From Macrostomum lignano (taxonomy: Eukaryota), in NCBI GenBank assembly GCA_002269645.1, contig NIVC01000570.1, forward strand, positions 372,001 to 436,000: 64,000 nt of DNA, written 5' to 3'. The translations under genes were made by a program, and so were the position numbers. The notes beneath the pieces were generated by a model. That model had not been told where the DNA came from and made no database searches. It worked only from the letters and a program-made list of their open reading frames with translations. Shown here one piece after another: positions 1-64,000 of the stretch; positions within the stretch are counted from its first letter, which is position 1, and the number at the start of each line of letters is the position of its first letter.

Positions 1-1147
1 CAACATATTTTTAAATTGATTTCTTACTTACACTCTAAAATTTCTTACCATACAGCAAGCTCTCTCTGTGCTCATATACAATCACAATATATCTCTACGA
101 TAGATGAAATATTTTATTAGGATGAGTTTTCTAAATTATTTTTCTATTTTTTCTTACTCTTTAAGTTTAAGTAATAAAATAGGCTAATTGCTAGCAATCG
201 ACAACACAAATTTATTTAGTTATTTTTCAGTTTATGCATAATGCAGACTGATTGATTTCATTATAAAAAACAAATGACATTTTTCTCATCCAAAATTATT
301 ATTCAGCCTGTTGAGACTGGACTACTTTAATATTTAACTATAATTTACTATAGTGACTGCCAATTCCCGAACCAGGGCAGGGGCAGGGGGTCAGGCCTTG
401 TTATTGACTCATTTAGTGAAATAACTCGCATTGACTATTTCTGAGGTTAAATAAACTTTGTCCATTAGATTATGATAAATTATACAAAACATGCTTCACG
501 TGCACGATAAAACTCAGAAGTCTGTTGAAACGTGGCGTCTGAAATTTAAATATTTTCGAGTAACAAAAAAACAAACAAAATAGTTTCCTTTTTTTCATTA
601 GTCAGCACGATGAAAGAGTAAAAAGCACAGCAAATACTTAATAAAAAAGCTTTTAGCTTGTGAATAGCAAATTCAGAAAAAGGTATTTAGAGTAAGCGAA
701 TAAGTGATTTCGACAATTTTTTTAAAAGATTAATTTTATTTTCCCATCAGACGATTCAGAGATTCAGATAATTAATTTCCCATCATTGTGATCAAGCAAC
801 TGATTGTATAACCGTACTTTTTAAAATAATAAACAATGTATTGTTGAATCCTGAAGCCTGGGATTTTCATCCCTACTAGCACAAAAGACCTGCCGGGAAG
901 CGGGAACTCAGTTAGTTGACAGCGATAATTTTACTGAAAATAATATATATACATGTACCACTTTAATTGTTTCTAGTTGATTTGGTACGTTACAAGTTTA
1001 TTTAAAGTGTATAAAAATTGAGGTCCCAAAAACTCATAAATTGTACGTATGGGCTTCATGTGTAGGCTTTAATCTCCATTTTCGCACCTAGCTTTCCTAC
1101 TCCTTTTTAATCAGCATCGTCACGTCAAAGTCCCTCAGGACACGCTT

Positions 1148-1345
1148 TCAGAAAAAACGGGCTATAGACCCGAACGTCTGGGTTTCTGCTTTCCCCGCTT
1201 TCCGGGCGAAAGTCCCGCTTTTTCACCCGATTTAGTTTCAACCGTTTTGTCGGCGTGCTTTCCGGGTGAATCGACCGTTTTTTAGTTTTCACCCGAAAAA
1301 TTTAAAGTTCCGGGCCCAATTGCATATGTTTCCGGGCGAAAATTC
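1148..1345. repeat. Cluster of short direct and inverted motifs (TTCCGGGYGAA / TTCACCCGA), resembling DNA-transposon subterminal repeats
   Basis: Motif recurs about 6-7 times in 200 bp in both orientations; no matching TIR pair found. Confidence 0.3.
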
Positions 1346-2086
1346 GGGCCAATTTTTCATAGGGTGTGGCGGAGCGAGGCGGAGAGAGAAGACGGGTAAA
1401 CAAGCAACGAGGGCTGTGAAAAACAAGGGTCGCAAAACAAGGGGCTACCCCGGGCGCCCCAGCCAGACAGGACTGATAAAGAGCGGGCTGGGGGTGGGTG
1501 CGCGGGGAGAGCTTAGTTTCCGGCTAGCATAATTTATGCGCGGCTTTTCTATTGGCCGGCGAGAAAAACCAACTTGAAAACAGAAATTATCGATCGCATT
1601 GTACATAGGCTTTACAAACGCACGCATTGTTGTTTAAAATTCTTTGGGCATTACTTTAAGCAGACGTTAGAGTACGAGACCATTAAATAACCAATATTAT
1701 AGATTGGCACTGCTCTCGCTAAAAAAGCCCTTGTCGGGGCTACCTCAACTGACAACGTCACATTCCCCAATGCTAAAAAGTTTTCGCTAAATTTCATACG
1801 ACAAATGTTTATCGGCATCAAGATGCATCTACAACGTCTCCACATGACGACTCTGTGTGGAGACTATGACGCCAAACAACACAGGCATTATAGTTGCATT
1901 GGGTGTCTAATTAATTCTTTCTGGTTGTTATATTTGGTAAAACTGATCAGTGAATAAGTATTGCGTAGATTTCACGTTTTCCATTCAGAATTGGGCGGTT
2001 CCGAGTCAATTTGCAAAGTCCGGTCAGCTGTGAGTTGTCTTAATCTTCCGATCGATAAAGCGATTTCGATGTGCGATGTGGCTCAT

Positions 2087-2269
2087 CTAACCATGAAAAT
2101 GAACGTGGAAGCCCTTCTTCCTCAGCTTCGGGAACTGCTCCTCCGACAGCTTGGAATCGTCCGAGTCGGACGGATCCTCCTTCGACTCGCTTTCGGCCTT
2201 GGCCTCCGAGGGCTCGACAACGACCAGGGCTGCGAAAACCAGAAGTCCGAGAACCAGTTGCCACTTCAT
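2087..2269 (-). CDS. Secreted His-rich prepropeptide, copy 1 (mature GFHVHFH-G)
   Basis: 60-aa ORF MKWQLVLGLLVFAALVVVEPSEAKAESESKEDPSDSDDSKLSEEQFPKLRKKGFHVHFHG: hydrophobic N-terminus, acidic spacer, RKK, terminal Gly; paralogous to 12 other loci. Confidence 0.85.
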   Translation of the reverse strand: MKWQLVLGLLVFAALVVVEPSEAKAESESKEDPSDSDDSKLSEEQFPKLRKKGFHVHFHG

Positions 2270-2375
2270 GATTGCTTGAGTCGAGTCGATTCTTAGAGTT
2301 GTGTGTAGATTGAGTCGAGTCTGAGCTTGTTGTGTTGAGCAGTCGGCAGCTGCAAATTTATATGCATCGGATCGG

Positions 2376-2388
2376 CACGTGTTTCCGG
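2376..2388 (-). promoter_or_regulatory. Conserved promoter motif CCGGAAACACGTG (E-box CACGTG next to an ETS-like GGAA), followed by a TATA-like element
   Basis: GGAAACACGTG lies upstream of all 11 full-length copies (also 15068, 17339, 22111, 30511, 32319, 43493, 47170, 50171, 52626, 53879), followed by TATAAA/TATATA or a close variant. Confidence 0.6.
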
Positions 2389-3620
2389 TCCGTCGAGTGG
2401 TGTTGTTTGAGCTGAATGCTTTCGCGTGAGCAGAGATAGGCGTTGCTTTAAGCGAATATCATGTAGCGTTTGTTTGCTTGTTGACACCCGAACAGTCAAA
2501 CAAGTACCGCTCAAGCATTTTCTTAGAGCAGGACACTGCAGGTATTCTCGTATTCGTTTCACTAAATATGAATGAGACTTTTGATGTGGAAAAACTGTCG
2601 TACTTCATCTAGGAGAAGAATCCCGGTAGAGACAGTGCATGTAAAAAAAGAAAGAGAACAATATTCGTAAGATTAAGGAGTAAAAGCGTTGTATGTTGAG
2701 GGGGTTGTTAACTTAAATGTTTCACTCCCCCTCTTCTTATGCATATTCTTCTTTTTGAGTCTTGAAGTTTCTTCTTCTTGATTTTTTTAGTTTCTTCTGC
2801 CTGTTAGGCTCCATTAATTGGTGAAATAAGACCGTTTGCATCTAATGACCCGATCAGCACAGTGATTAGAACTGTGATGACCGGAAACACAATTTTTAGG
2901 TAGTTTAGCGATTCCTAGTTTTATTTAATCGGAATGAGGCGAAGCATACTTTTGTGACTATGTACTTTTTTTCTTGAATGGGTTATAATATTTTTTCTGA
3001 ACTTGAAGGTCTTTTGCCTGGGATTTTTCAAATCCTAGTGCTTAAGTGGTAGCTTTTTTAAGTGGGCACCTTTGTTGTGTCATGATATTACGATATATCA
3101 CATGGTAAAGATATAAGTTTTAATCAATTTAACAAGTTTTCATACTAGGCAAGTGCCGTATAAGTCCGTCTTTCAGCAACTCACTCAATTAGTTTACTCA
3201 GTACATGTTCGAAACTGTTTAGCACAAATTTGTTCAATCTCATTTAACTGGAAAGCCCAGAAGAGTCGCGATGAGTTTAAAATTTTTAGAAAGGGTGAAA
3301 AATGCTGTCGAAATAAACACGGCGGTAGCAAGTCGGAAGTTGTCGATTTGCGCGTTGGTAGATTAAACGAGCCGAAGTCAGAATATAAGCTTGCGAATGG
3401 CATGCTTCCACGCATTTCCAGCCTGTGTGTGGATTCTCGTCATTTTATGCTTTGTTCGATCAAACCAAATTGGCTACTGAAATCTAAGCAGTTCGAAATC
3501 TAACCAGAAAAGTTAGAAACTACTATTAGAAACTGCAGAAATCGACACTCAGTGATCGGAACAACAATCTGTAAATATTCCCATGTCGTGGAATTTATTC
3601 TCCACTGCTGACAAATACAG

Positions 3621-3683
3621 ATGTCGGAGGAGCAGTTCCCGAAGCTGAGGAAGAAGGGCTTCCACGTTCATTTTCATGGTTAG
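3621..3683 (+). pseudogene. Prepropeptide copy 2, 5'-deleted (MSEEQFPKLRKKGFHVHFHG*)
   Basis: Last 20 codons and 3' flank match the family; upstream sequence joins directly to the far-upstream flank of the unit, so promoter and signal-peptide region are deleted. Confidence 0.8.
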
Positions 3684-4024
3684 ATGAGCCACATCGCACA
3701 TCGAAATCGCTTCATCGATCGGAAGATTAAGACAAGTCACAGCTGACGGACTTTAAACATTGATTTGAAACCGCCCAATTCGGAATGGTAAACGTAATAT
3801 TTGCCCGTATTTGCTGATTTTAATAAATATAACAACCAGAACAGTATATTAGCTACCCAATGAAGCTATAATCTCTGTGTTTTTGAGCTTTGCTAATTTC
3901 TTCGAGTTGCGATTCATTTGGAGATTTTTTATACAAATTTACTTACGGATAACGTTTGGTCGCTTTCATGAGATATTGTGCATCAAATTCCATTTATCGA
4001 AGCTCACTGGACTCTGAAATCTAA

Positions 4025-4626
<602 letters not shown>

Positions 4627-4629
<3 letters not shown>

Positions 4630-4797
4630 ATGCAAAAGGCAGTTTCAACCTGCAAACCACACACACGGAAATATTGAAGAACGTTATTTTTCGAATATTC
4701 AGAAACCGATATTTCGGCCAGAACCTGGCCTTCATCAGGGTTTATACTTGAGGTATAAAAACGATTATTTTGGCAGTGAAGTTATTTAATCAGAAAT
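4627..4797 (-). repeat. ~170-bp dispersed repeat containing a hammerhead motif (Penelope-terminus or retrozyme-like), copy 1
   Basis: Near-identical to 14331-14503. Confidence 0.75.
4703..4743 (-). ncRNA. Minimal type I hammerhead ribozyme motif
   Basis: Minus strand: AAACC-CUGAUGA-A-GGCCAG-GUU-CUGGCC-GAAA-UAU-C-GGUUU; stem I AAACC/GGUUU, 6-bp stem II, palindromic AUAU stem III, AUC cleavage triplet. Confidence 0.75.
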
Positions 4798-5124
4798 TTA
4801 ATATTTATATATACGAGCTTTGGAGGGGTGCGTTGAGCAGCGTTGTGTAACGATGTGTACGTATAAAAGGTAAATTGAAGCACGCTGATTGGTCAAAGTT
4901 TTGCGGCTAAAGCCTTGCACAAAAATAAAGAAGTTAGGTTCTATAGAAAAACAGATTTAAAGCATTCAAGTGTATGACTAAGTATCTTGAAAAGTTCAAC
5001 AAATAAGTTAATTACGCCCGTAGAAAAAAACAAATATTAAATTAACACAGAGCACTGAAAACTATGCATAAATAAGTGTAAATACTTAGATGTAAATATT
5101 GAATACATATACAGCAATTAGATT

Positions 5125-5324
5125 GGGTAGCCAGTCAGGCCACGCGAGACGCAGTTGGCGGTGTCTGCTCACAGACCGCCGCAGCCCAGTCCCTGGACAC
5201 AGGCGGTTTGGTCAATGCTGATTGGTTGTACTCGTACATTCATAGTAGAATAGTAGTAGAAGTAGTAGTAGTAGTAGAAGTAGTAGTAGTAGTAGAAGTA
5301 GTAGTAGTAGTAGAAGTAGTAGTA

Positions 5325-5358
<34 letters not shown>

Positions 5359-5632
5359 AGTAGTATTAGTCGTAGTCGTAGTAGAGCCGTACTGGTAGCA
5401 GTAATTCGAAGTAGCCAGTCAGGCCACGAGGATCGCAGTTGGCGGCGTCTGGTCACAGACCGCCGCCTGCACAGCCCCTGGTCACAGGCGACTGGGCACT
5501 GCCGATCAGTTGAAGCTAGATTGTCAGTAGTAGTAGCACTAGTAGTTGCAGTAGTAGTAGTAGTTGTAGTAGTAGTAGTAATAGTTGTAGTAGTAGTAGT
5601 CGTAATCGTAGTCGTAGTCGTAGTAGTGTCGT
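5125..5632. repeat. (TAG/AGT)n microsatellites interleaved with two diverged ~90-bp GC-rich duplicates
   Basis: GTAGCCAGTCAGGCCACG...CAGACCGCCGC at about 5126 and 5411. Confidence 0.8.
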
Positions 5633-6045
5633 ACATCTAATATTTGCAGCTGCAGAAATAGTACTCTTGCTTATCCCGAGTAGATTTTTAGCGGAGAACT
5701 AGCAATCTAGCGCCCCCCTTCGGGGTGGCCAATAAGCAAGGGACGAATCCTTTAAAATGAAAAAAAATTCTTAGGGAGGGGGGCTAGGAATCGAATTCTC
5801 ATTTTAATTCCAGGCTTATGTACCAATAAAACATGTTTGTGCAGAATTTTATAACAGACATTGAAATTCAACCATACTTGCCTTCTTTCAGAGCTACTTC
5901 TACCAGTATGCTTCAGTACGCTACCAGTACCCGTGTAAGCCTTGACATGTCAGCAACCCCCCCACAAGCCTTAACATATCAACTCCCCCTTGACATCTCA
6001 GCGATGCTCCATAAGCCTTGAAATCTTAAAAAATCTGTCTACTTT

Positions 6046-6097
6046 CTAACCCTAACCCTAACCCTAACCCTAACCCTAACCCTAACCCTAACCCTAA
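6046..6097 (-). repeat. Interstitial telomeric repeat (TTAGGG)n, about 8 units
   Basis: (CCCTAA)n read directly, embedded in degenerate AAGCCTTGACATCTCAGC repeats (about 5930-6900). Confidence 0.9.
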
Positions 6098-7039
6098 AGC
6101 ATTGAAATTTCAGTAATTCTCTCTAAGAGTCTATAGCACTACTACAGCATTAAAGCGATTCCCTGCAAGCCTCGACATCGTAGGGATTCCCAAATTAATC
6201 TCTTAACTTCGACATGAAGCTTCTTTTTTTTTACATTACGCTTTTTCTATCAGCGATCCCTCCCGTGAGGAGCCAACAAATAATGTAATAACTTTTTCCA
6301 ATAAACTACATGTAGCTTCTGACATTAGCCTTGACATCTCATTTATTCCCCCGTGAGCCTTGACATCTCAGCTATAGATAGATAGATAGATAGATTCCCC
6401 TCGTAAGCCTTGACATGTCAGCGATGCCCCCCATAAACCTTGAAATCTAAAAAATCCCCTGTTAACCTTGAAACGCGCTAAAATCTAACCCTCAACCCAA
6501 ACCTGACGTAAACCTAACTTTTACCCAACCTAAAGCCTTGAAATCACAGCAATTCTTCTTCCCTAAGCCTTGGCATTTAAGTGATTCCTTCTTTAAGAAT
6601 CACAGCACTATAACGATTCCCTCCAAGCTTTGACATCGTAGCAATTCCCAAATGAATCTTTTAACTTTGACATGACTTTTATTTTATGTATACATAGTGC
6701 TCCTTTTATTTTTACATGACTCTTCTTCTATCAGCGCCCCCCCCCACCGTGGCAAGCCAACAAAGAATGCAATAAAAAAACTTAAGTAAAGTACATGTAC
6801 TTTGAAGTAGCTTCTGACTTTTGCTTTAACATCTCAGAAACCCCCTGTAATCTCAGTTATTCTCTGTGAGCCTTGACGTCTCAGTGATTCTCCCCAGCAC
6901 AGCACTATAGCTTCATTTAATTTTTATGACACTTGTTTCATGTCTGACATGACGCTTCTTTTGATTTTTACGTTACGCTTCTTTTATTCTTCCATGATGC
7001 TTCTTAATTTTTTAAAAGACACACTTTCATTAGTTTTTA

Positions 7040-8200
7040 TATGAGGCTTCTATGATTTTTTCATGACGCTTCTATGCTAACATGACGCTTCTATGCTTGT
7101 TTACATGACGCTTTTATGATTGTTTACATGACGCTTTTATGATTGTTTACATGACGCTTCTATGATTGTTTACATGACGCTTGTATGATTGTTTACATGA
7201 CGCTTCTATGATTTTTTACATGACGCTTCTATGATTTTTACATGACGCTACTATGATTTTTACATGACGCTTCTATGATTTTTTCATGACGCTTCTATGA
7301 TTTTTACATGACGCTTCTATGATTTTTACATGACGCTTCTATGATTTTTTACATGACGCTTCTATGATTGTTTACATGACGCTTCTATGATTGTTTACAT
7401 GACGCTTCTATGATTTTTAAGACGCTTTTATGATTTTAACATGACGCTTCTATGATTTTTTACATGACGCTTCTATGATTGTTTACATGACGCTTGTATG
7501 ATTGTTTACATGACGCTTGTATGATTGTTTACATGACGCTTTTATGATTTTAACATGACGCTTCTATGATTGTTTACATGACGCTTCTATGATTTTTACA
7601 TAACGCTTCTATGATTTTTACATGACGCTTCTATGATTTTTTCATGACGCTTCTATGATTTTTACATGACGCTTCTATGATTTTTACATGACGCTTCTAT
7701 GATTTTTTACATGACGCTTCTATGATTGTTTACATGACGCTTCTATGATTGTTTACATGACGCTTCTATGATTGTTTACATGACGCTTTTATGATTGTTT
7801 ACATGACGCTTCTATGATTTTTACATGACGCTTCTATGATTGTTTACATGACGCTTCTATGATTGTTTACATGACGCTTCTATGATTGTTTACATGACGC
7901 TTGTATGATTGTTTACATGACGCTTCTATGATTTTTTATGACGCTTTTATGATTTTAACATGACGCTTCTATGATTTTTTACATGACGCTTCTATGATTG
8001 TTTACATGACGCTTGTATGATTGTTTACATGACGCTTGTATGATTTTAACATGACTCTTCTATGATTGTTTGCATGACGCTTTTATGATTTTAACATGAC
8101 GCTTCTATGATTGTTTACATGACGCTTCTATGATTGTTTACATGACGCTTCTATGATTGTTTACATGACGCTTGTATGATTGTTTACATGACGCTTCCAT
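7040..8200. repeat. Minisatellite A, 22-23-bp unit ACATGACGCTTCTATGATTGTTT
   Basis: About 50 head-to-tail units, no spacers. Confidence 0.95.
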
Positions 8201-8235
8201 AATTTTTTTTGTCTTGGCGTTAAAAAGCTTTAATT

Positions 8236-8316
8236 AAAAAAACTCTACTCTCTAAAAATTCGAACCATCGTCCCTGCATTTAGCAGTTTAGTCTGTTTAC
8301 CTCTAGGCTAGCTCTC
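8236..8316 (-). promoter_or_regulatory. tRNA-derived Pol III-type head 1 (A box, B box, oligo-T)
   Basis: Minus strand TAGCCTAGAGGTA ... AACTGCTAA ... GGTTCGAAT followed by a T run; homologous to 10157-10238 and 13546-13627. Confidence 0.55.
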
Positions 8317-8356
8317 ATGAATTTTAGTCATTACCCCTAAATAGAAAATATTCCCA

Positions 8357-8585
8357 AGACAGCAAGCATCCCCCCAGTAGCAAGCATCCCCTAATACTCC
8401 TAGCAAGCATCCACCCAGATAGCAAGCATCTGCAGATAGCAAGCATCTGCAGATAGCAAGCATCTTGCAGATAGCAAGCATCTTGCAGATAGCAAGCATA
8501 CCCCAAATAATGTAGAAGCATCGTTCCAGATAGCAAGCATCCTGCACATAGCAAGAATCCCTAAATAGCAAGCATCCCTGGATAG
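8357..8585. repeat. 17-18-bp minisatellite AGATAGCAAGCATCCCC, short array
   Basis: Same unit as 10915-11545. Confidence 0.9.
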
Positions 8586-8619
8586 AAATAATCCTATACA
8601 TGTAGCCAAGCTTATCAAG

Positions 8620-10118
8620 CGCAGTAATCCTTGGCTATCGAGTGCAGTAATCCTTGGTTTATTAATAGCAATAATCCATGGCTTATCGAGTGCAGTAATT
8701 CTTGGTTTGCCAAGTGCAGTAAGTAATCCTTGGTTTATTAATAGCAATAATCCATGGCTTATGAGTGCAGTAATCCTTGGTTTATTAATAGCAATAATCC
8801 TTGGCTTATCGAGTGCAGTAATTCATGGTTTATTAATAGCAATAATCCTTGGCTTATCGAGTGCAGTAATCCTTGGTTTATTAATAGCAATAATCCTTGG
8901 CTTATCGAGTGCAGTAATCCTTGGTTTATTAATAGCAATAATCCATGCCTTATCGAGTGCAGTAATCCTTGGTTTATTAATAGCAATAATCCTTGGCTTA
9001 TCGAGTGCAGTAATCCTTGGTTTATTAATAGCAATAATCCATGGCTTATCGAGTGCAGTAATCCTTGGTTTATTAATAGCAATAATCCTTTATTAATCAA
9101 GTGCAGTAATCCTTGGTTTGCCAAGAGCAATAGTCCTTGGTTTATTGAGTGCAGTAATCCTTGGTTTATTAATAGCAATAATCCTTGGCTTATCGAGTGC
9201 AGTAATCCTTGGTTTGCCAAGTGCATAATCCTTGGTTTATTAATAGCAATAATCCTTGGCTTATCGAGTGCAGTAATCCTTGGTTTATTAATAGCAATAA
9301 TCCATGGCTTATCGAGTGCAGTAATCCTTGGTTTATTAATAGCAATAATCCATGGCTTATCGAGTGCAGTAATCCTTGGTTTATTAATAGCAATAATCCA
9401 TGGCTTATCGAGTGCAGTAATCCTTGGTTTGCCAAGAGCAATAGTCCTTGGTTTATTGAGTGCAGTAATCCTTGGTTTATTAATAGCAATAGTCCTTGGT
9501 TTATTGAGTGCAGTAATCCGTGGTTTATTAATAGCAATAATCCTTGGCTTATCGAGTGCAGTAATCCTTGGTTTGCCAAGTGCATAATCCTTGGTTTATT
9601 AATAGCAATAGTCCTTGGTTTATCGAGTGCAGTAATCCTTGGTTTATTAATAGCAATAATCCTTGGCTTATCGAGTGCAGTAATCCTTGGTTTATTAATA
9701 GCAATAATCCATGGCTTATCGAGTGCAGTAATCCTTGGTTTGCCAAGAGCAATAGTCCTTGGCTTATCGAGTGCAGTAATCCTTGGTTTGCCAAGAGCAA
9801 TAGTCCTTGGTTTATTGAGTGCAGTAATCCTTGGTTTATTAATAGCAATAATCCTTGGCTTATCGAGTGCAGTAATCCTTGGTTTGCCAAGAGCAATAGT
9901 CCTTGGTTTATTGAGTGCAGTAATCCTTGGTTTATTAATAGTAATAGTCCTTGGTTTATTGAGTGCAGTAATCCTTGGTTTATTAATAGCAATAATCCTT
10001 GGCTTATCGAGTGCAGTAATCCTTGGTTTATTAATAGCAATAATCCTTGGCTTATCGAGTGCAGTATTCCTTGGTTTGCCAAGAGCAATAATCCTTAGCT
10101 TATCGAGTGCAGTAATCT
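8620..10118. repeat. Minisatellite B, 48-bp unit made of two 24-bp subunits (GTAATCCTTGGTTTATTAATAGCA ATAATCCTTGGCTTATCGAGTGCA)
   Basis: About 31 head-to-tail units. Confidence 0.95.
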
Positions 10119-10156
10119 AAGTGTTTTTATTTAGTCCTTTAATAAAAGCTTTTAAT

Positions 10157-10238
10157 AAAAAATTTTACACTACTACTTAGATTCGAACCCAGGTCACTGC
10201 ATTAGCAGTCTGGTCTGTTCTGCTCTAGGCTAGCTCTC
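10157..10238 (-). promoter_or_regulatory. tRNA-derived Pol III-type head 2
   Basis: Minus strand GAGAGCTAGCCTAGAGCAG...AGACTGCTAATGCAGTGACCTGGGTTCGAATC then T6; GACTGCTAAT resembles a tRNA-Ser(GCU) anticodon loop. Confidence 0.6.
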
Positions 10239-10914
10239 ATCGAAGTTATCAGTGATGTTGTACCACTTATATAATTCAACACTCACACCAAGTCAGGTAG
10301 AGTAAAAAGTCTCACGAAGCAGTTATGACATAATCAATTTCTTAGGCAAGTCAGTACCAGTGTCTATGAAAGTTTACAATATGGTTACGTAATATAAATT
10401 CAGTACTGCGCTATGCTTTCACACTCAAAGCTGTGACGCAATTCAATTGAGTGTCAAATTCAGCCAGTACACAGACGATAAATAAAGTGTATTGTGATGC
10501 AATCTATTTCAGAATCAGAATTCAACCAGTCAGTTTTTTCTCTAGCATTTTTACAGTGCGTTTCAAGTCGAAATAGCTGCTTGACCTTTGCAAAAAAGCA
10601 TGTTTTTCGAATATTTAATCCCTTTAGCATCGAGCAATTTCTTAGCCACGATGCATGTACCGTCACGGAAAAATTTCTGATCGAATGGTGCAAGTTCGAA
10701 TAAAATCGGTTGAGCCGTTTTTGCTAAAATCGATCACACACATACCAACAGACCATTTTTAGTATATGGACTAGCAATCTTCGCCCCCCGATGGGGGACA
10801 TCTGGATAGAATCTCTGTTCTCTACAAGTAACAAAAAGACAGCCAGAAAATCCTTCACAAAGAGCCAGACAAACTGCTCAAATGAAGTGAATTGCAATAA
10901 GAAATCTTCCCAAG

Positions 10915-11545
10915 ACCACAAGCATCCCCAGATAGCAAGCATTCCCCAGATAGCAAGCATCCCTCAAATAGCAAGCATCCCCCAGATAGCAAGCATCCCC
11001 AGATAGCAAGCATCCCCCAGATAGCAAGCATCCCCCAGATAGCAAACATCCCCAGCCAGATAGCAAGCATCCCCAGATAGCAAGCATTCCCCAGATAGCA
11101 AACATTCCCCAGATAGCAAGCATTCCCCAGATAGCAAGCATCCCTCAGATAGCAAGCATACCCCAAATAGCAAGCATCCCTCAGATAGCAAGCATCCCTC
11201 AGATAGCAAGCATCCCCCAGATAGCAAGCATCACTCAGATAGCAAGCATCCCTCAGATAGCAAGCATCCACCAGATAGCAAGTATCCCTCAGATAGCAAG
11301 CATCCCCCAAATTGCAAGCATCGCCCAGATAGCAAGCATCCCCCAGAAAGCAAGCATCCTCCAAATAGCAAGCATCCCCCAGATAGCAAGCATCACTCAG
11401 ATAGCAAGCATCCCTCAGATAGCAAGCATCCACCAGATAGCAAGCATCCCTCAGATAGCAAGCATCCCCCAAATTGCAAGCATCGCCCAGATAGCAAGCA
11501 TCCCCCAGAAAGCAAGCATCCCCCAAATAGCAACCATCCACCAGA
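10915..11545. repeat. 17-18-bp minisatellite AGATAGCAAGCATCCCC
   Basis: About 35 tandem units. Confidence 0.95.
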
Positions 11546-11642
11546 CAAAAAGTAGCTAGAGCGACAATTTCCTTAGCTTTATAGTGGCTCATTTAAATTG
11601 GCATGGCGCTTTATACCTTTACATTTGAAATTGTATATCTTG

Positions 11643-13495
11643 AATGTTTGACATGGTGGCTCTTTTATGTTTGACATGGTGGCTCTTTATTGTTCGACAT
11701 GGTGGCTTTTTTATGTTTGACATGGTGGCTCTTGTATGTTCGACATGGTGGCTCTTTTAATGGTCGACATGGTGGCTCTTTAATGTTCTTCATGTTGGCT
11801 CTTTTATGTTTGACATGCTGGCTTTTTTATGTTTGACATGGTGGCTCTTTTATGTTCGACATGGTGGCTCTTTTATGTTCTACATGGCTGCTCTTTTATG
11901 TTCGACATGGTGGCTCTTGTATGTTCGACATGGTCGCTCTTTTGGGTTTGAAATGGTGGCTCTTTAATATTTGACAAGGTGGCCCTTTAATGTTTAACAT
12001 GGTGGCTCTTTAAATTTCGAAATGGTGGCTCCTTAATTTTCGAAATGGTGGCTGTTTTATGTTTGACATGGTGGCTCTTTAATGTTCGACATGGTGGCTC
12101 TTTAATGTTCTTAATGGTGTCTGTTTTATGTTTGACATGGTGGCTCTTTATTGTTCGACATGGTGGCTCTTTAATTTTCGAAATGGTGGCTGTTTTATGT
12201 TTGACATGGTGGCTCTTTAATATTTGACAAGGTGGCCCTTTAATGTTTAACATGGTGGCTCTTTAATTTTCGAAATGGTGGCTCCTTAATTTTCGAAATG
12301 GTGGCTCTTTTATGTTTGACATGGTGGCTCTTTAATGTTCGACATGGTGGCTCTTTAATGTTCGACATGGTGGCTCTTTAATGTTCTTAATGGTGTCTGT
12401 TTTATGTTCGACATGGTGGCTCTTTTATGTTCGACATGGTGGCTCTTTAATGTTCGACATGGTAACTCTTTTATGTTTGATATGGTGGCTCTTTTATGTT
12501 CGACATGGTGGCTCTTTAATGTTCGACATGGTGGCTCCTTTAGGTTTGAAATGGTGGCTCTTTAATGTTTGACATTGTGGCTCTTTTATGTTCGACATGG
12601 TGGCTCTTTTAGGTTTGACATGGTGACTCTTAAATGTTTGACATGGTGGCTCTTTAATGTTTCACATGGTGGCTCTTTAATATTTGACATAAAGTCACAT
12701 ATATGTTTGACATGGTGGCTCCTAAATGTTTGACATGGTGGCTCTTTAATGTTCGACATGGTGGCTCCTTAATTTTCGAAATGGTGGCTCCTTAATTTTC
12801 GAAATGGTGGCTGCTTTATGTTTGACATGGTGGCTCTTTAATGTTTGACATGGTAACTCTTTTATGTTTGATATGGCTGCTCTTTTATGTTCGACATGGT
12901 GGCTCTTTAATGTTCGACATGGTGGCTCCTTTAGGTTTTAAATGGTGGCTCTTTAATGTTTGACATTGTGGCTCTTTTATGTTCGACATGGTGGCTCTTT
13001 TAGGTTTGACATGGTGGCTCTTAAATGTTTGACATGGTGGCTCTTTAATGTTTCACATGGTGGCTCTTTAATATTTGACATAAAGTCACATATATGTTTG
13101 ACATGGTGGCTCTTTATGTTTGACATGGTGGCTCTTTTATGTTCGACATGGTGGATCTTTTTTGTTCTACATGGTAACTCTTTTATGTTTGATACGGTGG
13201 CTTTTGAATGTCTGACATGTTGGCTCTTTTATGTTTGACATGGTGGCTCTTAATTGTTTGACATAGTGGCTCTTTAATGTTCAAAATGGTGGCTCTTTAA
13301 TGTTCGAAATGGTGGCTCTTTAATGTTCGAAATGGTGGCTGTTTTATGTTTGACATGGTGGCTCTTTTATGTTCGACATGGTGGCTCTTTAATGTTCGAC
13401 ATGGTAGCTCTTTAATGTTCGACATGGTAGCTCTTTTATGTTTGACATGGTAACTCTTTTATGTTCGATATGTTGGCTCTTCTATGTTTGACATT
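11643..13495. repeat. Minisatellite C, ~23-bp unit TGTTCGACATGGTGGCTCTTTAA
   Basis: About 80 tandem units; distantly similar to satellite A (ACATG..GCT..T.ATG). Confidence 0.95.
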
Positions 13496-13545
13496 GCGCT
13501 TCTTTGATGTTTAGCAGTTTTGTTGTGTTTTTAAGGTGTTTTAAT

Positions 13546-13627
13546 AAAAAAATCTTTTTGCACTACTATGATTCGAACCCAGGTCGCTACATTAGCATTC
13601 CAGTCTGTTCGCATCAGGGCTATCTCT
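13546..13627 (-). promoter_or_regulatory. tRNA-derived Pol III-type head 3
   Basis: Minus strand ...GAATGCTAATGTAGCGACCTGGGTTCGAATC then T7; same position relative to its satellite as heads 1 and 2. Confidence 0.5.
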
Positions 13628-14147
13628 TTTCAATTGGAGAACATGAATTGTGGCCCTTATAATTCAATTCTTACAGCAAGTCAATTGGAGTAAAAAGTTA
13701 TGACATAATCAATTTCTCAGTCAGCCAGTATCAGTCTCAATTTAAGTTAGCAATATGGTTACGCAATTTAAATCAAGTCGTGTGTGCATTTCTTCGGTAC
13801 TGTTTTCAACTTGTTGTGATGCAATCTTTATCACAATCGGAATTCAGTCAGTCAGTTTTTTCTCTAGCATTCTTACAATGCATTTCAGGTCGAAAGAGCT
13901 GCTTGACCTTTGCAAAAAAGCATGTTTTTCGAATATTTAATCCCTTTAAAATTGAGCAATTTCTTAGCCAAGATGCATGTACCGTCCCAGGAAAATTTCT
14001 GATCGAATGGTGCAAGTTTGAAGAAAATCGGTTGAGCCATTTTTTTCTGAAATCTATCGCATACCTACCTACCTACCTACCCACAGACAACTCATTTTTA
14101 GTATATAGGAATTCAAGCATACAAACCTTAGAGATTTAGTATATTTA

Positions 14148-14268
14148 GATGCATGTACCGTCACGGAAAAATTTCTGATCGAATGGTGCAAGTTCGAATA
14201 AAATCGGTTGAGCCGTTTTTGCTAAAATCGATCACACACATACCAACAGACCATTTTTAGTATATGGA
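14148..14268 (-). mobile_element. Extra Helitron-like 5' end fragment
   Basis: Matches 10650-10770; begins A|TC on the minus strand, so the whole 5699-14268 block has A|TC...CTAG|T ends. Confidence 0.55.
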
Positions 14269-14330
14269 TATACGTAGTAGATGTTTTGTTGACAAACATG
14301 GCGAGCCTCAATAATCCGGTCCTAGGTAAT

Positions 14331-14503
14331 AGATATGCAAAAGGCAGTTTCAACCTGCAAACCACACACACGGAAATATTGAAGAACGTTATTTGTCGAA
14401 TATTCAGAAACCGATATTTCGGCCAGAACCTGGCCTTCGTCAGGGTTTATACTTGAGGTATAAAAACGATTATTTTGGCAGTGAAGTTATTTAATCAGAA
14501 ATT
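14331..14503 (-). repeat. ~170-bp hammerhead-containing dispersed repeat, copy 2
   Basis: Near-identical to 4627-4797. Confidence 0.75.
14408..14448 (-). ncRNA. Minimal type I hammerhead ribozyme motif (CUGACGA variant)
   Basis: Same fold as 4703-4743; U-to-C change at the variable position 7 of the core. Confidence 0.72.
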
Positions 14504-14641
14504 ATTATAGCATCGGAAAATATATTGATGCTGCACTTTATTGTATTTTGACAATCTCCCTACGCGTAACTCAACGTGCAAGTCTCTGAATTCCAGCGTA
14601 TCTTGACATTTTACCCGTTAAAAAACCTTACCGTGCTTCGG

Positions 14642-14803
14642 CAGTTTGAGACAGCGGAGAGACAGTTTGAGACAGCGGAGAGACAGTTTGAGACAGCGGA
14701 GAGACAGTTTGAGACAGCGGAGAGACAGTTTGAGACAGCGGAGAGAGACAGTTTGTGACTGCGGAGAGACAGTTTGAGACAGCGGAGAGACAATTTGAGA
14801 CAG
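14642..14803. repeat. 21-bp minisatellite CAGTTTGAGACAGCGGAGAGA upstream of peptide copy 3
   Basis: About 7-8 units; inverted homologue at 32575-32835. Confidence 0.9.
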
Positions 14804-15185
14804 ATTCTAAAAATCCTAGTTTCAAACATTTATTCTGCACTTTTAAAAGCTAGTGTAATTTGGCTTTACTATACAACTGCTCAAATAGAGCTCCGTGTTG
14901 TGTAGTGCAGCGCGATTAGTGGGATATATTTGCACTGAGAAAACGTTAGAGCGGTACTTGTTTCATTGCTCGGGTGTCAACAAGCAAATAAATGCTACAT
15001 GATATTCGAGTAAAGCAACGCCTGTCTCTGCTCACGCGAAGCAACTCAAACAACGCCGTTCCTCGGACCGGAAACACGTGCCGATCCGATGCGTATATAT
15101 TCGAAGCTGCGACTGCTCAACACAACAAGCTCAGACTCGACTCAATCTACACACAGCTCGAAGAATCGACTCGACTCAAGCAATC

Positions 15186-15368
15186 ATGAAGTGGCAACTG
15201 GTTCTCGGACTTCTGGTGCTCGCAGCCCTGGTCGTTGTCGAGCCCTCGGAGGCCAAGGCCGAAAGCGAGTCGAAGGAGGATCCGTCCGACTCGGACGATT
15301 CCAAGCTGTCGGAGGAGCAGTTCCCGAAGCTGAGGAAGAAGGGCTTCCACGTTCATTTTCATGGTTAG
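15186..15368 (+). CDS. Secreted His-rich prepropeptide, copy 3 (GFHVHFH-G)
   Basis: ATG at 15186 within ORF 15078-15368; 60 aa, family architecture intact. Confidence 0.85.
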   Translation: MKWQLVLGLLVLAALVVVEPSEAKAESESKEDPSDSDDSKLSEEQFPKLRKKGFHVHFHG

Positions 15369-15574
15369 ATGAGCCACATCGCACATCGAAGTCGCTTCAT
15401 GAATCGGAAGATTAAGGCAACTCACAGCTGGCCGGACTTTGAACTTTGACTCGGAACTGCCCAATTCTAAACGATAAACGTAATATTTGCCCGTATTTGC
15501 TGGTTAATTTTAAGAAATATAACAACCAGAACAGTATATTAGCTACCCAATGAAGCTATAATCTCTGTGTTTTA

Positions 15575-16125
<551 letters not shown>

Positions 16126-16129
16126 ATTG

Positions 16130-16560
16130 CCGGGGGCAATTCGCTGTTTAGTTTTACCAAATGTAACAACAATTGCAATTTAATTAGGCACCCAATGCAA
16201 CTAGTCTCAGCCATTTGATCGACTTCCTCGCAGGCCTCAATCGGACGCTTATTCGTGAATTCCTGCAGGTGCAGATCAAGGGTAGCTTTATAGGCTTCCA
16301 ATCAGTGTTGCGGACGTTACGCCTCCAAGTACTCAAGGACTGGAGCTTAGTGTCGATGGAGCAGAGGTCAGACAGGGGGTTCCTTCGATTAGACCTCCTC
16401 CAGTTCCATATTTCAGCCATTGGTGCAGCTAGGGCCACAAATTCAAGTCAGAGTAAGCCAGAACTTACCGTTTCGCATCCAAGGGTTCATGGATCAAGAT
16501 AAGGACTGGCCTGGACAACTGACCATCTTCATCAAATTTACTGACGCAAGTGCACAAGCC
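16130..16560 (-). mobile_element. Internally deleted fragment of the R1/LOA-like LINE seen at 44-46 kb
   Basis: Matches 44900-45060 and 45560-45650 (STWRRNVRNTDW, LHLQEFT motifs). Confidence 0.7.
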
Positions 16561-17042
16561 CTTTTGGACGGCTTATTTGGTCACATGTCGGTGACAGTTA
16601 CGAATCGCCCAAGAAATCATAATTGAATAGCGAAGTTAAAATTAGCTATAGAATATTTATAAAATCTTCCTTTAAGTTGGTTAGGTATCTTCAATTATAA
16701 ACTTCGATGAAATTGAAAGAATAAGCCATAACTTTGGAACACATCTTATCGAATCCACAAGTTTTCGTTGAATTTTATTCGCGACATCATTATCCGCAAG
16801 TCAATAAATCTATGCAAGTCCTTTTAAAAAAGAAATTCACAAAGCTGATCAGACGCATATTTTAGTTGCTTTATTGCTGGTTGTTATATTTGGTAAAACT
16901 GATCAGAGTATAAGGACTGAGCAGATTTCACGTATACCATTCAGAATTGGACGGTTCCTAGTCAAAGTTCAAAGTCCGGCCAGCTGTGAGTTGCCTTAAT
17001 CTTCCGATTCATGAAGCGACTTCGATGTGCGATGTGGCTCAT

Positions 17043-17225
17043 CTAACCATGAAAATGAACGTGGAAGCCCTTCTTCCTCAGCTTCGGGAACTGCTCCTCC
17101 GACAACTTGGAATCGTCCGAGTCGGACGGATCCTCCTTCGACTCGCTTTCGGCCTTGGCCTCCGAGGGCTCGACAACGACCAGGGCTGCGAGCACCAGAA
17201 GTCCGAGAACCAGTTGCCACTTCAT
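17043..17225 (-). CDS. Secreted His-rich prepropeptide, copy 4 (GFHVHFH-G)
   Basis: ATG at 17225; protein identical to copy 3; convergent with it. Confidence 0.85.
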   Translation of the reverse strand: MKWQLVLGLLVLAALVVVEPSEAKAESESKEDPSDSDDSKLSEEQFPKLRKKGFHVHFHG

Positions 17226-18403
17226 GATTGCTTGAGTCGAGTCGCGTTGCTTTGATTCTTCGAGCTGTGTGTAGACTGAGTCGAGTCTGAGCTTGTGTTG
17301 AGCATTCGGCAGCTGCGAATTTATACGCATCGGATCGGCACGTGTTTCCGGTCCGTCTAGCGACGCTGTTGGAGTTGAAGGCTTTCACGTGAGCAGAGAC
17401 AGGCGTTGCTTTAAGCGAATATCATGTATCGTTTATTTGCTTGTTGACACCAGAGCAATCAAACAAGTACCGCTCTAGCTTTTTTTCAGTGCTAATGGAT
17501 CATACATCGACACCGCCCTGCACTGCACTGCACGCTCTTTTTTCAGACTCTAAATCAGTTGCATAGTGACTACTTATCGACTGTGGAGGCAAAAAGTGCG
17601 AAATCGGGAAATTTGAGATATATCGAGATATAACGAGATTTTTGTTTGGGCCACTTCGTGTCGCTTTCTTAACTTTCGATTCTAGTTCTCAACTTGTCAG
17701 ATGCTATTTAGAACTCCTTATATTTAATTCCTCACCCTTACTTCAGCGGATTATGAGAGCTGATTTCGACTAATCGAACAAAGCAGAAAATGGGGAAGAA
17801 TTAGTCACATGCATGGCAGCGAGCCATTTGTCTGCATATATTCTGAACTGACCTTCTTTCGTTCCATCTACCGAGGGCAGAGCGACAACAGCCGACTTGC
17901 TACGGCTGTGTTTTCTTCAAGATCAATCTGTCTGAATGAATACTATTAAATCATTGCAACGCCATCAGGTTCTCATTGAAGACTTCTTTGAATGAGGTCG
18001 ACAAGATTTGTAATAAACAGTTCAGAACCCGCTGTAGTGAGTAAAGTAGTTGAAGTGCTGTGAGTTTGACATAATCTGGAGTTGCATGATTTACCAAACC
18101 TCATTGCTGATTAAATCGGTCTCAGTTTTCTTTGAACGATCTCGCTAAGATGGCAAGGGACTTAATAAATTTTACTTCTGTCAAAACATTTGATAGAAGA
18201 TATAATACTCTTGATTAGCGGGCAGAAATCCCGAGAAATCTCCGAAGAAGCTCGCAAGTTTAGGGTTACGATTGTGTTAAAAGGCTAGCGGGCAAATAAA
18301 ACCACTCAAAAGCGTACGGCACGAAAACCCTGCTAAAAGTATGACGATTTTTGCCTCAGTAGCCACGAGTTTCCATAGACATGGAACTAATATAAGTAAT
18401 ATT

Positions 18404-18951
18404 CCTTTTTACGTTCTATTTGATAAAAACTGCAACCAATTTGGCCACGGCTCAGCCTGACGCAGCCGCAGCAATTTTCCATAGACAGCCACCGCTAGCG
18501 GCAACCAATTTGGTAAAAACTGCGAGCTATTTTGCCAGCTTGAAGATAGCAGCTCAATAGCATAACAATAACGATAAAGAATGTTAACAATACATGCACG
18601 AAGTCAGAACATTATGTCCTCAGCATTCAAGCACCGATTGAAGTACGTCTGGGAATGGTTGATCCAGCGCAGGCACTTGAGAGGCGTGATGCCAAGCTGC
18701 CAAGCTCTCCGCAGTCGTCGCCACTCCTGTACGCTCTCACGATTCGCTCTCGATCCAGCTGACTTATCTTTTGGTACGGCCCACGATTCGCCATCAGAGC
18801 AGCTGCTATCTTCAAGCTGGCAAAATAGCTTGCAGTTTTTACCAAATTGGTTGCCGCTAGCGGTGGCTGTCTATGGAAAATTCTATGTCTATGGTCAGGC
18901 TGAGCCGTGGCCAAATTGGTTGCAGTTTTTATCAAATAGAACGTAAAAAGG
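18404..18951. mobile_element. Internally deleted DNA transposon or MITE with ~150-bp terminal inverted repeats
   Basis: CCTTTTTACGTTCTATTTGATAAAAACTGC... is mirrored at the right end; the interior minus-strand MANRGPYQKISQLDRERIVRAYRSG resembles a transposase N-terminal HTH. Confidence 0.7.
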
Positions 18952-18981
18952 TATATTCAACTTAAACCCCAAGACTGCGGA

Positions 18982-21305
18982 TGGCCTGCTCTGCAGGTCA
19001 TGGTCTCATATCTATGGTCTGCGGCTCAATTTGCTGCTGATATGTGAAAACATGTCTAACGAGTCTTAGTTTGCGGCTGTGGCCTGCAGAGCAGGCTATG
19101 AAAAGTCGGTTGTCTTAAGTAACTTTTTTGTTTCTTTTAACATCTGATTTTTTCTATACTATAGCGCAACAGGGATACTAAACGAGTTATGAAGTGTGAA
19201 TATATTTTCTCAACAGTCATTGGAACAGTGAATAAAAGTTCAAAGACATAGTGAAAAATTTACGAAAACAAGTAATACGAACAAGTTTAAAATGATAAGC
19301 GAATAATTCAACAACGACCAACAAACATCGATAACACCAAGCACGAGTAGCAGTCATAGGCATAACAGCAGGTGAGTCACAATTTAACAAATAGTCATAA
19401 TTAATTTTGATTGGCATGCCAATCTCCGAAGCAGGGCACAGCGCAAAAATCTGGATTTCCCTGGCAGTGATCGCAACAATAGACAGTTTTCTTGACTCGG
19501 CCACTCTTGTAACACTGTCTGCAACGCTTGGCTGGGCCGAGCCTGGGCACCTGTTGGCCGGAGGCGCTTCAGGAGATGCTGCTGCCTATTGGGTCCTGTG
19601 CCAGGCTGTGCTTGAATTTGCCGGTTCCATGCAGGTCCAGTAGTCTGGATGAAGCCCTTGATGGTTAATTCCAGGAACTTCAGGAAGTCGTACGAGCCGC
19701 CACGAGACTGGTACACAACCCAACCGTTTCTGACAAGGACCAAGAAAAAGTGGGCCCCTAGCTTGGCAAACCACTTTTGGGTCCTTCTGTTTGGGCTATA
19801 CGGCTGTAGGCCAGAGTCCAGCTTATCAACACCGCCCATGAAGCTATTGTACGATGTTGCTGTTAGAGGCTTGAGCTCTACAACTTCATGATTTCCTTGA
19901 ACAGTGCGGTGAACATGTTGAATGGCGGCGGCATTTTTGGTGTCAATAAAATACACCGTCTTTGTACCAGATGCCTTTCTGACGACGTACTTCACAGCAA
20001 GTACACTGCCGCTTCGCATGAAGGCACAGCCTGGAGCGGGCACGGCCAGATCTCTCAGTTCAACGGGGACACCGCGGTTTGCACGCACTGTGCAAGTCAG
20101 CATGCCGTGATGCAGCAGGTAGTCTGCTAGGCGATGCGATCCGAACCAGCTGTCGCAAACGACATGGTAGCCAAGGTCCAGTACATATCGGCATGTCTCA
20201 ACCAGCACCTTCTCGCTCATCGAAAGTCCTTCACATCCCAGATCTTGACCAAACTTATCATTCTCGGGTCTGCTCGAATGCACAAGAAAGTTGCAAACAT
20301 AACCTGTTTTTGCCTCACACAAGCAATAAATATTAATGTCATACCGCGCTTTCTTAGCTGGAATATATTGGCGGAACAGTACTCTTCCTCTGAGCAGCAC
20401 CAGTTCTTCGTCTACGCTTAGCTCCTTCTCTGGCATGTACACGTGATCCGCGACACACAGTTGATGAAGGGCCTGGCCTTAGCCAGAGGATCAGCGGCGT
20501 CAAAGTTGGAGCAGTCATAGAAGCGTAGTAGACTGCTGATCTGCTGAAACCTGTCTCTTGGCAGACATGCTTGCTGCTGGAAGAATGGCGGAGAATAGAA
20601 CTCGCTTTTAGACCAATAATGGGTCACTTCCGGTTTTTTCACTACTCCCATATAGAGTGACACTGCGACGAACTTTGACATCTCATTTACAGTGACATCC
20701 TTCCAGCTGGAAAATCGCGATGGTACATGTAGCTGTTCATCCTGAAAATCTTCGAACTCGGGCAAACGCTCGAGCATTCGTCCAGTCGCACAGCTTCTGT
20801 AGCAATTCGGGTGTCAAAAACCTTCGGCTGAAAGCTACTGGATCTTCGTCAGCGTTCTCGGGTTGCGGCAAATCCGGATTGACACCTGGCATGCCAAGGA
20901 ACTCGGGGTCCTTGTTCGGCTTCTGATCTTGGCCAGGGTGGCATGCATGCCAAACATTGGTTGCACCATGGGCAGCGGCCAAACCTTCATCTACCTCTTG
21001 CATTTCCATGCCTCCTTGTTCGGTTTCGTCCTCATCATCAGTGGAAAAACTGTCGTCTCCTTCTTCAAACTCGGGATCAGTATCAGTATCAAAATGCTCC
21101 GCTTGAGCCATAATGACGATAAATAGTTTTTAAAAAATTGAAAAGGACGTTAATAGACACTGCTCTAGCTTAAAAACTGAGCCACAAGCTGTACAAATAA
21201 AATCCTAAAGTTTCAAAGACTAAATACTCAGTAGAAGCTGCTACCGCAAACTAAAGACATGTCAGCCAAAGATTAAAAAATGTTTATGACCTGCAGGGCA
21301 GGCCA
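18982..21305 (-). mobile_element. piggyBac-family DNA transposon
   Basis: Inverted repeats TGGCCTGCTCTGCAGGTCAT (18982) and ATGACCTGCAGGGCAGGCCA (21286), 19/20 match, flank a transposase; exact TTAA ends not resolved. Confidence 0.8.
19401..21111 (-). pseudogene. piggyBac transposase (PGBD4-like), about 3 frameshifts
   Basis: Catalytic motifs LSVDE, VCDSWF, MGGVD; C-terminal Cys-rich domain CRQC...CDHC...CAVPCFGDWH in a shifted frame. Confidence 0.9.
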
Positions 21306-22229
21306 AGCCGCAAACTGTGTCTATGGCATAATTTAAGTGAGAAAGAAATCCATAAATCAGTCATCTCATGCACTGCAAGGTTCAGATTGAAAGCGTTGAA
21401 GCGAAGCAATGATCGACAACATTGTCGTTCCTGTGAACGAATGCGGAACCCGCGGTAAAGAAAGAAGCAGTTACGATAGGCAGTATTGTTACCCTTGCCA
21501 CTGTGTTGGTAGTAGGGGCGTTTAAACTGCGGGGGGGGGCTCGCTTGGCTGGGGCGGGTGCGTGCGGGGTTGCGTGTGCTGCGGGGGGCGGGGGTCACGG
21601 GGTGCTAGCTTGATTTCTTATTTAGTCCGGTCCTCCGCTTGTTCGCCGTGCCTTCGTGTTTGCTCAGATTTTTTTAGCTTTTTTTTCTCATTCGGCTATT
21701 AAATCTTTCGCAAGAAATAAATAATTCTTCGGCTGCCATTTTTTTTTCGACCAGCGGAGGTTCCGTTTCGCGCCATCCCTTGTCTTGCCTCGTTCCTTTC
21801 CCCGCGGTTTAACTGTGAATATCTCGATTTCGAGCATTAATTTTCCAAAATAAATAGGTACTCGTGATCGCATTTGATTTGATTTGAGTGTGCAACGGAT
21901 TAAAAATTAAATTCTCGTAGAGTGCGGGCAGTGCATTGCAGTGTGAAGCGGTGTGTAAGATGCATTCGCACTGAGAAAACGCTTGAGCAGTACTTGTTTG
22001 ATTTCTCGCAGGTGTCAACAAGCAAATAAACGCTACATTATATTCGGGTAAAGCAACGCCTGTCTCTGCTCACGCGAAAGCCTTCACCTCAAACATCGTC
22101 GCTAGACGGACCGGAAACACGTGCCGATCTGATGCGTATAAATTCGTAGTTGCCGACTGCTCAAAGCAACAAGCTCAGAATCGACTCAATCTACACACAG
22201 CTCGAAGAATCGACTCGACTCAAGCAATC

Positions 22230-22412
22230 ATGAAGTGGCAACTGGTTCTCGGACTTCTGCTATTCGCAGCCCTGGCCGTCGCCCAGCCCTCGGAGGCCAA
22301 GGCCGAAAGCGAGTCGAAGGAGGATCCATCCGACTCGGACGATTCCAAGCTGTCGGAGGAGCAGTTCCCGAAGCTGAGGAAGAAGGGCTTCCACGTTCAT
22401 TTTCATGGTTAA
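22230..22412 (+). CDS. Secreted His-rich prepropeptide, copy 5 (GFHVHFH-G)
   Basis: 60-aa ORF in track; intact architecture. Confidence 0.85.
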   Translation: MKWQLVLGLLLFAALAVAQPSEAKAESESKEDPSDSDDSKLSEEQFPKLRKKGFHVHFHG

Positions 22413-22909
22413 ATGAGCCACATCGCACATCGAAGTCGCTTCATCGAAGATTAAGACAACTCAGCTGACCGGACTTTGAACTCTGACTTAGAATCGCCCA
22501 ATTCTAAATGATAGACGTGAAATCTACTCAGTCTTTATTCGCTGATCAGTTTTACCAAATATAACAACCAACACCATCTAATAAGGTACTCAATGCTGCT
22601 ATAACGTTTGCGTTTTTGAGCTTTGTAAATTTCTTCAAGTCGCAGGTCGTCATGTGGAGAACCTCTCGGTGCAGCTACTTGTACGAGTAGATAAGGGTTT
22701 TTAAAAGGAAATGCATCGAAGATTTATTGCAATCGTTACTCTCTGAGTAAGGGGTGTTAGACACGCCGGAGGGTGCCACTGTACATATCGCTGTACTTTG
22801 GCAGGGGTTGAGGTGTGGGGGTGTTGGCCGCGCCGGCCAGCTTAAAGCCTCTGCACCCGGCCCGGCTTGGCTCCGCCGCAATTTTTCAATTTTTTGCTCA
22901 GCCACCGCC

Positions 22910-24027
22910 ATGAGTGCCAGCCCAAAGCGACTCTAAACGTGCGCCAACTCAAGGCTGAGCTGCGAAACAGAGGCCTGCCTACTACGGGCCGCAAACAACA
23001 GCTTGCCAAGCGCTTGTCTACTGCACTCGGTTTAGAGCAAGCTGATGAAGACTTCAACAACTCCGAGATGACTTCTGCTCCGGACGCCGAAGACGGCATC
23101 AGCAGCGCGGGCGAGGCGCCTCCGGGGGCGGGGAGCGACCGGCTGGCTGCGCTGCGACAGGAGGTGGAGCTGTTCGAACTGCAAGTCTTGGAAGGCCGTC
23201 GTCGTGATCTTCAGCAACATCTTCACACTCAGCAGCGCTTGACGGCTCAGCCCCAGCCAGCATCATCATCAGGTGAGCCAAACGCACATGCCAGTCTGCA
23301 GTTGCCCGAGGTTTTTGAATCTGGGATGAGGGAGGCGGCTCAGCTTCAGGCCGCTAATGGCCAGGCTCCGACTCGCAAGTTGCATCTCGTCAGAGACCAT
23401 ATCAAGCTAGCCAGACGACCCGGCTCAGCCAGTCAGGAGCAGTTGGTCGCCACTATGGAGAATGGCTCGCTCTCATTCAGAAAGCAGTAGCCGAAGCTGT
23501 CTAGTATCTCTGCTGGTCAGTGGATCGCGGCCAACTCGATCATCTTGTAAAAGCTGATCAAGGAAAAACTTCCGGCGGCTGCTGGAAGCACTGATGGTCT
23601 CCTGACTGACGTTCTTGGCTACCTTGACTACAATCGCAAGATTGGCGAGCTGCTGGCTGCTGACTACCCGGAGTCCGTAATCTGGGAGTTTGACTAGGAC
23701 TACTGGAGGCTGGTGGCGGAGTCGGGCATGGCGTGGGGTGAGGAGCCCCCTCAGTTGTACCACAAGCACCTCAACGCCGCCAGAAACCCGCGGTTTACGT
23801 TCGCTAAGCAGCCCAGCCAGCAGCAAATCCCGGCAGCAACCAGGCCGATCTGTCTGCGCTTCAACTCCGAGTCCGGGTGCACCCGCCAGAACTGCAGGTT
23901 CCGCCACGTCTGCAAAATCCAAGGCTGCCTGGCAGCGCACCCGGCTCACGCTCACACGCAGTCGCCGCAGTCATTACTCACCGGACAGCTGCCGGGTCAC
24001 GTGACCGGTGCGAGTGCAAAAAACTAA
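22910..24027 (+). pseudogene. gag-like ORF1 with SAP domain and Cys/His zinc finger, frameshifted
   Basis: Kozak-like GCCACCGCCATG; LNVRQLKAELRNRGLPTTGRKQQLAKRL (SAP); CLRFNSESGCTRQNCRFRHVCKIQGCLAAHPAHAH. Confidence 0.7.
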
Positions 24028-25650
24028 TGCCATTTTATCCAGCTGACTGCTCTGCTTTTGTTTCCGATTTTTCTGCTTTTACTTTTTCGCTGCCCATCTC
24101 GTCTGACCTGCAACCTGACGCCTGGAGTGCTCTGCTCAGCGACGACCCAGACCGCGACCTTCTGACGCAAGGCGTCGTCAACGGTTTCGCTCTCACCAAT
24201 GCTGGCCAGCCACCTTTGACTTCGTCCAAGAACCACGCCTCCGCTCTGCTGCACTGCTCTGCTGTGGAAGCCCAGGTCGAGGAGGAGCTGAGCCTTGGGA
24301 GGTACATCCGGTGGAGCGGCCCGATCAAAGTCAACCCCATCGGTGCCCTTCCCAAGTCCGACGGGCGGGCGGGTCCGCCTGATCCATGACCTGTCCTATC
24401 CGAACGGCCAGTCTGTCAACGACTTCTACGACCAACAGAAGCACATCAAGTACTGCACTCTCCAGCAGCTGGTTCGTCATCTCCGTCCGGGACACTACAT
24501 GGCCAAAATTGATTTCAAAAGCGCCTACAGGTCCGTGCCAATCAAACCTGCTGACTACCGGCTCGTCGGCCTCGCCTGGCGGTTTGACTCAGACAGCCAG
24601 GACAGTCTGCTCTGCGACACCAGGCTTCCCTTCGGCGCCAAAGCTGCTTGCAAAGTTTTCCACCGTCTTTCAGCCGCCGTTACCCGGCACATGCACCGGC
24701 TTGGCTTTTCTGCCACGGTGAACTACCTGGATGACTGGGCAGTCGCTGGGAAATCTGAGTCCGAGGCTTTCGCTGCTTTCGATTGCCTGCTGGACATCTT
24801 GCAGCGCCTCGGCTTTACCATCAACTGGGACAAGGTTGTCAGGCCTACGCAATGCATCGACTTCCTTGGCGTGCGCATCAACACCGCTACCGGCACCAAG
24901 TCGCTGCCCGAAGAGAAAGCTCTCGAGACGACAAAGCTGCTGACTCAAACCTGCTCGGAGACTCGGGTGCACATGCGCTCTGCTCAGAAGCTGATTGCCA
25001 AGCTTAGCTGGTTCTGTCAGATTGTCCCTCATGTCAGAGTCTTCCTGCGTCCGCTCTTCGACTGGCTGACAACTGCTGTTGACTGCAAGCTTTGGGTGAC
25101 CGATGAGACCCGCGCCAACCTGTCCTGGTGGCTCAGAGCCCTGGCTTGGCTCCACCCCCCCCCTGGTGTCTTTGTGGCCGCGCTTTGATGAGGAGTTTGC
25201 CATGGAGACTGACAGCAGCCGGTCAGGCGCAGCCGCAGTCATCTGGGGTGCCGAGAGTTTCTGGAGTGTCATCGACTGGGAGCTGGACTGCGGTGGGGTG
25301 TTCAAGGATGTTCATATCAACTTCAAGGAGGCTCTGGCACCTTTGCTGATTATCCTGCACCGTCGCTCTCAGCTATAGAACTGCAAGATTGTCATCTACA
25401 CCGACAGCACCGCTGCGGCTGGCATGATCAATCGCTGAGCTGTCGTGACCCGCGGTTCCTGCAGGTGTACCAGACTGTGGCTCTGCTGTGCGTCAGGAAC
25501 AGCATCAGTTTGGAGGCCTTTCGCCTTCCTGGTCGCATGCAGATTTTTGCTGATGCCGCCTCCCGCATGTTTGTCTCGCAGTCTGAGCTCATTAACTTTT
25601 GCTGCCGCTACTGCCGTACGCTCGTGATCTGCCCGCTTGAGTTCGCGTCG
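24027..25650 (+). pseudogene. Reverse transcriptase and RNase H, frameshifted
   Basis: RLIHDLS, KIDFKSAY, RLPFG, NYLDDW, FLG; RNase H-type ETDSS, HINFKE, YTDST, ADAASR. Confidence 0.9.
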
Positions 25651-25733
25651 CACGCGCTCTCTGCCGCTTCCCAATCTCGCCTCCTTTTGCAGGTCGCCCT
25701 CGCCCTCCGGAGACGCCGCCCGCCCCCCGCGCT

Positions 25734-26688
25734 GTGTCCGCCGGACACCTGCGCCGCCTCGGCCTGGCGGAGAACTCCTGGCGATCCCACCTCAGCCAGC
25801 TGCGCTCCTGGGAAGCCTTCTGTGTTAGCGCAGGCCGCCCTTCATCTCCAGCTGACGGGGACCTGCTCTGCCGCTACATCGCGCACCTGGTGAGCACCCG
25901 GCTCCGGTCCTTCTCTAGCCTCCGATCCTACATCCATGCCGTCTCTTTTCTGCACCAAGCCACCGGCGCCCCCGACCCAGCGAAAGACTTCACCGTGCAG
26001 CTGGCCCTCCGCGGCGCCAAACGTCATCTGGGCCTGCGATGCAAACAGGCGAAGCCGCTGACCATCGAGCACCTCAAGAGCATCCATCAGCAGCTCCCGC
26101 GCTCCATCTCAAGCGCAGATCTCAGGGCCGCCTTCTGGGCGGCTCTTCTGGTGGGCTGGTGGGGCATGTTGCGCCTTGGCGACTTCCTATCGACCCGCGG
26201 CAGCCGCTCTGTCTCGCGGGCTGCCTGTCGGCTTCATCTGGCTGCTGGAAGTTGGCCCTCCCTAAGTCCAAGACCAACCAGTTCGGGTCGACGCCGCATG
26301 TCGTTCTTCTGCCACCTGTTCAAGAGTCACCGCTCTGCCCTGTGCGCGCCCTGCGGTCTCACCTGCACCTGTCACCAGCCAGCGACCCAAGGCGCCACTC
26401 TTTGGCTACGGCCTCGGAGGCGAGCTCTCAGCCAGCCAGCTCATCAGCTGTCTTCGTGCGTGTCTGGCTGCGTGCGGCCTTCCAGCTGCTGGTTTCTCCG
26501 GCCACAGCATCCGGCGTGGGGGTGCCAGCTTCTGTCATCAAATCGGCTTGCCAGATTCGGACGTTCGGGCTCTTGGGGGCTGGAGATCGGACGCTGTTCT
26601 CCGCTACTTTTCTTCCAGCTCTGCCCTGTCGCGCCGCCAGCGCTCTGCTTCTCTCATGGCTTCGCAGCTGCAGGCTGCGTCCACCTGA
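25734..26688 (+). pseudogene. Tyrosine recombinase, frameshifted
   Basis: GMLRLGD, KSKTNQ, CPVRAL, GHSIRRGGAS, WRSDAVLRY across frames; stop at 26686-26688. Confidence 0.88.
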
Positions 26689-27224
26689 CTGCCTTCCCGC
26701 TTTTACTCCTTCCCTTCCCCATCATTGGGGTTGGGATCCGCTTTCTCGGCCGCTGCCTGCTTTTCGCAACTGATTTGTCTCGTTTGGCTCCTTCCGGCGT
26801 GTTTATTGATGCGATAATATACTCAGCACTTTTGCGGTGCTCAATAATGTTTTTGAATTTTAATATATCGCATAAGCCCACAACATAATCAACAATTGTA
26901 AAATTACGAGTCACGAGCATTAACCGGCAGTTCCTCACTTCGCCGTTCATTTGTGACTTATTTGGGTGATTCGCGCGCTCTACCCTCTACTCAAGTTTGA
27001 TGGCATATTTGAGTGCGTGCTTTGCCATATGTCGATGGATATGTCGATGGTTTCATACCAGTTCTAGCCGCTGTCCTGATCGGGTCAGTGGATGCTGCAT
27101 ACGATTTTTGTTCCAGAAATTACTGAAGCGCTGCCCATTACCGGCAAATGAAACCCAAAAACTAAAAAAGGAAACTACGCTCGTAATGAATAAAAACGGT
27201 GTCAATGCATTGATCATTCTCACA

Positions 27225-27660
27225 TCTTAAAGGCCATCGAGGAAAAGTACATCTCAGTGGAATGCCTTCCATGAATGGAGAATGATATTAACATAAATTG
27301 AGCTACACTTTCCTTGCACCAAATCTGCCTTTCATTTGACACCACAATAAATAGAAAAGTTCACGATTGCCGTGATGACCATAGTATTAGAAGTCTCTGT
27401 CTCCCAGCAGGATCGGCAAACAATGAACGATTAGATTGACAACAAGGATGGCAAAAATTAGCGGGAACTTCGTGTCAGTCTGAAGAAATAAAATCGTCAA
27501 ATGTGTCCAACCTGGGCGTGTTCAAGCTGTTCAGGAGACCAGGACGCAGCAAGCTGTGATTGACAGCCTCGTCATTCCTTTGAGCGAATATCATGTACAA
27601 AATCCCGGTAGAGACAGTGAAAAAGAAGAAAGAAGAATCTATCAATTCTATCTAGCTCGT
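27225..27660 (+). repeat. Degenerate dispersed repeat, homologous to 48670-49090
   Basis: Shared TTAAAGGCCATCGAG...GTTCAAGCTGTT...AATCCCGGTAGAGACAGTG. Confidence 0.7.
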
Positions 27661-27681
27661 ATTCATCTATTTGATTTGAAT

Positions 27682-28200
27682 CTGAGGCCCTGGACGACGG
27701 GCTCAAGGCTCGGCTGTTTCAGGCAGTCATCGAGACTGTCCTGTTGTACAACGCCGAGACTTGGACCCTGACGGACGCCTTGGAGAGGCAGCTGGACGCT
27801 GCGCATGCGGCAATGCTGCGTGCGGCTTTCGGAGTGCGCAGCGGCCCAGGCAGCGAGACCAACGCCGCGCTCTACACTAGGGCCCGCCTGACGCGGCCTT
27901 CTGACCTGCTGCGCGGGCGGCGACTTCGACTGGCTGGCCACGTCATCCGGTCGGAGGCCCGCTGTCCTGAGCCGCTACACGACGTGCTGCTGCTCAAGCT
28001 GCAGGGACCGCGGAGGCGAGGCCAAGGGCGAACGGTGCGATACCCTGACCGACTTCTGAGTGACGCTGGCGCCCCGGACCAAGCAGGGGGATGCGACTTC
28101 CTGAGGGCAATGGCCCAGAGACGCGCTTTCTGACTGCTCCCCCTTTCTGGCTACTGCGTGGCCGGCGGGAGCAGTACCTTGTTGTTGTTGTTGTTGTTGA
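27682..28200 (+). mobile_element. 5'-truncated non-LTR retrotransposon 3' end (RTE-like) with (TTG)n tail
   Basis: LLYNAETWTLT...RRLRLAGHVIR is a typical post-RT C-terminus; TTG repeats at 28169-28200. Confidence 0.8.
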
Positions 28201-28869
28201 TTTGAGTTGGTAAGAATTTTCAATAACAAAATCAGCTTTACAGTCTGAGTAGATTAAACAGTGAAAATTACAAGTAAGGAGATTTAGTAAAGATAATACA
28301 ATAAAAATAATCATAGAGGCTGTGAAAAGAATAGATAGAACCAAACGGTCACAAAAACTAAGATTAATTCCCCCACCAGCAGAGACCAGGGACTACTAGT
28401 TTAAGTAGTCCCTGGCAGAGACAGAGAAACAAAAACGATGGGGTGGCAGCGAGCAAAACGCGGCGGCGAGGAGGGGAAGGTTTCTCCTTTCGCATGTTGC
28501 ATTTATTTTAAGCATTTGCGCCAACATATGTCGAATTAGCAGTTAGAAAATATATTGAAGATGAACCGTAAAAAATCGGAAGAAATAGGAATATTAATCC
28601 GAGCAGTGGCACACAGAAAAGGCCAAGCCTGAAAAATCTGGGGCTTATAACCTCTTGAAACGCGGTGGATGTCGGGCTAGGCGAAAAGGAGGGCGCAAAG
28701 GGGAGGAGTGTGGTTAACACACATTGCACTGAGGTCCACGAAGCATTTAGAGCGTAAAATAAACAGCACTATCCCTAACCTCGTGTTAGTTACTTTTTCC
28801 CTGAGTGAAAAGAATATCTGCTTGATTTTTTCGTTAAGAATATTTAATAAAAATGGAGCAATACGTCAT

Positions 28870-29465
28870 AAAAAAAACAACAAAAAAATGTGCAGCGACG
28901 CATGCAAAGCACAGTTAGAACAGGGGCGCGTCAGATTGCACGCCGCAAAGCCTGAGAGCGGCCGAACTCCGCTCCGTTGGCAGTGTCGGGCGCCCAGCGT
29001 CGCACAGCAAGCAGTCCACGTATCGAGGGGTTCGGGCCTGACCCCGCCTGAACGGGCCCTGCAAGGTGAGCAGCAGGACATCCTAAGCAGGCTGGGGACA
29101 GTAGCTTTTGGCCCGGATCACGTGGCTCGCCAGTTGAAGTCGCCGCCGGCGCAGAATGATGGACGGGCGCTGCAGCTTGGCCCGATCATACAGGGCCTCG
29201 GTCCCGACGCTCTCGTCAGCCCGAAAGGCCGCATGGAGGAGCCATGCGTGCGTCGAGTCCAGCGTAGCCGTCAGTGTCCACGTCTCGGCGTTGTATAGCA
29301 GGACGGTATCGACCACCGCCTGCCACAGCCGAGCCCTCGGACTGGAGGATAACTCGGATTGAACGGAAGGCCGCCCAAGACAAGTCGTCTGCGCCGCCGG
29401 AGGTCTTCCTCCACGTAATTCACCAGACCGCGGAGGTATTTGAATGCGCCATAGTAAGTAGCCAT
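28870..29465 (-). mobile_element. Second degenerate LINE 3' fragment of the same family, tail-to-tail with the first
   Basis: AFKYLRG, VLLYNAETWTLT, RRRLQLASHVIR. Confidence 0.78.
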
Positions 29466-30629
29466 GTAAACTTTTATGAGTCAGGAGTCCGGAGGAAAAG
29501 CAGTGACCTCTAATATGTAAGATTTAGCATGTGGCAGAATAAAAGCTTTAACACCTTTAACTGAATATTGACCAAATTTTCTGGGTGGGAGATGTGCCGC
29601 CGTTGACTCAAGCTCCCGCCCGCCAGATACCTAACCTAACCTAGAAATCGTACATTGCGTGTTATTTAAAAAATACGAGTACAATACTTCTTTTGAATCG
29701 TTGACAATTCTACGTGTCTACAGCCTATTTTCTGAAACATAGAGAACCAAGAACAGACGTAATAAAGTAGCTGCCAAATTGATTGTACGCTCGTAAACAG
29801 CTCGTAAACTTATATTGATTAGGAGTTGTCAAAAGTGAAGCAGAATTTTTGGGTATACAAAACATAGTGTCAATTTTGAAGCAACTCAGTCAAAATAAAA
29901 TCAGACTTTGCAGTCCAACTAGTTAGTCAGGCTATTTTATTGCGTTAGTAAAAGAATGGAGAAAAATAAATTTTAGCAACTCTTGTAAATCCCAAAATCA
30001 AGGTCAGAACGAGCTGCTTTTGCACAGATCGCTTCATTACTGTTCAGGCTTTCGTTGGATTAATTTTTTACCGAATTCTCCCAGGAGAAGTTGACTAAAC
30101 GTGTATTGTCAAAATTGAAGCCCGGTCTGTCAATATCACAGATGGTCAATATCGATAGTACGCTCGTAGATTTTGAGTGACCAGCCATATAGTGTCAATA
30201 TTAAAGAAGAGTTTCGAAGTTTCGAAGTTCTCCATGTTCAAAATCGAGGGTAAAATGGTGTAGATATCCCAATTTTAAACATCTATTCTGCACAGTCGAC
30301 AGATAGCGCATTTGAATTTACTATGCAACTGATGCGCAATGCAGTGCAGCGCGATCAGTGGGATTTATTTTCACTGAGAAAACGCTAGAGCGGTACTTGT
30401 TTGATTGCTCGGGTGTCAAAAAGCAAATAAACGCTACATGATATTCGTTCAAAGCAACGCCTGTCTCTGCTCAAGGGAAGCCTTCAGCTCAAGCAACGCC
30501 GCTCTACGGACCGGAAACACGTGCCGATCCGATGTGTATAAATTCGAGGCTGCCGACTGCTCAACACAACAAGCTCAGACTCGACTCAATCTACACACAG
30601 CTCGAAGAATCGACTCGACTCAAGCAATC

Positions 30630-30818
30630 ATGAAGTGGCAACTGGTTCTCGGACTTCTGCTGTGCGCCGCCCTGGCCGTCGCCCAGCCCACCCAGGAGGA
30701 GGCCAAGGCCGAAAGTGAGTCGAAGGAGGATCCGTCCGACCCAGACGATTCCAAGCTGTCGGAGGAGCATTTCTCGATGCTGAAGAAGAAGGGCTTCCAC
30801 GTTCATTTTCATGGTTAG
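30630..30818 (+). CDS. Secreted His-rich prepropeptide, copy 6 (62 aa, KKK-GFHVHFH-G)
   Basis: ATG at 30630; MKWQLVLGLLLCAALAVAQPTQEEAKAESESKEDPSDPDDSKLSEEHFSMLKKKGFHVHFHG. Confidence 0.85.
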   Translation: MKWQLVLGLLLCAALAVAQPTQEEAKAESESKEDPSDPDDSKLSEEHFSMLKKKGFHVHFHG

Positions 30819-32036
30819 ATGAGCCACATCGCACATCGAAGTCGCTTCATCGAAATTAAGACAACTCACAGCTGCCTGATTTTGAACTCTGATTCGCAAC
30901 CGCAAAAATTCTGAGTGTGACAACGTGAAAACTTAAGCGTGAAATCTTCACAACCTTTTTCGCTGATTAGTATTAGTATAACAAATATAACAACCAGCAC
31001 CATCTGCTTAAACGTCCAGCTATAATATTTGTTGTTGAGCTTAATGCGATTTGTTCAATTTGTTCAATTTGCGAGTCGTTATTTGAAAGACTTTCAGATT
31101 ATTTACTTCCAGATAAGAATTTTTCAATTGAAATTCATCAAAATAGCGCTAATGTGATAAGGTGCTCATACGACATTTTTTGGTTTAGCGCTTCATTTTC
31201 GCCAAATTTTTATATTTCAAACTAATTTTACAACATAAATGACGATGTAAAATTTCTAGTATTAATAAATGGCAGCTCCTGACTTCGCTGATTATTGATG
31301 ATTGTTATTCAACCGACATTGATCGGTGTCGCTTACAGCGGGAGACACTCCTTGTTTGCCTTCGGATCAAAGCCAGTTCGCATGATTGCTCACATTTTCT
31401 CTTTTCTTGTTTTCGTGATTTCTCATGAAATGCGCACCTGCTACATGATGGTCTCACGTTTCATGAATCGACTGGCACATTTAATAAATAATGTTTACAT
31501 AGGCCAAAGAACAACCGAAAATTCATTCAACTCTAAAGTTCAGTGGCAAGCATTCTCGAACATTAAAGCTCTTCAGCCATTATGCTGGGGATAGTTAAAA
31601 AATTTATAAATGACTGGTGAAGATAGGGATCGAATGCCATTTAATAATTACACACCCATTACTCGCCCATTGAGCTGTGTGCTTATATTTAACGGTAAAA
31701 CTATGCAAAATTATTTAATAATCTATAGTGCATGAGTATCTTATCTCATCAACACATTTTTGTTGATTTTTTTGTGACGTCACAAATCATTATCTCCAAG
31801 TACATGTACCTCGTACAAGTTCTCCACACGAGACGACTCGCAACTTAAAGAAATTCACAATGATCAACAATGCGTTATAGTTGTAGTTGATGCCTGATTA
31901 GATGGTACTTGCAGTTATATTTGTTATAACTGATCAGCGAATAAGGACTGAGTAGGGTTCCAAGTCAGTGTTCAAAGTTCGGTCAACTGTGAGTTGTCTT
32001 AATCATCAATGAAGCGACTTCGATGTGCGATGTGGC

Positions 32037-32218
32037 TTATTTACCAGGTAAATGAAGATGGAATTTTTTCCTCAGCTTTGGGAACTGCTCCTCTGACATC
32101 TTGGAATCGTCGGAGTCGGACGGATCCTCCTTCGACTCGCTTTCGGCCTTGGCCTCTGAGGGCTCGACAACGACCAGGGCTGCGAGCACCAGAAGTCGAG
32201 AACCAGTTGCCACTTCAT
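32037..32218 (-). pseudogene. Prepropeptide copy 7 (FHLHLP-GK class) with a 1-bp deletion at codon 8
   Basis: CTCGACTT instead of CTCGGACTT; restoring one G gives MKWQLVLGLLVLAALVVVEPSEAKAESESKEDPSDSDDSKMSEEQFPKLRKKFHLHLPGK; may be an assembly error. Confidence 0.8.
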
Positions 32219-32574
32219 GATTGCTTGAGTCGAGTCGATTCTTCGAGCTGTGTGTAGTCGAGTCTGAGCTTGTTGTGTTGAGCAGTCGGCAACTACGAAT
32301 TTATGCGCATCGGATCGGCACGTGTTTCCGGTCCGAGGAGCGGCGTTGTTTGAGTTGCTTCGCGTGAGCAGACAGGCGTTGCTTTACTCGAATATCATGT
32401 AGCGTTTATTTGCTTGTTGACTCCCGAGCAATGAAACAAGTACCGCTCTAACGTTTTCTCAGTGCAAATAAATCCCACTAATCGCGCTGCACTACACAAC
32501 ACGGAGCTTTGTTTAAGCAGTTCTATAGTAAAGCCAAATGACACTATCTTTTAAATGTGCAGAATAAATGTTTG

Positions 32575-32835
32575 AAACTAGGATTTTTAGGATCTGTCTC
32601 AAATTGTCTCCCCGCTGTCTCAAACTGTCTCTCCGCAGTCTCAAACTGTCTCTCCGCAGTCACAAACTGTCTCTCCGCAGTCTCAAACTGTCTCTCCGCA
32701 GTCACAAACTGTCTCTCCGCAGTCTCAAACTGTCTCTCCGCTGTCTCAAACTGTCTCTCCGCAGTCACAAACTGTCTCTCCGCAGTCTCAAACTGTCTCT
32801 CCGCTGTCACAAACTGTCTCTCATCAGTCTCAAAC
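32575..32835. repeat. 21-bp minisatellite, inverted homologue of 14642-14803, upstream of copy 7
   Basis: About 12 units of TCTCTCCGCWGTCWCAAACTG. Confidence 0.9.
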
Positions 32836-33044
32836 TGCCGAAGGCGCGATAAGGTTTTTTTAACGGGTAAAATGTCAAGATACGCTGGAATTCAGAGAAT
32901 GCATGTTGAGTTACGCGTAGGGAGATTGGCAAAATACAATAGAGTGCAGCATCTATATATTTTCCGATGCAGCGGAGCAGAGACAAAATCATGCAATACC
33001 AATCACCAGAAGGCCTTGGTAAAGGAGTAAAATTAAATGCTAAT

Positions 33045-33540
<496 letters not shown>

Positions 33541-33636
33541 ATGATCTATTTACCTATCTATATTAGAGATTTAATCACGGAAATTTTCACATGTTGAAGG
33601 CAAGTTAATCAAGCTGTTCGTACTGGTCCGGGAGCA

Positions 33637-34398
33637 TCAGTCCCTGTGGCTGCTGCACATGTATCTCCAAGCGGCCAGAGCCAGCAGACTGGCCAACAAG
33701 GCACCTCTAAGAACGTCCAGGTAATGGGAAATGTAGGTTAATAATTTAAGCCTGTAGCGGGCGAGGCGACAAGGCAGGTCGGTTTCGGTCTTTGACAGCT
33801 TTTCACACCTGCGTGGGAAGGGTCAGGTGAGGTAAAGCATCATCCATGCTTTCGTTAATATCGATAGAAGTATAAAAGTAGAAACACTCCAAGTCCTTTC
33901 GGCCGCTGTAAGACACAGTACACAGACAGGACACAGGTTGCAAAAGTACACAGACAGGACACAGGTTGCAAAAGTACACAGACAGGACACAGGTTGCAAA
34001 AGTACACAGACAGGACACAGGTTGCAAAAGTACACAGACAGGACACAGGTTGCAAAAGTACACAGACAGGACACAGGTCGCAAAAGTACACAGACCACAG
34101 CTCGCCCTACAGAAGCCCCATCCCATGCAAGTGCTCACAGCCTGTACAGTCGAAACGCGGCTCTCGCCCGTGGTCCCATCAACAGCCAGCTGGGATCGCC
34201 CTCCCGTCGCCCTCGAAGCGTCGCCAGTCAGCTGGTTCGCCGTGCTCGGCGACAGACGGCCAGCCTCGGCCAGGACGGCCAAGTTGAAGGCCGCCTCCGG
34301 GTCGCCCTTGGCAACCGCGCGAGTGTAAAAATCCACGCGCGCGCTCAGGTTGGAGGCGTGCGCCAAGCCCAGGCTGCTGGTAGTTCCCATGCGCGTCA
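33637..34398 (-). pseudogene. Duplicate of the last two SEL1L3-like exons; probable assembly overlap
   Basis: 33040-34757 matches 34981-36553 at an offset of about 1795 bp on either side of the N gap, differing mostly by small indels. Confidence 0.7.
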
Positions 34399-34757
34399 GC
34401 GCCTGAGGAAGAATGGTTATGCCCCGCTTAGACTACTCTCGGGTTTTGTTCAGTAGTGTGACTGGCGCTGGTAGCCCAGCTATTGTTAATTTACTTGCAT
34501 GCATCCAACCTATCAACTCCGCATTTCATCCGATTCACAAAATCTCCCTCTCTGTTCTCATCTCCTAGTATCTCATATCTATCACTGATCTCACCTGTAC
34601 CTTTATCTCATTTCCCTCATTTTCCTTTCCTCATTGACTCTGTTCTATCGCGGTCCTCATGCATCTCACTGGTTATACTGATCCCAACTCATCCATTGCA
34701 TTCTCATTTCAAGAACTATCCCAAACGTCCAAAATTGAACTAAGAAACTCACACTTG

Positions 34758-34980
34758 NNNNNNNNNNNNNNNNNNNNNNNNNNNNNNNNNNNNNNNNNNN
34801 NNNNNNNNNNNNNNNNNNNNNNNNNNNNNNNNNNNNNNNNNNNNNNNNNNNNNNNNNNNNNNNNNNNNNNNNNNNNNNNNNNNNNNNNNNNNNNNNNNNN
34901 NNNNNNNNNNNNNNNNNNNNNNNNNNNNNNNNNNNNNNNNNNNNNNNNNNNNNNNNNNNNNNNNNNNNNNNNNNNNNNNN
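34758..34980. other. Assembly gap (223 N)
   Basis: Run of N. Confidence 1.
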
Positions 34981-35249
<269 letters not shown>

Positions 35250-35268
35250 ATATCTATCTATCTACCTG

Positions 35269-35326
<58 letters not shown>

Positions 35327-35430
35327 ATCTATCTATGATCTATTTACCTATCTATATTAGAGATTTAATCACGGAAATTTTCACATGTTGAAGGCAAGTT
35401 AATCAAGCTGTTCGTACTGGTCCGGGAGCA

Positions 35431-38400
35431 TCAGTCCCTGTGGCTGCTGCACATGTATCTCCAAGCGGCCAGAGCCAGCAGACTGGCCAACAAGGCACCT
35501 CTAAGAACGTCCAGGTAATGGGAAATGTAGGTTAATAATTTAAGCCTGTAGCGGGCGAGGCGACAAGGCAGGTCGGTTTCGGTCTTTGACAGCTTTTCAC
35601 ACCTGCGTGGGAAGGGTCAGGTGAGGTAAAGCATCATCCATGCTTTCGTTAATATCGATAGAAGTATAAAAGTAGAAACACACCAAGTCCTTTCGGCCGC
35701 TGTAAGACACAGTACACAGACAGGACACAGGTTGCAAAAGTACACAGACAGGACACAGGTTGCAAAAGTACACAGACAGGACACAGGTTGCAAAAGTACA
35801 CAGACAGGACACAGGTTGCAAAAGTACACAGACAGGACACAGGTTGCAAAAGTACACAGACAGGACACAGGTCGCAAAAGTACACAGACCACAGCTCGCC
35901 CTACAGAAGCCCCATCCCATGCAAGTGCTCACAGCCTGTACAGTCGAAACGCGGCTCTCGCCCGTGGTCCCATCAACAGCCAGCTGGGATCGCCCTCGCC
36001 GTCGCCCTCGAAGGCGTCGCCAGTCAGCTGGTTCGCCGTGCTCGGCGACAGACGGCCAGCCTCGGCCAGGACGGCCAAGTTGAAGGCCGCCTCGCGGTCG
36101 CCCTTGGCAACCGCGCGAGTGTAAAAATCCACGGCGGCGCTCAGGTTGGAGGCGTGCGCCAAGCCCAGGCTGTGGTAGTCTCCCATGCGCGTCAGCGCTG
36201 AGGAAAGAATGGTTATGCCCGCTTAGACTACTCTCGGGTTTTGTTCAGTAGTGTGACTGGCGCTGGTAGCCCAGCTATTGTTAATTTACTTGCATGCATC
36301 CAACCTATCAACTCCGCATTTCATCCGATTCACAAATCTCCCTCTCTGTTCTCATCTCCTAGTATCTCATATCTATCACTGATCTCACCTGTACCTTTAT
36401 CTCATTTCCCTCATTTTCCTTTCCTCATTGACTCTGTTCTATCGCGGTCCTCATGCATCTCACTGGTTATACTGATCCCAACTCATCCATTTGCATTCTC
36501 ATTTCAAGAACTATCCCAAACCGTCCAAAATTGAACTAAGAAACTCACACTTGGCGTGTACTTGGTTCTCGTCCCTCCAGACGCTCCTGTTGTAGTGATG
36601 AAACTCGCACTCCTTGGCGAACCTGCCGTTCAGCCGGTTGCTATGCTGGTCGCACAGGTAGGCCAAGTTGAAGTTGGCTACCTCCAATCCGCAGTATGCA
36701 GCTAAGGTGTACCACAGGGCTGAGGTCTCGCTGAAGTTGTTTAAAATCATTATAGCCAGTCTGTAGTCGCCCTCTTTACCTAAGCTCGTAGCTAAATGTA
36801 ATTTTTTTGACACTCACATTTGCTCCTTGCGATAGGCCACAATGGCTTTGGTCAGCAGTGCCCCTACTTTGGGGTTGAGCTCCGCCACGTAACGGGACCA
36901 TCTGCGGGGTATTCGGGTACATTTAGTTGGGTAGATCGGAGGTACAAAGCAAAGATAGATAGAGGTTTGAGGAAAAGGATAGATAGAAGTGTGGTGCAGC
37001 AGGAGGAGAGGGAGGGAGAGGAAGAGGGGTAGAAGGAGGAGTAAAGGGAAGAGGGGAAGAGGGAATAGGGTAGAGGGAATAGGGGTAGAGGGAAGAGGGG
37101 TGGTTTTAAAGTTTATCAAGTTTTTCACATGGATGCTTCAAGTATCACTAGTAGCAGTGTGTAGTAGTAGCAGACTACTCAAGAAGTCCTTAAGATACAT
37201 TTGGGTACTGCTGCGATTCAAGGGGACGGTCGAGTAACAGTCGGCAGATAGGCATGCTGCTAAGCCCCCTCCGCTGACTGCTAGGATACGTCCGCACGCA
37301 CACGCAGGCAGGCACTCGCACTTGCGGTATAAAAAGCTTCACTCACTCGGTCGCCTGTCCAAGTCCCTTGGCAGCCGATGTCCGGCATGTGGCGCCGCCT
37401 GTACTTTGCCACCATGATCGCCGCGTGCAGCAGCCCGCGCCCGGCGGCCTCCGTGAAGTGCCGGAACGCTTCGCGTCGATCCTTTGGCAGTCCATGCTGC
37501 GGGAATCCGATGTCGCGAAGTACGCCGAGGTTGTACACGGCGTCGTGGCCGCCAGAGCGGCGGCTCGCTTGTAGAGATCGATGGCCTTGGCCATGTCACC
37601 CTCGTGCCTCTCGGCGTACCAGCCTAAAGAGGTAGGGTCGCGGGTCGCGCTCGTTGGTGAGCTGGGCCGCCCTCTGCAGATACTGGAGGCCTCGCGCACT
37701 CGGTGGCTTCCGTGACCGCCCTTGATCAGCAGCATGCCGTAGTCATGCGCGGCACCCGCGCTGCCGTCTTCGTCAGCCGCTTTTCTGTTTTTCGATTGAG
37801 ACAAACAGGAGGAATTGTGCGGTATTCCTTAGCCAGGAATGATATCCCTAACTGCTAAACCTTACAGCATATAGGCTGCTTGCAAAGTGTGTTAGGGGCG
37901 GCGGGGAGCCGTCGGCGTTGGGGGCTGTCGCGTCGCGCTAGCGTTTAAACCCCCAAATTCTGCTCTACCAGCGCTGTCGCTCACCTGCTCAATGTTTTTG
38001 TTATATTCTCGTATTTCTTGTATTTGTCGTAACTTCTAACCTCCTAATGCCAAATATAAAATCCGTCGTACAAGGTGTGCCCACCTGTTTGTTCGTTGCC
38101 TGCCAACTCTCGCCGTGACCTCTCGTTGGCTGAAGAGGCCGTAGACATGAATAAATAATCTTAAATTACGAGTACGCTCGTATGCTGGTTCAGTTGAGCT
38201 AGTTATACTATCCTTTCATTCATAGCTTTAACACTCCGCAGCCAATCAGAACTCATATGCATGTAGCTATAAAAGCATCCCGCTTTCCTTTTGACTTCCA
38301 AAGGACTTTCAAAGACGTCTGGACAGGAAATCACTCTCAAGGGCGCACAGCGACCTAGGCGTTCAATTTATCGGTCATGTTAACTTTCTGTTATTCATCA

Positions 38401-41400
38401 CTACCCCACAGCTTAACCACTCACTGGTAGACACATATTGTATCAAAACAAAACAATATTACTATATAATCAGCTACGAATCGATGACTTCTTCTCCTCA
38501 CTTCTCGGCATTTCTCCTTAACTCACTTAAAGTAGCTCAGGCCCTCTTGGACGTTCCTCTGTATGCCGCTGCTGCCCCAGTACAGCAGATCCGCCATCTT
38601 CCGCTTCGCCCAGGGCACCCCGCGACCAGCCTGGTGGCTGATCCACTGGAACAGGTCGTCCTCTGCATGAGTCACCTCCTTGACTCGGTTCTCGTCGGTG
38701 AGTCGCACCATGTCAACCCGGTTGTACTCTTCGTTAGCCAGCTCGTCTTTCTCGCTCGGTGTCCGTCTTGCCAGATGAAAGAAATAAGCCAGCGAGAGTT
38801 CCCGATTCGCCTCAGCCCCGTCCGAGCCCAGGTAGTGCTTGGTTGCCAGGGCCAACAGACTGAGCTGGTGACGACAGCGGAGCACGTTTTCTAGTAGGAG
38901 CGCGTTGGACTGCGGGTTTAGAAGAGCGGATTTGCTGGATGGATGAAGATTCGAAGATTCCAACGTTCATAACTTTCTGTCATTCAAAGCTCATCCTGAA
39001 ACCTCACATTACCAAAACCCCACACCTCTAAACCCCACGTTCCCGAAACCTCAAATCGATGAAACCTCCCATTTTTGAGGCCAAACATAATCTCACATCT
39101 TAGAAACTTCATATCCTCGAAAACTTGCATCTTAAAATATTTTGTTCTCAAAACTGCACGTCCTGGGCTTGCTAATACTCTATTTTTTATCAGTGGAATG
39201 TGTAAACTAAATATGCAATCCTGAATATCATATTGTAAAAAAATCAAACCTCGGTAAAGTCCATGTGTCTGTCCGACTGCAGACCGTAGCTCAGCATGGC
39301 CGATAGCAGAAACTTGGCTGAGCAGTGGCCCAGACAGGCTGACGCATTCAGCAGTGCAGCGCTCTGGTCCATGTTGTCAAAGTGGCTGGTCTGGGAAGGT
39401 GACGAATTGTGAATTTGGTCAAATTAAGGGCCTTTAAAATTGGTTGTGCTGATTTCAACAGCTTCTGGCCTCTATTAAAACACCACAGACCTGTATCAGT
39501 TTCACGGCGAGCTGGTAGGCAAACTGGGCCAGCTGCTGACGGGCTTCTTCGCTTAGCTTCCCCTGCGTCAGTGGCAGCGAGCGCAGCCTCCGCTCCATCA
39601 ACTGCTCGGTGAGGCGCTTACTTCGTTCGACGGCTGTCGCCACCGAAGCTTTGGTTCCGTCCCCTGCGCCGCTGCGACAGACATTGCGACGTTGACGCTC
39701 CTTGGTCAGAGAGAGCCGAGAGATGAACGCGCCCCATGATTGACAAGTGTCTGTTGAACAGGCACATGAGACCACCGAGCTGGCACTTTACTGACTCATC
39801 TTGCGTCTTACTGACTGAACTTACTATTAACATTTCTCTTTATTCTATAAAACAGAAACCTTGAGAAGAGTTTCCTAAAAGACAACAACAGACCAACCTC
39901 TAGTCTGCAAAGCCCGAACTCTCCTATCCAGATCGGCTTCCAGCCTCGCCACGAGTCTCTCGCAGTAGTCGCACAGGCGCGGCCTCAGCCAGTTGCTGCG
40001 CTGCAGAAACCCCGGCGTCATTGGCATCGATCGGGCTGACAGTGGCAGGAGAGCTCGGCCTCGGTACAACACCGTCTGAGCGATGTAGCCGCTGATGCCA
40101 GGAGTCTGGCTGTAACCGCCAATCAGTAGCGCCAGTTCGGAGTCCTCGTAGTGAACGCGATTCGGCCACCTGCGGAATGAGGTTGGGCGTGGAAAGACTT
40201 TAATGAATTGTACAGCCAGCCAGCTAATCAGAACCTAGATAGGGTAAGAGTTCATGGAATCAAATAGCCAGGAAGTCAGGATAGTCAGGAAGTACGATAA
40301 TTCGAGCTGTTTAGAAATACCGAAATACTGATTTCTGTATAATTAAGACGGAAAGGCCAAGAAACTCTAGACATACCTGTGAACAATGTGTTTAAACATG
40401 GTCTTATCCAGCTTATCGAAGACTCCAATCTGAATCTGAAGAAGAGAGGTGCCAATCGAGTTATGTTTCAAAAACAGTCTTACTCATGTAAATTATTAAT
40501 GTACGCGTAAATGGGGAGGAATCCTCATTTATTATCATAAATTGCCACTGTTCGATTTCTGTTCCGTATCTTAGAGCTAAACGTTTTGGTATCACAAAAA
40601 CTGGAGTTAACATCCATTTTAGCCAAGGAAAACTTTCAATTTTTCTCAACGCTGGAACGGAGTAACCGAATCACAAGAAATTCAACGACATTTACTAACT
40701 ATTTGTCAAGCACCTTTTCCTCCATACAATCAAGCCATCCAACGATTCTGTTGGACTTTTGAAGTCCCAGTGTATTCAGTTCACTCCTGTGGCGACTGAC
40801 TGTCTTGTTCGATCCAGTTCATGTGTAATCTTCTCGGTTTTCTCTGCCTCTCTGTCCAGCTCAGTCTTGTTATTCCTCTCTCTCCCTCACTGCCTTCTGA
40901 TTGGCTCTTCTATTCTCACTACTCTCCTCAGTCACCAGCTTTACCCCTTGTGACTGGTGTACAGCAGTCCTGATTTTCACATCAACAGCCATGACTACAC
41001 TCGGTACCATGGGGTGGCTCTCAATGGCGTGAATCCCATGACAAGCACCAGAGACCCATGAGCCCCAAATTGCCGTTGGAGCACACGGATTCGAATTTTT
41101 TGCCGCTGGGGATCCTGACCCCTGCCAATGTCCTACTTTAGGCCCAATAATGCTGGTAAAAATGTTTACGAACCTCGTGCGGCTGCCAGACCAACACAAT
41201 CCGCAACCAAGTCCGCAGGGGAAGCCGATAGCCACTGAGGAAGGCGGATCCCTTCGAGTCTTCCCGGTTGGAATGATGTCCCTGGTAGTGCAGCCTGTTG
41301 TCTTTGGTTATCAACAGGCCGGGCGACCGATGTCGGTTCTCGGCGTCGATGCCCAGCAGGATGTTGCACCAGCTCGAATCGCATGACCTCTCCAAGTAGA

Positions 41401-44400
41401 TCCAGGTTGAGAAGGTGAATCTGAAATATATTTTTATGGGAAGATCTAATGCTAGTTTACACTGCCATAAAATTAAGCCAATTTTTACGTTATCTTTCCT
41501 TAATTTTGTCGATTTGAACAATACATACAATACAATGGTGTGAACGAGCCGTTAGTGAGAGTCGTGAGGTGAAGCTGGAGAGTCAGAGTAACTGGAAGAG
41601 TGAGCTTCCATTCGACGCAGGAGACAGACGAGGGAGTTACCTTCTAAACGGAAGAGGTAAAACATTTAAAAGCATCAGCATAGAGCTGCTCACACTCCTC
41701 TGCCGCCATTGCTATCCCAGTGTTGGAGCAGCTCAGGCTCGTTAATCGGCTGCAGGTGAGTCAGCACGCCAATGTCTCCATGAACTGCCAACGGAAATTC
41801 GTTGAACTGCACTCGCTCTGTTGGATTGATGGATTATTGAGGGTAAATTTTAGGCAAGGTACTTTTGTAGTGGAAGGTAAACTAAAAATGACTAGAAAAA
41901 CTTGTTAGATAAAAAACAAGAAATTACAGTTTCTTCCTTATTTGTTGCTGGTGCAACTGCATGTCAACATCTCAAGTTTCCAGTGAGGAGGCAAGTAGTT
42001 AAGGCAGGCCATTCTGATTACCTTTAAGTACACCGATGCGTACGCAGGCACACCACAGAATATACAGGCATAAACTTCAGCCGGGCATTCAGCGGCTTTA
42101 ACATTCTTATTGTCAAGCATCTCAGTACACTCTGTGCCTTGAATGTCTGAGCCCACGCAAACCAAAGTACATGTGCCTTCGCGCGAGATTCAAATGTGTT
42201 GCTGGACGCCGTTTTACTCAACCTGCAAGCGGACGATCAAAGTCAATCGTTCGCTAATCCAACTAGCACACATTTTCGTGGGTCCATATATTATGGCCTG
42301 ACTTTTCTCAGTGTACACAGTAAGTGCCTTTAACGCTCGTTCATACAGCGATCAAATAACGCCAATTTGGTGTCATCACACAACCGGTACATATTTTTCT
42401 CCCTTTTTCCATGGTTCGCGTGATTTGATGGTCAATTAGATGGCTGTGTGGACGTATCCACGAGTGATCTTAAATATATTCACAAAAGTGACAAATGAAT
42501 ATTATTTATTGATCAACGGAATTATATATAGGGTCAATATGCCCACCAAAATTTAGCATATTCCCCGCAACAATATTTTCGCTTTAGCGATTCATTCTAA
42601 ATCTGATCAAAAAATCTAATAGAGACAGTCAATTTTTAACCGCAAGTCATCAATAACGTGAACATTTACCAACAACGATGAAGAAAAGGGTATAAAAGAA
42701 GCTTTTCATTATAGTCACCTCTTAAATTTAGCAAGCAGTGTGTGTGCGTGTGTGTGTGTGTGTCTGTGCTTGAAGCATAAAAAGCTTGAAGTGTGCAGAG
42801 TTTACTTTTACTCGTATCACTAGATAATTGAGTAGTCAGATTTCAGAGTCCGGCCAGCTTCGATAAAGCTACTTCGATGTACGATGTGTAATGAAAGCGA
42901 AAAATCATTATGTGCAAGTAGATGTATCCACAAGTGTTCCACGAGGACTTGACACTTGAAGAAATTACAAAGCTCAACGAAATTATTTTTTTAGTTGTTT
43001 TGTGTGCCCAATTAGATGGTCCTGGTTGTTATATTTGTTATTGCAATAAAGCTGATCAGCGAATAAGTGCTGTGTAGATTTTACGTTCATATTTAAGAAT
43101 CGGGCGATGGCGAGTAGAGTTCCGAGTCAGGTCAGCTGTGAGTTGTCTTAATCTTCCGATCCATGAAGCCAATTGTACGATGTAAGATGTGGCTCATCTA
43201 ACCATGAAAATGAACGTGGAAGCCCTTCTTCTTCAGCATCGAGAAATGCTCCTCCGACAGCTTGGAATCGTCTGGGTCGGACGGATCCTCCTTCGACTCA
43301 CTTTCGGCCTTGGCCTCCTCCTGGGTGGGCTGGGCGACGGCCAGGGCGGCGCACAGCAGAAGTCCGAGAACCAGTTGCCACTTCATGATTGCTTGAGTCG
43401 AGTCGATTCTTCGAGCTGTGTGTAGATTGAGTCGAGTCTGAGCTTGTTGTGTTGAGCAGTCGGCAGCCTCGAATTTATACGCATCGGATCGGCACGTGTT
43501 TCCGGTCCGTTGAGAGACGTTGTTTGAGATGATGGCTTTTGCGTGAGCAGAGACAGGCGTTGCTTTAAAAGAATTTTATGTAGTGTATATTTGTTTTATA
43601 ACAACTGAGCAAAAAAAGTATCACTCTAGTGTTTTCTCAGTTCATCTTACGTATCGCAGTACTCTGCAGTGTACTGCACTGCATTTGACTCTTAATCTGT
43701 TGCATAGTAAAGCCGAATGACACTATCTATCGCCTGCGCAGAATAAATTCGGAATGTCTACAGATTTTTGTTTCGGCTACTTTGTGTCGCTTTCTGTAGT
43801 TTCCGATGGTAGCTCTTAACTTGTCAAAGGTAGTTTTCTGGGTGAGGGCAATATATCCGCCGTATAACTGCAGAGGTCTCATGCTCCACTGTATTTTGCT
43901 GGTAAACTAACATAATGCCGAGAGTATTGGGCTCAACCTCAAAGTTTTAAACCTCTTTCATGGATTGAGCTCTGCGGATAAAGCTCTGGATCAAGTAAAT
44001 GTCTGGGCGTGCAGGGTGACGGCCCTGCCTCCAATGGCAGTGGCGTCGTCACAGTAACCAACCGAAAATGAAGACAGGGCCTGGCCAGGGATCACTCGGA
44101 AGGCACTCATGACCAGGCTTCAGAGCGTCGGCGTGAAAGCTCAGCCTTTGGATCCTCCCTTTCAGAATCTGGTGGAAGGGATTTGCACGCAAAGTTAAGC
44201 AGTGACCGTAGGGATGGAAATCATGTTCATAATGCACCGTGGAGAGTAGCATGAGCTTTGTGATTTTTAAGGGCCACCTGACACACCTTGATGATTACAT
44301 TATCAAAAGCACTTTTAAGGTTGAGAGAAAGACTGAAGGCATAACTGTCGCCCAGCCACGCCCGTTCTACTATTGCATGTAAAGCGAAATGAAGATATGA

Positions 44401-47400
44401 CAGATGCTTCGTGAAGAACTGGGTAGGTACCATCAGCTCCAAGAGAGTTGAAGGGCTTGAGGGTTCCAACCGCACAGGTGATAGAGTCTTTTGTAACGAT
44501 GCCTGCCACCAAAGTGGCTCCCTACATAGGGTTCTGTTCTGGCAGTGGGTAACTTTGCAAAGATGGTGCTGAGCATTTTTTAAATCATTTCTTAAGAGCT
44601 TTTAGTTAGAGAGCCATCATAATTTCTTATGATGGCTAGTTTGGACATTTTTTCCAATTGTCAGGGGCTTGACAAGCCTAGACGTAGGTTTCGTGATCCA
44701 ACTCATTGTAGAATATCCACCACATACCTTGGCATTCCGCACCTCAGAATTGAAGTTTTTGGGTTACAAGTTTTTGTGGCGCTGCGGTGAGGGCTTTTGG
44801 CCTTCGGTCTGAGCTTCTCCGGGCTACACCACGGACTGAAAGAAGTCTTGCCTTTGTAGGCACGGACAAGACAGGCCGCTTCAAAAGCTGCAGTAATGCA
44901 GTCTGTTTGCGTCTCAGCCATTTGATCGAATTCCTCCCAGGCCTCAATCGGACGCTCGTCCGTGAGTTCCTGCAGGTGCAGATCGAAGGTAGCCTTATAG
45001 GCTGTCCAATCAGTGTTGCGGACGTTACCCCTCCAAGTACTCAAGGCCTGGAGCTGAGTTTCCGCGATGTTAAAGGCGATGGAGCAGACGTCAGATAAAG
45101 TGGGTTTTCGTTGACCAGATCAGAGTCTGGGGTAACGAGTGTGGCATCGAGAACATTGGTGCATGTGGCATTTTCGAAGGTAAGAGTGATTCTGTGGTTG
45201 CAGAGCATAATATTTGAAAAATAAATGAGAACAAGAATCTCCTACCCTCTAGCATTGGTGTCTTTGCTGTCCTAGTGCTTATGATGTGTGTTAAGGTCGT
45301 CCCCCCAAGCACAGCTCAGCCTTCTGAAATTCGTAGTATTGCGCTCGGCGCAGTTAGGGTCCCTGTTACCTAGGATATCACCCTATCACCCTGTCACGCC
45401 AAGAGAGATTGTCAGATTGGATGACACAAAGACCTCCATCTGAAAGATCGCCCTCAGCCAAGCCTGGAGATGGCTGGCAGCGAGGATGGTCACTGTAGGG
45501 CAACTGTTCTCCGGGCCACAAACACTGAAGTCAGAGTAGCCATAAGGAATGTTGAGCAACTTACCGTTGCGCATCCAGGGTTCATGGATTAGGATAAGGA
45601 CTGGCCTGTGCAACTTGGCAGTCTTAATAAAAATTTACTGACGCAGAGGGGCAATAGGGCAATAGATTTATTTGTAGACAGAAAGTTGCTCCTTTGGCAG
45701 AGTGGAGGTTAGTCATAATATACTAAATTCAAGTTATGAACGATTCTCCCGTCAAGGAGACTATACAGGATTTAATCCTTTTCTCATTCCGTCGGGGCTC
45801 GTTCGAGAGATTGACTTGGAGATTTCCGCCAGAGTCCTCAGGCTCCGATGACAAAATGGAAGAGATTTCTCCTCTCGACCCCCGAACCCCATGAGAGTAG
45901 CTGAGGAGAGCTCAGATTCTGAAGACTTGGCTTCGTCCTCAAATCCTCCGTTTGTCAGGTTCTGCTCTCAGAGCCCGACCACACTCCTTGACCTAGGATC
46001 ACCGAATCCCAAGTGGGTTCCAATTGCAGGGTACCAAATTTTTGTTCTCATGCCTTCCATTTGACCCTTTGTGGAATTCTAAGTCTAGGGGACGTGGCCT
46101 TCCATGTTGTCAATTTAAAAGCTATCTACTCATGTCGCTCACCTACCGCACACGCAGTTAAGCCACTAAGAGCAGTTGTATTCGAAAAAACACGGGCAAA
46201 TTCCAGGAAATGCTCGTAGTGCGCCAAAGATTCAAAGATAGCGTATTTACGGTTAACTGCGTGTCTTTATTAGCCATATTGTCCGTGACGAATAACGAAT
46301 CGCCACGAGAAATCATAAATATTTTTTCAAATCTTCCTTCATGTAGCTAATATTTTTTGAAACAGTTCATTAAGCTACTAACTCTTTTTTAAATGGTAAA
46401 ATTCGGCGAAAACGAAGAAATAACTGATAATTGCTGACCTTATCGCATCAAGTCGCAAATTATCTATCGCATCAACAAGTTTTCAATGAATTTCATGCGA
46501 CAAAGCATTCTCCACATTACGATTCGCAACTTGAAAAAATTACAAAGCTTAACAACATTAATAATACGAGTATAGTTGCTTTGTGTGCTCAATTCGATTA
46601 TGATGATCTACGAGCTACAAGTCCTCTACATTACGACTTTCGAATTAAAGAAATTTACAACGCTCAACAAAACAAAAATTATAGCTTTACTGGATGCCTA
46701 ATTAGATGGTACTGGTTGTTATATTTGTTATAACTGATCAGCGAATAAGGGCAGTGAAGATTTCAGGTTTACTTTTTAAGAAGTTCAAAGTCAGTGTTCA
46801 AAGTCCTGTCAGCTGTGAGTTGTCTTAATCTTCCGATCCATGAAGCCAATTGTACGATGTAAGATGTGGCTCATCTAACCATGAAAATGAACGTGGAAGC
46901 CCTTCTTCTTCAGCATCGAGAAATGCTCCTCCGACAGCTTGGAATCGTCTGGGTCGGACGGATCCTCCTTCGACTCACTTTCGGCCTTGGCCTCCTCCTG
47001 GGTGGGCTGGGCGACGGCCAGGGCGGCGCACAGCAGAAGTCCGAGAACCAGTTGCCACTTCATGATTGCTTGAGTCGAGTCGATTCTTCGAGCTGTGTGT
47101 AGATTGAGTCGAGTCTGAGCTTGTTGTGTTGAGCAGTCGGCTGCTGCTAATATATACGCATCGGATCGGCACGTGTTTCCGGTCCGTTGAGAGACGTTTG
47201 AAATGAAGACTTTTGCGTGAGCAGAGACAGGCGTTGCTTTACCCGAATATCATGTAGCGTTTGTTTGCTTGTTGACACCCGAGCAATCAAAAAGCACTGC
47301 TCTAGCGTTTTTTTTCAGTGCAAATTTATCCTACGGCACTGCACTTCAATGCACTCTACTTGACTATGTTGCATAGTAAACCCATATGACACTATCTATC

Positions 47401-50400
47401 GTCTGTGGAGAAAAAAATGCGTACAATTTGGGATATCTACAGATTGTTATTTCGGCTACTGCGTGTCTATTTCTGCAGGTTCTGGTGGTTGTTCTCGACA
47501 TGTCAGATGGTTTTTTGCAATCCTTAGATTCGATTGTTTACTCGATCTGGGTAAGCGGAAAGCAGAAAATACGGAAAAACCAGAAAATAAATGCTTAGTA
47601 TGGTAGACTTAATAGGCTGATAGACCTAATATGGATTTGCTGACGTACTTAATGGGGATCGATTTGCTTGGCAAATCATAATTTGAAGGGGTTCAAACTT
47701 AACTCAGCTACTACTACTTAGGCTGTATATTGATACTGCTTCAAGAGTCTCAGTGAAAGGAGCTTTAAGTCAAGGGAAATTAAAGTGTATGGTCGGTCTT
47801 ACCTTCTCTATTTTCTCCCTGGTCTTTCTATTTATGCTGTAAAAGTTTCCTATGGCAATCGTCAAGAGTCATAAGCGATATTACATGCGGTACGTAAAAA
47901 TTGGGCGACAAAGGGTAGGCCATAGAATAATGCATCCCAGAATAATGCATGTGAAGCACGAGTAGTTGTCGAATATTTATCAATTCTAAGACATACTACA
48001 CAATCTACCATTAAGACCCACTTAATTTACTGGGAAATGTAATAAACTCCGTCAGCTACCTTAGGAAGCGAGCGACAACAGTTCAAAACTAAGGATTATT
48101 TTATTAGTTCGACTCACAGATACTATAACAATTAACATACTATTTATTACTATCTGTGGTTTCACCAGAGAATATCGAGTATACATAGACTGCCAATAGA
48201 GGGGTCTAAAGTGAAGCCGATTTTATTCCTTCCGGGACTCTACTTTTTGGCCATAGACATTGAGTTTTAGCGGGCGCAGTTAAAAAAATTGGCTTGCAAT
48301 ATTCCAATATTGAGACTGTCTATGGTAAAATCCCATTTACCACAATGCATTCAGTCGGTTTCACGGCCCGCTGGAAATGTCTATGACAAAGTCAGAAGAA
48401 AGCGGGGTCAAGGGGCGCTGAGCCCCCTCGTGGGGGTGTGGGGGCGGAGCCCCCACATTAGCACACCAACACTCTAGACAAAGAAAGAGATAATAAAATC
48501 TAAAAATAGTCTATGGCCAAAACTCCTTATTTTGCGAATTGGGACGATGGAGCCAGTAAGTAACATAGGAAAAATGCGAGCGTAGCGAGTAGGCTAACTA
48601 TAACTCAATTGTCAATTCCAAGTCAGCTAGGCATCAGAAACAGTTCCATATATTGATCATATAGTTTAGCTTAAAGGCCATCGAGAAGAAGTACACCTCA
48701 GAGGACGAATTTCAAACCATTCAAGATCGGTGAAGCGCATGAATTGAAAATGAGACCGACATAATTTTACCTTTTTTGTATCAAATAAGCTTTTAATTTG
48801 ACACCGCACGTTGAAAATTTCATGAACACATTGATGAGCATCGTCACTTTCTCACAACAAGATCGGCGAAAAATAAATGAATACATTGACAACCAAGATT
48901 GGCAACAATTAGCGGGATCGCTGAACATTTGCGTCAGTCTGCCAGAACTGAAATCGTCAAACGCGTCCAATCCGGTCGTGTTCAAGCTGTTTCAAGAGAC
49001 CAGGACGCAGCCTCGTCGTTCCTTTGAGCGAATATCATGTGGGAATCCCGGTAGAGACAGTGAAAAAGAGAAACTAAGAATCTATCGATCTACCCGATAG
49101 AAGAGTTTATCAAATTGAAAAAGGCGATAAAAGTTTTTAAAAACAAAATCACCATTACAGTCTTGAGGGGATTGAAGAAAGTGAGATTTAGCAAAAATCG
49201 TATTGTAGAAAACTACCCCGCCACGAAAGCTACTAGCCTTTATCTCGTCTTGCAAATTATTCTCATCTTCTTTTACACTCTCTACCGGGATTCTAAAGTG
49301 GCAGTTTTGCTACTTTGAATAACTTTCGCATACGCTCCTATTTAGTGAAGAAATGAATACCTGGTTGTATTGTGAATATTTCATGAAAATGCAGCACTAA
49401 GTCATGGCAAGTTGCCAGGTAAACATTTAAGGGGTAAGAAGTCGTGAGGGAAAGTAGTCCCCTCTAATGAGTAAGTAGCCAACGTGAGATAAAGATGTGA
49501 ATTAGAAACCTTTTAAATAAAGATCTGCCAGGTAAACCAAGCTCCATCAACTATATCAGACAATCCAGATTGAGTCCATCTCGCAGCCCCAATCAACAAT
49601 CTGAACCTTATCTAGTGGTTACTTTAATGAGAGCTCAGGGGGCTTTGCAGTGATTAAAGAATATATTCAGACAGTTTGATGTCGAAGGATCGAGATGAAG
49701 AAAGAATAAAAGCTGGCAAACTGTGCGCTTCCATGCATATCTGGCCGGCCATGCGTCCGGTTGTCGGCTCACTAAATCCGCTTACCCGTATCACAACTTC
49801 AAACAATCAAAGTACCCTGGTAGTTCTAAGTAGCACCTGACAAGTTGAGAACCGCCATCAGAAACTGCAGAAATCGACACGCAGTAGCCGAAATACATAT
49901 CTGTAGACATCCCGATTTCGCAACTTTTATCTCCACAATCGATAGATATAGTGTCATTTGGTTTTCTTATGCTAATCATTAAAATCCGTATAGAGTGCCG
50001 CGCAGTGCAGTGTGTAGGATAAATTCACACTTAGAAACGCTGGAGCCTTACTTGTTTGATTGCTCAGGTGTCATAAAGCAAATAGACGCTGCAATGATAT
50101 TTGGTTAAAGTAACGCTTCTCTGCTCAAGCGAAAGATTGCAAATCAAACAACGTCGCTCATCGGATCAGACAGGAAACACGTGCCGATCCGATGAGCATA
50201 AATTCGCCGACTGCTGACTGCTCAAGAAAACAAGCTCAGACTCAACACGACTCAAGCAATCATGAAGTGGCAACTGGTTCTCGGACTTCTGCTGTTTGCA
50301 GCCCTGGCCGTCGCTGGGCCCTCAGAGGCCAAGGCCGAAAGTGAGTCGAAGGAGGATCCGTCCGACTCGGACGATTCCAAGATGTCGGAGGAGCAGTTCC

Positions 50401-53400
50401 CGAAGCTGAGGAAGAAATTCCATCTCCATTTACCTGGTAAATAAGCAGCATCGTACGTCGAAGTCGCTTCATCGAAGATTAAGACAACTCACAGCTGACC
50501 GTACTTTGGACTCTGATCGGAACCGCCCAACTCCTAAAAATTAAGCGTGAAATCTACACAGCCCTTATTCGCTGATCAGTTTTAACAAATATAACAACCA
50601 GCACGATCTAAATAAGCACCTAAAAATCCAAAATATTTGTGTTGACAAGCTTTTTCATTTTTGTCAAGTCGCAAGTTGTCATGTGGAGCACTTGAAGAAA
50701 CGAGTGTAAATCGTCTTGTAGTTAATAATTTGTCGCAGGAAATTCAACAAAAAAGTGTTGAATTATAAGATACTCATTAGGAAGTTTTTGGTTATTCATT
50801 TATTCATTTCACAATTTCAAATAAACTCAACTTTATTGTTGATTTCACAGTGCTCAACAGTAAAACTACCAAGAGAGGGGAGCTTCTGGACCTTCAACAG
50901 GTGGCCCCATGTGACTATGGACGAGCTGTTGCAAAATTCTCCTGTTTCGCCGATCAAGCTTCAATAATGGGCAAGCCTCAACTGCTGGACATGCGTCATC
51001 AACCTGACGCCGTCGGTACCTTCAACAGATTAGCTGAGCCTGGATGAAGGCAAGTGATCAACGAAGTCAGAGCTTCAGACACATATGGTCGACGTACTGA
51101 TGAAATTCGGAGGCTGCACTGAGGCGCAGGGCTGATTGGCGCACAGGGGTGTACTGAATACACTAGGACTTCATCATCAAGGGAAAAATCCGATCTTCTG
51201 GATCTTCTGGCAGAATCGTCGAATATCTCAACGGTCCGGAGGGCTGGCGAATTTTTTCTTGTTTGAGACGGTGCGCAACAAAAATTTTGCCCGTGTTCTT
51301 GAATTCCGTATGCCTGCGTTGCTCCGTTCTGGCGCAACAAAAAATTGTCATTGGGGAATCCCCCCTTCTTGGTAGTTCGACGGGCGGAAAATGGCTTGGT
51401 ATTCCTACTAGCTCGTAGTATTCTACATGGATAGCGAGGCCAAAAAACGATTTAAATGTACAAGGATATGATACAATGAATTAAGAATGAGCGGGGTCAT
51501 GTGGTGTCAGGTAAAAGGTGTACAATGCTTTTTTGAATTGCGAAATGATAATGATGAGATACATCTGCGCGCACTTTGAGCCTTCGCTGTCGAGTCGTGT
51601 TATAAATCTTATTGAAACCAAAATTAATTGTATTCTGTCTATTGTCCCTTGTCAAATTGTCACGCCCTTCACTTAGAGATTTCTCCTGAAATGGGCATTT
51701 GCTTCATGATGGCTCCATGAATCGAACGTTTTATTAAACGGCGCAACTAAGTCAAAAAACAAGAGAACATTCTGTGAGTTAGCGTGACTCAGCCGCAATT
51801 ATGTCAAACTCTAAAGCTGCATAACATGTTTAGTCTTATTTTGGTGACGAGTTACAAATCACCCCAACAATATAATAAATGACCGGAAAAGTTTCGAACT
51901 GCTATTTAAGCACTACGCAATAGTCCATAAAGTAGTAAGCTTGTTGCGATCGAAAAATATTTGCGAAAATGAATGAATAAGCCATAAGCGCTGAATAATT
52001 ACCATATCGAATCAACACATTTTGCTACATTTCGTGCGACAATTCACTTACTGCAAGACGCTACAAGTCTCTACAAGTTCTCCACATTACGACTTCTGAA
52101 TTAAAGAAATTTACAACGCTCAACAACACAAAACTTATGGCTTTATTGGGTGCCTAATTAGATGGTACTGGTTGTTATATTTATTATAACTGATCAGCGA
52201 ATAAGGGCAGTGAAGATTTTAGGTTTTCTATTTAAGAAGTTCAAAGTCAGAGTTCCGAGTCAGGTCAGCTGTGAGTTGTCTTAATCTTCCGATCCATGAA
52301 ACCACTTGTGCGATGTAAGATGTGGCTCATCTAACCATGAAAATGAACGTGGAAGCCCTTCTTTTCCAGCTTGGAGAACTGCTCCTCCGACAGCTTGGAA
52401 TCGTCCGAGTCGGACGGATCCTCCTTCGACTCACTTTCGGCCTTGGCCTCCTCCTGGGTGGGCTGGGCGACGGCCAGGGCGGCGCAAAGCAGAAGTCCGA
52501 GAACCAGTTGCCACTTCATGATTGCTTGAGTCGAGTCGATTCTTCGAGCTGTGTGTAGATTGAGCCGAGTCTGAGCTTGTTGTGTTCAGCTGTCGGAAGC
52601 TTCAAATTTATACGCATCGGATCGGCACGTGTTTCCGGTCCGTTGAGAGACGTTGTTTGAGCTGATGGCTTTTGCGTGAGCAGAGACAGGCGTTGCTTTA
52701 ACCGAAAAGCATGAAGCGTTTATTTTCTTGTTGACACCTGAGCAATGCTAGAACAAGTACCGCTCTAACATTTTCTCGGTGCAAATTTATTCTACGTACC
52801 GCAGTAGACTGCACTGCATTGCATTTTGCTCTTTATCAGATGCATTAGTAAAGCCAAATGACACTATCTATCGAATATGGAAAATATAGTATATGGCTTC
52901 GCGATTGTTTTCTACAATTTGTTATTTGGGCTGCTGCTAAATTCAACGTTGACATCCATTTCTGTAGTTTCCAATTGGGGTTCTAAGCTTGCCATGTGCT
53001 ATTTAGAACTCCTTATATTTGATTCCTTAATGGACTCGGGTGAGCGGATTTCATGAACAGATTTCATAGTGACATCAAGGATATCTCTTCCCTAGAGGCG
53101 CAAGATAATGTCTCGGAGCTGATGACAGGGCAGGAGAGAAGCGCCATTGGATTGCCTGCAGGTTCTCATGTTCCTGCCAGTAACGCCTGTGGTGCTACGC
53201 TCTGCAGTACAAAAGCTGATGACAAGATGGTGTTAGTCCAGTGTGCTTAGCATGGGTTGCAACCGCACATTTAAGAAAATTCAAACACTATAGGTAGTCT
53301 CGTCTGACTGCATTGAACCATCGGTTTTTCAATGGAACTCTGCTGGGTTTCAGCGTAAGTGATGATAGCGAAGTAGCGACGTAGCGACTCGAAAAAAGAG

Positions 53401-55887
53401 TATCAAAAGCTGGCAAACGGCGAACATGCATTTCTTTCGCTAGGTCTGAATTTTCCGAATTTTCTGCTTTGTTCGATCGCACACGAAATCGGCTCCCTAA
53501 ATCCGCTACCCGGGAATAAGAAAGTAAGGAATCAAATCTACGAGCTAAGGAGTTCTAAATAGCGTCTGAAAAGTTGAGAACCACTAATCAGAAATTGACA
53601 CGCAGTAGCCGAGACAAAAATCTGTAAATATCCCGTTTTGCGATATATTCTCCATAATTGATAGATAGTGTCATTTGGCTTTACTATGCAACTGACTTAA
53701 TATTCAAATGCAGTTTAGTACAGTGAGGTTCCTAAGATACATTTGCGCTGTGAAAATGCTAGAGCGGTACTTGTTTGATTGCTCGGGTGTCAAAAAGCAA
53801 ACAAACGCTACATGATATGCGCTTAAAGCAACGCTGCTCGCGCAAAGGACTTCAAATCAAACAACGTTGCTCGACGGATCGGAAACACGTGCGTATATAT
53901 TAGCAGCAGCCGACTGCTCAACACAACAAGCTCAGACTCTACTCGACTCAAGCAACCATGAAGTGGCAACTGGTTCTCGGACTTCTGCTGTTCGCAGCCC
54001 TGGTCGTCGCCGAGCCTTCCCAGGAGGACGACAAGGGCCAAAGTGATTCGAAGGATGATCCGACCGAGATGGACGTTTCCAGCATGTCGGATGAGCAGTT
54101 CCCGAAGCTCAGGAAGAAATTCCACCTTCATTTACCTGGTAAATAAGCAACATCGTACATCGAAGTCGTTTTATCGAAGAATAAGTGACTAGCACTCAAA
54201 ACTCACAGCTGACCGGACTCTGAACTCTGACTCCGAACCGAACAATGCCTGAATGGTAAACGTGAAATCTACACAGCCCGTACTCACTGATCAGTTTTAA
54301 TAAATATAACAACAAGCTGCATCCTTCTTGGTACCTAATGCAACTGTAATATATGTTTTGTTGAGCTTTGTAAATTTGCTCGAGTCACAAGTCGTCACGT
54401 GGAGAACTTGTAGACACATTGACTTTAAATACTTCAAATACTTCAAATAAGAAGTAGTTATTCTTCGCAGGAAAAATAGAAAAATGACTCGCTAATGACT
54501 GTGGAGCATGTTGGTTTGGGTTCTAATGTAGAGTAAGTCTTTCGCGAATTGTATCTTGTCAATGTTTTCATCGAGACGCGGATTTTCTATTTGGGCTCCT
54601 TTCCCTTGTATTTTTTTAATTGTCAGCTCATAAAATTGGCCCTATGAGACTGTGAAAAGCCAGAGCAGCTTAAACCGAGTTACTGCACAAAGCAACTTAT
54701 AATGGAGGCCGATCAGCAAAACAGTGCGCTCAATCACACGCCTTTCTCTTCGCTTGTTAATTAAAATCGTTAGAGAAGCCATCTTCTGGGCTTAATTATC
54801 TGAGCTCAATTGTCTGAAAGTCAGAGGCTATGCACAAATAGTTTATACTAAATTAATTTCGCATGTACCAATTATAGTTACTATTAAGGCAAGTAGTTTT
54901 TAGGGGAAGTATACAAAAGTAAACGTGAAAGGCCCTGGAAGCCTAACTTTTGAAACTTATATTGAAAGGCCCTGGAAGCAAGAGGATATACCATTCCGCT
55001 TGAAAATGCAATGGGCGAGCTCAAAGTTGTCCTGTCTTTGTCAAATTTTACTTCATGACTCTCTGAAGATAAAAAATCCTTACAGTGCTTTTTCATTCGA
55101 TATAAAGCAGTACTTGTGAATTTATAGTGTCAAAAATGAAGATAAATCTCTAATACGAGCTAAATTTGCATTTAAAGGCATTTTCATGAACCTTTATGTG
55201 CGTTTGCAAAGTTCAAGAATACGAGAATCGTCAATTTGACGATGGATACCAAATAAATGCATATCTCATCAATTATTTCACTATGTAATGTCGTCTCGCA
55301 ACCATTTGTCCTTAAAGAAACCCCTTTGGGCACCTCGCAGCGCGCCGGGCGGATTTCCATCAATGCTACCTTGTATATCGTAACCAACTATTCTCTAGCG
55401 ACGCAGTTGGACAGTCTGGCTCACCCTTCTCCGCTCTGCACCCTCGTTCTGCGCTGCGGTCCTGCAGACTCGTGAGAATCCGACCGAGCCAGGAGGCACA
55501 GCTCCCAGCGAAGAGTTCCTCGGCGCCCTCGTCCTTCAGCTGGGCATTGGCGCAGTCAATCGGCAGCTCCCAGTATCGTGGCAGCGGCAGCTCGCGCACT
55601 AGCCGGGCCGTCGCCAACCGGAATTCGTCCCTGTCCGGCTCGGCCAGCCAGGCTCTGAGGCGGGCGGCGCCAATATCTGGTGCGTAGACGCCAGACAGCA
55701 GCGCCGAGTGCCGGTAGCAGCGATAGCTCGGCGGCAGGCGGAGCGTCGCGTTTAACGACGGAGCCGAAGTCGGCGGACAGGGCAAACGGGCGTCAAACAG
55801 CAACCGCTGACGTCCGCGAATGACGAGCGTGGCTTGAAGTCGAACTGTCTGCCGGCTCGGATGGCGGCATCTGACCAGCAGAGTTAC
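35431..55887 (-). CDS. SEL1L3: SEL1L3-like protein (LamG-like region, Sel1 repeats, C-terminal TM), multi-exon; first exon not located
   Basis: Exons with GT-AG ends: 55425-55887, 41694-41817, 41174-41420, 39898-40169, ~39491-39700, 39250-39390, 38527-38909, ~37346-37784 (frameshifts), 36818-36901, 36549-36730, 35933-36197, 35431-35602. Colinear with remembered human SEL1L3 motifs (RAW, FTxSxWxYL, IGG, DLFQWxxHQAxRG, YNLGVL, GxEVAxxNLA, MGD, FNLA, PCxLA). Confidence 0.8.
35712..35888. repeat. 28-bp intronic minisatellite ACACAGACAGGACACAGGTTGCAAAAGT
   Basis: About 6 units; duplicate at 33918-34095. Confidence 0.9.
38527..38909 (-). CDS. SEL1L3: SEL1L3-like exon (start of the Sel1 repeat region)
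   Basis: LALATKHYLG...DDLFQWISHQAGRGVPWAKRKMADLLYWGSSG; CAG acceptor and GTGAGT donor. Confidence 0.85.
43198..43386 (-). CDS. Secreted His-rich prepropeptide, copy 8 (intronic; protein identical to copy 6)
   Basis: 62-aa ORF in track. Confidence 0.85.
   Translation of the reverse strand: MKWQLVLGLLLCAALAVAQPTQEEAKAESESKEDPSDPDDSKLSEEHFSMLKKKGFHVHFHG
44000..46030 (-). mobile_element. Degenerate APE-type LINE (R1/LOA-like)
   Basis: QINL...LILIHEPW (AP endonuclease), NTDW..Y...ITAAFEAAC...PW linker, LKSAFDN (RT); many stops and frameshifts. Confidence 0.75.
46875..47063 (-). CDS. Secreted His-rich prepropeptide, copy 9 (intronic; protein identical to copies 6 and 8)
   Basis: 62-aa ORF in track. 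Confidence 0.85.
   Translation of the reverse strand: MKWQLVLGLLLCAALAVAQPTQEEAKAESESKEDPSDPDDSKLSEEHFSMLKKKGFHVHFHG
48245..48522. mobile_element. MITE with 14-bp TIR TTTTGGCCATAGAC
   Basis: TTTTGGCCATAGAC at 48245 and GTCTATGGCCAAAA at 48509. Confidence 0.6.
48670..49090 (+). repeat. Degenerate dispersed repeat, homologous to 27225-27660
   Basis: Direct sequence similarity. Confidence 0.7.
49043..49293. mobile_element. MITE with TIR GAATCCCGGTAGAGA
   Basis: GAATCCCGGTAGAGA at the left end and TCTCTACCGGGATTC at the right; left-end motif also at about 2619 and 27600. Confidence 0.55.
50262..50444 (+). CDS. Secreted His-rich prepropeptide, copy 10 (FHLHLP-GK class; intronic)
   Basis: 60-aa ORF ending RKKFHLHLPGK. 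Confidence 0.85.
   Translation: MKWQLVLGLLLFAALAVAGPSEAKAESESKEDPSDSDDSKMSEEQFPKLRKKFHLHLPGK
52331..52519 (-). CDS. Secreted His-rich prepropeptide, copy 11 (EKK-GFHVHFH-G; intronic)
   Basis: 62-aa ORF in track. Confidence 0.85.
   Translation of the reverse strand: MKWQLVLGLLLCAALAVAQPTQEEAKAESESKEDPSDSDDSKLSEEQFSKLEKKGFHVHFHG
53958..54146 (+). CDS. Secreted His-rich prepropeptide, copy 12 (FHLHLP-GK class, divergent spacer; intronic)
   Basis: MKWQLVLGLLLFAALVVAEPSQEDDKGQSDSKDDPTEMDVSSMSDEQFPKLRKKFHLHLPGK. Confidence 0.85.
   Translation: MKWQLVLGLLLFAALVVAEPSQEDDKGQSDSKDDPTEMDVSSMSDEQFPKLRKKFHLHLPGK
55425..55887 (-). CDS. SEL1L3: SEL1L3-like N-terminal exon
   Basis: VTLLVRCRHP...RLRAWL...SCASWLGRIL...GCRAEK; its phase-1 donor joins the acceptor at 41818 in frame (CRAEKERVQFNEFP). 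Confidence 0.7.
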
Positions 55888-57039
55888 CTGGAGAGGTGAG
55901 GTACATAATAAAGAAGTAGAAAATTCTTTCTCTGAGATAGAGGAGCGAGGGTGGGTGGCATTGTTCCAGATGGCGGTCGAGATCGTACTGCTGTACATCA
56001 ACGAGACTGTTACGCTGACATACTCGCTCAAAAATGAGGAGACTCTTAAGATGGTCCTTCAGGGATGATCTCGTAAGATATCCCTCATGATTTCTCCTAA
56101 ATCTTGTTCCGATTTGATTATCTGGCCTTAAGAAATTACAACTGGATTTCCACTTTTATGATTAGCATCGGATGTGTACTTTATAAATCGTTCTTTGGAA
56201 ATTCTTTCCCAAGATCCCAAGATGTATCTGAAAATGTGTCCCTAAGAGAGTGTGTGTGTTAAAGACTCGAAGATTATTTCTTTCACTACGAGTGAAAAAC
56301 TGAGCACTTTGGTACAGATTTTAAGAGAGACACTTTCGAAAATCCTTAATGGAAAATCCTACCAGACACACCCAGAGAGATTTTCTCCCCTTTCTCAGTC
56401 TTATGTAGTGAGAGGGGAAGTCGATTTTGTAGCAACTGATTAAAGAATGCACAGAACCAGAGGACAGGAAAAATGCTTTTGTGATTTTCAATGAGATGCT
56501 AATGACCTGTGCTGTGGCTCATTTGTGGATCGGATTGAGTACTGATGGTATTGAAATGAAGCGAGTAATAGGGGAATTCCGCAATTTATTTCCAGACTGT
56601 GGGTTTCAAATTGACCTGAAAGTTATTTTTTCTGGGGTAGATTGCAGTGTCTTAGGAGAGGAATGATTATAGTACTCTCATGTAGCGACTTCTGTCCTCC
56701 TCCTGATTGGTCCTCACTTCTTCCCTCTTTAGCCTCTAGTTCTCACTCCATCCCTCTATTCCTTTTGCGTAGCTAACCCACCCGTTGTGGGCTTCGTTCA
56801 CTCACTCAAACTTTTGCTATTGTTTTTACAAAAAGTGACAAATTTTTGTTATTATTATTACGAAATGTGTTGTAATAGATAGATTCACACACCTCTAAAA
56901 CTGTAAACTTCAATCCCAAAATTTGGTAGAAGACTTTACACAACCAGCCTGTTGCTAAACTCTCCTCCAATCTGGAAAATATTATTCCCTAGCTTTACTA
57001 TTGAAAGTAACAAAGAAGCGTCAGAAAGGCAAGAAATGA

Positions 57040-57270
57040 AAGAAATGGACGGCAACATCGAGTGGTCCGTCAGCAACGGGTCTGCGAGCGCCATTAGCGA
57101 AAAGAGCTGAAGGAACCGTGATCGGAGCTGCTCATCGACATTGGGCATCCCGCGAGAGATCACCACCCGCATCGACCACAGTTTGATTTCAAAGAATCCG
57201 AGGACTTCCTGAAGGCGTGCGGCATCGACCATCGATAAGCTTTATTTTGTCATTCTCGAAGCCATTCCAG
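57040..57270 (+). mobile_element. Possible LTR-retrotransposon integrase relic
   Basis: LGIPREITT and PQFDFKESEDFLKACGIDHR in adjacent frames resemble the rve core GIPxxxxSDNGPQFxSxEFxxFLxxxGIxH. Confidence 0.45.
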
Positions 57271-57627
57271 CTTCGGTAACCCCAGAGCCTGCTTATTGGG
57301 TTAGCAACTCAGTAGCACTGAACTGTCATTTTCCCTCAGAAATATCTATGCATTCGAATGTAGCCACATCTGCTCATTCAAGCTAATGCAATCGCTAATT
57401 TCTGGGGGTTGGAGTTCTAACTGCCTCTGAGTCAATTCGGAGTAAGTCTCGTCTTCAAGTCGCCGAATTCATCAGCAGTCGCCCAAATCACGATTTTACA
57501 GACGCCCCATTTTAGCGCAGTTACCTCAGATACTGTGTAAACTGTCATTAAATTCGCAGCTGCCAACTGCTCAACACAACGGTCTTATATTCGACTCAAT
57601 CTACGCAACTCGAAGACTCAAGCAATC

Positions 57628-57735
57628 ATGAAGTGGCAGCTCGCTCTCAGACATTTGCTGAGGAGCCTACCCAGTAAGAGGCCATGGCCGTCCAACGTGG
57701 ACGAGCTAAACATGTCGCATCGAACTCCGACTTAA
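57628..57735 (+). pseudogene. Degenerate prepropeptide relic, copy 13
   Basis: CAAGCAATCATGAAGTGGCAGCT start context, 5' UTR-like flank and downstream ACCAAATATAA match the family; no acidic spacer or mature peptide remains. Confidence 0.6.
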
Positions 57736-58859
57736 TTTGAAATCTGAATGTACGCTCGTAAAAAGGTGAACTCTGCACTGCGGCTTCTATTCACCCGATT
57801 GGCTCTACCAAATATAAAGTGAACCAGCAACAAAATTCTGTTTAAGCGACCAGTACAACTAAAAACGATTTGGTTTTCTGAAGTAAGTCCAAGCCGTAAC
57901 ATTTTGTACGAGCGTACGTTAATGAGTAACTGACGAGGGACGATTGTCTTCTTGACTCAGTTTAAATCCTACGTCTTCTAGAATATTAAATAATGTGCAA
58001 TTTCCTGCAGTCCCGCCCCGGTGTCTTCGAGTTTTCAGATTTTGTCGGACTCGACGCGACAACAATTTTAATGCCTGTTTTTCATCTTGCTAACGTATTT
58101 AAATCAAGATTGGCTTTCAAATGAATTTTAATTCTGACAAAACTTCGGGATAAAACCGTAACTTCTAGCGGTTCCTGCGTCCTTCTCAGAGAACAGAATA
58201 CGATGATAGTGAAGAACAAAGCAAGCTTACCTGGTTACCATGACGAAGCACCTGGAGTGGCTTTCCAACCAGTCTGATGCTGCTCTCGGCTGCCACCAAG
58301 GCAAATGCCAACAAGAACACAAAGCTGCGGCAGATTCTTCTCGTCATGCTCCAGTTGCCGACTGGATTGTTGAGTCGCTGCGGGTTGCTTTTCGGGTTAA
58401 GGATCAGCTTTTTGGCCGATTATAAAAAATAATCTTGGGGAGTTTCGTAAGCAAGCCCCCTCCCATATTTTCGGCTGTCACAGCTGTTGCACTCTACTTA
58501 CCTTTCATTATTCTCTCTCTTTCTCGCTCGCTCGCTCTTTTACTATGTGCATGTTCCCCCTCCTGACTGGCCAAAGCAGAAGATCAAGATTGCACAGTTT
58601 CTAGCGATTTAGGCCAGCCCCCTTACATGTATATCTGTCTCTTGCTCTCTCTGTTTTGGGGCCACGTGGCTAACAACGAATTTTGTCAATTGCATGGCAG
58701 AGAGCGGGGGCCGGGCGTGCGACCAGATTGCTTTACTACACCGAATTTTTGTCTCGTTCTGACCAGGGCGCGCTCTCTTTGCTTCGTATCGTTATTGGTA
58801 GCAGTTAGGATTACTTGAAGAGTCATTGAGATTCATTTTGGCATTTTCGTGGGGTAAAA

Positions 58860-59460
58860 AACGGAGGGGTAAAGGGAGAGGGAGTGGGAGAGGGAGATTA
58901 AAGAGAAGTAGAAGGAGTGGCAGAGGTAGAGAGAGGGGAAGAGAGAGAGGTAGACGGAGAGGAAGAGGGGGTAGAAAGAGGAAGAGAGAGGGAGAGGGAT
59001 AAGGAGAGGGAGAGGGAGTGGGAGGAAGAGAGAAGAGAGGGAGTTAGAGCGAGAGAAGTAGAGAGGTAGAGGGAGAGAAGAGGTAAAGGGAGAGGGAGAG
59101 GGAGAGGGATAGGGAGAGGAAGAGGGAGAGGTAGAGGGAGAGGGAGAGGGAGAGGAATAGAGGAATAGGAAGAGGAAGAGGGAGAGGTAGAGAGAGTGAG
59201 AGGGAGAGGTAGAGGGAGAGGGAGAGGGAGAGGTAGAGGGAGAGAGAGAGGTAGAAGGAGAGGGAGAGGTAGAGGGAGAGGGAGAGGTAGAGCGAGAGGT
59301 AGAGCGAGAGGTAGAGGTAGAGGGAGATGGAGAGTTAGAGAGGTAGAAGGAGAGGGATAAGGAGAGTGAGAGGACGAGGGGGAGAAAGAGAGAGGGGAAG
59401 GGAGCTGGAGCGGGAGAAGTAGAGAGGTAGAGGGAGACGTAGAGGGAGAGGTAGAGGGAC
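58860..59460. repeat. Purine-rich (GA) low-complexity tract
   Basis: Direct reading. Confidence 0.9.
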
Positions 59461-60073
59461 AGCAAAAATCAATGCTACGAGCTAAAAAAGACAAGCCGAG
59501 CAATTGTTTCTTAATTCTTCAACTTCAGTGCCCGAGCGTACAGTTTTATATTTGTATGGTTTAAGTTTATACTTGCATGGCGTATTGTATTTTCTTGACA
59601 CTTTAATTTTTATTCTTACGGGAGTAAAATGTTAGAAAAAGAAAAGTACATATTGTACTCCTTGCTAATAAAGTAGCATAAGTACTTCCACAGTCGGTAC
59701 ATTGTATAGAGAGAGTCCTTCGTCGATAAACAAAGCAGAGGGGTCAGTTTTTTGAAAAGTTTAAAGGCCCTTCATTACGTTGGGTGTCTCGATTTCAACA
59801 GAAGCGAAAACTTGCCGATAAAAAATACAATTCGACAAACAAAAATGCCACGTACGAGCTATTTACCGGTACGCGTACTTCCAGTGTTGCGGATGATACA
59901 GTGGGTAAGAGCATATGGTAGTTACTACTCATACGAAGTACATAGAGTTATGAAAATGAAACAAACTGCTTTGAGCAGAGAAAAAGTTTTGGACGTGTTC
60001 AAAAGCCTGTCAGAAGCTTGAATGCCTTGCTTGCACTTCTGTCTAATTTGCTTATATCAACTAAAGCCGGCTT

Positions 60074-63875
<3,802 letters not shown>

Positions 63876-64000
63876 CTACAAGATGAGAAAAGGCACTTTA
63901 ATAGAGCTTTTTATGACCTATTAATTGACCATATTTGAATAAAAAGCGACAATAATAAATAGTCTCACTAATTGGCTCAGTCAGCTCCGATACGACCTCG

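Follow-up and report, generated by a model that had tools for sequence, protein, structure and literature searches.

A cluster of very small genes in Macrostomum lignano encodes probable secreted histidine-rich peptides and is one branch of a Macrostomum-restricted superfamily

What kind of gene is repeated, in a very short and conserved form, over some 56 kb of the genome of the flatworm Macrostomum lignano, and what might its product do? The window analyzed here is a stretch of 64,000 nucleotides of contig NIVC01000570.1 (assembly GCA_002269645.1, positions 372,001 to 436,000). A first reading, made from the letters alone (the sequence-only reading), counted ten intact ORFs of 60-62 aa and three damaged copies, and tblastn and blastn confirmed this count. 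The tblastn search with the precursor, which that reading had proposed as a check, gave E-values of 1e-21 to 1e-40, by which chance is excluded. The M. lignano locus is a genuine, transcribed cluster of very small genes, whose predicted peptides would be secreted, 6-7 residues long, His-rich, and probably amidated. The copies and the assembly gap between them are as follows (positions in the window):

Unit c01, 1828..2530, minus strand: intact ORF at 2087-2269, encoding MKWQLVLGLLVFAALVVVEPSEAKAESESKEDPSDSDDSKLSEEQFPKLRKK followed by GFHVHFHG and stop; GGAAACACGTG motif at 2386, then TATA-like ATATAAAT; AAATATAAC at 1935
Copy c02, 3619..3902, plus strand: truncated pseudogene, a 3' fragment with the final 20 codons (3621-3683, MSEEQFPKLRKKGFHVHFHG and stop) and the 3'UTR; signal peptide and promoter both absent
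Unit c03, 14848..15573, plus strand: intact ORF at 15186-15368, GFHVHFHG type; E-box-like motif at 15070, TATA box at 15093, AAATATAAC at 15515; converges with c04
Unit c04, 16875..17724, minus strand: intact ORF at 17043-17225, GFHVHFHG type
Unit c05, 21928..22662, plus strand: intact ORF at 22230-22412, GFHVHFHG type
Unit c06, 30259..31042, plus strand: intact 62-aa ORF at 30630-30818, signal containing LLLCAALAVAQPTQEE, GFHVHFHG type; converges with c07
Unit c07, 31732..32572, minus strand: FHLHLPGK type, copy at 32037-32218, ATG at 32218; damaged
Assembly gap, 34758-34980: 223 N, outside every peptide gene
Unit c08, 42916..43826, minus strand: intact 62-aa ORF at 43198-43386, GFHVHFHG type
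Unit c09, 46615..47530, minus strand: intact 62-aa ORF at 46875-47063, GFHVHFHG type
Unit c10, 49822..50701, plus strand: intact ORF at 50262-50444, ending KLRKK, then FHLHLPGK and stop; converges with c11
Unit c11, 52067..52937, minus strand: intact 62-aa ORF at 52331-52519, ending SKLEKK, then GFHVHFHG and stop; canonical AATAAA at 52185
Unit c12, 53489..54425, plus strand: intact 62-aa ORF at 53958-54146, FHLHLPGK type, ending in stop; propiece the most divergent
Copy c13, 57549..57735, plus strand: degraded; 5'UTR remnant, ATG at 57629, MKWQLALRHLLRSLPSKRPW and, further on, a stop

Many copies form convergent pairs with an ATG-to-ATG distance of 1.6-2.8 kb, and copy number has risen through duplication of both single units and such pairs. 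Near c02, an inverted scrap of the promoter lies at 3528-3605, and directly after c03 there is a (GATA)n array (15576-16124). In c10, the second peptide type lacks 3 nt (GGC) relative to the first and has also lost 1 nt ahead of the stop, which gives GGT AAA TAA. In c07, a GG run at codon 8 has lost 1 nt. The corresponding copy on scaffold NIVC01004264.1 (locus L008, 19594, plus strand) is intact, so the frameshift may reflect either recent mutation or an error of assembly. The c08 propiece differs by four residues from its counterpart on the same scaffold. The remnant c13 begins with MKWQLAL, as does the arginine-type subfamily and not the His type; it lacks the E-box-like motif and its TATA box has decayed. 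The cluster runs past the window, with five further copies in 20 kb at 576-596 kb of the reference scaffold, a stretch that may overlap the window's left end.

The M. lignano assembly is highly redundant (PMC5730564). The window is about 97.5% identical to NIVC01000181.1, which rejects the idea that the two are the same sequence, and about 96.9% identical to NIVC01004264.1; it therefore represents the same locus in another haplotype, homeolog, or assembly. The nearest copy lies more than 2.5 kb from the gap. The 1.57 kb to the left of it (33186-34757) are repeated directly to the right (34981-36553) with 98.4% identity. The collinear scaffold NIVC01004264.1, which is free of gaps, carries this segment once and keeps the order c07 to c08, so the two sides of the gap are true neighbours, and an unmerged overlap probably explains the duplication. 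That the gap might break a gene or the cluster was considered and rejected, since no copy is near and the order is confirmed on the gap-free scaffold.

How is the individual gene built? The duplicated unit with conserved flanks stands as first described; its size, given as about 1.2 kb, does not, as conservation, with the ATG as reference, spans about -330 to about +480, a length of 0.8-0.9 kb. In 11 of 11 full-length units, GGAAACACGTG is followed about 23 nt downstream by a TATA box, located 65-100 nt before the ATG; the same 11 have an uninterrupted ORF and a conserved, poly(A)-like AAATATAAC or AATAAA 114-164 nt past the stop. Each gene is small, autonomous, TATA-driven, and encodes a prepropeptide. 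Every intact copy contains the common signal peptide, the acidic spacer, KK, and a short C-terminal peptide (GFHVHFHG or FHLHLPGK before the stop). The mature peptide sequence is invariant among the copies of each type, and, in the His branch, the propiece shows unusual conservation and an abundance of Ser-x-Glu/Asp.

Variable CDS sites number 11, 12, and 25 at the first, second, and third codon positions. Indels within the CDS are few (6 nt and 3 nt, both in frame, the c07 frameshift, and one 1-nt change that still gives Gly-Lys-stop), compared with 23 and 16 indel events in the flanks, and dN/dS across copies is mostly 0.14-0.7 rather than near 1. The coding sequences of c06, c08, and c09 are 100% identical over 189 nt, with flanks only 80-86% identical; the probability of zero synonymous change is about 5e-4. 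As these comparisons show, the ORFs are maintained by purifying selection and homogenized by gene conversion, and the birth-and-death evolution proposed at the outset is recognizable in duplication, decay, and conversion.

The genes had also been called unrecognized and likely to be missed by annotation. This proved wrong: they are already in GenBank as BOX15_Mlig hypothetical proteins, and a published list of predicted AMP-like peptides contains three long relatives. The GenBank models are mostly "partial" and their N-terminal extensions are spurious. These models derive from RNA-seq (StringTie/TACO and a de novo transcriptome), and transcripts overlapping repeat annotations were discarded (PMC5730564). 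On two collinear scaffolds, counterparts of at least five copies, those of c08-c12 among them, have models of this origin, which indicates that the copies are transcribed. Searches of the literature in full text with the peptide strings, precursor strings, and gene ids gave no match; the ids are absent from the supplements of the M. lignano transcriptome papers (genome annotation, ageing, germline/neoblast, ploidy, intestine), a search for a Macrostomum cell atlas or infection study gave nothing useful, and the literature yielded no site of expression, induction data, peptidomics, or activity assay for these genes.

Does the cluster stand alone? Judged by sequence, it is the histidine branch of a previously undescribed, Macrostomum-restricted superfamily of about 60 gene models. 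The sequence-only reading had called the system lineage-specific, and an exhaustive HMM search of 1.84 billion proteins returned M. lignano proteins, one short Logan contig, and nothing else; there were no orthologs in other flatworms and no match outside Macrostomum (1.84 billion representatives, 5.8 billion clusters). A profile of the prepro region only added no members or species, and the precursor had no Pfam family match above the gathering score. Members score with HMM E-values of 1e-10 to 1e-36 and share the signal peptide M(K/R)WQ(L/I/F)(A/V)LGLLL..., in which M1, W3, Q4, L7, G8, L9, and L10 never vary among the members of His, Arg, and long cationic type. Equally invariant are K51 and K52, followed by the variable peptide, which ends in Gly (or Gly-Lys) and stop; GGT TA(G/A) is conserved as nucleotides, and the second His type retains GGT AAA TAA. 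A signal, an acidic propiece, a basic site, and a Gly-extended peptide do make up the precursor, and evolution has constrained this layout: about 60 paralogs all retain KK and the terminal GGT-stop. The Logan contig and both gene types, His and Arg, can be aligned over the promoter core GGAAACACGTGCC.ATC.GATG.G.ATAAATTCG and the 5'UTR; the alignment of the two types further includes the CDS as far as KK, the GGT-stop, and the 3'UTR. On the same reference scaffold, Arg-type genes are found at a distance of 110-150 kb. The C-terminal peptides of the superfamily are hypervariable and mostly strongly cationic (IFRVHVRF, FVRVRVRL, WLRVRARVRI, FIHIHF, FRIRIRWGRVARNVLRLL; among the longer ones, a 29-mer of charge +11 and a Pro/Arg-rich 31-mer). 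Over the roughly 60 gene models, mature peptides range from 6 to 31 residues and from +1 to +12 in charge, the relatives from +3 to +12; one relative has two Cys, and disulfide scaffolds are otherwise absent.

The fate of such a precursor can be proposed from its layout. The N-terminal 18-23 residues would serve as the signal peptide. In the signal region, a hydrophobic core and AxA-like sites are visible, and near-identical signals of relatives are positive in SignalP 4.1 (PMC10414684, S5 file). The acidic Ser/Asp/Glu-rich propiece would keep the cargo soluble and neutral within the secretory pathway; its net charge becomes more negative with rising charge of the mature peptide (Spearman -0.71, for paralogs that are not phylogenetically independent, so that the p-value overstates the significance). 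A prohormone-convertase-type enzyme would cut after the invariant KK, a terminal Lys, where present, would be trimmed by a carboxypeptidase, and the terminal Gly would be consumed by peptidylglycine amidating monooxygenase, leaving GFHVHFH-NH2 or FHLHLP-NH2.

We consider the chances about even that the family consists of host-defence (or otherwise externally acting) effector peptides and that in the His branch Arg positions have turned into His. The defence option draws real support from the cationic AMP-like relatives. The other branches would release strongly cationic amphipathic peptides of beta-strand or helix type and antimicrobial-peptide character, and the synthetic 8-mer IRIKIRIK, whose residue pattern is identical to that of the Arg-type peptides, is bactericidal (PMC4330034). 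In the His branch, the exchange of Arg for His within the alternating hydrophobic/cationic pattern would make peptide charge dependent on pH or metal. The His peptides would be nearly uncharged at seawater pH and +3/+4 in acid (computed charge +1 at pH 8 and +3/+4 at pH 5) and may bind Zn, Cu, or Ni. The N-terminal G-F-H could act as an ATCUN-type sequence; His is at position 3 in GFHVHFH, which fits ATCUN if the cut falls exactly after KK, and at position 2 in FHLHLP. The hydrophobic moment is 0.58-0.64 as a beta-strand and 0.14-0.18 as a helix, and in the short peptides of the superfamily generally the beta-strand moment is far above the helical one. However, with a charge of only +1 at seawater pH, the mature His peptides are not classical cationic AMPs; at 6-7 residues they fall below almost all natural AMPs in length and in positive charge, and standard AMP predictors would reject them. 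KK is also rarer as a convertase site than KR or RR, and the strongly conserved His-branch propiece could itself be a functional product.

The last point leads to another, improbable but conceivable, reading, in which the products are secreted material or handle metals. The peptides would be soluble in acidic granules and, at pH 8, would lose charge and form with Zn2+ or Cu2+ beta-sheet fibrils or coacervates (mucus, adhesion/release, rhabdites, egg shell); alternatively, a phosphorylatable acidic propiece would be the working product, which would suit its unusual conservation and richness in Ser-x-Glu/Asp. The excess of beta-strand over helical moment is in agreement with assembly, and a bulk product suits high gene copy number. 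The sequences are also close to the designed or derived Zn-binding amyloid heptapeptides Ac-IHIHIQI-NH2, Ac-LHLHLRL-NH2, Ac-FHFHFQF-NH2, and Ac-QFHFHWG-NH2, which self-assemble at pH 8 (PMC10008563, PMC13533019). However, this likeness is one of pattern only, the natural peptides being N-terminally free and without an acetyl cap, and FHLHLP ends in Pro. The remaining superfamily is Arg-rich, keeps its charge at pH 8, and seems antimicrobial rather than structural in character, and no expression data linking the genes to adhesive or rhabdite glands were found.

The precursor logic of signal, spacer, basic site, and Gly donor is also that of neuropeptides, for which amidation is typical. A signalling role, with amidated receptor ligands (neuropeptide, hormone, or pheromone) that neurons or secretory cells would make for use inside the worm or between individuals, is nevertheless unlikely. 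RFamides are myoactive peptides of flatworms, and two relatives would end in ...VRF-NH2, as an RFamide does; the invariance of the mature peptide within each type, in all copies, also fits a ligand. On the other hand, each precursor carries a single peptide at its extreme C-terminus and not several between dibasic sites, and a range of 6-31 residues and +1 to +12 over about 60 gene models is unlike a ligand constrained by its receptor. No homolog of the family was found in any other flatworm or animal, unlike the known flatworm neuropeptide families, and charge compensation by the propiece suits a toxic cationic cargo.

Rather doubtful is a more specific form of the material reading, namely that the His-branch genes encode natural counterparts of "catalytic amyloid" heptapeptides known from the laboratory. 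The secreted, amidated peptides, with hydrophobic residues and His in alternation, would stay soluble thanks to the acidic propiece and the low pH of the granule, and upon release into seawater would bind Zn2+ or Cu2+ and assemble into beta-sheets. If so, they would constitute a structural, adhesive/release, metal-sequestering, or even catalytic material, and replacement of Arg by His would have converted an antimicrobial scaffold into one gated by pH and metal. A deterrent or toxin aimed at predators, competitors, or prey, and not at microbes, is very unlikely: expanded clusters with a conserved prepro region and hypervariable mature peptides are a venom-peptide pattern too, and some members are very cationic, but disulfide scaffolds are lacking, save in the relative with two Cys, and the feeding mode and anatomy of M. 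lignano, a diatom grazer not known to have a venom apparatus, speak against it.

A non-functional repeat, transposon cargo, or assembly artefact, suggested by a region rich in transposons and satellites, by the redundant assembly, and by the probably artefactual duplicate at the gap, is largely refuted, because unit edges fade gradually, each unit has its own promoter, ORFs are kept with third-position-biased variation and in-frame indels, the gene models survived the repeat filter (PMC5730564), and flank differences of 10-25% between paralogs on one scaffold exclude assembly duplicates. No terminal inverted or long direct repeats bounding the units were found, and the peptide precursor is the sole ORF in the unit, the window's transposase and reverse-transcriptase ORFs lying outside. 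With gradual edges and no bounding repeats, the transposon reading was rejected; the unit is not a genome-wide transposon family.

If the host-defence reading is correct, the locus would offer a handle on the innate defence of flatworms and its regulation. M. lignano is a transgenic, RNAi-amenable model flatworm, and it would provide a large self-contained superfamily of effector peptides under a common promoter; the compact promoter of about 330 bp could become a cell-type or infection reporter. The natural series of Arg to His replacements in amidated beta-strand peptides of 6-10 residues may be of use for peptide design. It is also worth noting that prediction pipelines miss such genes through length cut-offs (<10 residues) and "partial" CDS models.

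Among known systems, the preprodermaseptin-type superfamily of amphibian skin combines a conserved signal, an acidic propiece, and a basic site with a hypervariable, often Gly-amidated peptide, in a multigene family diversified by duplication. The Macrostomum family is alike in precursor layout and as a duplicating multigene family; however, there is no sequence homology, the basic site is KK and not KR, the ORFs are uninterrupted in 0.8-kb units, and the peptides are far shorter and beta-strand-patterned instead of helical. Caenorhabditis elegans nlp-29/cnc genes are tandem clusters of tiny, lineage-specific, fast-evolving genes for secreted peptides, similar to neuropeptide precursors and acting in epidermal antimicrobial defence. 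The arrangement is similar, but each of their precursors yields several peptides, which are Gly/Tyr-rich and have no sequence relationship to those here. Histatins, clavanins, and piscidins (20-40 residues, mostly helical) bind metals and, through His, change charge with pH, and several begin with X-X-His. The GFH... start shares X-X-His with such His-rich/ATCUN AMPs; there is no homology, and FHLHLP has His at 2, not 3. The designed peptides IRIKIRIK-NH2 (PMC4330034) and IHIHIQI, LHLHLRL, and FHFHFQF (PMC10008563, PMC13533019) correspond to the family in length (6-10 residues), in strict alternation of hydrophobic residues with Arg/Lys or His, and in the C-terminal amide; they are synthetic, the amyloid set is N-acetylated, and the likeness is in pattern alone.

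One such system comes from the worm itself. Irvine et al. (PLoS Pathog, 2023; S5 file, PMC10414684) listed BOX15_Mlig024774g1/2, Mlig026130g1-3, and Mlig001477g4 as predicted M. lignano AMP-like peptides, SignalP-positive and AMP-like by 9-11 of 11 predictors. They were treated as three unrelated groups and left out of the high-confidence set as occurring in a single genome, and peptides of <10 residues were excluded (PMC10414684), which placed the His-type genes and the 8-10-mer Arg-type genes outside that survey. The listed peptides differ from those of the window in a predicted mature part of 17-22 or more residues that is highly cationic, but share with them the signal peptide (MKWQLALGLLLC..., MRWQFVLGLLLC...), the acidic propiece, and the C-terminal position of the peptide, and are true paralogs of the window genes.

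Twelve loci of the peptide family were found in the window by combining a six-frame ORF list with tblastn searches using four precursor variants (E down to 1e-40), and blastn with whole units added a thirteenth copy, a fragment. The count made in the sequence-only reading, ten intact ORFs of 60-62 aa and three damaged copies, was borne out. The intact ORFs end in KK-GFHVHFHG-stop (seven of ten) or KK-FHLHLPGK-stop (three of ten), named type 1 and type 2, respectively.

Copies of the precursor gene in the window (each intact ORF encodes 60-62 aa)
c01, 2087-2269, minus strand, intact ORF
c02, 3621-3683, damaged, 3' fragment
c03, 15186-15368, plus strand, intact ORF
c04, 17043-17225, minus strand, intact ORF
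c05, 22230-22412, plus strand, intact ORF
c06, 30630-30818, plus strand, intact ORF
c07, 32037-32218, damaged, single-base deletion within a GG run
c08, 43198-43386, minus strand, intact ORF
c09, 46875-47063, minus strand, intact ORF
c10, 50262-50444, plus strand, intact ORF
c11, 52331-52519, minus strand, intact ORF
c12, 53958-54146, plus strand, intact ORF
c13, 57549-57735, damaged, decayed; its start, MKWQLAL, is that of a sister subfamily

The copies are autonomous small genes. In the alignment of 11 full-length units, the conserved region starts near -330 and ends near +480, counted from the ATG, which makes the unit 0.8-0.9 kb long rather than the proposed 1.2 kb or so. All 11 units contain the motif GGAAACACGTG, a TATA box located 23 nt 3' of it and 65-100 nt before the ATG, a strongly conserved 5'UTR, and an uninterrupted ORF. 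The sequence AAATATAAC is conserved 114-164 nt after the stop codon, with AATAAA in its place in two copies. The promoter core GGAAACACGTGCC.ATC.GATG.G.ATAAAT, with an E-box-like CACGTG beside GGAAA, is invariant in the units, some 117 to 85 nt ahead of the ATG (15070-15100, for example). No bounding inverted or direct repeats were found around the units and their edges fade gradually, which marks the units as products of segmental duplication, not transposition. Convergent pairs, 1.6-2.8 kb from ATG to ATG, are frequent in the window and on other scaffolds, and the inverted pair is probably one amplification unit. Long (GATA/ATCT)n microsatellites adjoin several units (4405-4630, 15576-16124, 33046-33561, and 34981-35355), the second of them directly after the 3' end of c03; such arrays might favour unequal recombination and thereby drive cluster amplification.

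Variable sites at codon positions 1/2/3 number 11/12/25. Only four indel events were found in the CDS (in-frame changes of 6 and 3 nt, the c07 frameshift, and a 1-nt deletion converting GGT TAG to GGT AAA TAA), versus 23 in the promoter and 16 in the 3' flank. Pairwise dN/dS is mostly 0.14-0.7, and values of about 1 or above, based on small counts, appear only in comparisons with c12, the most divergent copy; neutrality across copies, which would weaken the proposal, was not what was found. The CDS and 5'UTR are far more alike between paralogs than the flanks. In c06, c08, and c09, 189 nt are identical while the flanks are 80-86% identical, a result with a chance of about 5e-4 under flank-like divergence (about 41 synonymous sites). 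Copy c07 joins a c03-like promoter (98%) to a type-2 peptide. At the position of c08, the propiece reads SDPDDSKLSEEHFSMLKKK in the window and SDSDDSKLSEEQFSKLEKK in its counterpart on the gap-free scaffold NIVC01004264.1 (position 10055, plus strand), although the scaffolds are collinear and about 97% identical; this difference is likely a footprint of gene conversion between paralogs. Codon-position bias, indels, dN/dS, the contrast between CDS and flanks, and the mosaics together indicate purifying selection and gene conversion alongside duplication and decay, in agreement with the suggested birth-and-death evolution.

The cluster is interspersed with other elements.

Other elements in the window
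6947-8208, satellite array, 23-bp period
8612-10117, satellite array, 48-bp period
10919-11545, satellite array, 18-bp period
11638-13512, satellite array, 23-bp period
19384-21111, minus strand, piggyBac-type transposase ORF between c04 and c05 (Pfam DDE_Tnp_1_7, E 3e-27)
22867-26888, plus strand, GC-rich block (55-59% GC) with a SAP-domain ORF, an RVT_1 ORF (E 4e-13), and a 384-aa ORF
33803-39000, minus strand, series of exon-like ORFs with sub-threshold Sel1-repeat matches (best 20.8 bits, cut-off 30.7)
60658-61224, satellite array, 17-bp period
61784-62664, satellite array, 23-bp period

The satellite arrays (6947-13512 and 60658-62664) yield many spurious long ORFs. The GC-rich block, whose 384-aa ORF has no Pfam match, looks like a retroelement inserted into the cluster. 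The exon-like series is an unrelated multi-exon gene located within the cluster. Between the assembly gap (N run, 34758-34980) and the closest peptide-gene copy there are 2.5 kb, and no reading frame of the family is affected. The 1,572 bases to its left (33186-34757) recur directly to its right (34981-36553) with 98.4% identity, and this segment contains an (ATCT)n array, a 28-bp repeat, and an exon-like ORF of the weak Sel1-repeat gene. NIVC01004264.1, collinear with 31.6-53 kb of the window at about 97% identity, carries the segment once with unchanged gene order across the site; the two sides of the gap are therefore true neighbours, and the simplest reading of the duplication is that it is probably an unmerged contig overlap. 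The window is 97.5% and 96.9% identical to the two collinear GenBank scaffolds, i.e., identical to neither. M. lignano is a recent polyploid. This, together with the redundancy of its assembly (PMC5730564), makes the window another haplotype, homeolog, or assembly of the locus.

The precursor matches GenBank M. lignano entries named "hypothetical protein BOX15_Mlig..., partial" with 100% identity; annotation had thus picked up these short ORFs, contrary to the initial remark that such ORFs are often missed. The GenBank models derive from an RNA-seq-guided transcriptome, during the building of which weakly expressed novel transcripts were dropped and, before submission, transcripts overlapping repeat annotation were taken out (PMC5730564). 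Since such models are present for counterparts of at least c08-c12, the genes are transcribed and already annotated. In most models of the family, the open frame continues through the 5'UTR, which has given them spurious extensions at the N-terminus. In the literature searched, no mention of the peptides, precursors, or gene ids was found, nor any description of the superfamily as such or of its short Arg and His branches. The term "unrecognised" therefore does not hold for the gene models, which are known, but does for their nature, the unity of the family, and the His branch, of which that literature gave no description.

Searched exhaustively with the profile, 1.84 billion representative proteins yielded matches in M. 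lignano and in one 929-bp Logan contig; the only further match was a weak one to a 1,022-aa moth protein (E 1.8e-05, seven stretches). Profile searches of a 5.8-billion-cluster database gave 26 clusters, all from M. lignano plus the Logan contig. Apart from the moth match, the assumed lineage specificity is upheld. The relatives retain the signal peptide, acidic propiece, and KK, and their C-terminal peptides vary.

C-terminal peptides of relatives
IFRVHVRF
FVRVHVRF
IFRVRVHI
IFRVRVRI
FVRVRVRL
WLRVRARVRI
FIRARVRVRL
FIHIHF
FRIRIRWGRVARNVLRLL
WLLRRIRIRWRRVLRVASRVYRIYRYLPI
WRIKSACKIFRRLLHLARKCYAKK
FLRVRLPRVRMPRVRLPRVRLPRLRVRFRWS (Logan contig)

Where the C-terminus of an M. lignano member is intact, Gly or Gly-Lys and then the stop codon come directly after the peptide. 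The Logan contig (genomic, SRR31628392), which could represent the family in another Macrostomum species, encodes a member with a 31-residue Pro/Arg-rich peptide ending in Ser-Lys-Lys, and its promoter is diverged yet recognisable. His-type and Arg-type genes, related members of one family, align at the nucleotide level over the promoter core, 5'UTR, CDS up to AAGAAG, GGT-stop, and 3'UTR. The core, common to both types and partly to the Logan contig, suggests that one transcription factor may serve the whole superfamily. On the reference scaffold NIVC01000181.1, the Arg-type genes form part of a sister cluster (438-476 kb) at a distance of 110-150 kb from the His genes, and this sister cluster comprises no fewer than eight distinct genes of Arg type and FIHIHF type. 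The locus is thus a supercluster, and the initial description, otherwise accurate, erred in cluster extent as it did in unit size. Summed cluster member counts give about 60 distinct gene models on at least 12 scaffolds, about 25 of them His type, on four scaffolds. The family is clustered within a redundant polyploid assembly and is no genome-wide repeat, which answers the concern that the units belong to a dispersed transposon family.

Residues that never vary occur in the signal, at a few positions of the propiece, and in KK, but nowhere in the mature region. The propiece net charge falls as the mature charge rises (Spearman -0.71, among paralogs that are not phylogenetically independent): precursors of +1 peptides have propieces of -2 to -6, and those of +11 and +12 peptides have propieces of -9 and -11. 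In the short peptides, the beta-strand moment is large and the helical moment small. By general secretory-peptide biochemistry, signal peptidase would cut near residue 18-23 and a convertase after KK, a carboxypeptidase would trim Lys, and amidation would consume Gly, giving GFHVHFH-NH2 and FHLHLP-NH2. The Gly appears to matter because the frameshifting 1-nt deletion is tolerated only where Gly stays presented (Gly-Lys-stop). The His branch, an unusual ultra-short histidine variant, has His at the cationic positions of the pattern, and Arg/His intermediates occur among relatives (FVRVHVRF, IFRVRVHI, FIHIHF). Acidification would raise the His-peptide charge from +1 to +3/+4, and HxHxH or the N-terminal GFH could serve as a binding site for Zn, Cu, or Ni. 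The direction of the Arg/His change, like any activity, is something we infer.

A role as a material or in metal handling deserves attention. The His peptides resemble heptapeptides whose self-assembly takes place at pH 8 with Zn2+ (PMC10008563, PMC13533019), a likeness that extends to pattern, length, and the C-terminal amide, and the His-branch propiece is rich in Ser/Asp/Glu and conserved to an unusual degree. Signalling is possible and fits the precursor logic, two relatives being RFamides, but the roughly 60 paralogs vary wildly in length and charge, each precursor contains a single peptide, and orthologs were not found elsewhere in the profile searches. Little speaks for a toxin role, and the transcribed models, selection on the ORF, and unit edges that fade without repeats rule out an artefact or transposon.

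The reading of the family as defence effectors stands at about an even chance and is proposed on the strength of the sister branches, whose properties are those of cationic host-defence peptides. Helminth proteomes, that of M. lignano (Mlig_3_7) among them, were screened by Irvine et al. (2023) using SignalP, ProP, and eleven AMP predictors (PMC10414684). In the part of their S5 table consulted, three sets of long cationic superfamily members are given as AMP-like peptides: Mlig024774, Mlig026130, and Mlig001477, SignalP-positive, called by 9-11 of 11 tools, and presented as unrelated groups (PMC10414684). The His-type strings were not found in that part; single-genome groups were left out of the high-confidence library and peptides shorter than 10 residues were excluded (PMC10414684). 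The defence reading thus has independent computational support, for relatives, and the general proposal of a lineage-specific secreted system was reasonable and is now on firmer footing. The Arg-type 8-10-mers match the pattern of the synthetic bactericidal peptide IRIKIRIK (PMC4330034), and the whole is a new lineage-restricted family that would work like known AMP precursor families while being related to none of them.

What the first reader, a model, noticed from the sequence alone, without database searches (positions are those of the whole stretch)
22386..22412. Predicted mature peptides are amidated, His-alternating metal-binding candidates; GFH is an ATCUN motif
Seen: after the basic site come GFHVHFH-G-stop (8 full copies plus the fragment) or FHLHLP-G-K-stop (3 copies). 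Established: prohormone-convertase cleavage after KK, carboxypeptidase trimming and PAM amidation would give GFHVHFH-NH2 and FHLHLP-NH2. A free N-terminal X-X-His is the ATCUN Cu/Ni site found in piscidin-type antimicrobial peptides, and X-His is a GHK-type Cu site. Alternating hydrophobic/His heptapeptides such as the designed IHIHIQI self-assemble into Zn-binding catalytic amyloid. Inference: these may be natural Cu/Zn-binding or self-assembling peptides, kept inactive by the acidic spacer until cleavage.
Basis: partly seen in the sequence, partly recalled or inferred. Interest (0 to 1): 0.82.

Follow-up and report, generated by a model that had tools for sequence, protein, structure and literature searches.

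The report
Flatworm His-rich amidated defence-like peptide genes
The window holds a cluster of small, transcribed flatworm (Macrostomum lignano) genes, each a signal peptide, an acidic spacer, Lys-Lys and a 6-7-residue peptide alternating hydrophobic residues with histidine and ending in glycine; they are the histidine branch of an undescribed family whose other members carry arginine at those positions and look like antimicrobial peptides, so the copper-binding "ATCUN" motif is probably a side effect.

Summary
Window 22230-22412(+) encodes MKWQLVLGLLLFAALAVAQPSEAKAESESKEDPSDSDDSKLSEEQFPKLRKK-GFHVHFH-G-stop. There are 8 intact GFHVHFHG genes plus one 3' fragment, and 3 FHLHLPGK genes, one with a 1-bp frameshift.

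The DNA is Macrostomum lignano. Each copy is a 620-900 bp intronless gene with its own E-box and TATA promoter. GenBank models of these genes derive from RNA-seq.

A profile search of 1.84 billion proteins found about 25 further Macrostomum proteins. They share the signal peptide, an acidic propiece, KK and a C-terminal Gly. Their mature peptides are FIHIHF, FVRVHVRF, IFRVRVRI, FVRVRVRL, WLRVRARVRI and Arg-rich peptides up to 31 aa.

The His codons (CAT/CAC) align with Arg CGT codons of paralogues. Across subfamilies the signal peptide is conserved (89% identity) and the mature core is not (34%). Propiece negative charge tracks mature positive charge (rho -0.79). This is the layout of host-defence peptide families.

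Cleavage, amidation and masking by the acidic spacer are well supported. Dedicated ATCUN or metal function is not: His-3 sits where paralogues have Arg-3, and FHLHLP lacks it. The resemblance to designed Zn-binding LHLHL/IHIHI amyloid peptides is real but untested.

No activity, tissue or peptide data exist.

The parts
21948..22662 (+). Whole duplicated gene unit of the focal copy: promoter, 5'UTR, intronless CDS and 3'UTR
   Evidence: Self-BLAST shows that only this ~620-900 bp unit is shared between copies, at 75-92% identity. The multiple alignment of 12 copies shows conservation rising about 300 nt upstream of the ATG and fading about 300 nt after the stop.
22118..22123 (+). E-box CACGTG inside the conserved module CCGGAAACACGTGCC, 19 nt upstream of the TATA box
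   Evidence: Present in all but one gene examined, His-type and Arg-type alike; the exception is the Logan contig L005, which has AACGTG/AATGTG-like variants further upstream. The E-box start lies 17-19 nt before the TATA start (19 nt in nearly all), except in copy 53958, which has an 11-bp deletion there. A regulatory role is inferred.
22137..22142 (+). TATAAA box, 93 nt upstream of the ATG
   Evidence: Conserved as [CT]ATA[AT]A in all copies. The RNA-seq-derived GenBank models P0002 and P0003, which are open at the 5' end, begin 51-54 nt before the ATG, about 35-40 nt downstream of the TATA box. The transcription start is inferred.
22230..22283 (+). Signal peptide MKWQLVLGLLLFAALAVA (n-region MK, 16-residue hydrophobic core, A-V-A at -3/-1)
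   Evidence: Read from the sequence. It is the most conserved protein segment across the family: 89% amino-acid identity and pN/pS 0.31 between subfamilies. All invariant alignment columns lie here. No signal-peptide predictor was available, so the cleavage site is inferred.
22284..22385 (+). Acidic propiece QPSEAKAESESKEDPSDSDDSKLSEEQFPKL ending in the basic site R-K-K (K-K at 22380-22385)
   Evidence: Net charge is -3 with the RKK counted. K-K is invariant in all window copies. Propiece charge correlates with mature-peptide charge across the family.
22386..22412 (+).
   Evidence: The nucleotide sequence is identical in all 9 copies except for TAG versus TAA at the stop.
22558..22563 (+). Conserved AATATA (AATAAA in some copies) poly(A)-signal-like hexamer in the 3'UTR, about 150 nt after the stop
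   Evidence: The block A[AC][CAT]AAATATAAC is conserved in all copies. Function is inferred.
2087..2269 (-). GFHVHFHG gene copy (intact)
3621..3683 (+). 3' fragment of a GFHVHFHG gene (MSEEQFPKLRKKGFHVHFHG-stop plus 3'UTR; no signal peptide or promoter)
15186..15368 (+). GFHVHFHG gene copy (intact)
17043..17225 (-). GFHVHFHG gene copy (intact)
30630..30818 (+). GFHVHFHG gene copy (62 aa; spacer variant ...EEHFSMLKKK)
32037..32218 (-). FHLHLPGK copy with a 1-bp deletion in codon 8 (pseudogene or assembly indel)
43198..43386 (-). GFHVHFHG gene copy (intact)
46875..47063 (-). GFHVHFHG gene copy (intact)
50262..50444 (+). FHLHLPGK gene copy (intact)
52331..52519 (-). GFHVHFHG gene copy (basic site E-K-K)
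53958..54146 (+). FHLHLPGK gene copy with a divergent spacer; identical to P0005
57628..57735 (+). Decayed relic of a family member of the MKWQLAL type. The promoter and 5'UTR are recognisable from about 57545, but the coding region is scrambled.

Best explanation
The GFHVHFH-Gly and FHLHLP-Gly-Lys genes are the histidine-substituted branch of a multigene family of small secreted prepropeptides. The family is known so far only from Macrostomum and has not been described.

Each gene is an autonomous, intronless, TATA-driven unit. It encodes four parts: a highly conserved signal peptide; an anionic propiece; a Lys-Lys processing site; and a short peptide in which hydrophobic and cationic residues alternate (template X-X-(+)-X-(+)-X-(+)), ending in Gly or Gly-Lys.

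Inferred mechanism:
1. The precursor enters the ER and the signal peptide is removed.
2. The acidic propiece neutralises and solubilises the cationic, aggregation-prone C-terminus during transport.
3. A subtilisin-like convertase cleaves after KK.
4. A carboxypeptidase trims the basic residues.
5. Peptidylglycine alpha-amidating activity converts the terminal Gly to an amide.
6. The products are GFHVHFH-NH2 and FHLHLP-NH2, released together with Arg-type paralogues such as IFRVRVRI-NH2 and FVRVRVRL-NH2, which share the same promoter module.

The mature peptides are amphipathic beta-strands. The most likely role is host defence or another surface- or membrane-active function. In the His branch, charge and self-association would be switched by pH (about +1 at pH 7.4, +3 to +4 near pH 5) and possibly by Zn or Cu.

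What is shown and what is inferred. Shown: gene anatomy, copy number, family membership, conservation pattern, codon relationships and transcript-based gene models. Inferred: processing, amidation, secretion, biophysical behaviour and biological role.
For: Organism and transcription. The closest proteins are M. lignano hypothetical proteins at 66-93% identity. P0004 and P0005 are encoded exactly in the window, and P0005 is also encoded on GCA_002269645.1 contig NIVC01000181.1. That GenBank annotation was built from a genome-guided RNA-seq transcriptome with TransDecoder ORFs (PMC5730564).

Family. A profile HMM search of 1.84 billion representatives, followed by a profile word search, found about 25 further proteins. 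They have the same signal peptide, an acidic propiece, KK and mature peptides FIHIHF, FVRVHVRF, IFRVHVRF, IFRVRVHI, IFRVRVRI, FVRVRVRL, WLRVRARVRI, FVRVRARIRL, FIRARVRVRL and IFRVRARIHI, plus 18-31-aa Arg-rich peptides. Nearly all end in G or GK.

Mixed arrays. FVRVHVRF, FIHIHF (two copies), WLRVRARVRI, IFRVRVRI and FVRLRVRI genes lie within about 30 kb on contig NIVC01000619.1. Separately, P0001, P0002 and P0007 (GFHVHFH type) are reported on a contig of the same length, 208,600 bp.

Shared promoter and 5'UTR. The same module is present in His-type and Arg-type genes.

Codons. His CAT/CAC occupy the positions of Arg CGT in paralogues, forming a series FVR-L-R-V, FVR-V-H-V, FIH-I-H-F, GFH-V-H-F.

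Evolutionary pattern. Between subfamilies the signal peptide is 89% identical with pN/pS 0.31, while the mature core is 34% identical with pN/pS 0.94. Within the young His classes the peptide segment is the most conserved part of the gene.

Charge balance. Spearman -0.79 between propiece and mature charge.

Amphipathicity. The beta-strand hydrophobic moment (180 degrees) is 0.6-1.45 for the short members (6-10 aa), against 0.14-0.79 for a helical angle.

Processing machinery. An M. lignano PC2 homologue exists, shows a nervous-system expression pattern, and is essential (PMC4490696).
Against: There is no experimental datum on the peptides: no peptidomics, tissue localisation, antimicrobial assay or metal-binding assay.

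I found no expression information for these gene IDs in four papers' supplements or in full text.

Six to seven residues and a charge near +1 at neutral pH are at or below the lower limit for known natural antimicrobial peptides (own knowledge). That size is more typical of neuropeptides.

The only documented M. lignano convertase (PC2) shows a nervous-system pattern, which would fit a neuropeptide reading equally well.

The pN/pS and charge statistics use few codons and non-independent paralogues.

The presence of PAM in M. lignano was not tested here.
Confidence: 0.55

Rival explanations
1. Neuropeptide or peptide-hormone precursors. GFHVHFH-NH2 and FHLHLP-NH2 would be amidated signalling peptides released from neurons or endocrine cells and acting on a receptor.
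For: The architecture is the classical neuropeptide one: signal peptide, spacer, dibasic site, 6-7-residue peptide and Gly. Within the His classes the mature peptide is the most conserved segment. M. lignano has a PC2 homologue expressed in the nervous system (PMC4490696). The peptide length is typical for neuropeptides (own knowledge).
Against: The same prepro scaffold carries peptides of 6 to 31 residues with charges up to +12, and only 34% identity in the core. That is not how neuropeptide families evolve. There are 12-13 gene copies in 64 kb and dozens genome-wide. Propiece charge tracks peptide charge. No homologue was found outside Macrostomum-like sequences among 1.84 billion proteins. 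The motif is absent from the supplementary files held for the planarian peptide-hormone study (Collins et al. 2010, PMC2953531) and from the searchable literature.
Confidence: 0.2
2. One reading: dedicated metal-binding peptides (ATCUN Cu/Ni site in GFH, X-His site in FH) or natural Zn-dependent self-assembling or catalytic amyloid peptides, selected for that chemistry.
For: GFHVHFH and FIHIHF have His at position 3 behind a predicted free N-terminus, and FHLHLP has His at position 2. The i/i+2 His pattern on one face of a beta-strand is the same design as acetyl-LHLHLRL-amide and acetyl-IHIHIQI-amide, which form Zn-binding esterase fibrils (PMC10008563). The three-His peptide is strictly conserved in 9 copies. 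Some natural peptides, such as piscidins and neuromedin C, carry functional ATCUN sites (own knowledge).
Against: Position 3 is Arg in most paralogues, and the His codons are single transitions away from those Arg codons. The ATCUN register is lost in FHLHLP within the same cluster. Partially substituted intermediates exist (FVRVHVRF, IFRVRVHI), as expected for drift or tuning of a cationic position rather than construction of a metal site. The designed amyloid peptides are N-acetylated, whereas these would carry a charged free amine. No experimental data exist.
Confidence: 0.12
3. Another secreted role unrelated to microbes or signalling, such as mucus, rhabdite or adhesive-gland cargo, a deterrent or allomone, an anti-fouling or diatom-directed factor, or a granule-packing peptide.
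For: The products are secretory, the genes are multicopy and they share one promoter module, which suggests one cell type. The animal lives on biofilms and feeds on diatoms (own knowledge).
Against: Nothing specific points to any of these. The cationic amphipathic composition and anionic propiece are most simply those of membrane-active defence peptides.
Confidence: 0.1
4. Not a functional peptide gene: a repeated or mobile ~0.8-kb element with a fortuitous ORF, or an assembly artefact.
For: Only the ~620-900 bp unit is duplicated, dispersed in both orientations among transposons and satellites. One fragment, one frameshifted copy and one relic exist.
Against: Ten of the 11 full-length copies keep an intact ORF at 8-25% nucleotide divergence (the twelfth, at about 3621-3683, is only a 3' fragment). 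Coding sequence is less variable than the flanks, and the peptide segment is least variable of all. Changes within the peptide are synonymous. RNA-seq-based gene models exist. The family shows coherent protein-level features.
Confidence: 0.03

Closest known systems
Amphibian preprodermaseptin-type and Hydra arminin-type host-defence peptide precursors (own knowledge of these families; analogy only)
   Same: A conserved signal peptide and an anionic propiece, a basic processing site, and a hypervariable cationic C-terminal peptide that is often amidated through a terminal Gly. Large, clustered, lineage-restricted multigene families. Charge compensation between propiece and mature peptide.
   Different: There is no sequence similarity: no Pfam hit and no hits outside Macrostomum. 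The processing site is K-K rather than the frog K-R. Most mature peptides are only 6-10 residues and are strictly alternating beta-strand amphiphiles, not 20-30-residue helices. A His-only branch exists. Activity is untested.
Designed short beta-sheet cationic antimicrobials of the (X-R/K)n-NH2 type, e.g. IRIKIRIK-NH2, and the VK/VR-repeat MAX/PEP6R hairpin arms (own knowledge; not retrieved)
   Same: Alternating aliphatic or aromatic and Arg residues, 8-10 residues, C-terminal amide. IFRVRVRI-NH2, FVRVRVRL-NH2 and WLRVRARVRI-NH2 are natural sequences with the same design.
   Different: These are gene-encoded and made as precursors. The window's own members have His instead of Arg/Lys and are therefore nearly uncharged at neutral pH.
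[quoted passage not shown]
   Same: Hydrophobic/His alternation with His at i and i+2, 6-7 residues, C-terminal amide. The string LHLHL occurs inside FHLHLP, and IHIH occurs inside FIHIHF.
   Different: The natural peptides would have a free, charged N-terminus rather than an acetyl cap. FHLHLP ends in Pro. No Zn binding, fibril formation or catalysis has been tested. They sit in a family where the same positions are usually Arg.
ATCUN (amino-terminal Cu/Ni, H2N-X-X-His) peptides such as piscidins 1/3 (FFH.., FIH..), histatin-5, neuromedin C and albumin (own knowledge)
   Same: GFHVHFH and the paralogue FIHIHF would expose H2N-X-X-His after KK cleavage.
   Different: The motif is not conserved in the sister class (FHLHLP) or in the family (IFR, FVR, WLR). 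It is a formal sequence match only.
Flatworm neuropeptide precursors (FLP/NPF/npp genes; planarian prohormones of Collins et al. 2010, PMC2953531)
   Same: Signal peptide, dibasic cleavage and a Gly amidation donor, with PC2-dependent processing known in flatworms.
   Different: No FHxH-type peptide appears in the supplementary files held for the planarian peptide-hormone study. The family-wide hypervariability and the Arg-rich long members are unlike neuropeptide families.

Membership tests
Macrostomum MKWQL[AV]LGLLL prepropeptide family (undescribed; defined here) | Conserved N-terminal signal peptide MKWQ[LI][AV]LGLLL..A.P | tested here: met
   Profile E-values of 1e-34 to 6e-06 for the listed members (P0013 and P0014 reach only 5e-04 to 6e-04). 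All invariant columns lie in the signal peptide.
Macrostomum MKWQL[AV]LGLLL prepropeptide family (undescribed; defined here) | Acidic propiece followed by K-K and a C-terminal alternating hydrophobic/cationic peptide ending in Gly or Gly-Lys | tested here: met
Macrostomum MKWQL[AV]LGLLL prepropeptide family (undescribed; defined here) | Shared promoter and 5'UTR module (CCGGAAACACGTGCC, then TATA 19 nt on; ...CGACTCAAGCAATC-ATG) | tested here: met
   Present in both His-type and Arg-type genes on three contigs.
C-terminally amidated secretory peptides (PAM substrates) | C-terminal Gly directly followed by a stop or by basic residue(s) | tested here: met
   G-stop in 9 copies and G-K-stop in 3. 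Gly is kept in about 20 of 22 divergent family members and across a frame-changing indel.
C-terminally amidated secretory peptides (PAM substrates) | Amidating enzyme present and co-expressed; amidated product detected | not testable with these tools
   No PAM search was run. PMC4490696 mentions GYIRFamide-immunoreactive neurons in M. lignano, which implies the chemistry exists in the animal. Mass spectrometry is needed.
Prohormone-convertase-processed precursors | Dibasic site N-terminal to the peptide, and a convertase in the organism | tested here: met
   K-K is invariant in all window copies. A PC2 homologue is reported in M. lignano (PMC4490696). Actual cleavage has not been shown.
ATCUN motif peptides | His at position 3 of the mature peptide, with residue 2 not Pro | tested here: met
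   G-F-H in GFHVHFH. Not met by FHLHLP, where His is at positions 2 and 4.
ATCUN motif peptides | Free alpha-amino terminus exactly two residues before the His (depends on the true cleavage point), and high-affinity Cu(II)/Ni(II) binding | not testable with these tools
   Needs peptidomics and spectroscopy or ITC.
ATCUN motif peptides | Motif conserved among homologues, as expected if it is the selected feature | tested here: not met
   Position 3 is Arg in most paralogues (IFR, FVR, WLR). The register is shifted in FHLHLP.
Cationic host-defence (antimicrobial) peptide gene families | Conserved prepro region with a rapidly diverging cationic amphipathic mature peptide | tested here: met
   Signal peptide 89% identity and pN/pS 0.31, against mature core 34% identity and pN/pS 0.94. 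Charges are +3 to +12 in Arg members, with a high beta-strand hydrophobic moment in the short members.
Cationic host-defence (antimicrobial) peptide gene families | Anionic propiece balancing the charge of the mature peptide | tested here: met
   Spearman rho -0.79, p = 1e-5, n = 22 non-independent paralogues.
Cationic host-defence (antimicrobial) peptide gene families | Antimicrobial activity, infection-inducible or barrier-tissue expression | not testable with these tools
   No expression or activity data were found.
Bilaterian neuropeptide families | Mature peptide conserved across species, or orthologues in other flatworms | tested here: not met
   No hits outside Macrostomum-type sequences among 1.84 billion representatives. 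The motif is absent from the supplementary files held for the planarian peptide-hormone study.
Designed catalytic amyloid peptides (Ac-X-H-X-H-X-Z-X-NH2) | Alternating hydrophobic/His core with a C-terminal amide | tested here: met
   Sequence comparison with PMC10008563. The amide is predicted only.
Designed catalytic amyloid peptides (Ac-X-H-X-H-X-Z-X-NH2) | Zn-dependent cross-beta fibrils with esterase activity | not testable with these tools
   Requires synthesis, ThT/TEM and a pNPA assay.

The most novel reading that the evidence does not exclude
An animal genome encodes, in many copies, natural counterparts of two classes of de novo designed peptides. The (hydrophobic-Arg)n-amide members match designed beta-sheet antimicrobials. 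The (hydrophobic-His)n-amide members match designed Zn-binding catalytic or self-assembling amyloid formers. The His branch (GFHVHFH-NH2, FHLHLP-NH2, FIHIHF-NH2) would be a pH- or metal-gated variant: it assembles or becomes membrane-active only on acidification or Zn/Cu binding. An N-terminal ATCUN site in some members would add redox chemistry.
Probability: 0.15. Interest if true: 0.85.

Novelty: new variant of a known kind. Interest (0 to 1): 0.58.

Why it matters
If the reading is right, four things follow.

- It defines the first gene-encoded cationic defence-peptide family of a free-living flatworm model that already has transgenesis and RNAi, so the hypothesis can be tested directly.
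- The peptides are among the shortest natural ones of this kind (6-10 residues). They converge on sequences that peptide chemists arrived at by design.
- The Arg-to-His series within one gene family is a natural experiment on how charge, pH dependence and metal affinity are tuned on a fixed amphipathic beta-strand.
The copper-site motif is most likely incidental, so experiments should compare His and Arg paralogues rather than test copper binding alone.

Tried and rejected
- Literature search for the peptide strings, the signal-peptide string and the gene IDs: 0 papers.
- Gene IDs in the supplements of four M. lignano papers (PMC5816591, PMC5730564, PMC12896417, PMC5946080): 0 occurrences. No expression or tissue information could be obtained.
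- McVeigh et al. 2009 (PMC2749192): not held.
- Supplements held for the planarian peptide-hormone study (PMC2953531): no FHLH, FHVH, HLHL, HFHG or HVHF strings.
- Pfam: no family above threshold for any member.
- Rfam: nothing in the window.
- The sigma-70 promoter and terminator scan is irrelevant for a eukaryote and was disregarded.
- Searches for Macrostomum or free-living flatworm antimicrobial peptides found no description of such a family.
- Whole-CDS dN/dS among window copies (about 0.56) was uninformative on its own because all non-synonymous peptide changes lie between the two classes. I replaced it with within-class diversity by region and between-subfamily comparison.
- Considered and rejected: that the ORF at 10855-11592(-), with 'eIF2B/hexapeptide' Pfam hits, is a neighbouring gene. 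It coincides with an 18-bp tandem repeat and is a translation artefact.
- The source organism of Logan run SRR31628392 (P0011) could not be identified.
Full report
**1. The observation**

Window 22386-22412(+) reads GGC TTC CAC GTT CAT TTT CAT GGT TAA, which is G-F-H-V-H-F-H-G-stop. It ends a 60-codon ORF, 22230-22412: MKWQLVLGLLLFAALAVAQPSEAKAESESKEDPSDSDDSKLSEEQFPKLRKKGFHVHFHG.

A six-frame scan for FH[VLIF]H[FLIV][HP] found 12 hits, all in this gene context and none elsewhere.
- Eight are intact GFHVHFHG genes: 2087-2269-, 15186-15368+, 17043-17225-, 22230-22412+, 30630-30818+, 43198-43386-, 46875-47063-, 52331-52519-.
- One is a 3' fragment at about 3621-3683+.
- Three are FHLHLPGK genes: 50262-50444+, 53958-54146+ and 32037-32218-.
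- The copy at 32037-32218- has a 1-bp deletion in codon 8.

A further decayed relic lies at 57628-57735+.

**2. Organism and gene anatomy**

The closest proteins are Macrostomum lignano 'hypothetical proteins' at 66-93% identity. P0004 and P0005 are encoded exactly in the window. P0005 is also encoded on contig NIVC01000181.1 of assembly GCA_002269645.1, but that locus differs from the window in spacing and copy content. So the window is the same region in another assembly or haplotype, or a paralogous region.

That GenBank annotation was derived from a genome-guided RNA-seq transcriptome with TransDecoder ORFs (PMC5730564). The gene models therefore imply transcription.

Aligning the 12 copies shows a conserved unit of about 850-900 bp:
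- about 300 nt of upstream sequence ending in the module CCGGAAACACGTGCC (E-box at 22118-22123);
- a TATAAA box 19 nt further on (22137-22142);
- a conserved 5'UTR of about 60-90 nt;
- an intronless CDS of 183-189 nt;
- a 3'UTR of about 190 nt with a conserved AATATA or AATAAA hexamer.

Two 5'-open GenBank models, P0002 and P0003, begin 51-54 nt before the ATG, about 35-40 nt after the TATA box. That fits TATA-directed initiation, which is an inference.

Only this 620-900 bp unit is shared between copies, at 75-92% identity. The intergenic DNA differs and is full of satellites and transposon remnants.

**3. Constraint**

Within the eight GFHVHFH genes the 27-nt peptide-plus-stop segment has one variable site, TAG versus TAA, and pi = 0.009. 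The other regions are more variable:

| Region | pi |
|---|---|
| peptide + stop | 0.009 |
| spacer | 0.061 |
| signal peptide | 0.080 |
| promoter | 0.155 |
| 3'UTR | 0.16 |

Among the three FHLHLPGK copies (the frameshifted one included) the only two changes in the peptide are synonymous: CAT/CAC and CTT/CTC.

The two classes differ at the stop by a 1-nt indel. GGT TAG ATG AGC becomes GGT AAA TAA GC. The result is still Gly followed by a basic residue and a stop. So the peptide and its terminal Gly are under purifying selection.

**4. The decisive result: a larger family**

A profile of the window proteins was searched against 1.84 billion representative proteins. A profile word search followed. 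Together they recovered about 25 further proteins. All but one are named M. lignano; the exception is a Logan contig from run SRR31628392 of unknown organism.

They share the signal peptide MKWQLALGLLLCAALAVA, an acidic propiece and KK. Their C-terminal peptides are:
- FIHIHF-G
- FVRVHVRF-G, IFRVHVRF-G, IFRVRVHI-G
- IFRVRVRI-G, FVRLRVRI-G, FVRVRVRL-G
- WLRVRARVRI-G, FVRVRARIRL-G, FIRARVRVRL-G, IFRVRARIHI-G
- Longer Arg-rich peptides: FRIRIRWGRVARNVLRLL-GK, WLLRRIRIRWRRVLRVASRVYRIYRYLPI-GK, FLRVRLPRVRMPRVRLPRVRLPRLRVRFRWSKK, WFSRWFRITYRRRGGERRYLRSYFRL-G and WRRRRRFRWRKAIRVAGKVAKAVL

His-type and Arg-type genes are neighbours on contig NIVC01000619.1. They carry the same promoter and 5'UTR module, which suggests co-expression. 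That is an inference.

**5. What the histidines are**

The family template is X-X-(+)-X-(+)-X-(+). At codon level the series is:

| Peptide | Codons |
|---|---|
| FVRLRV | TTC GTC CGT CTT CGT GTC |
| FVRVHV | TTC GTC CGT GTT CAT GTT |
| FIHIHF | TTC ATC CAT ATT CAT TTC |
| GFHVHF | GGC TTC CAC GTT CAT TTT |
| FHLHL | TTC CAT CTC CAT TTA |

The His codons therefore sit at the Arg CGT positions, one transition away. Members with 0, 1, 2 and 3 His all exist.

His-3 of GFHVHFH is homologous to Arg-3 of IFR, FVR and WLR. FHLHLP has lost the first residue and with it the X-X-His register. The ATCUN match is formally correct for GFHVHFH and FIHIHF, but it is not a conserved feature of the family.

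**6. Family-level signatures**

Between subfamilies the signal peptide is 89% identical with pN/pS 0.31. The last 12 propiece codons are 52% identical. The six-codon mature core is 34% identical with pN/pS 0.94, yet the hydrophobic/cationic pattern is retained. These figures rest on few codons and non-independent pairs.

Propiece net charge falls from about -2 to -15 as mature charge rises from about +1 to +12. Spearman rho is -0.79 with p = 1e-5, again from non-independent paralogues.

The 180-degree (beta-strand) hydrophobic moment exceeds the helical moment for all short members.

This combination is the hallmark of host-defence and toxin peptide families such as frog preprodermaseptins and Hydra arminins (own knowledge; analogy only). 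The features are:
- a conserved prepro region;
- a charge-compensating anionic propiece;
- a hypervariable cationic amphipathic C-terminus;
- Gly-dependent amidation;
- a lineage-restricted clustered multigene family.

There is no sequence similarity to those families and no Pfam hit.

**7. Most likely mechanism (inferred)**

1. The precursor enters the ER and the signal peptide is removed near A-V-A|Q.
2. The acidic propiece masks and solubilises the cationic, aggregation-prone tail.
3. A convertase cleaves after K-K. A PC2 homologue is documented in M. lignano (PMC4490696).
4. A carboxypeptidase trims the basic residues.
5. The Gly is converted to an amide.
6. A cocktail of Arg-type and His-type beta-strand amphiphiles is secreted.

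The His-type products would be about +1.2-1.3 at pH 7.4 and about +2.8 to +3.7 near pH 5. Their membrane affinity and self-association should therefore be switched by pH and plausibly by Zn or Cu. I put 0.55 on a host-defence or membrane-active role.

Rivals:

| Explanation | Confidence |
|---|---|
| Neuropeptide | 0.20 |
| Dedicated metal or catalytic-amyloid chemistry | 0.12 |
| Other secretory role | 0.10 |
| Non-functional repeat | 0.03 |

**8. Comparison with the known**

[quoted passage not shown] LHLHL lies within FHLHLP and IHIH within FIHIHF. The natural peptides would have a free N-terminus, though, and nothing has been measured.

The Arg-type paralogues resemble designed (X-R/K)n-amide beta-sheet antimicrobials (own knowledge).

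No paper in the searchable library contains these sequences or gene IDs, or describes such a family in Macrostomum or free-living flatworms. The proteins are annotated only as hypothetical.

**9. Verdict**

ATCUN or Cu binding as the purpose of the sequence is not supported by family comparison.

I rate this a new variant of a known kind: an undescribed flatworm defence-like prepropeptide family with unusually short alternating peptides and a His-substituted branch. Interest is moderate to high because it is directly testable in a transgenic, RNAi-capable model. All functional claims remain inference.

Noticed in passing
window 22110-22143, and the equivalent position in every copy; also L001-L004: A composite promoter module CCGGAAACACGTGCC (an ETS-like GGAA next to a palindromic E-box CACGTG) lies a fixed 19 nt upstream of the TATA box. 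It is conserved in all His-type and Arg-type family genes on several contigs. Copy 53958 has an 11-bp deletion between the E-box and the TATA box. It is a candidate cell-type or immune-response enhancer.
   Followed up: partly
window 57545-57800 (+): A decayed 13th family member. The promoter, 5'UTR and ATGAAGTGGCAGCTCGCTCTC (MKWQLAL, the Arg-type signal peptide) are recognisable, but the rest of the ORF is scrambled or deleted. Arg-type genes therefore once sat in this His-type cluster.
   Followed up: partly
window 32037-32218 (-): The third FHLHLPGK copy has a single-base deletion in a GG run of the signal peptide. It is either a very young pseudogene or a long-read homopolymer error in the assembly.
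   Followed up: no
window 10855-11592 (-): A 245-aa ORF hits Pfam LbH_EIF2B and Hexapep. It coincides with an 18-bp tandem repeat (CAAGCATCCCCCAGATAG, 35 copies, 10919-11545). The 'hexapeptide repeat' hit is an artefact of translating a satellite.
   Followed up: yes
window 6947-8208, 8612-10117, 11638-13512, 60658-61224, 61784-62664: Large minisatellite arrays (periods 23, 48, 23, 17 and 23 nt; 31-82 copies) and long tetranucleotide arrays (ATAG/ATCT/ACAG at 4405-4630, 15576-16124, 33046-33561, 34981-35355, 63426-63807) fill the space between the peptide genes.
   Followed up: no
window 19384-21111 (-): A PiggyBac-type transposase remnant (Pfam DDE_Tnp_1_7, E = 2.7e-27), split over several overlapping ORFs and therefore frameshifted, lies just upstream of the focal gene.
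   Followed up: partly
window ~22800-28000 (+): A GC-rich block (55-59% GC, against about 40% in the flanks) carries a reverse-transcriptase ORF (RVT_1, 24295-25188) and other long ORFs. It is probably a retroelement inserted immediately downstream of the focal gene.
   Followed up: no
window 33190-34757 and 34981-36553: A 1.58-kb direct repeat at 98.5% identity, each copy containing a 28-nt minisatellite and an ATCT array. It could be a recent tandem duplication or the terminal repeats of an element.
   Followed up: no
L005 (Logan SRR31628392 contig, 929 bp): A family member from an unidentified sequencing run encodes a 31-residue Pro/Arg-rich repeat peptide (FLRVRLPRVRMPRVRLPRVRLPRLRVRFRWS-KK) behind the same signal peptide, with a related GGAAAAACGTGGCC...CATAAATA promoter. 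The family may extend to another strain or species and to PR-rich peptide types.
   Followed up: partly
L004 8695-8913 (-), compared with P0021/P0029: The paralogue WLRVRARVRVGSRRRSRSG appears to derive from WLRVRARVRIG by a change that reads through the old Gly-stop into a new Arg/Ser tail, which again ends in Gly. This is another case where the C-terminal Gly is re-established after a frame or stop change.
   Followed up: no
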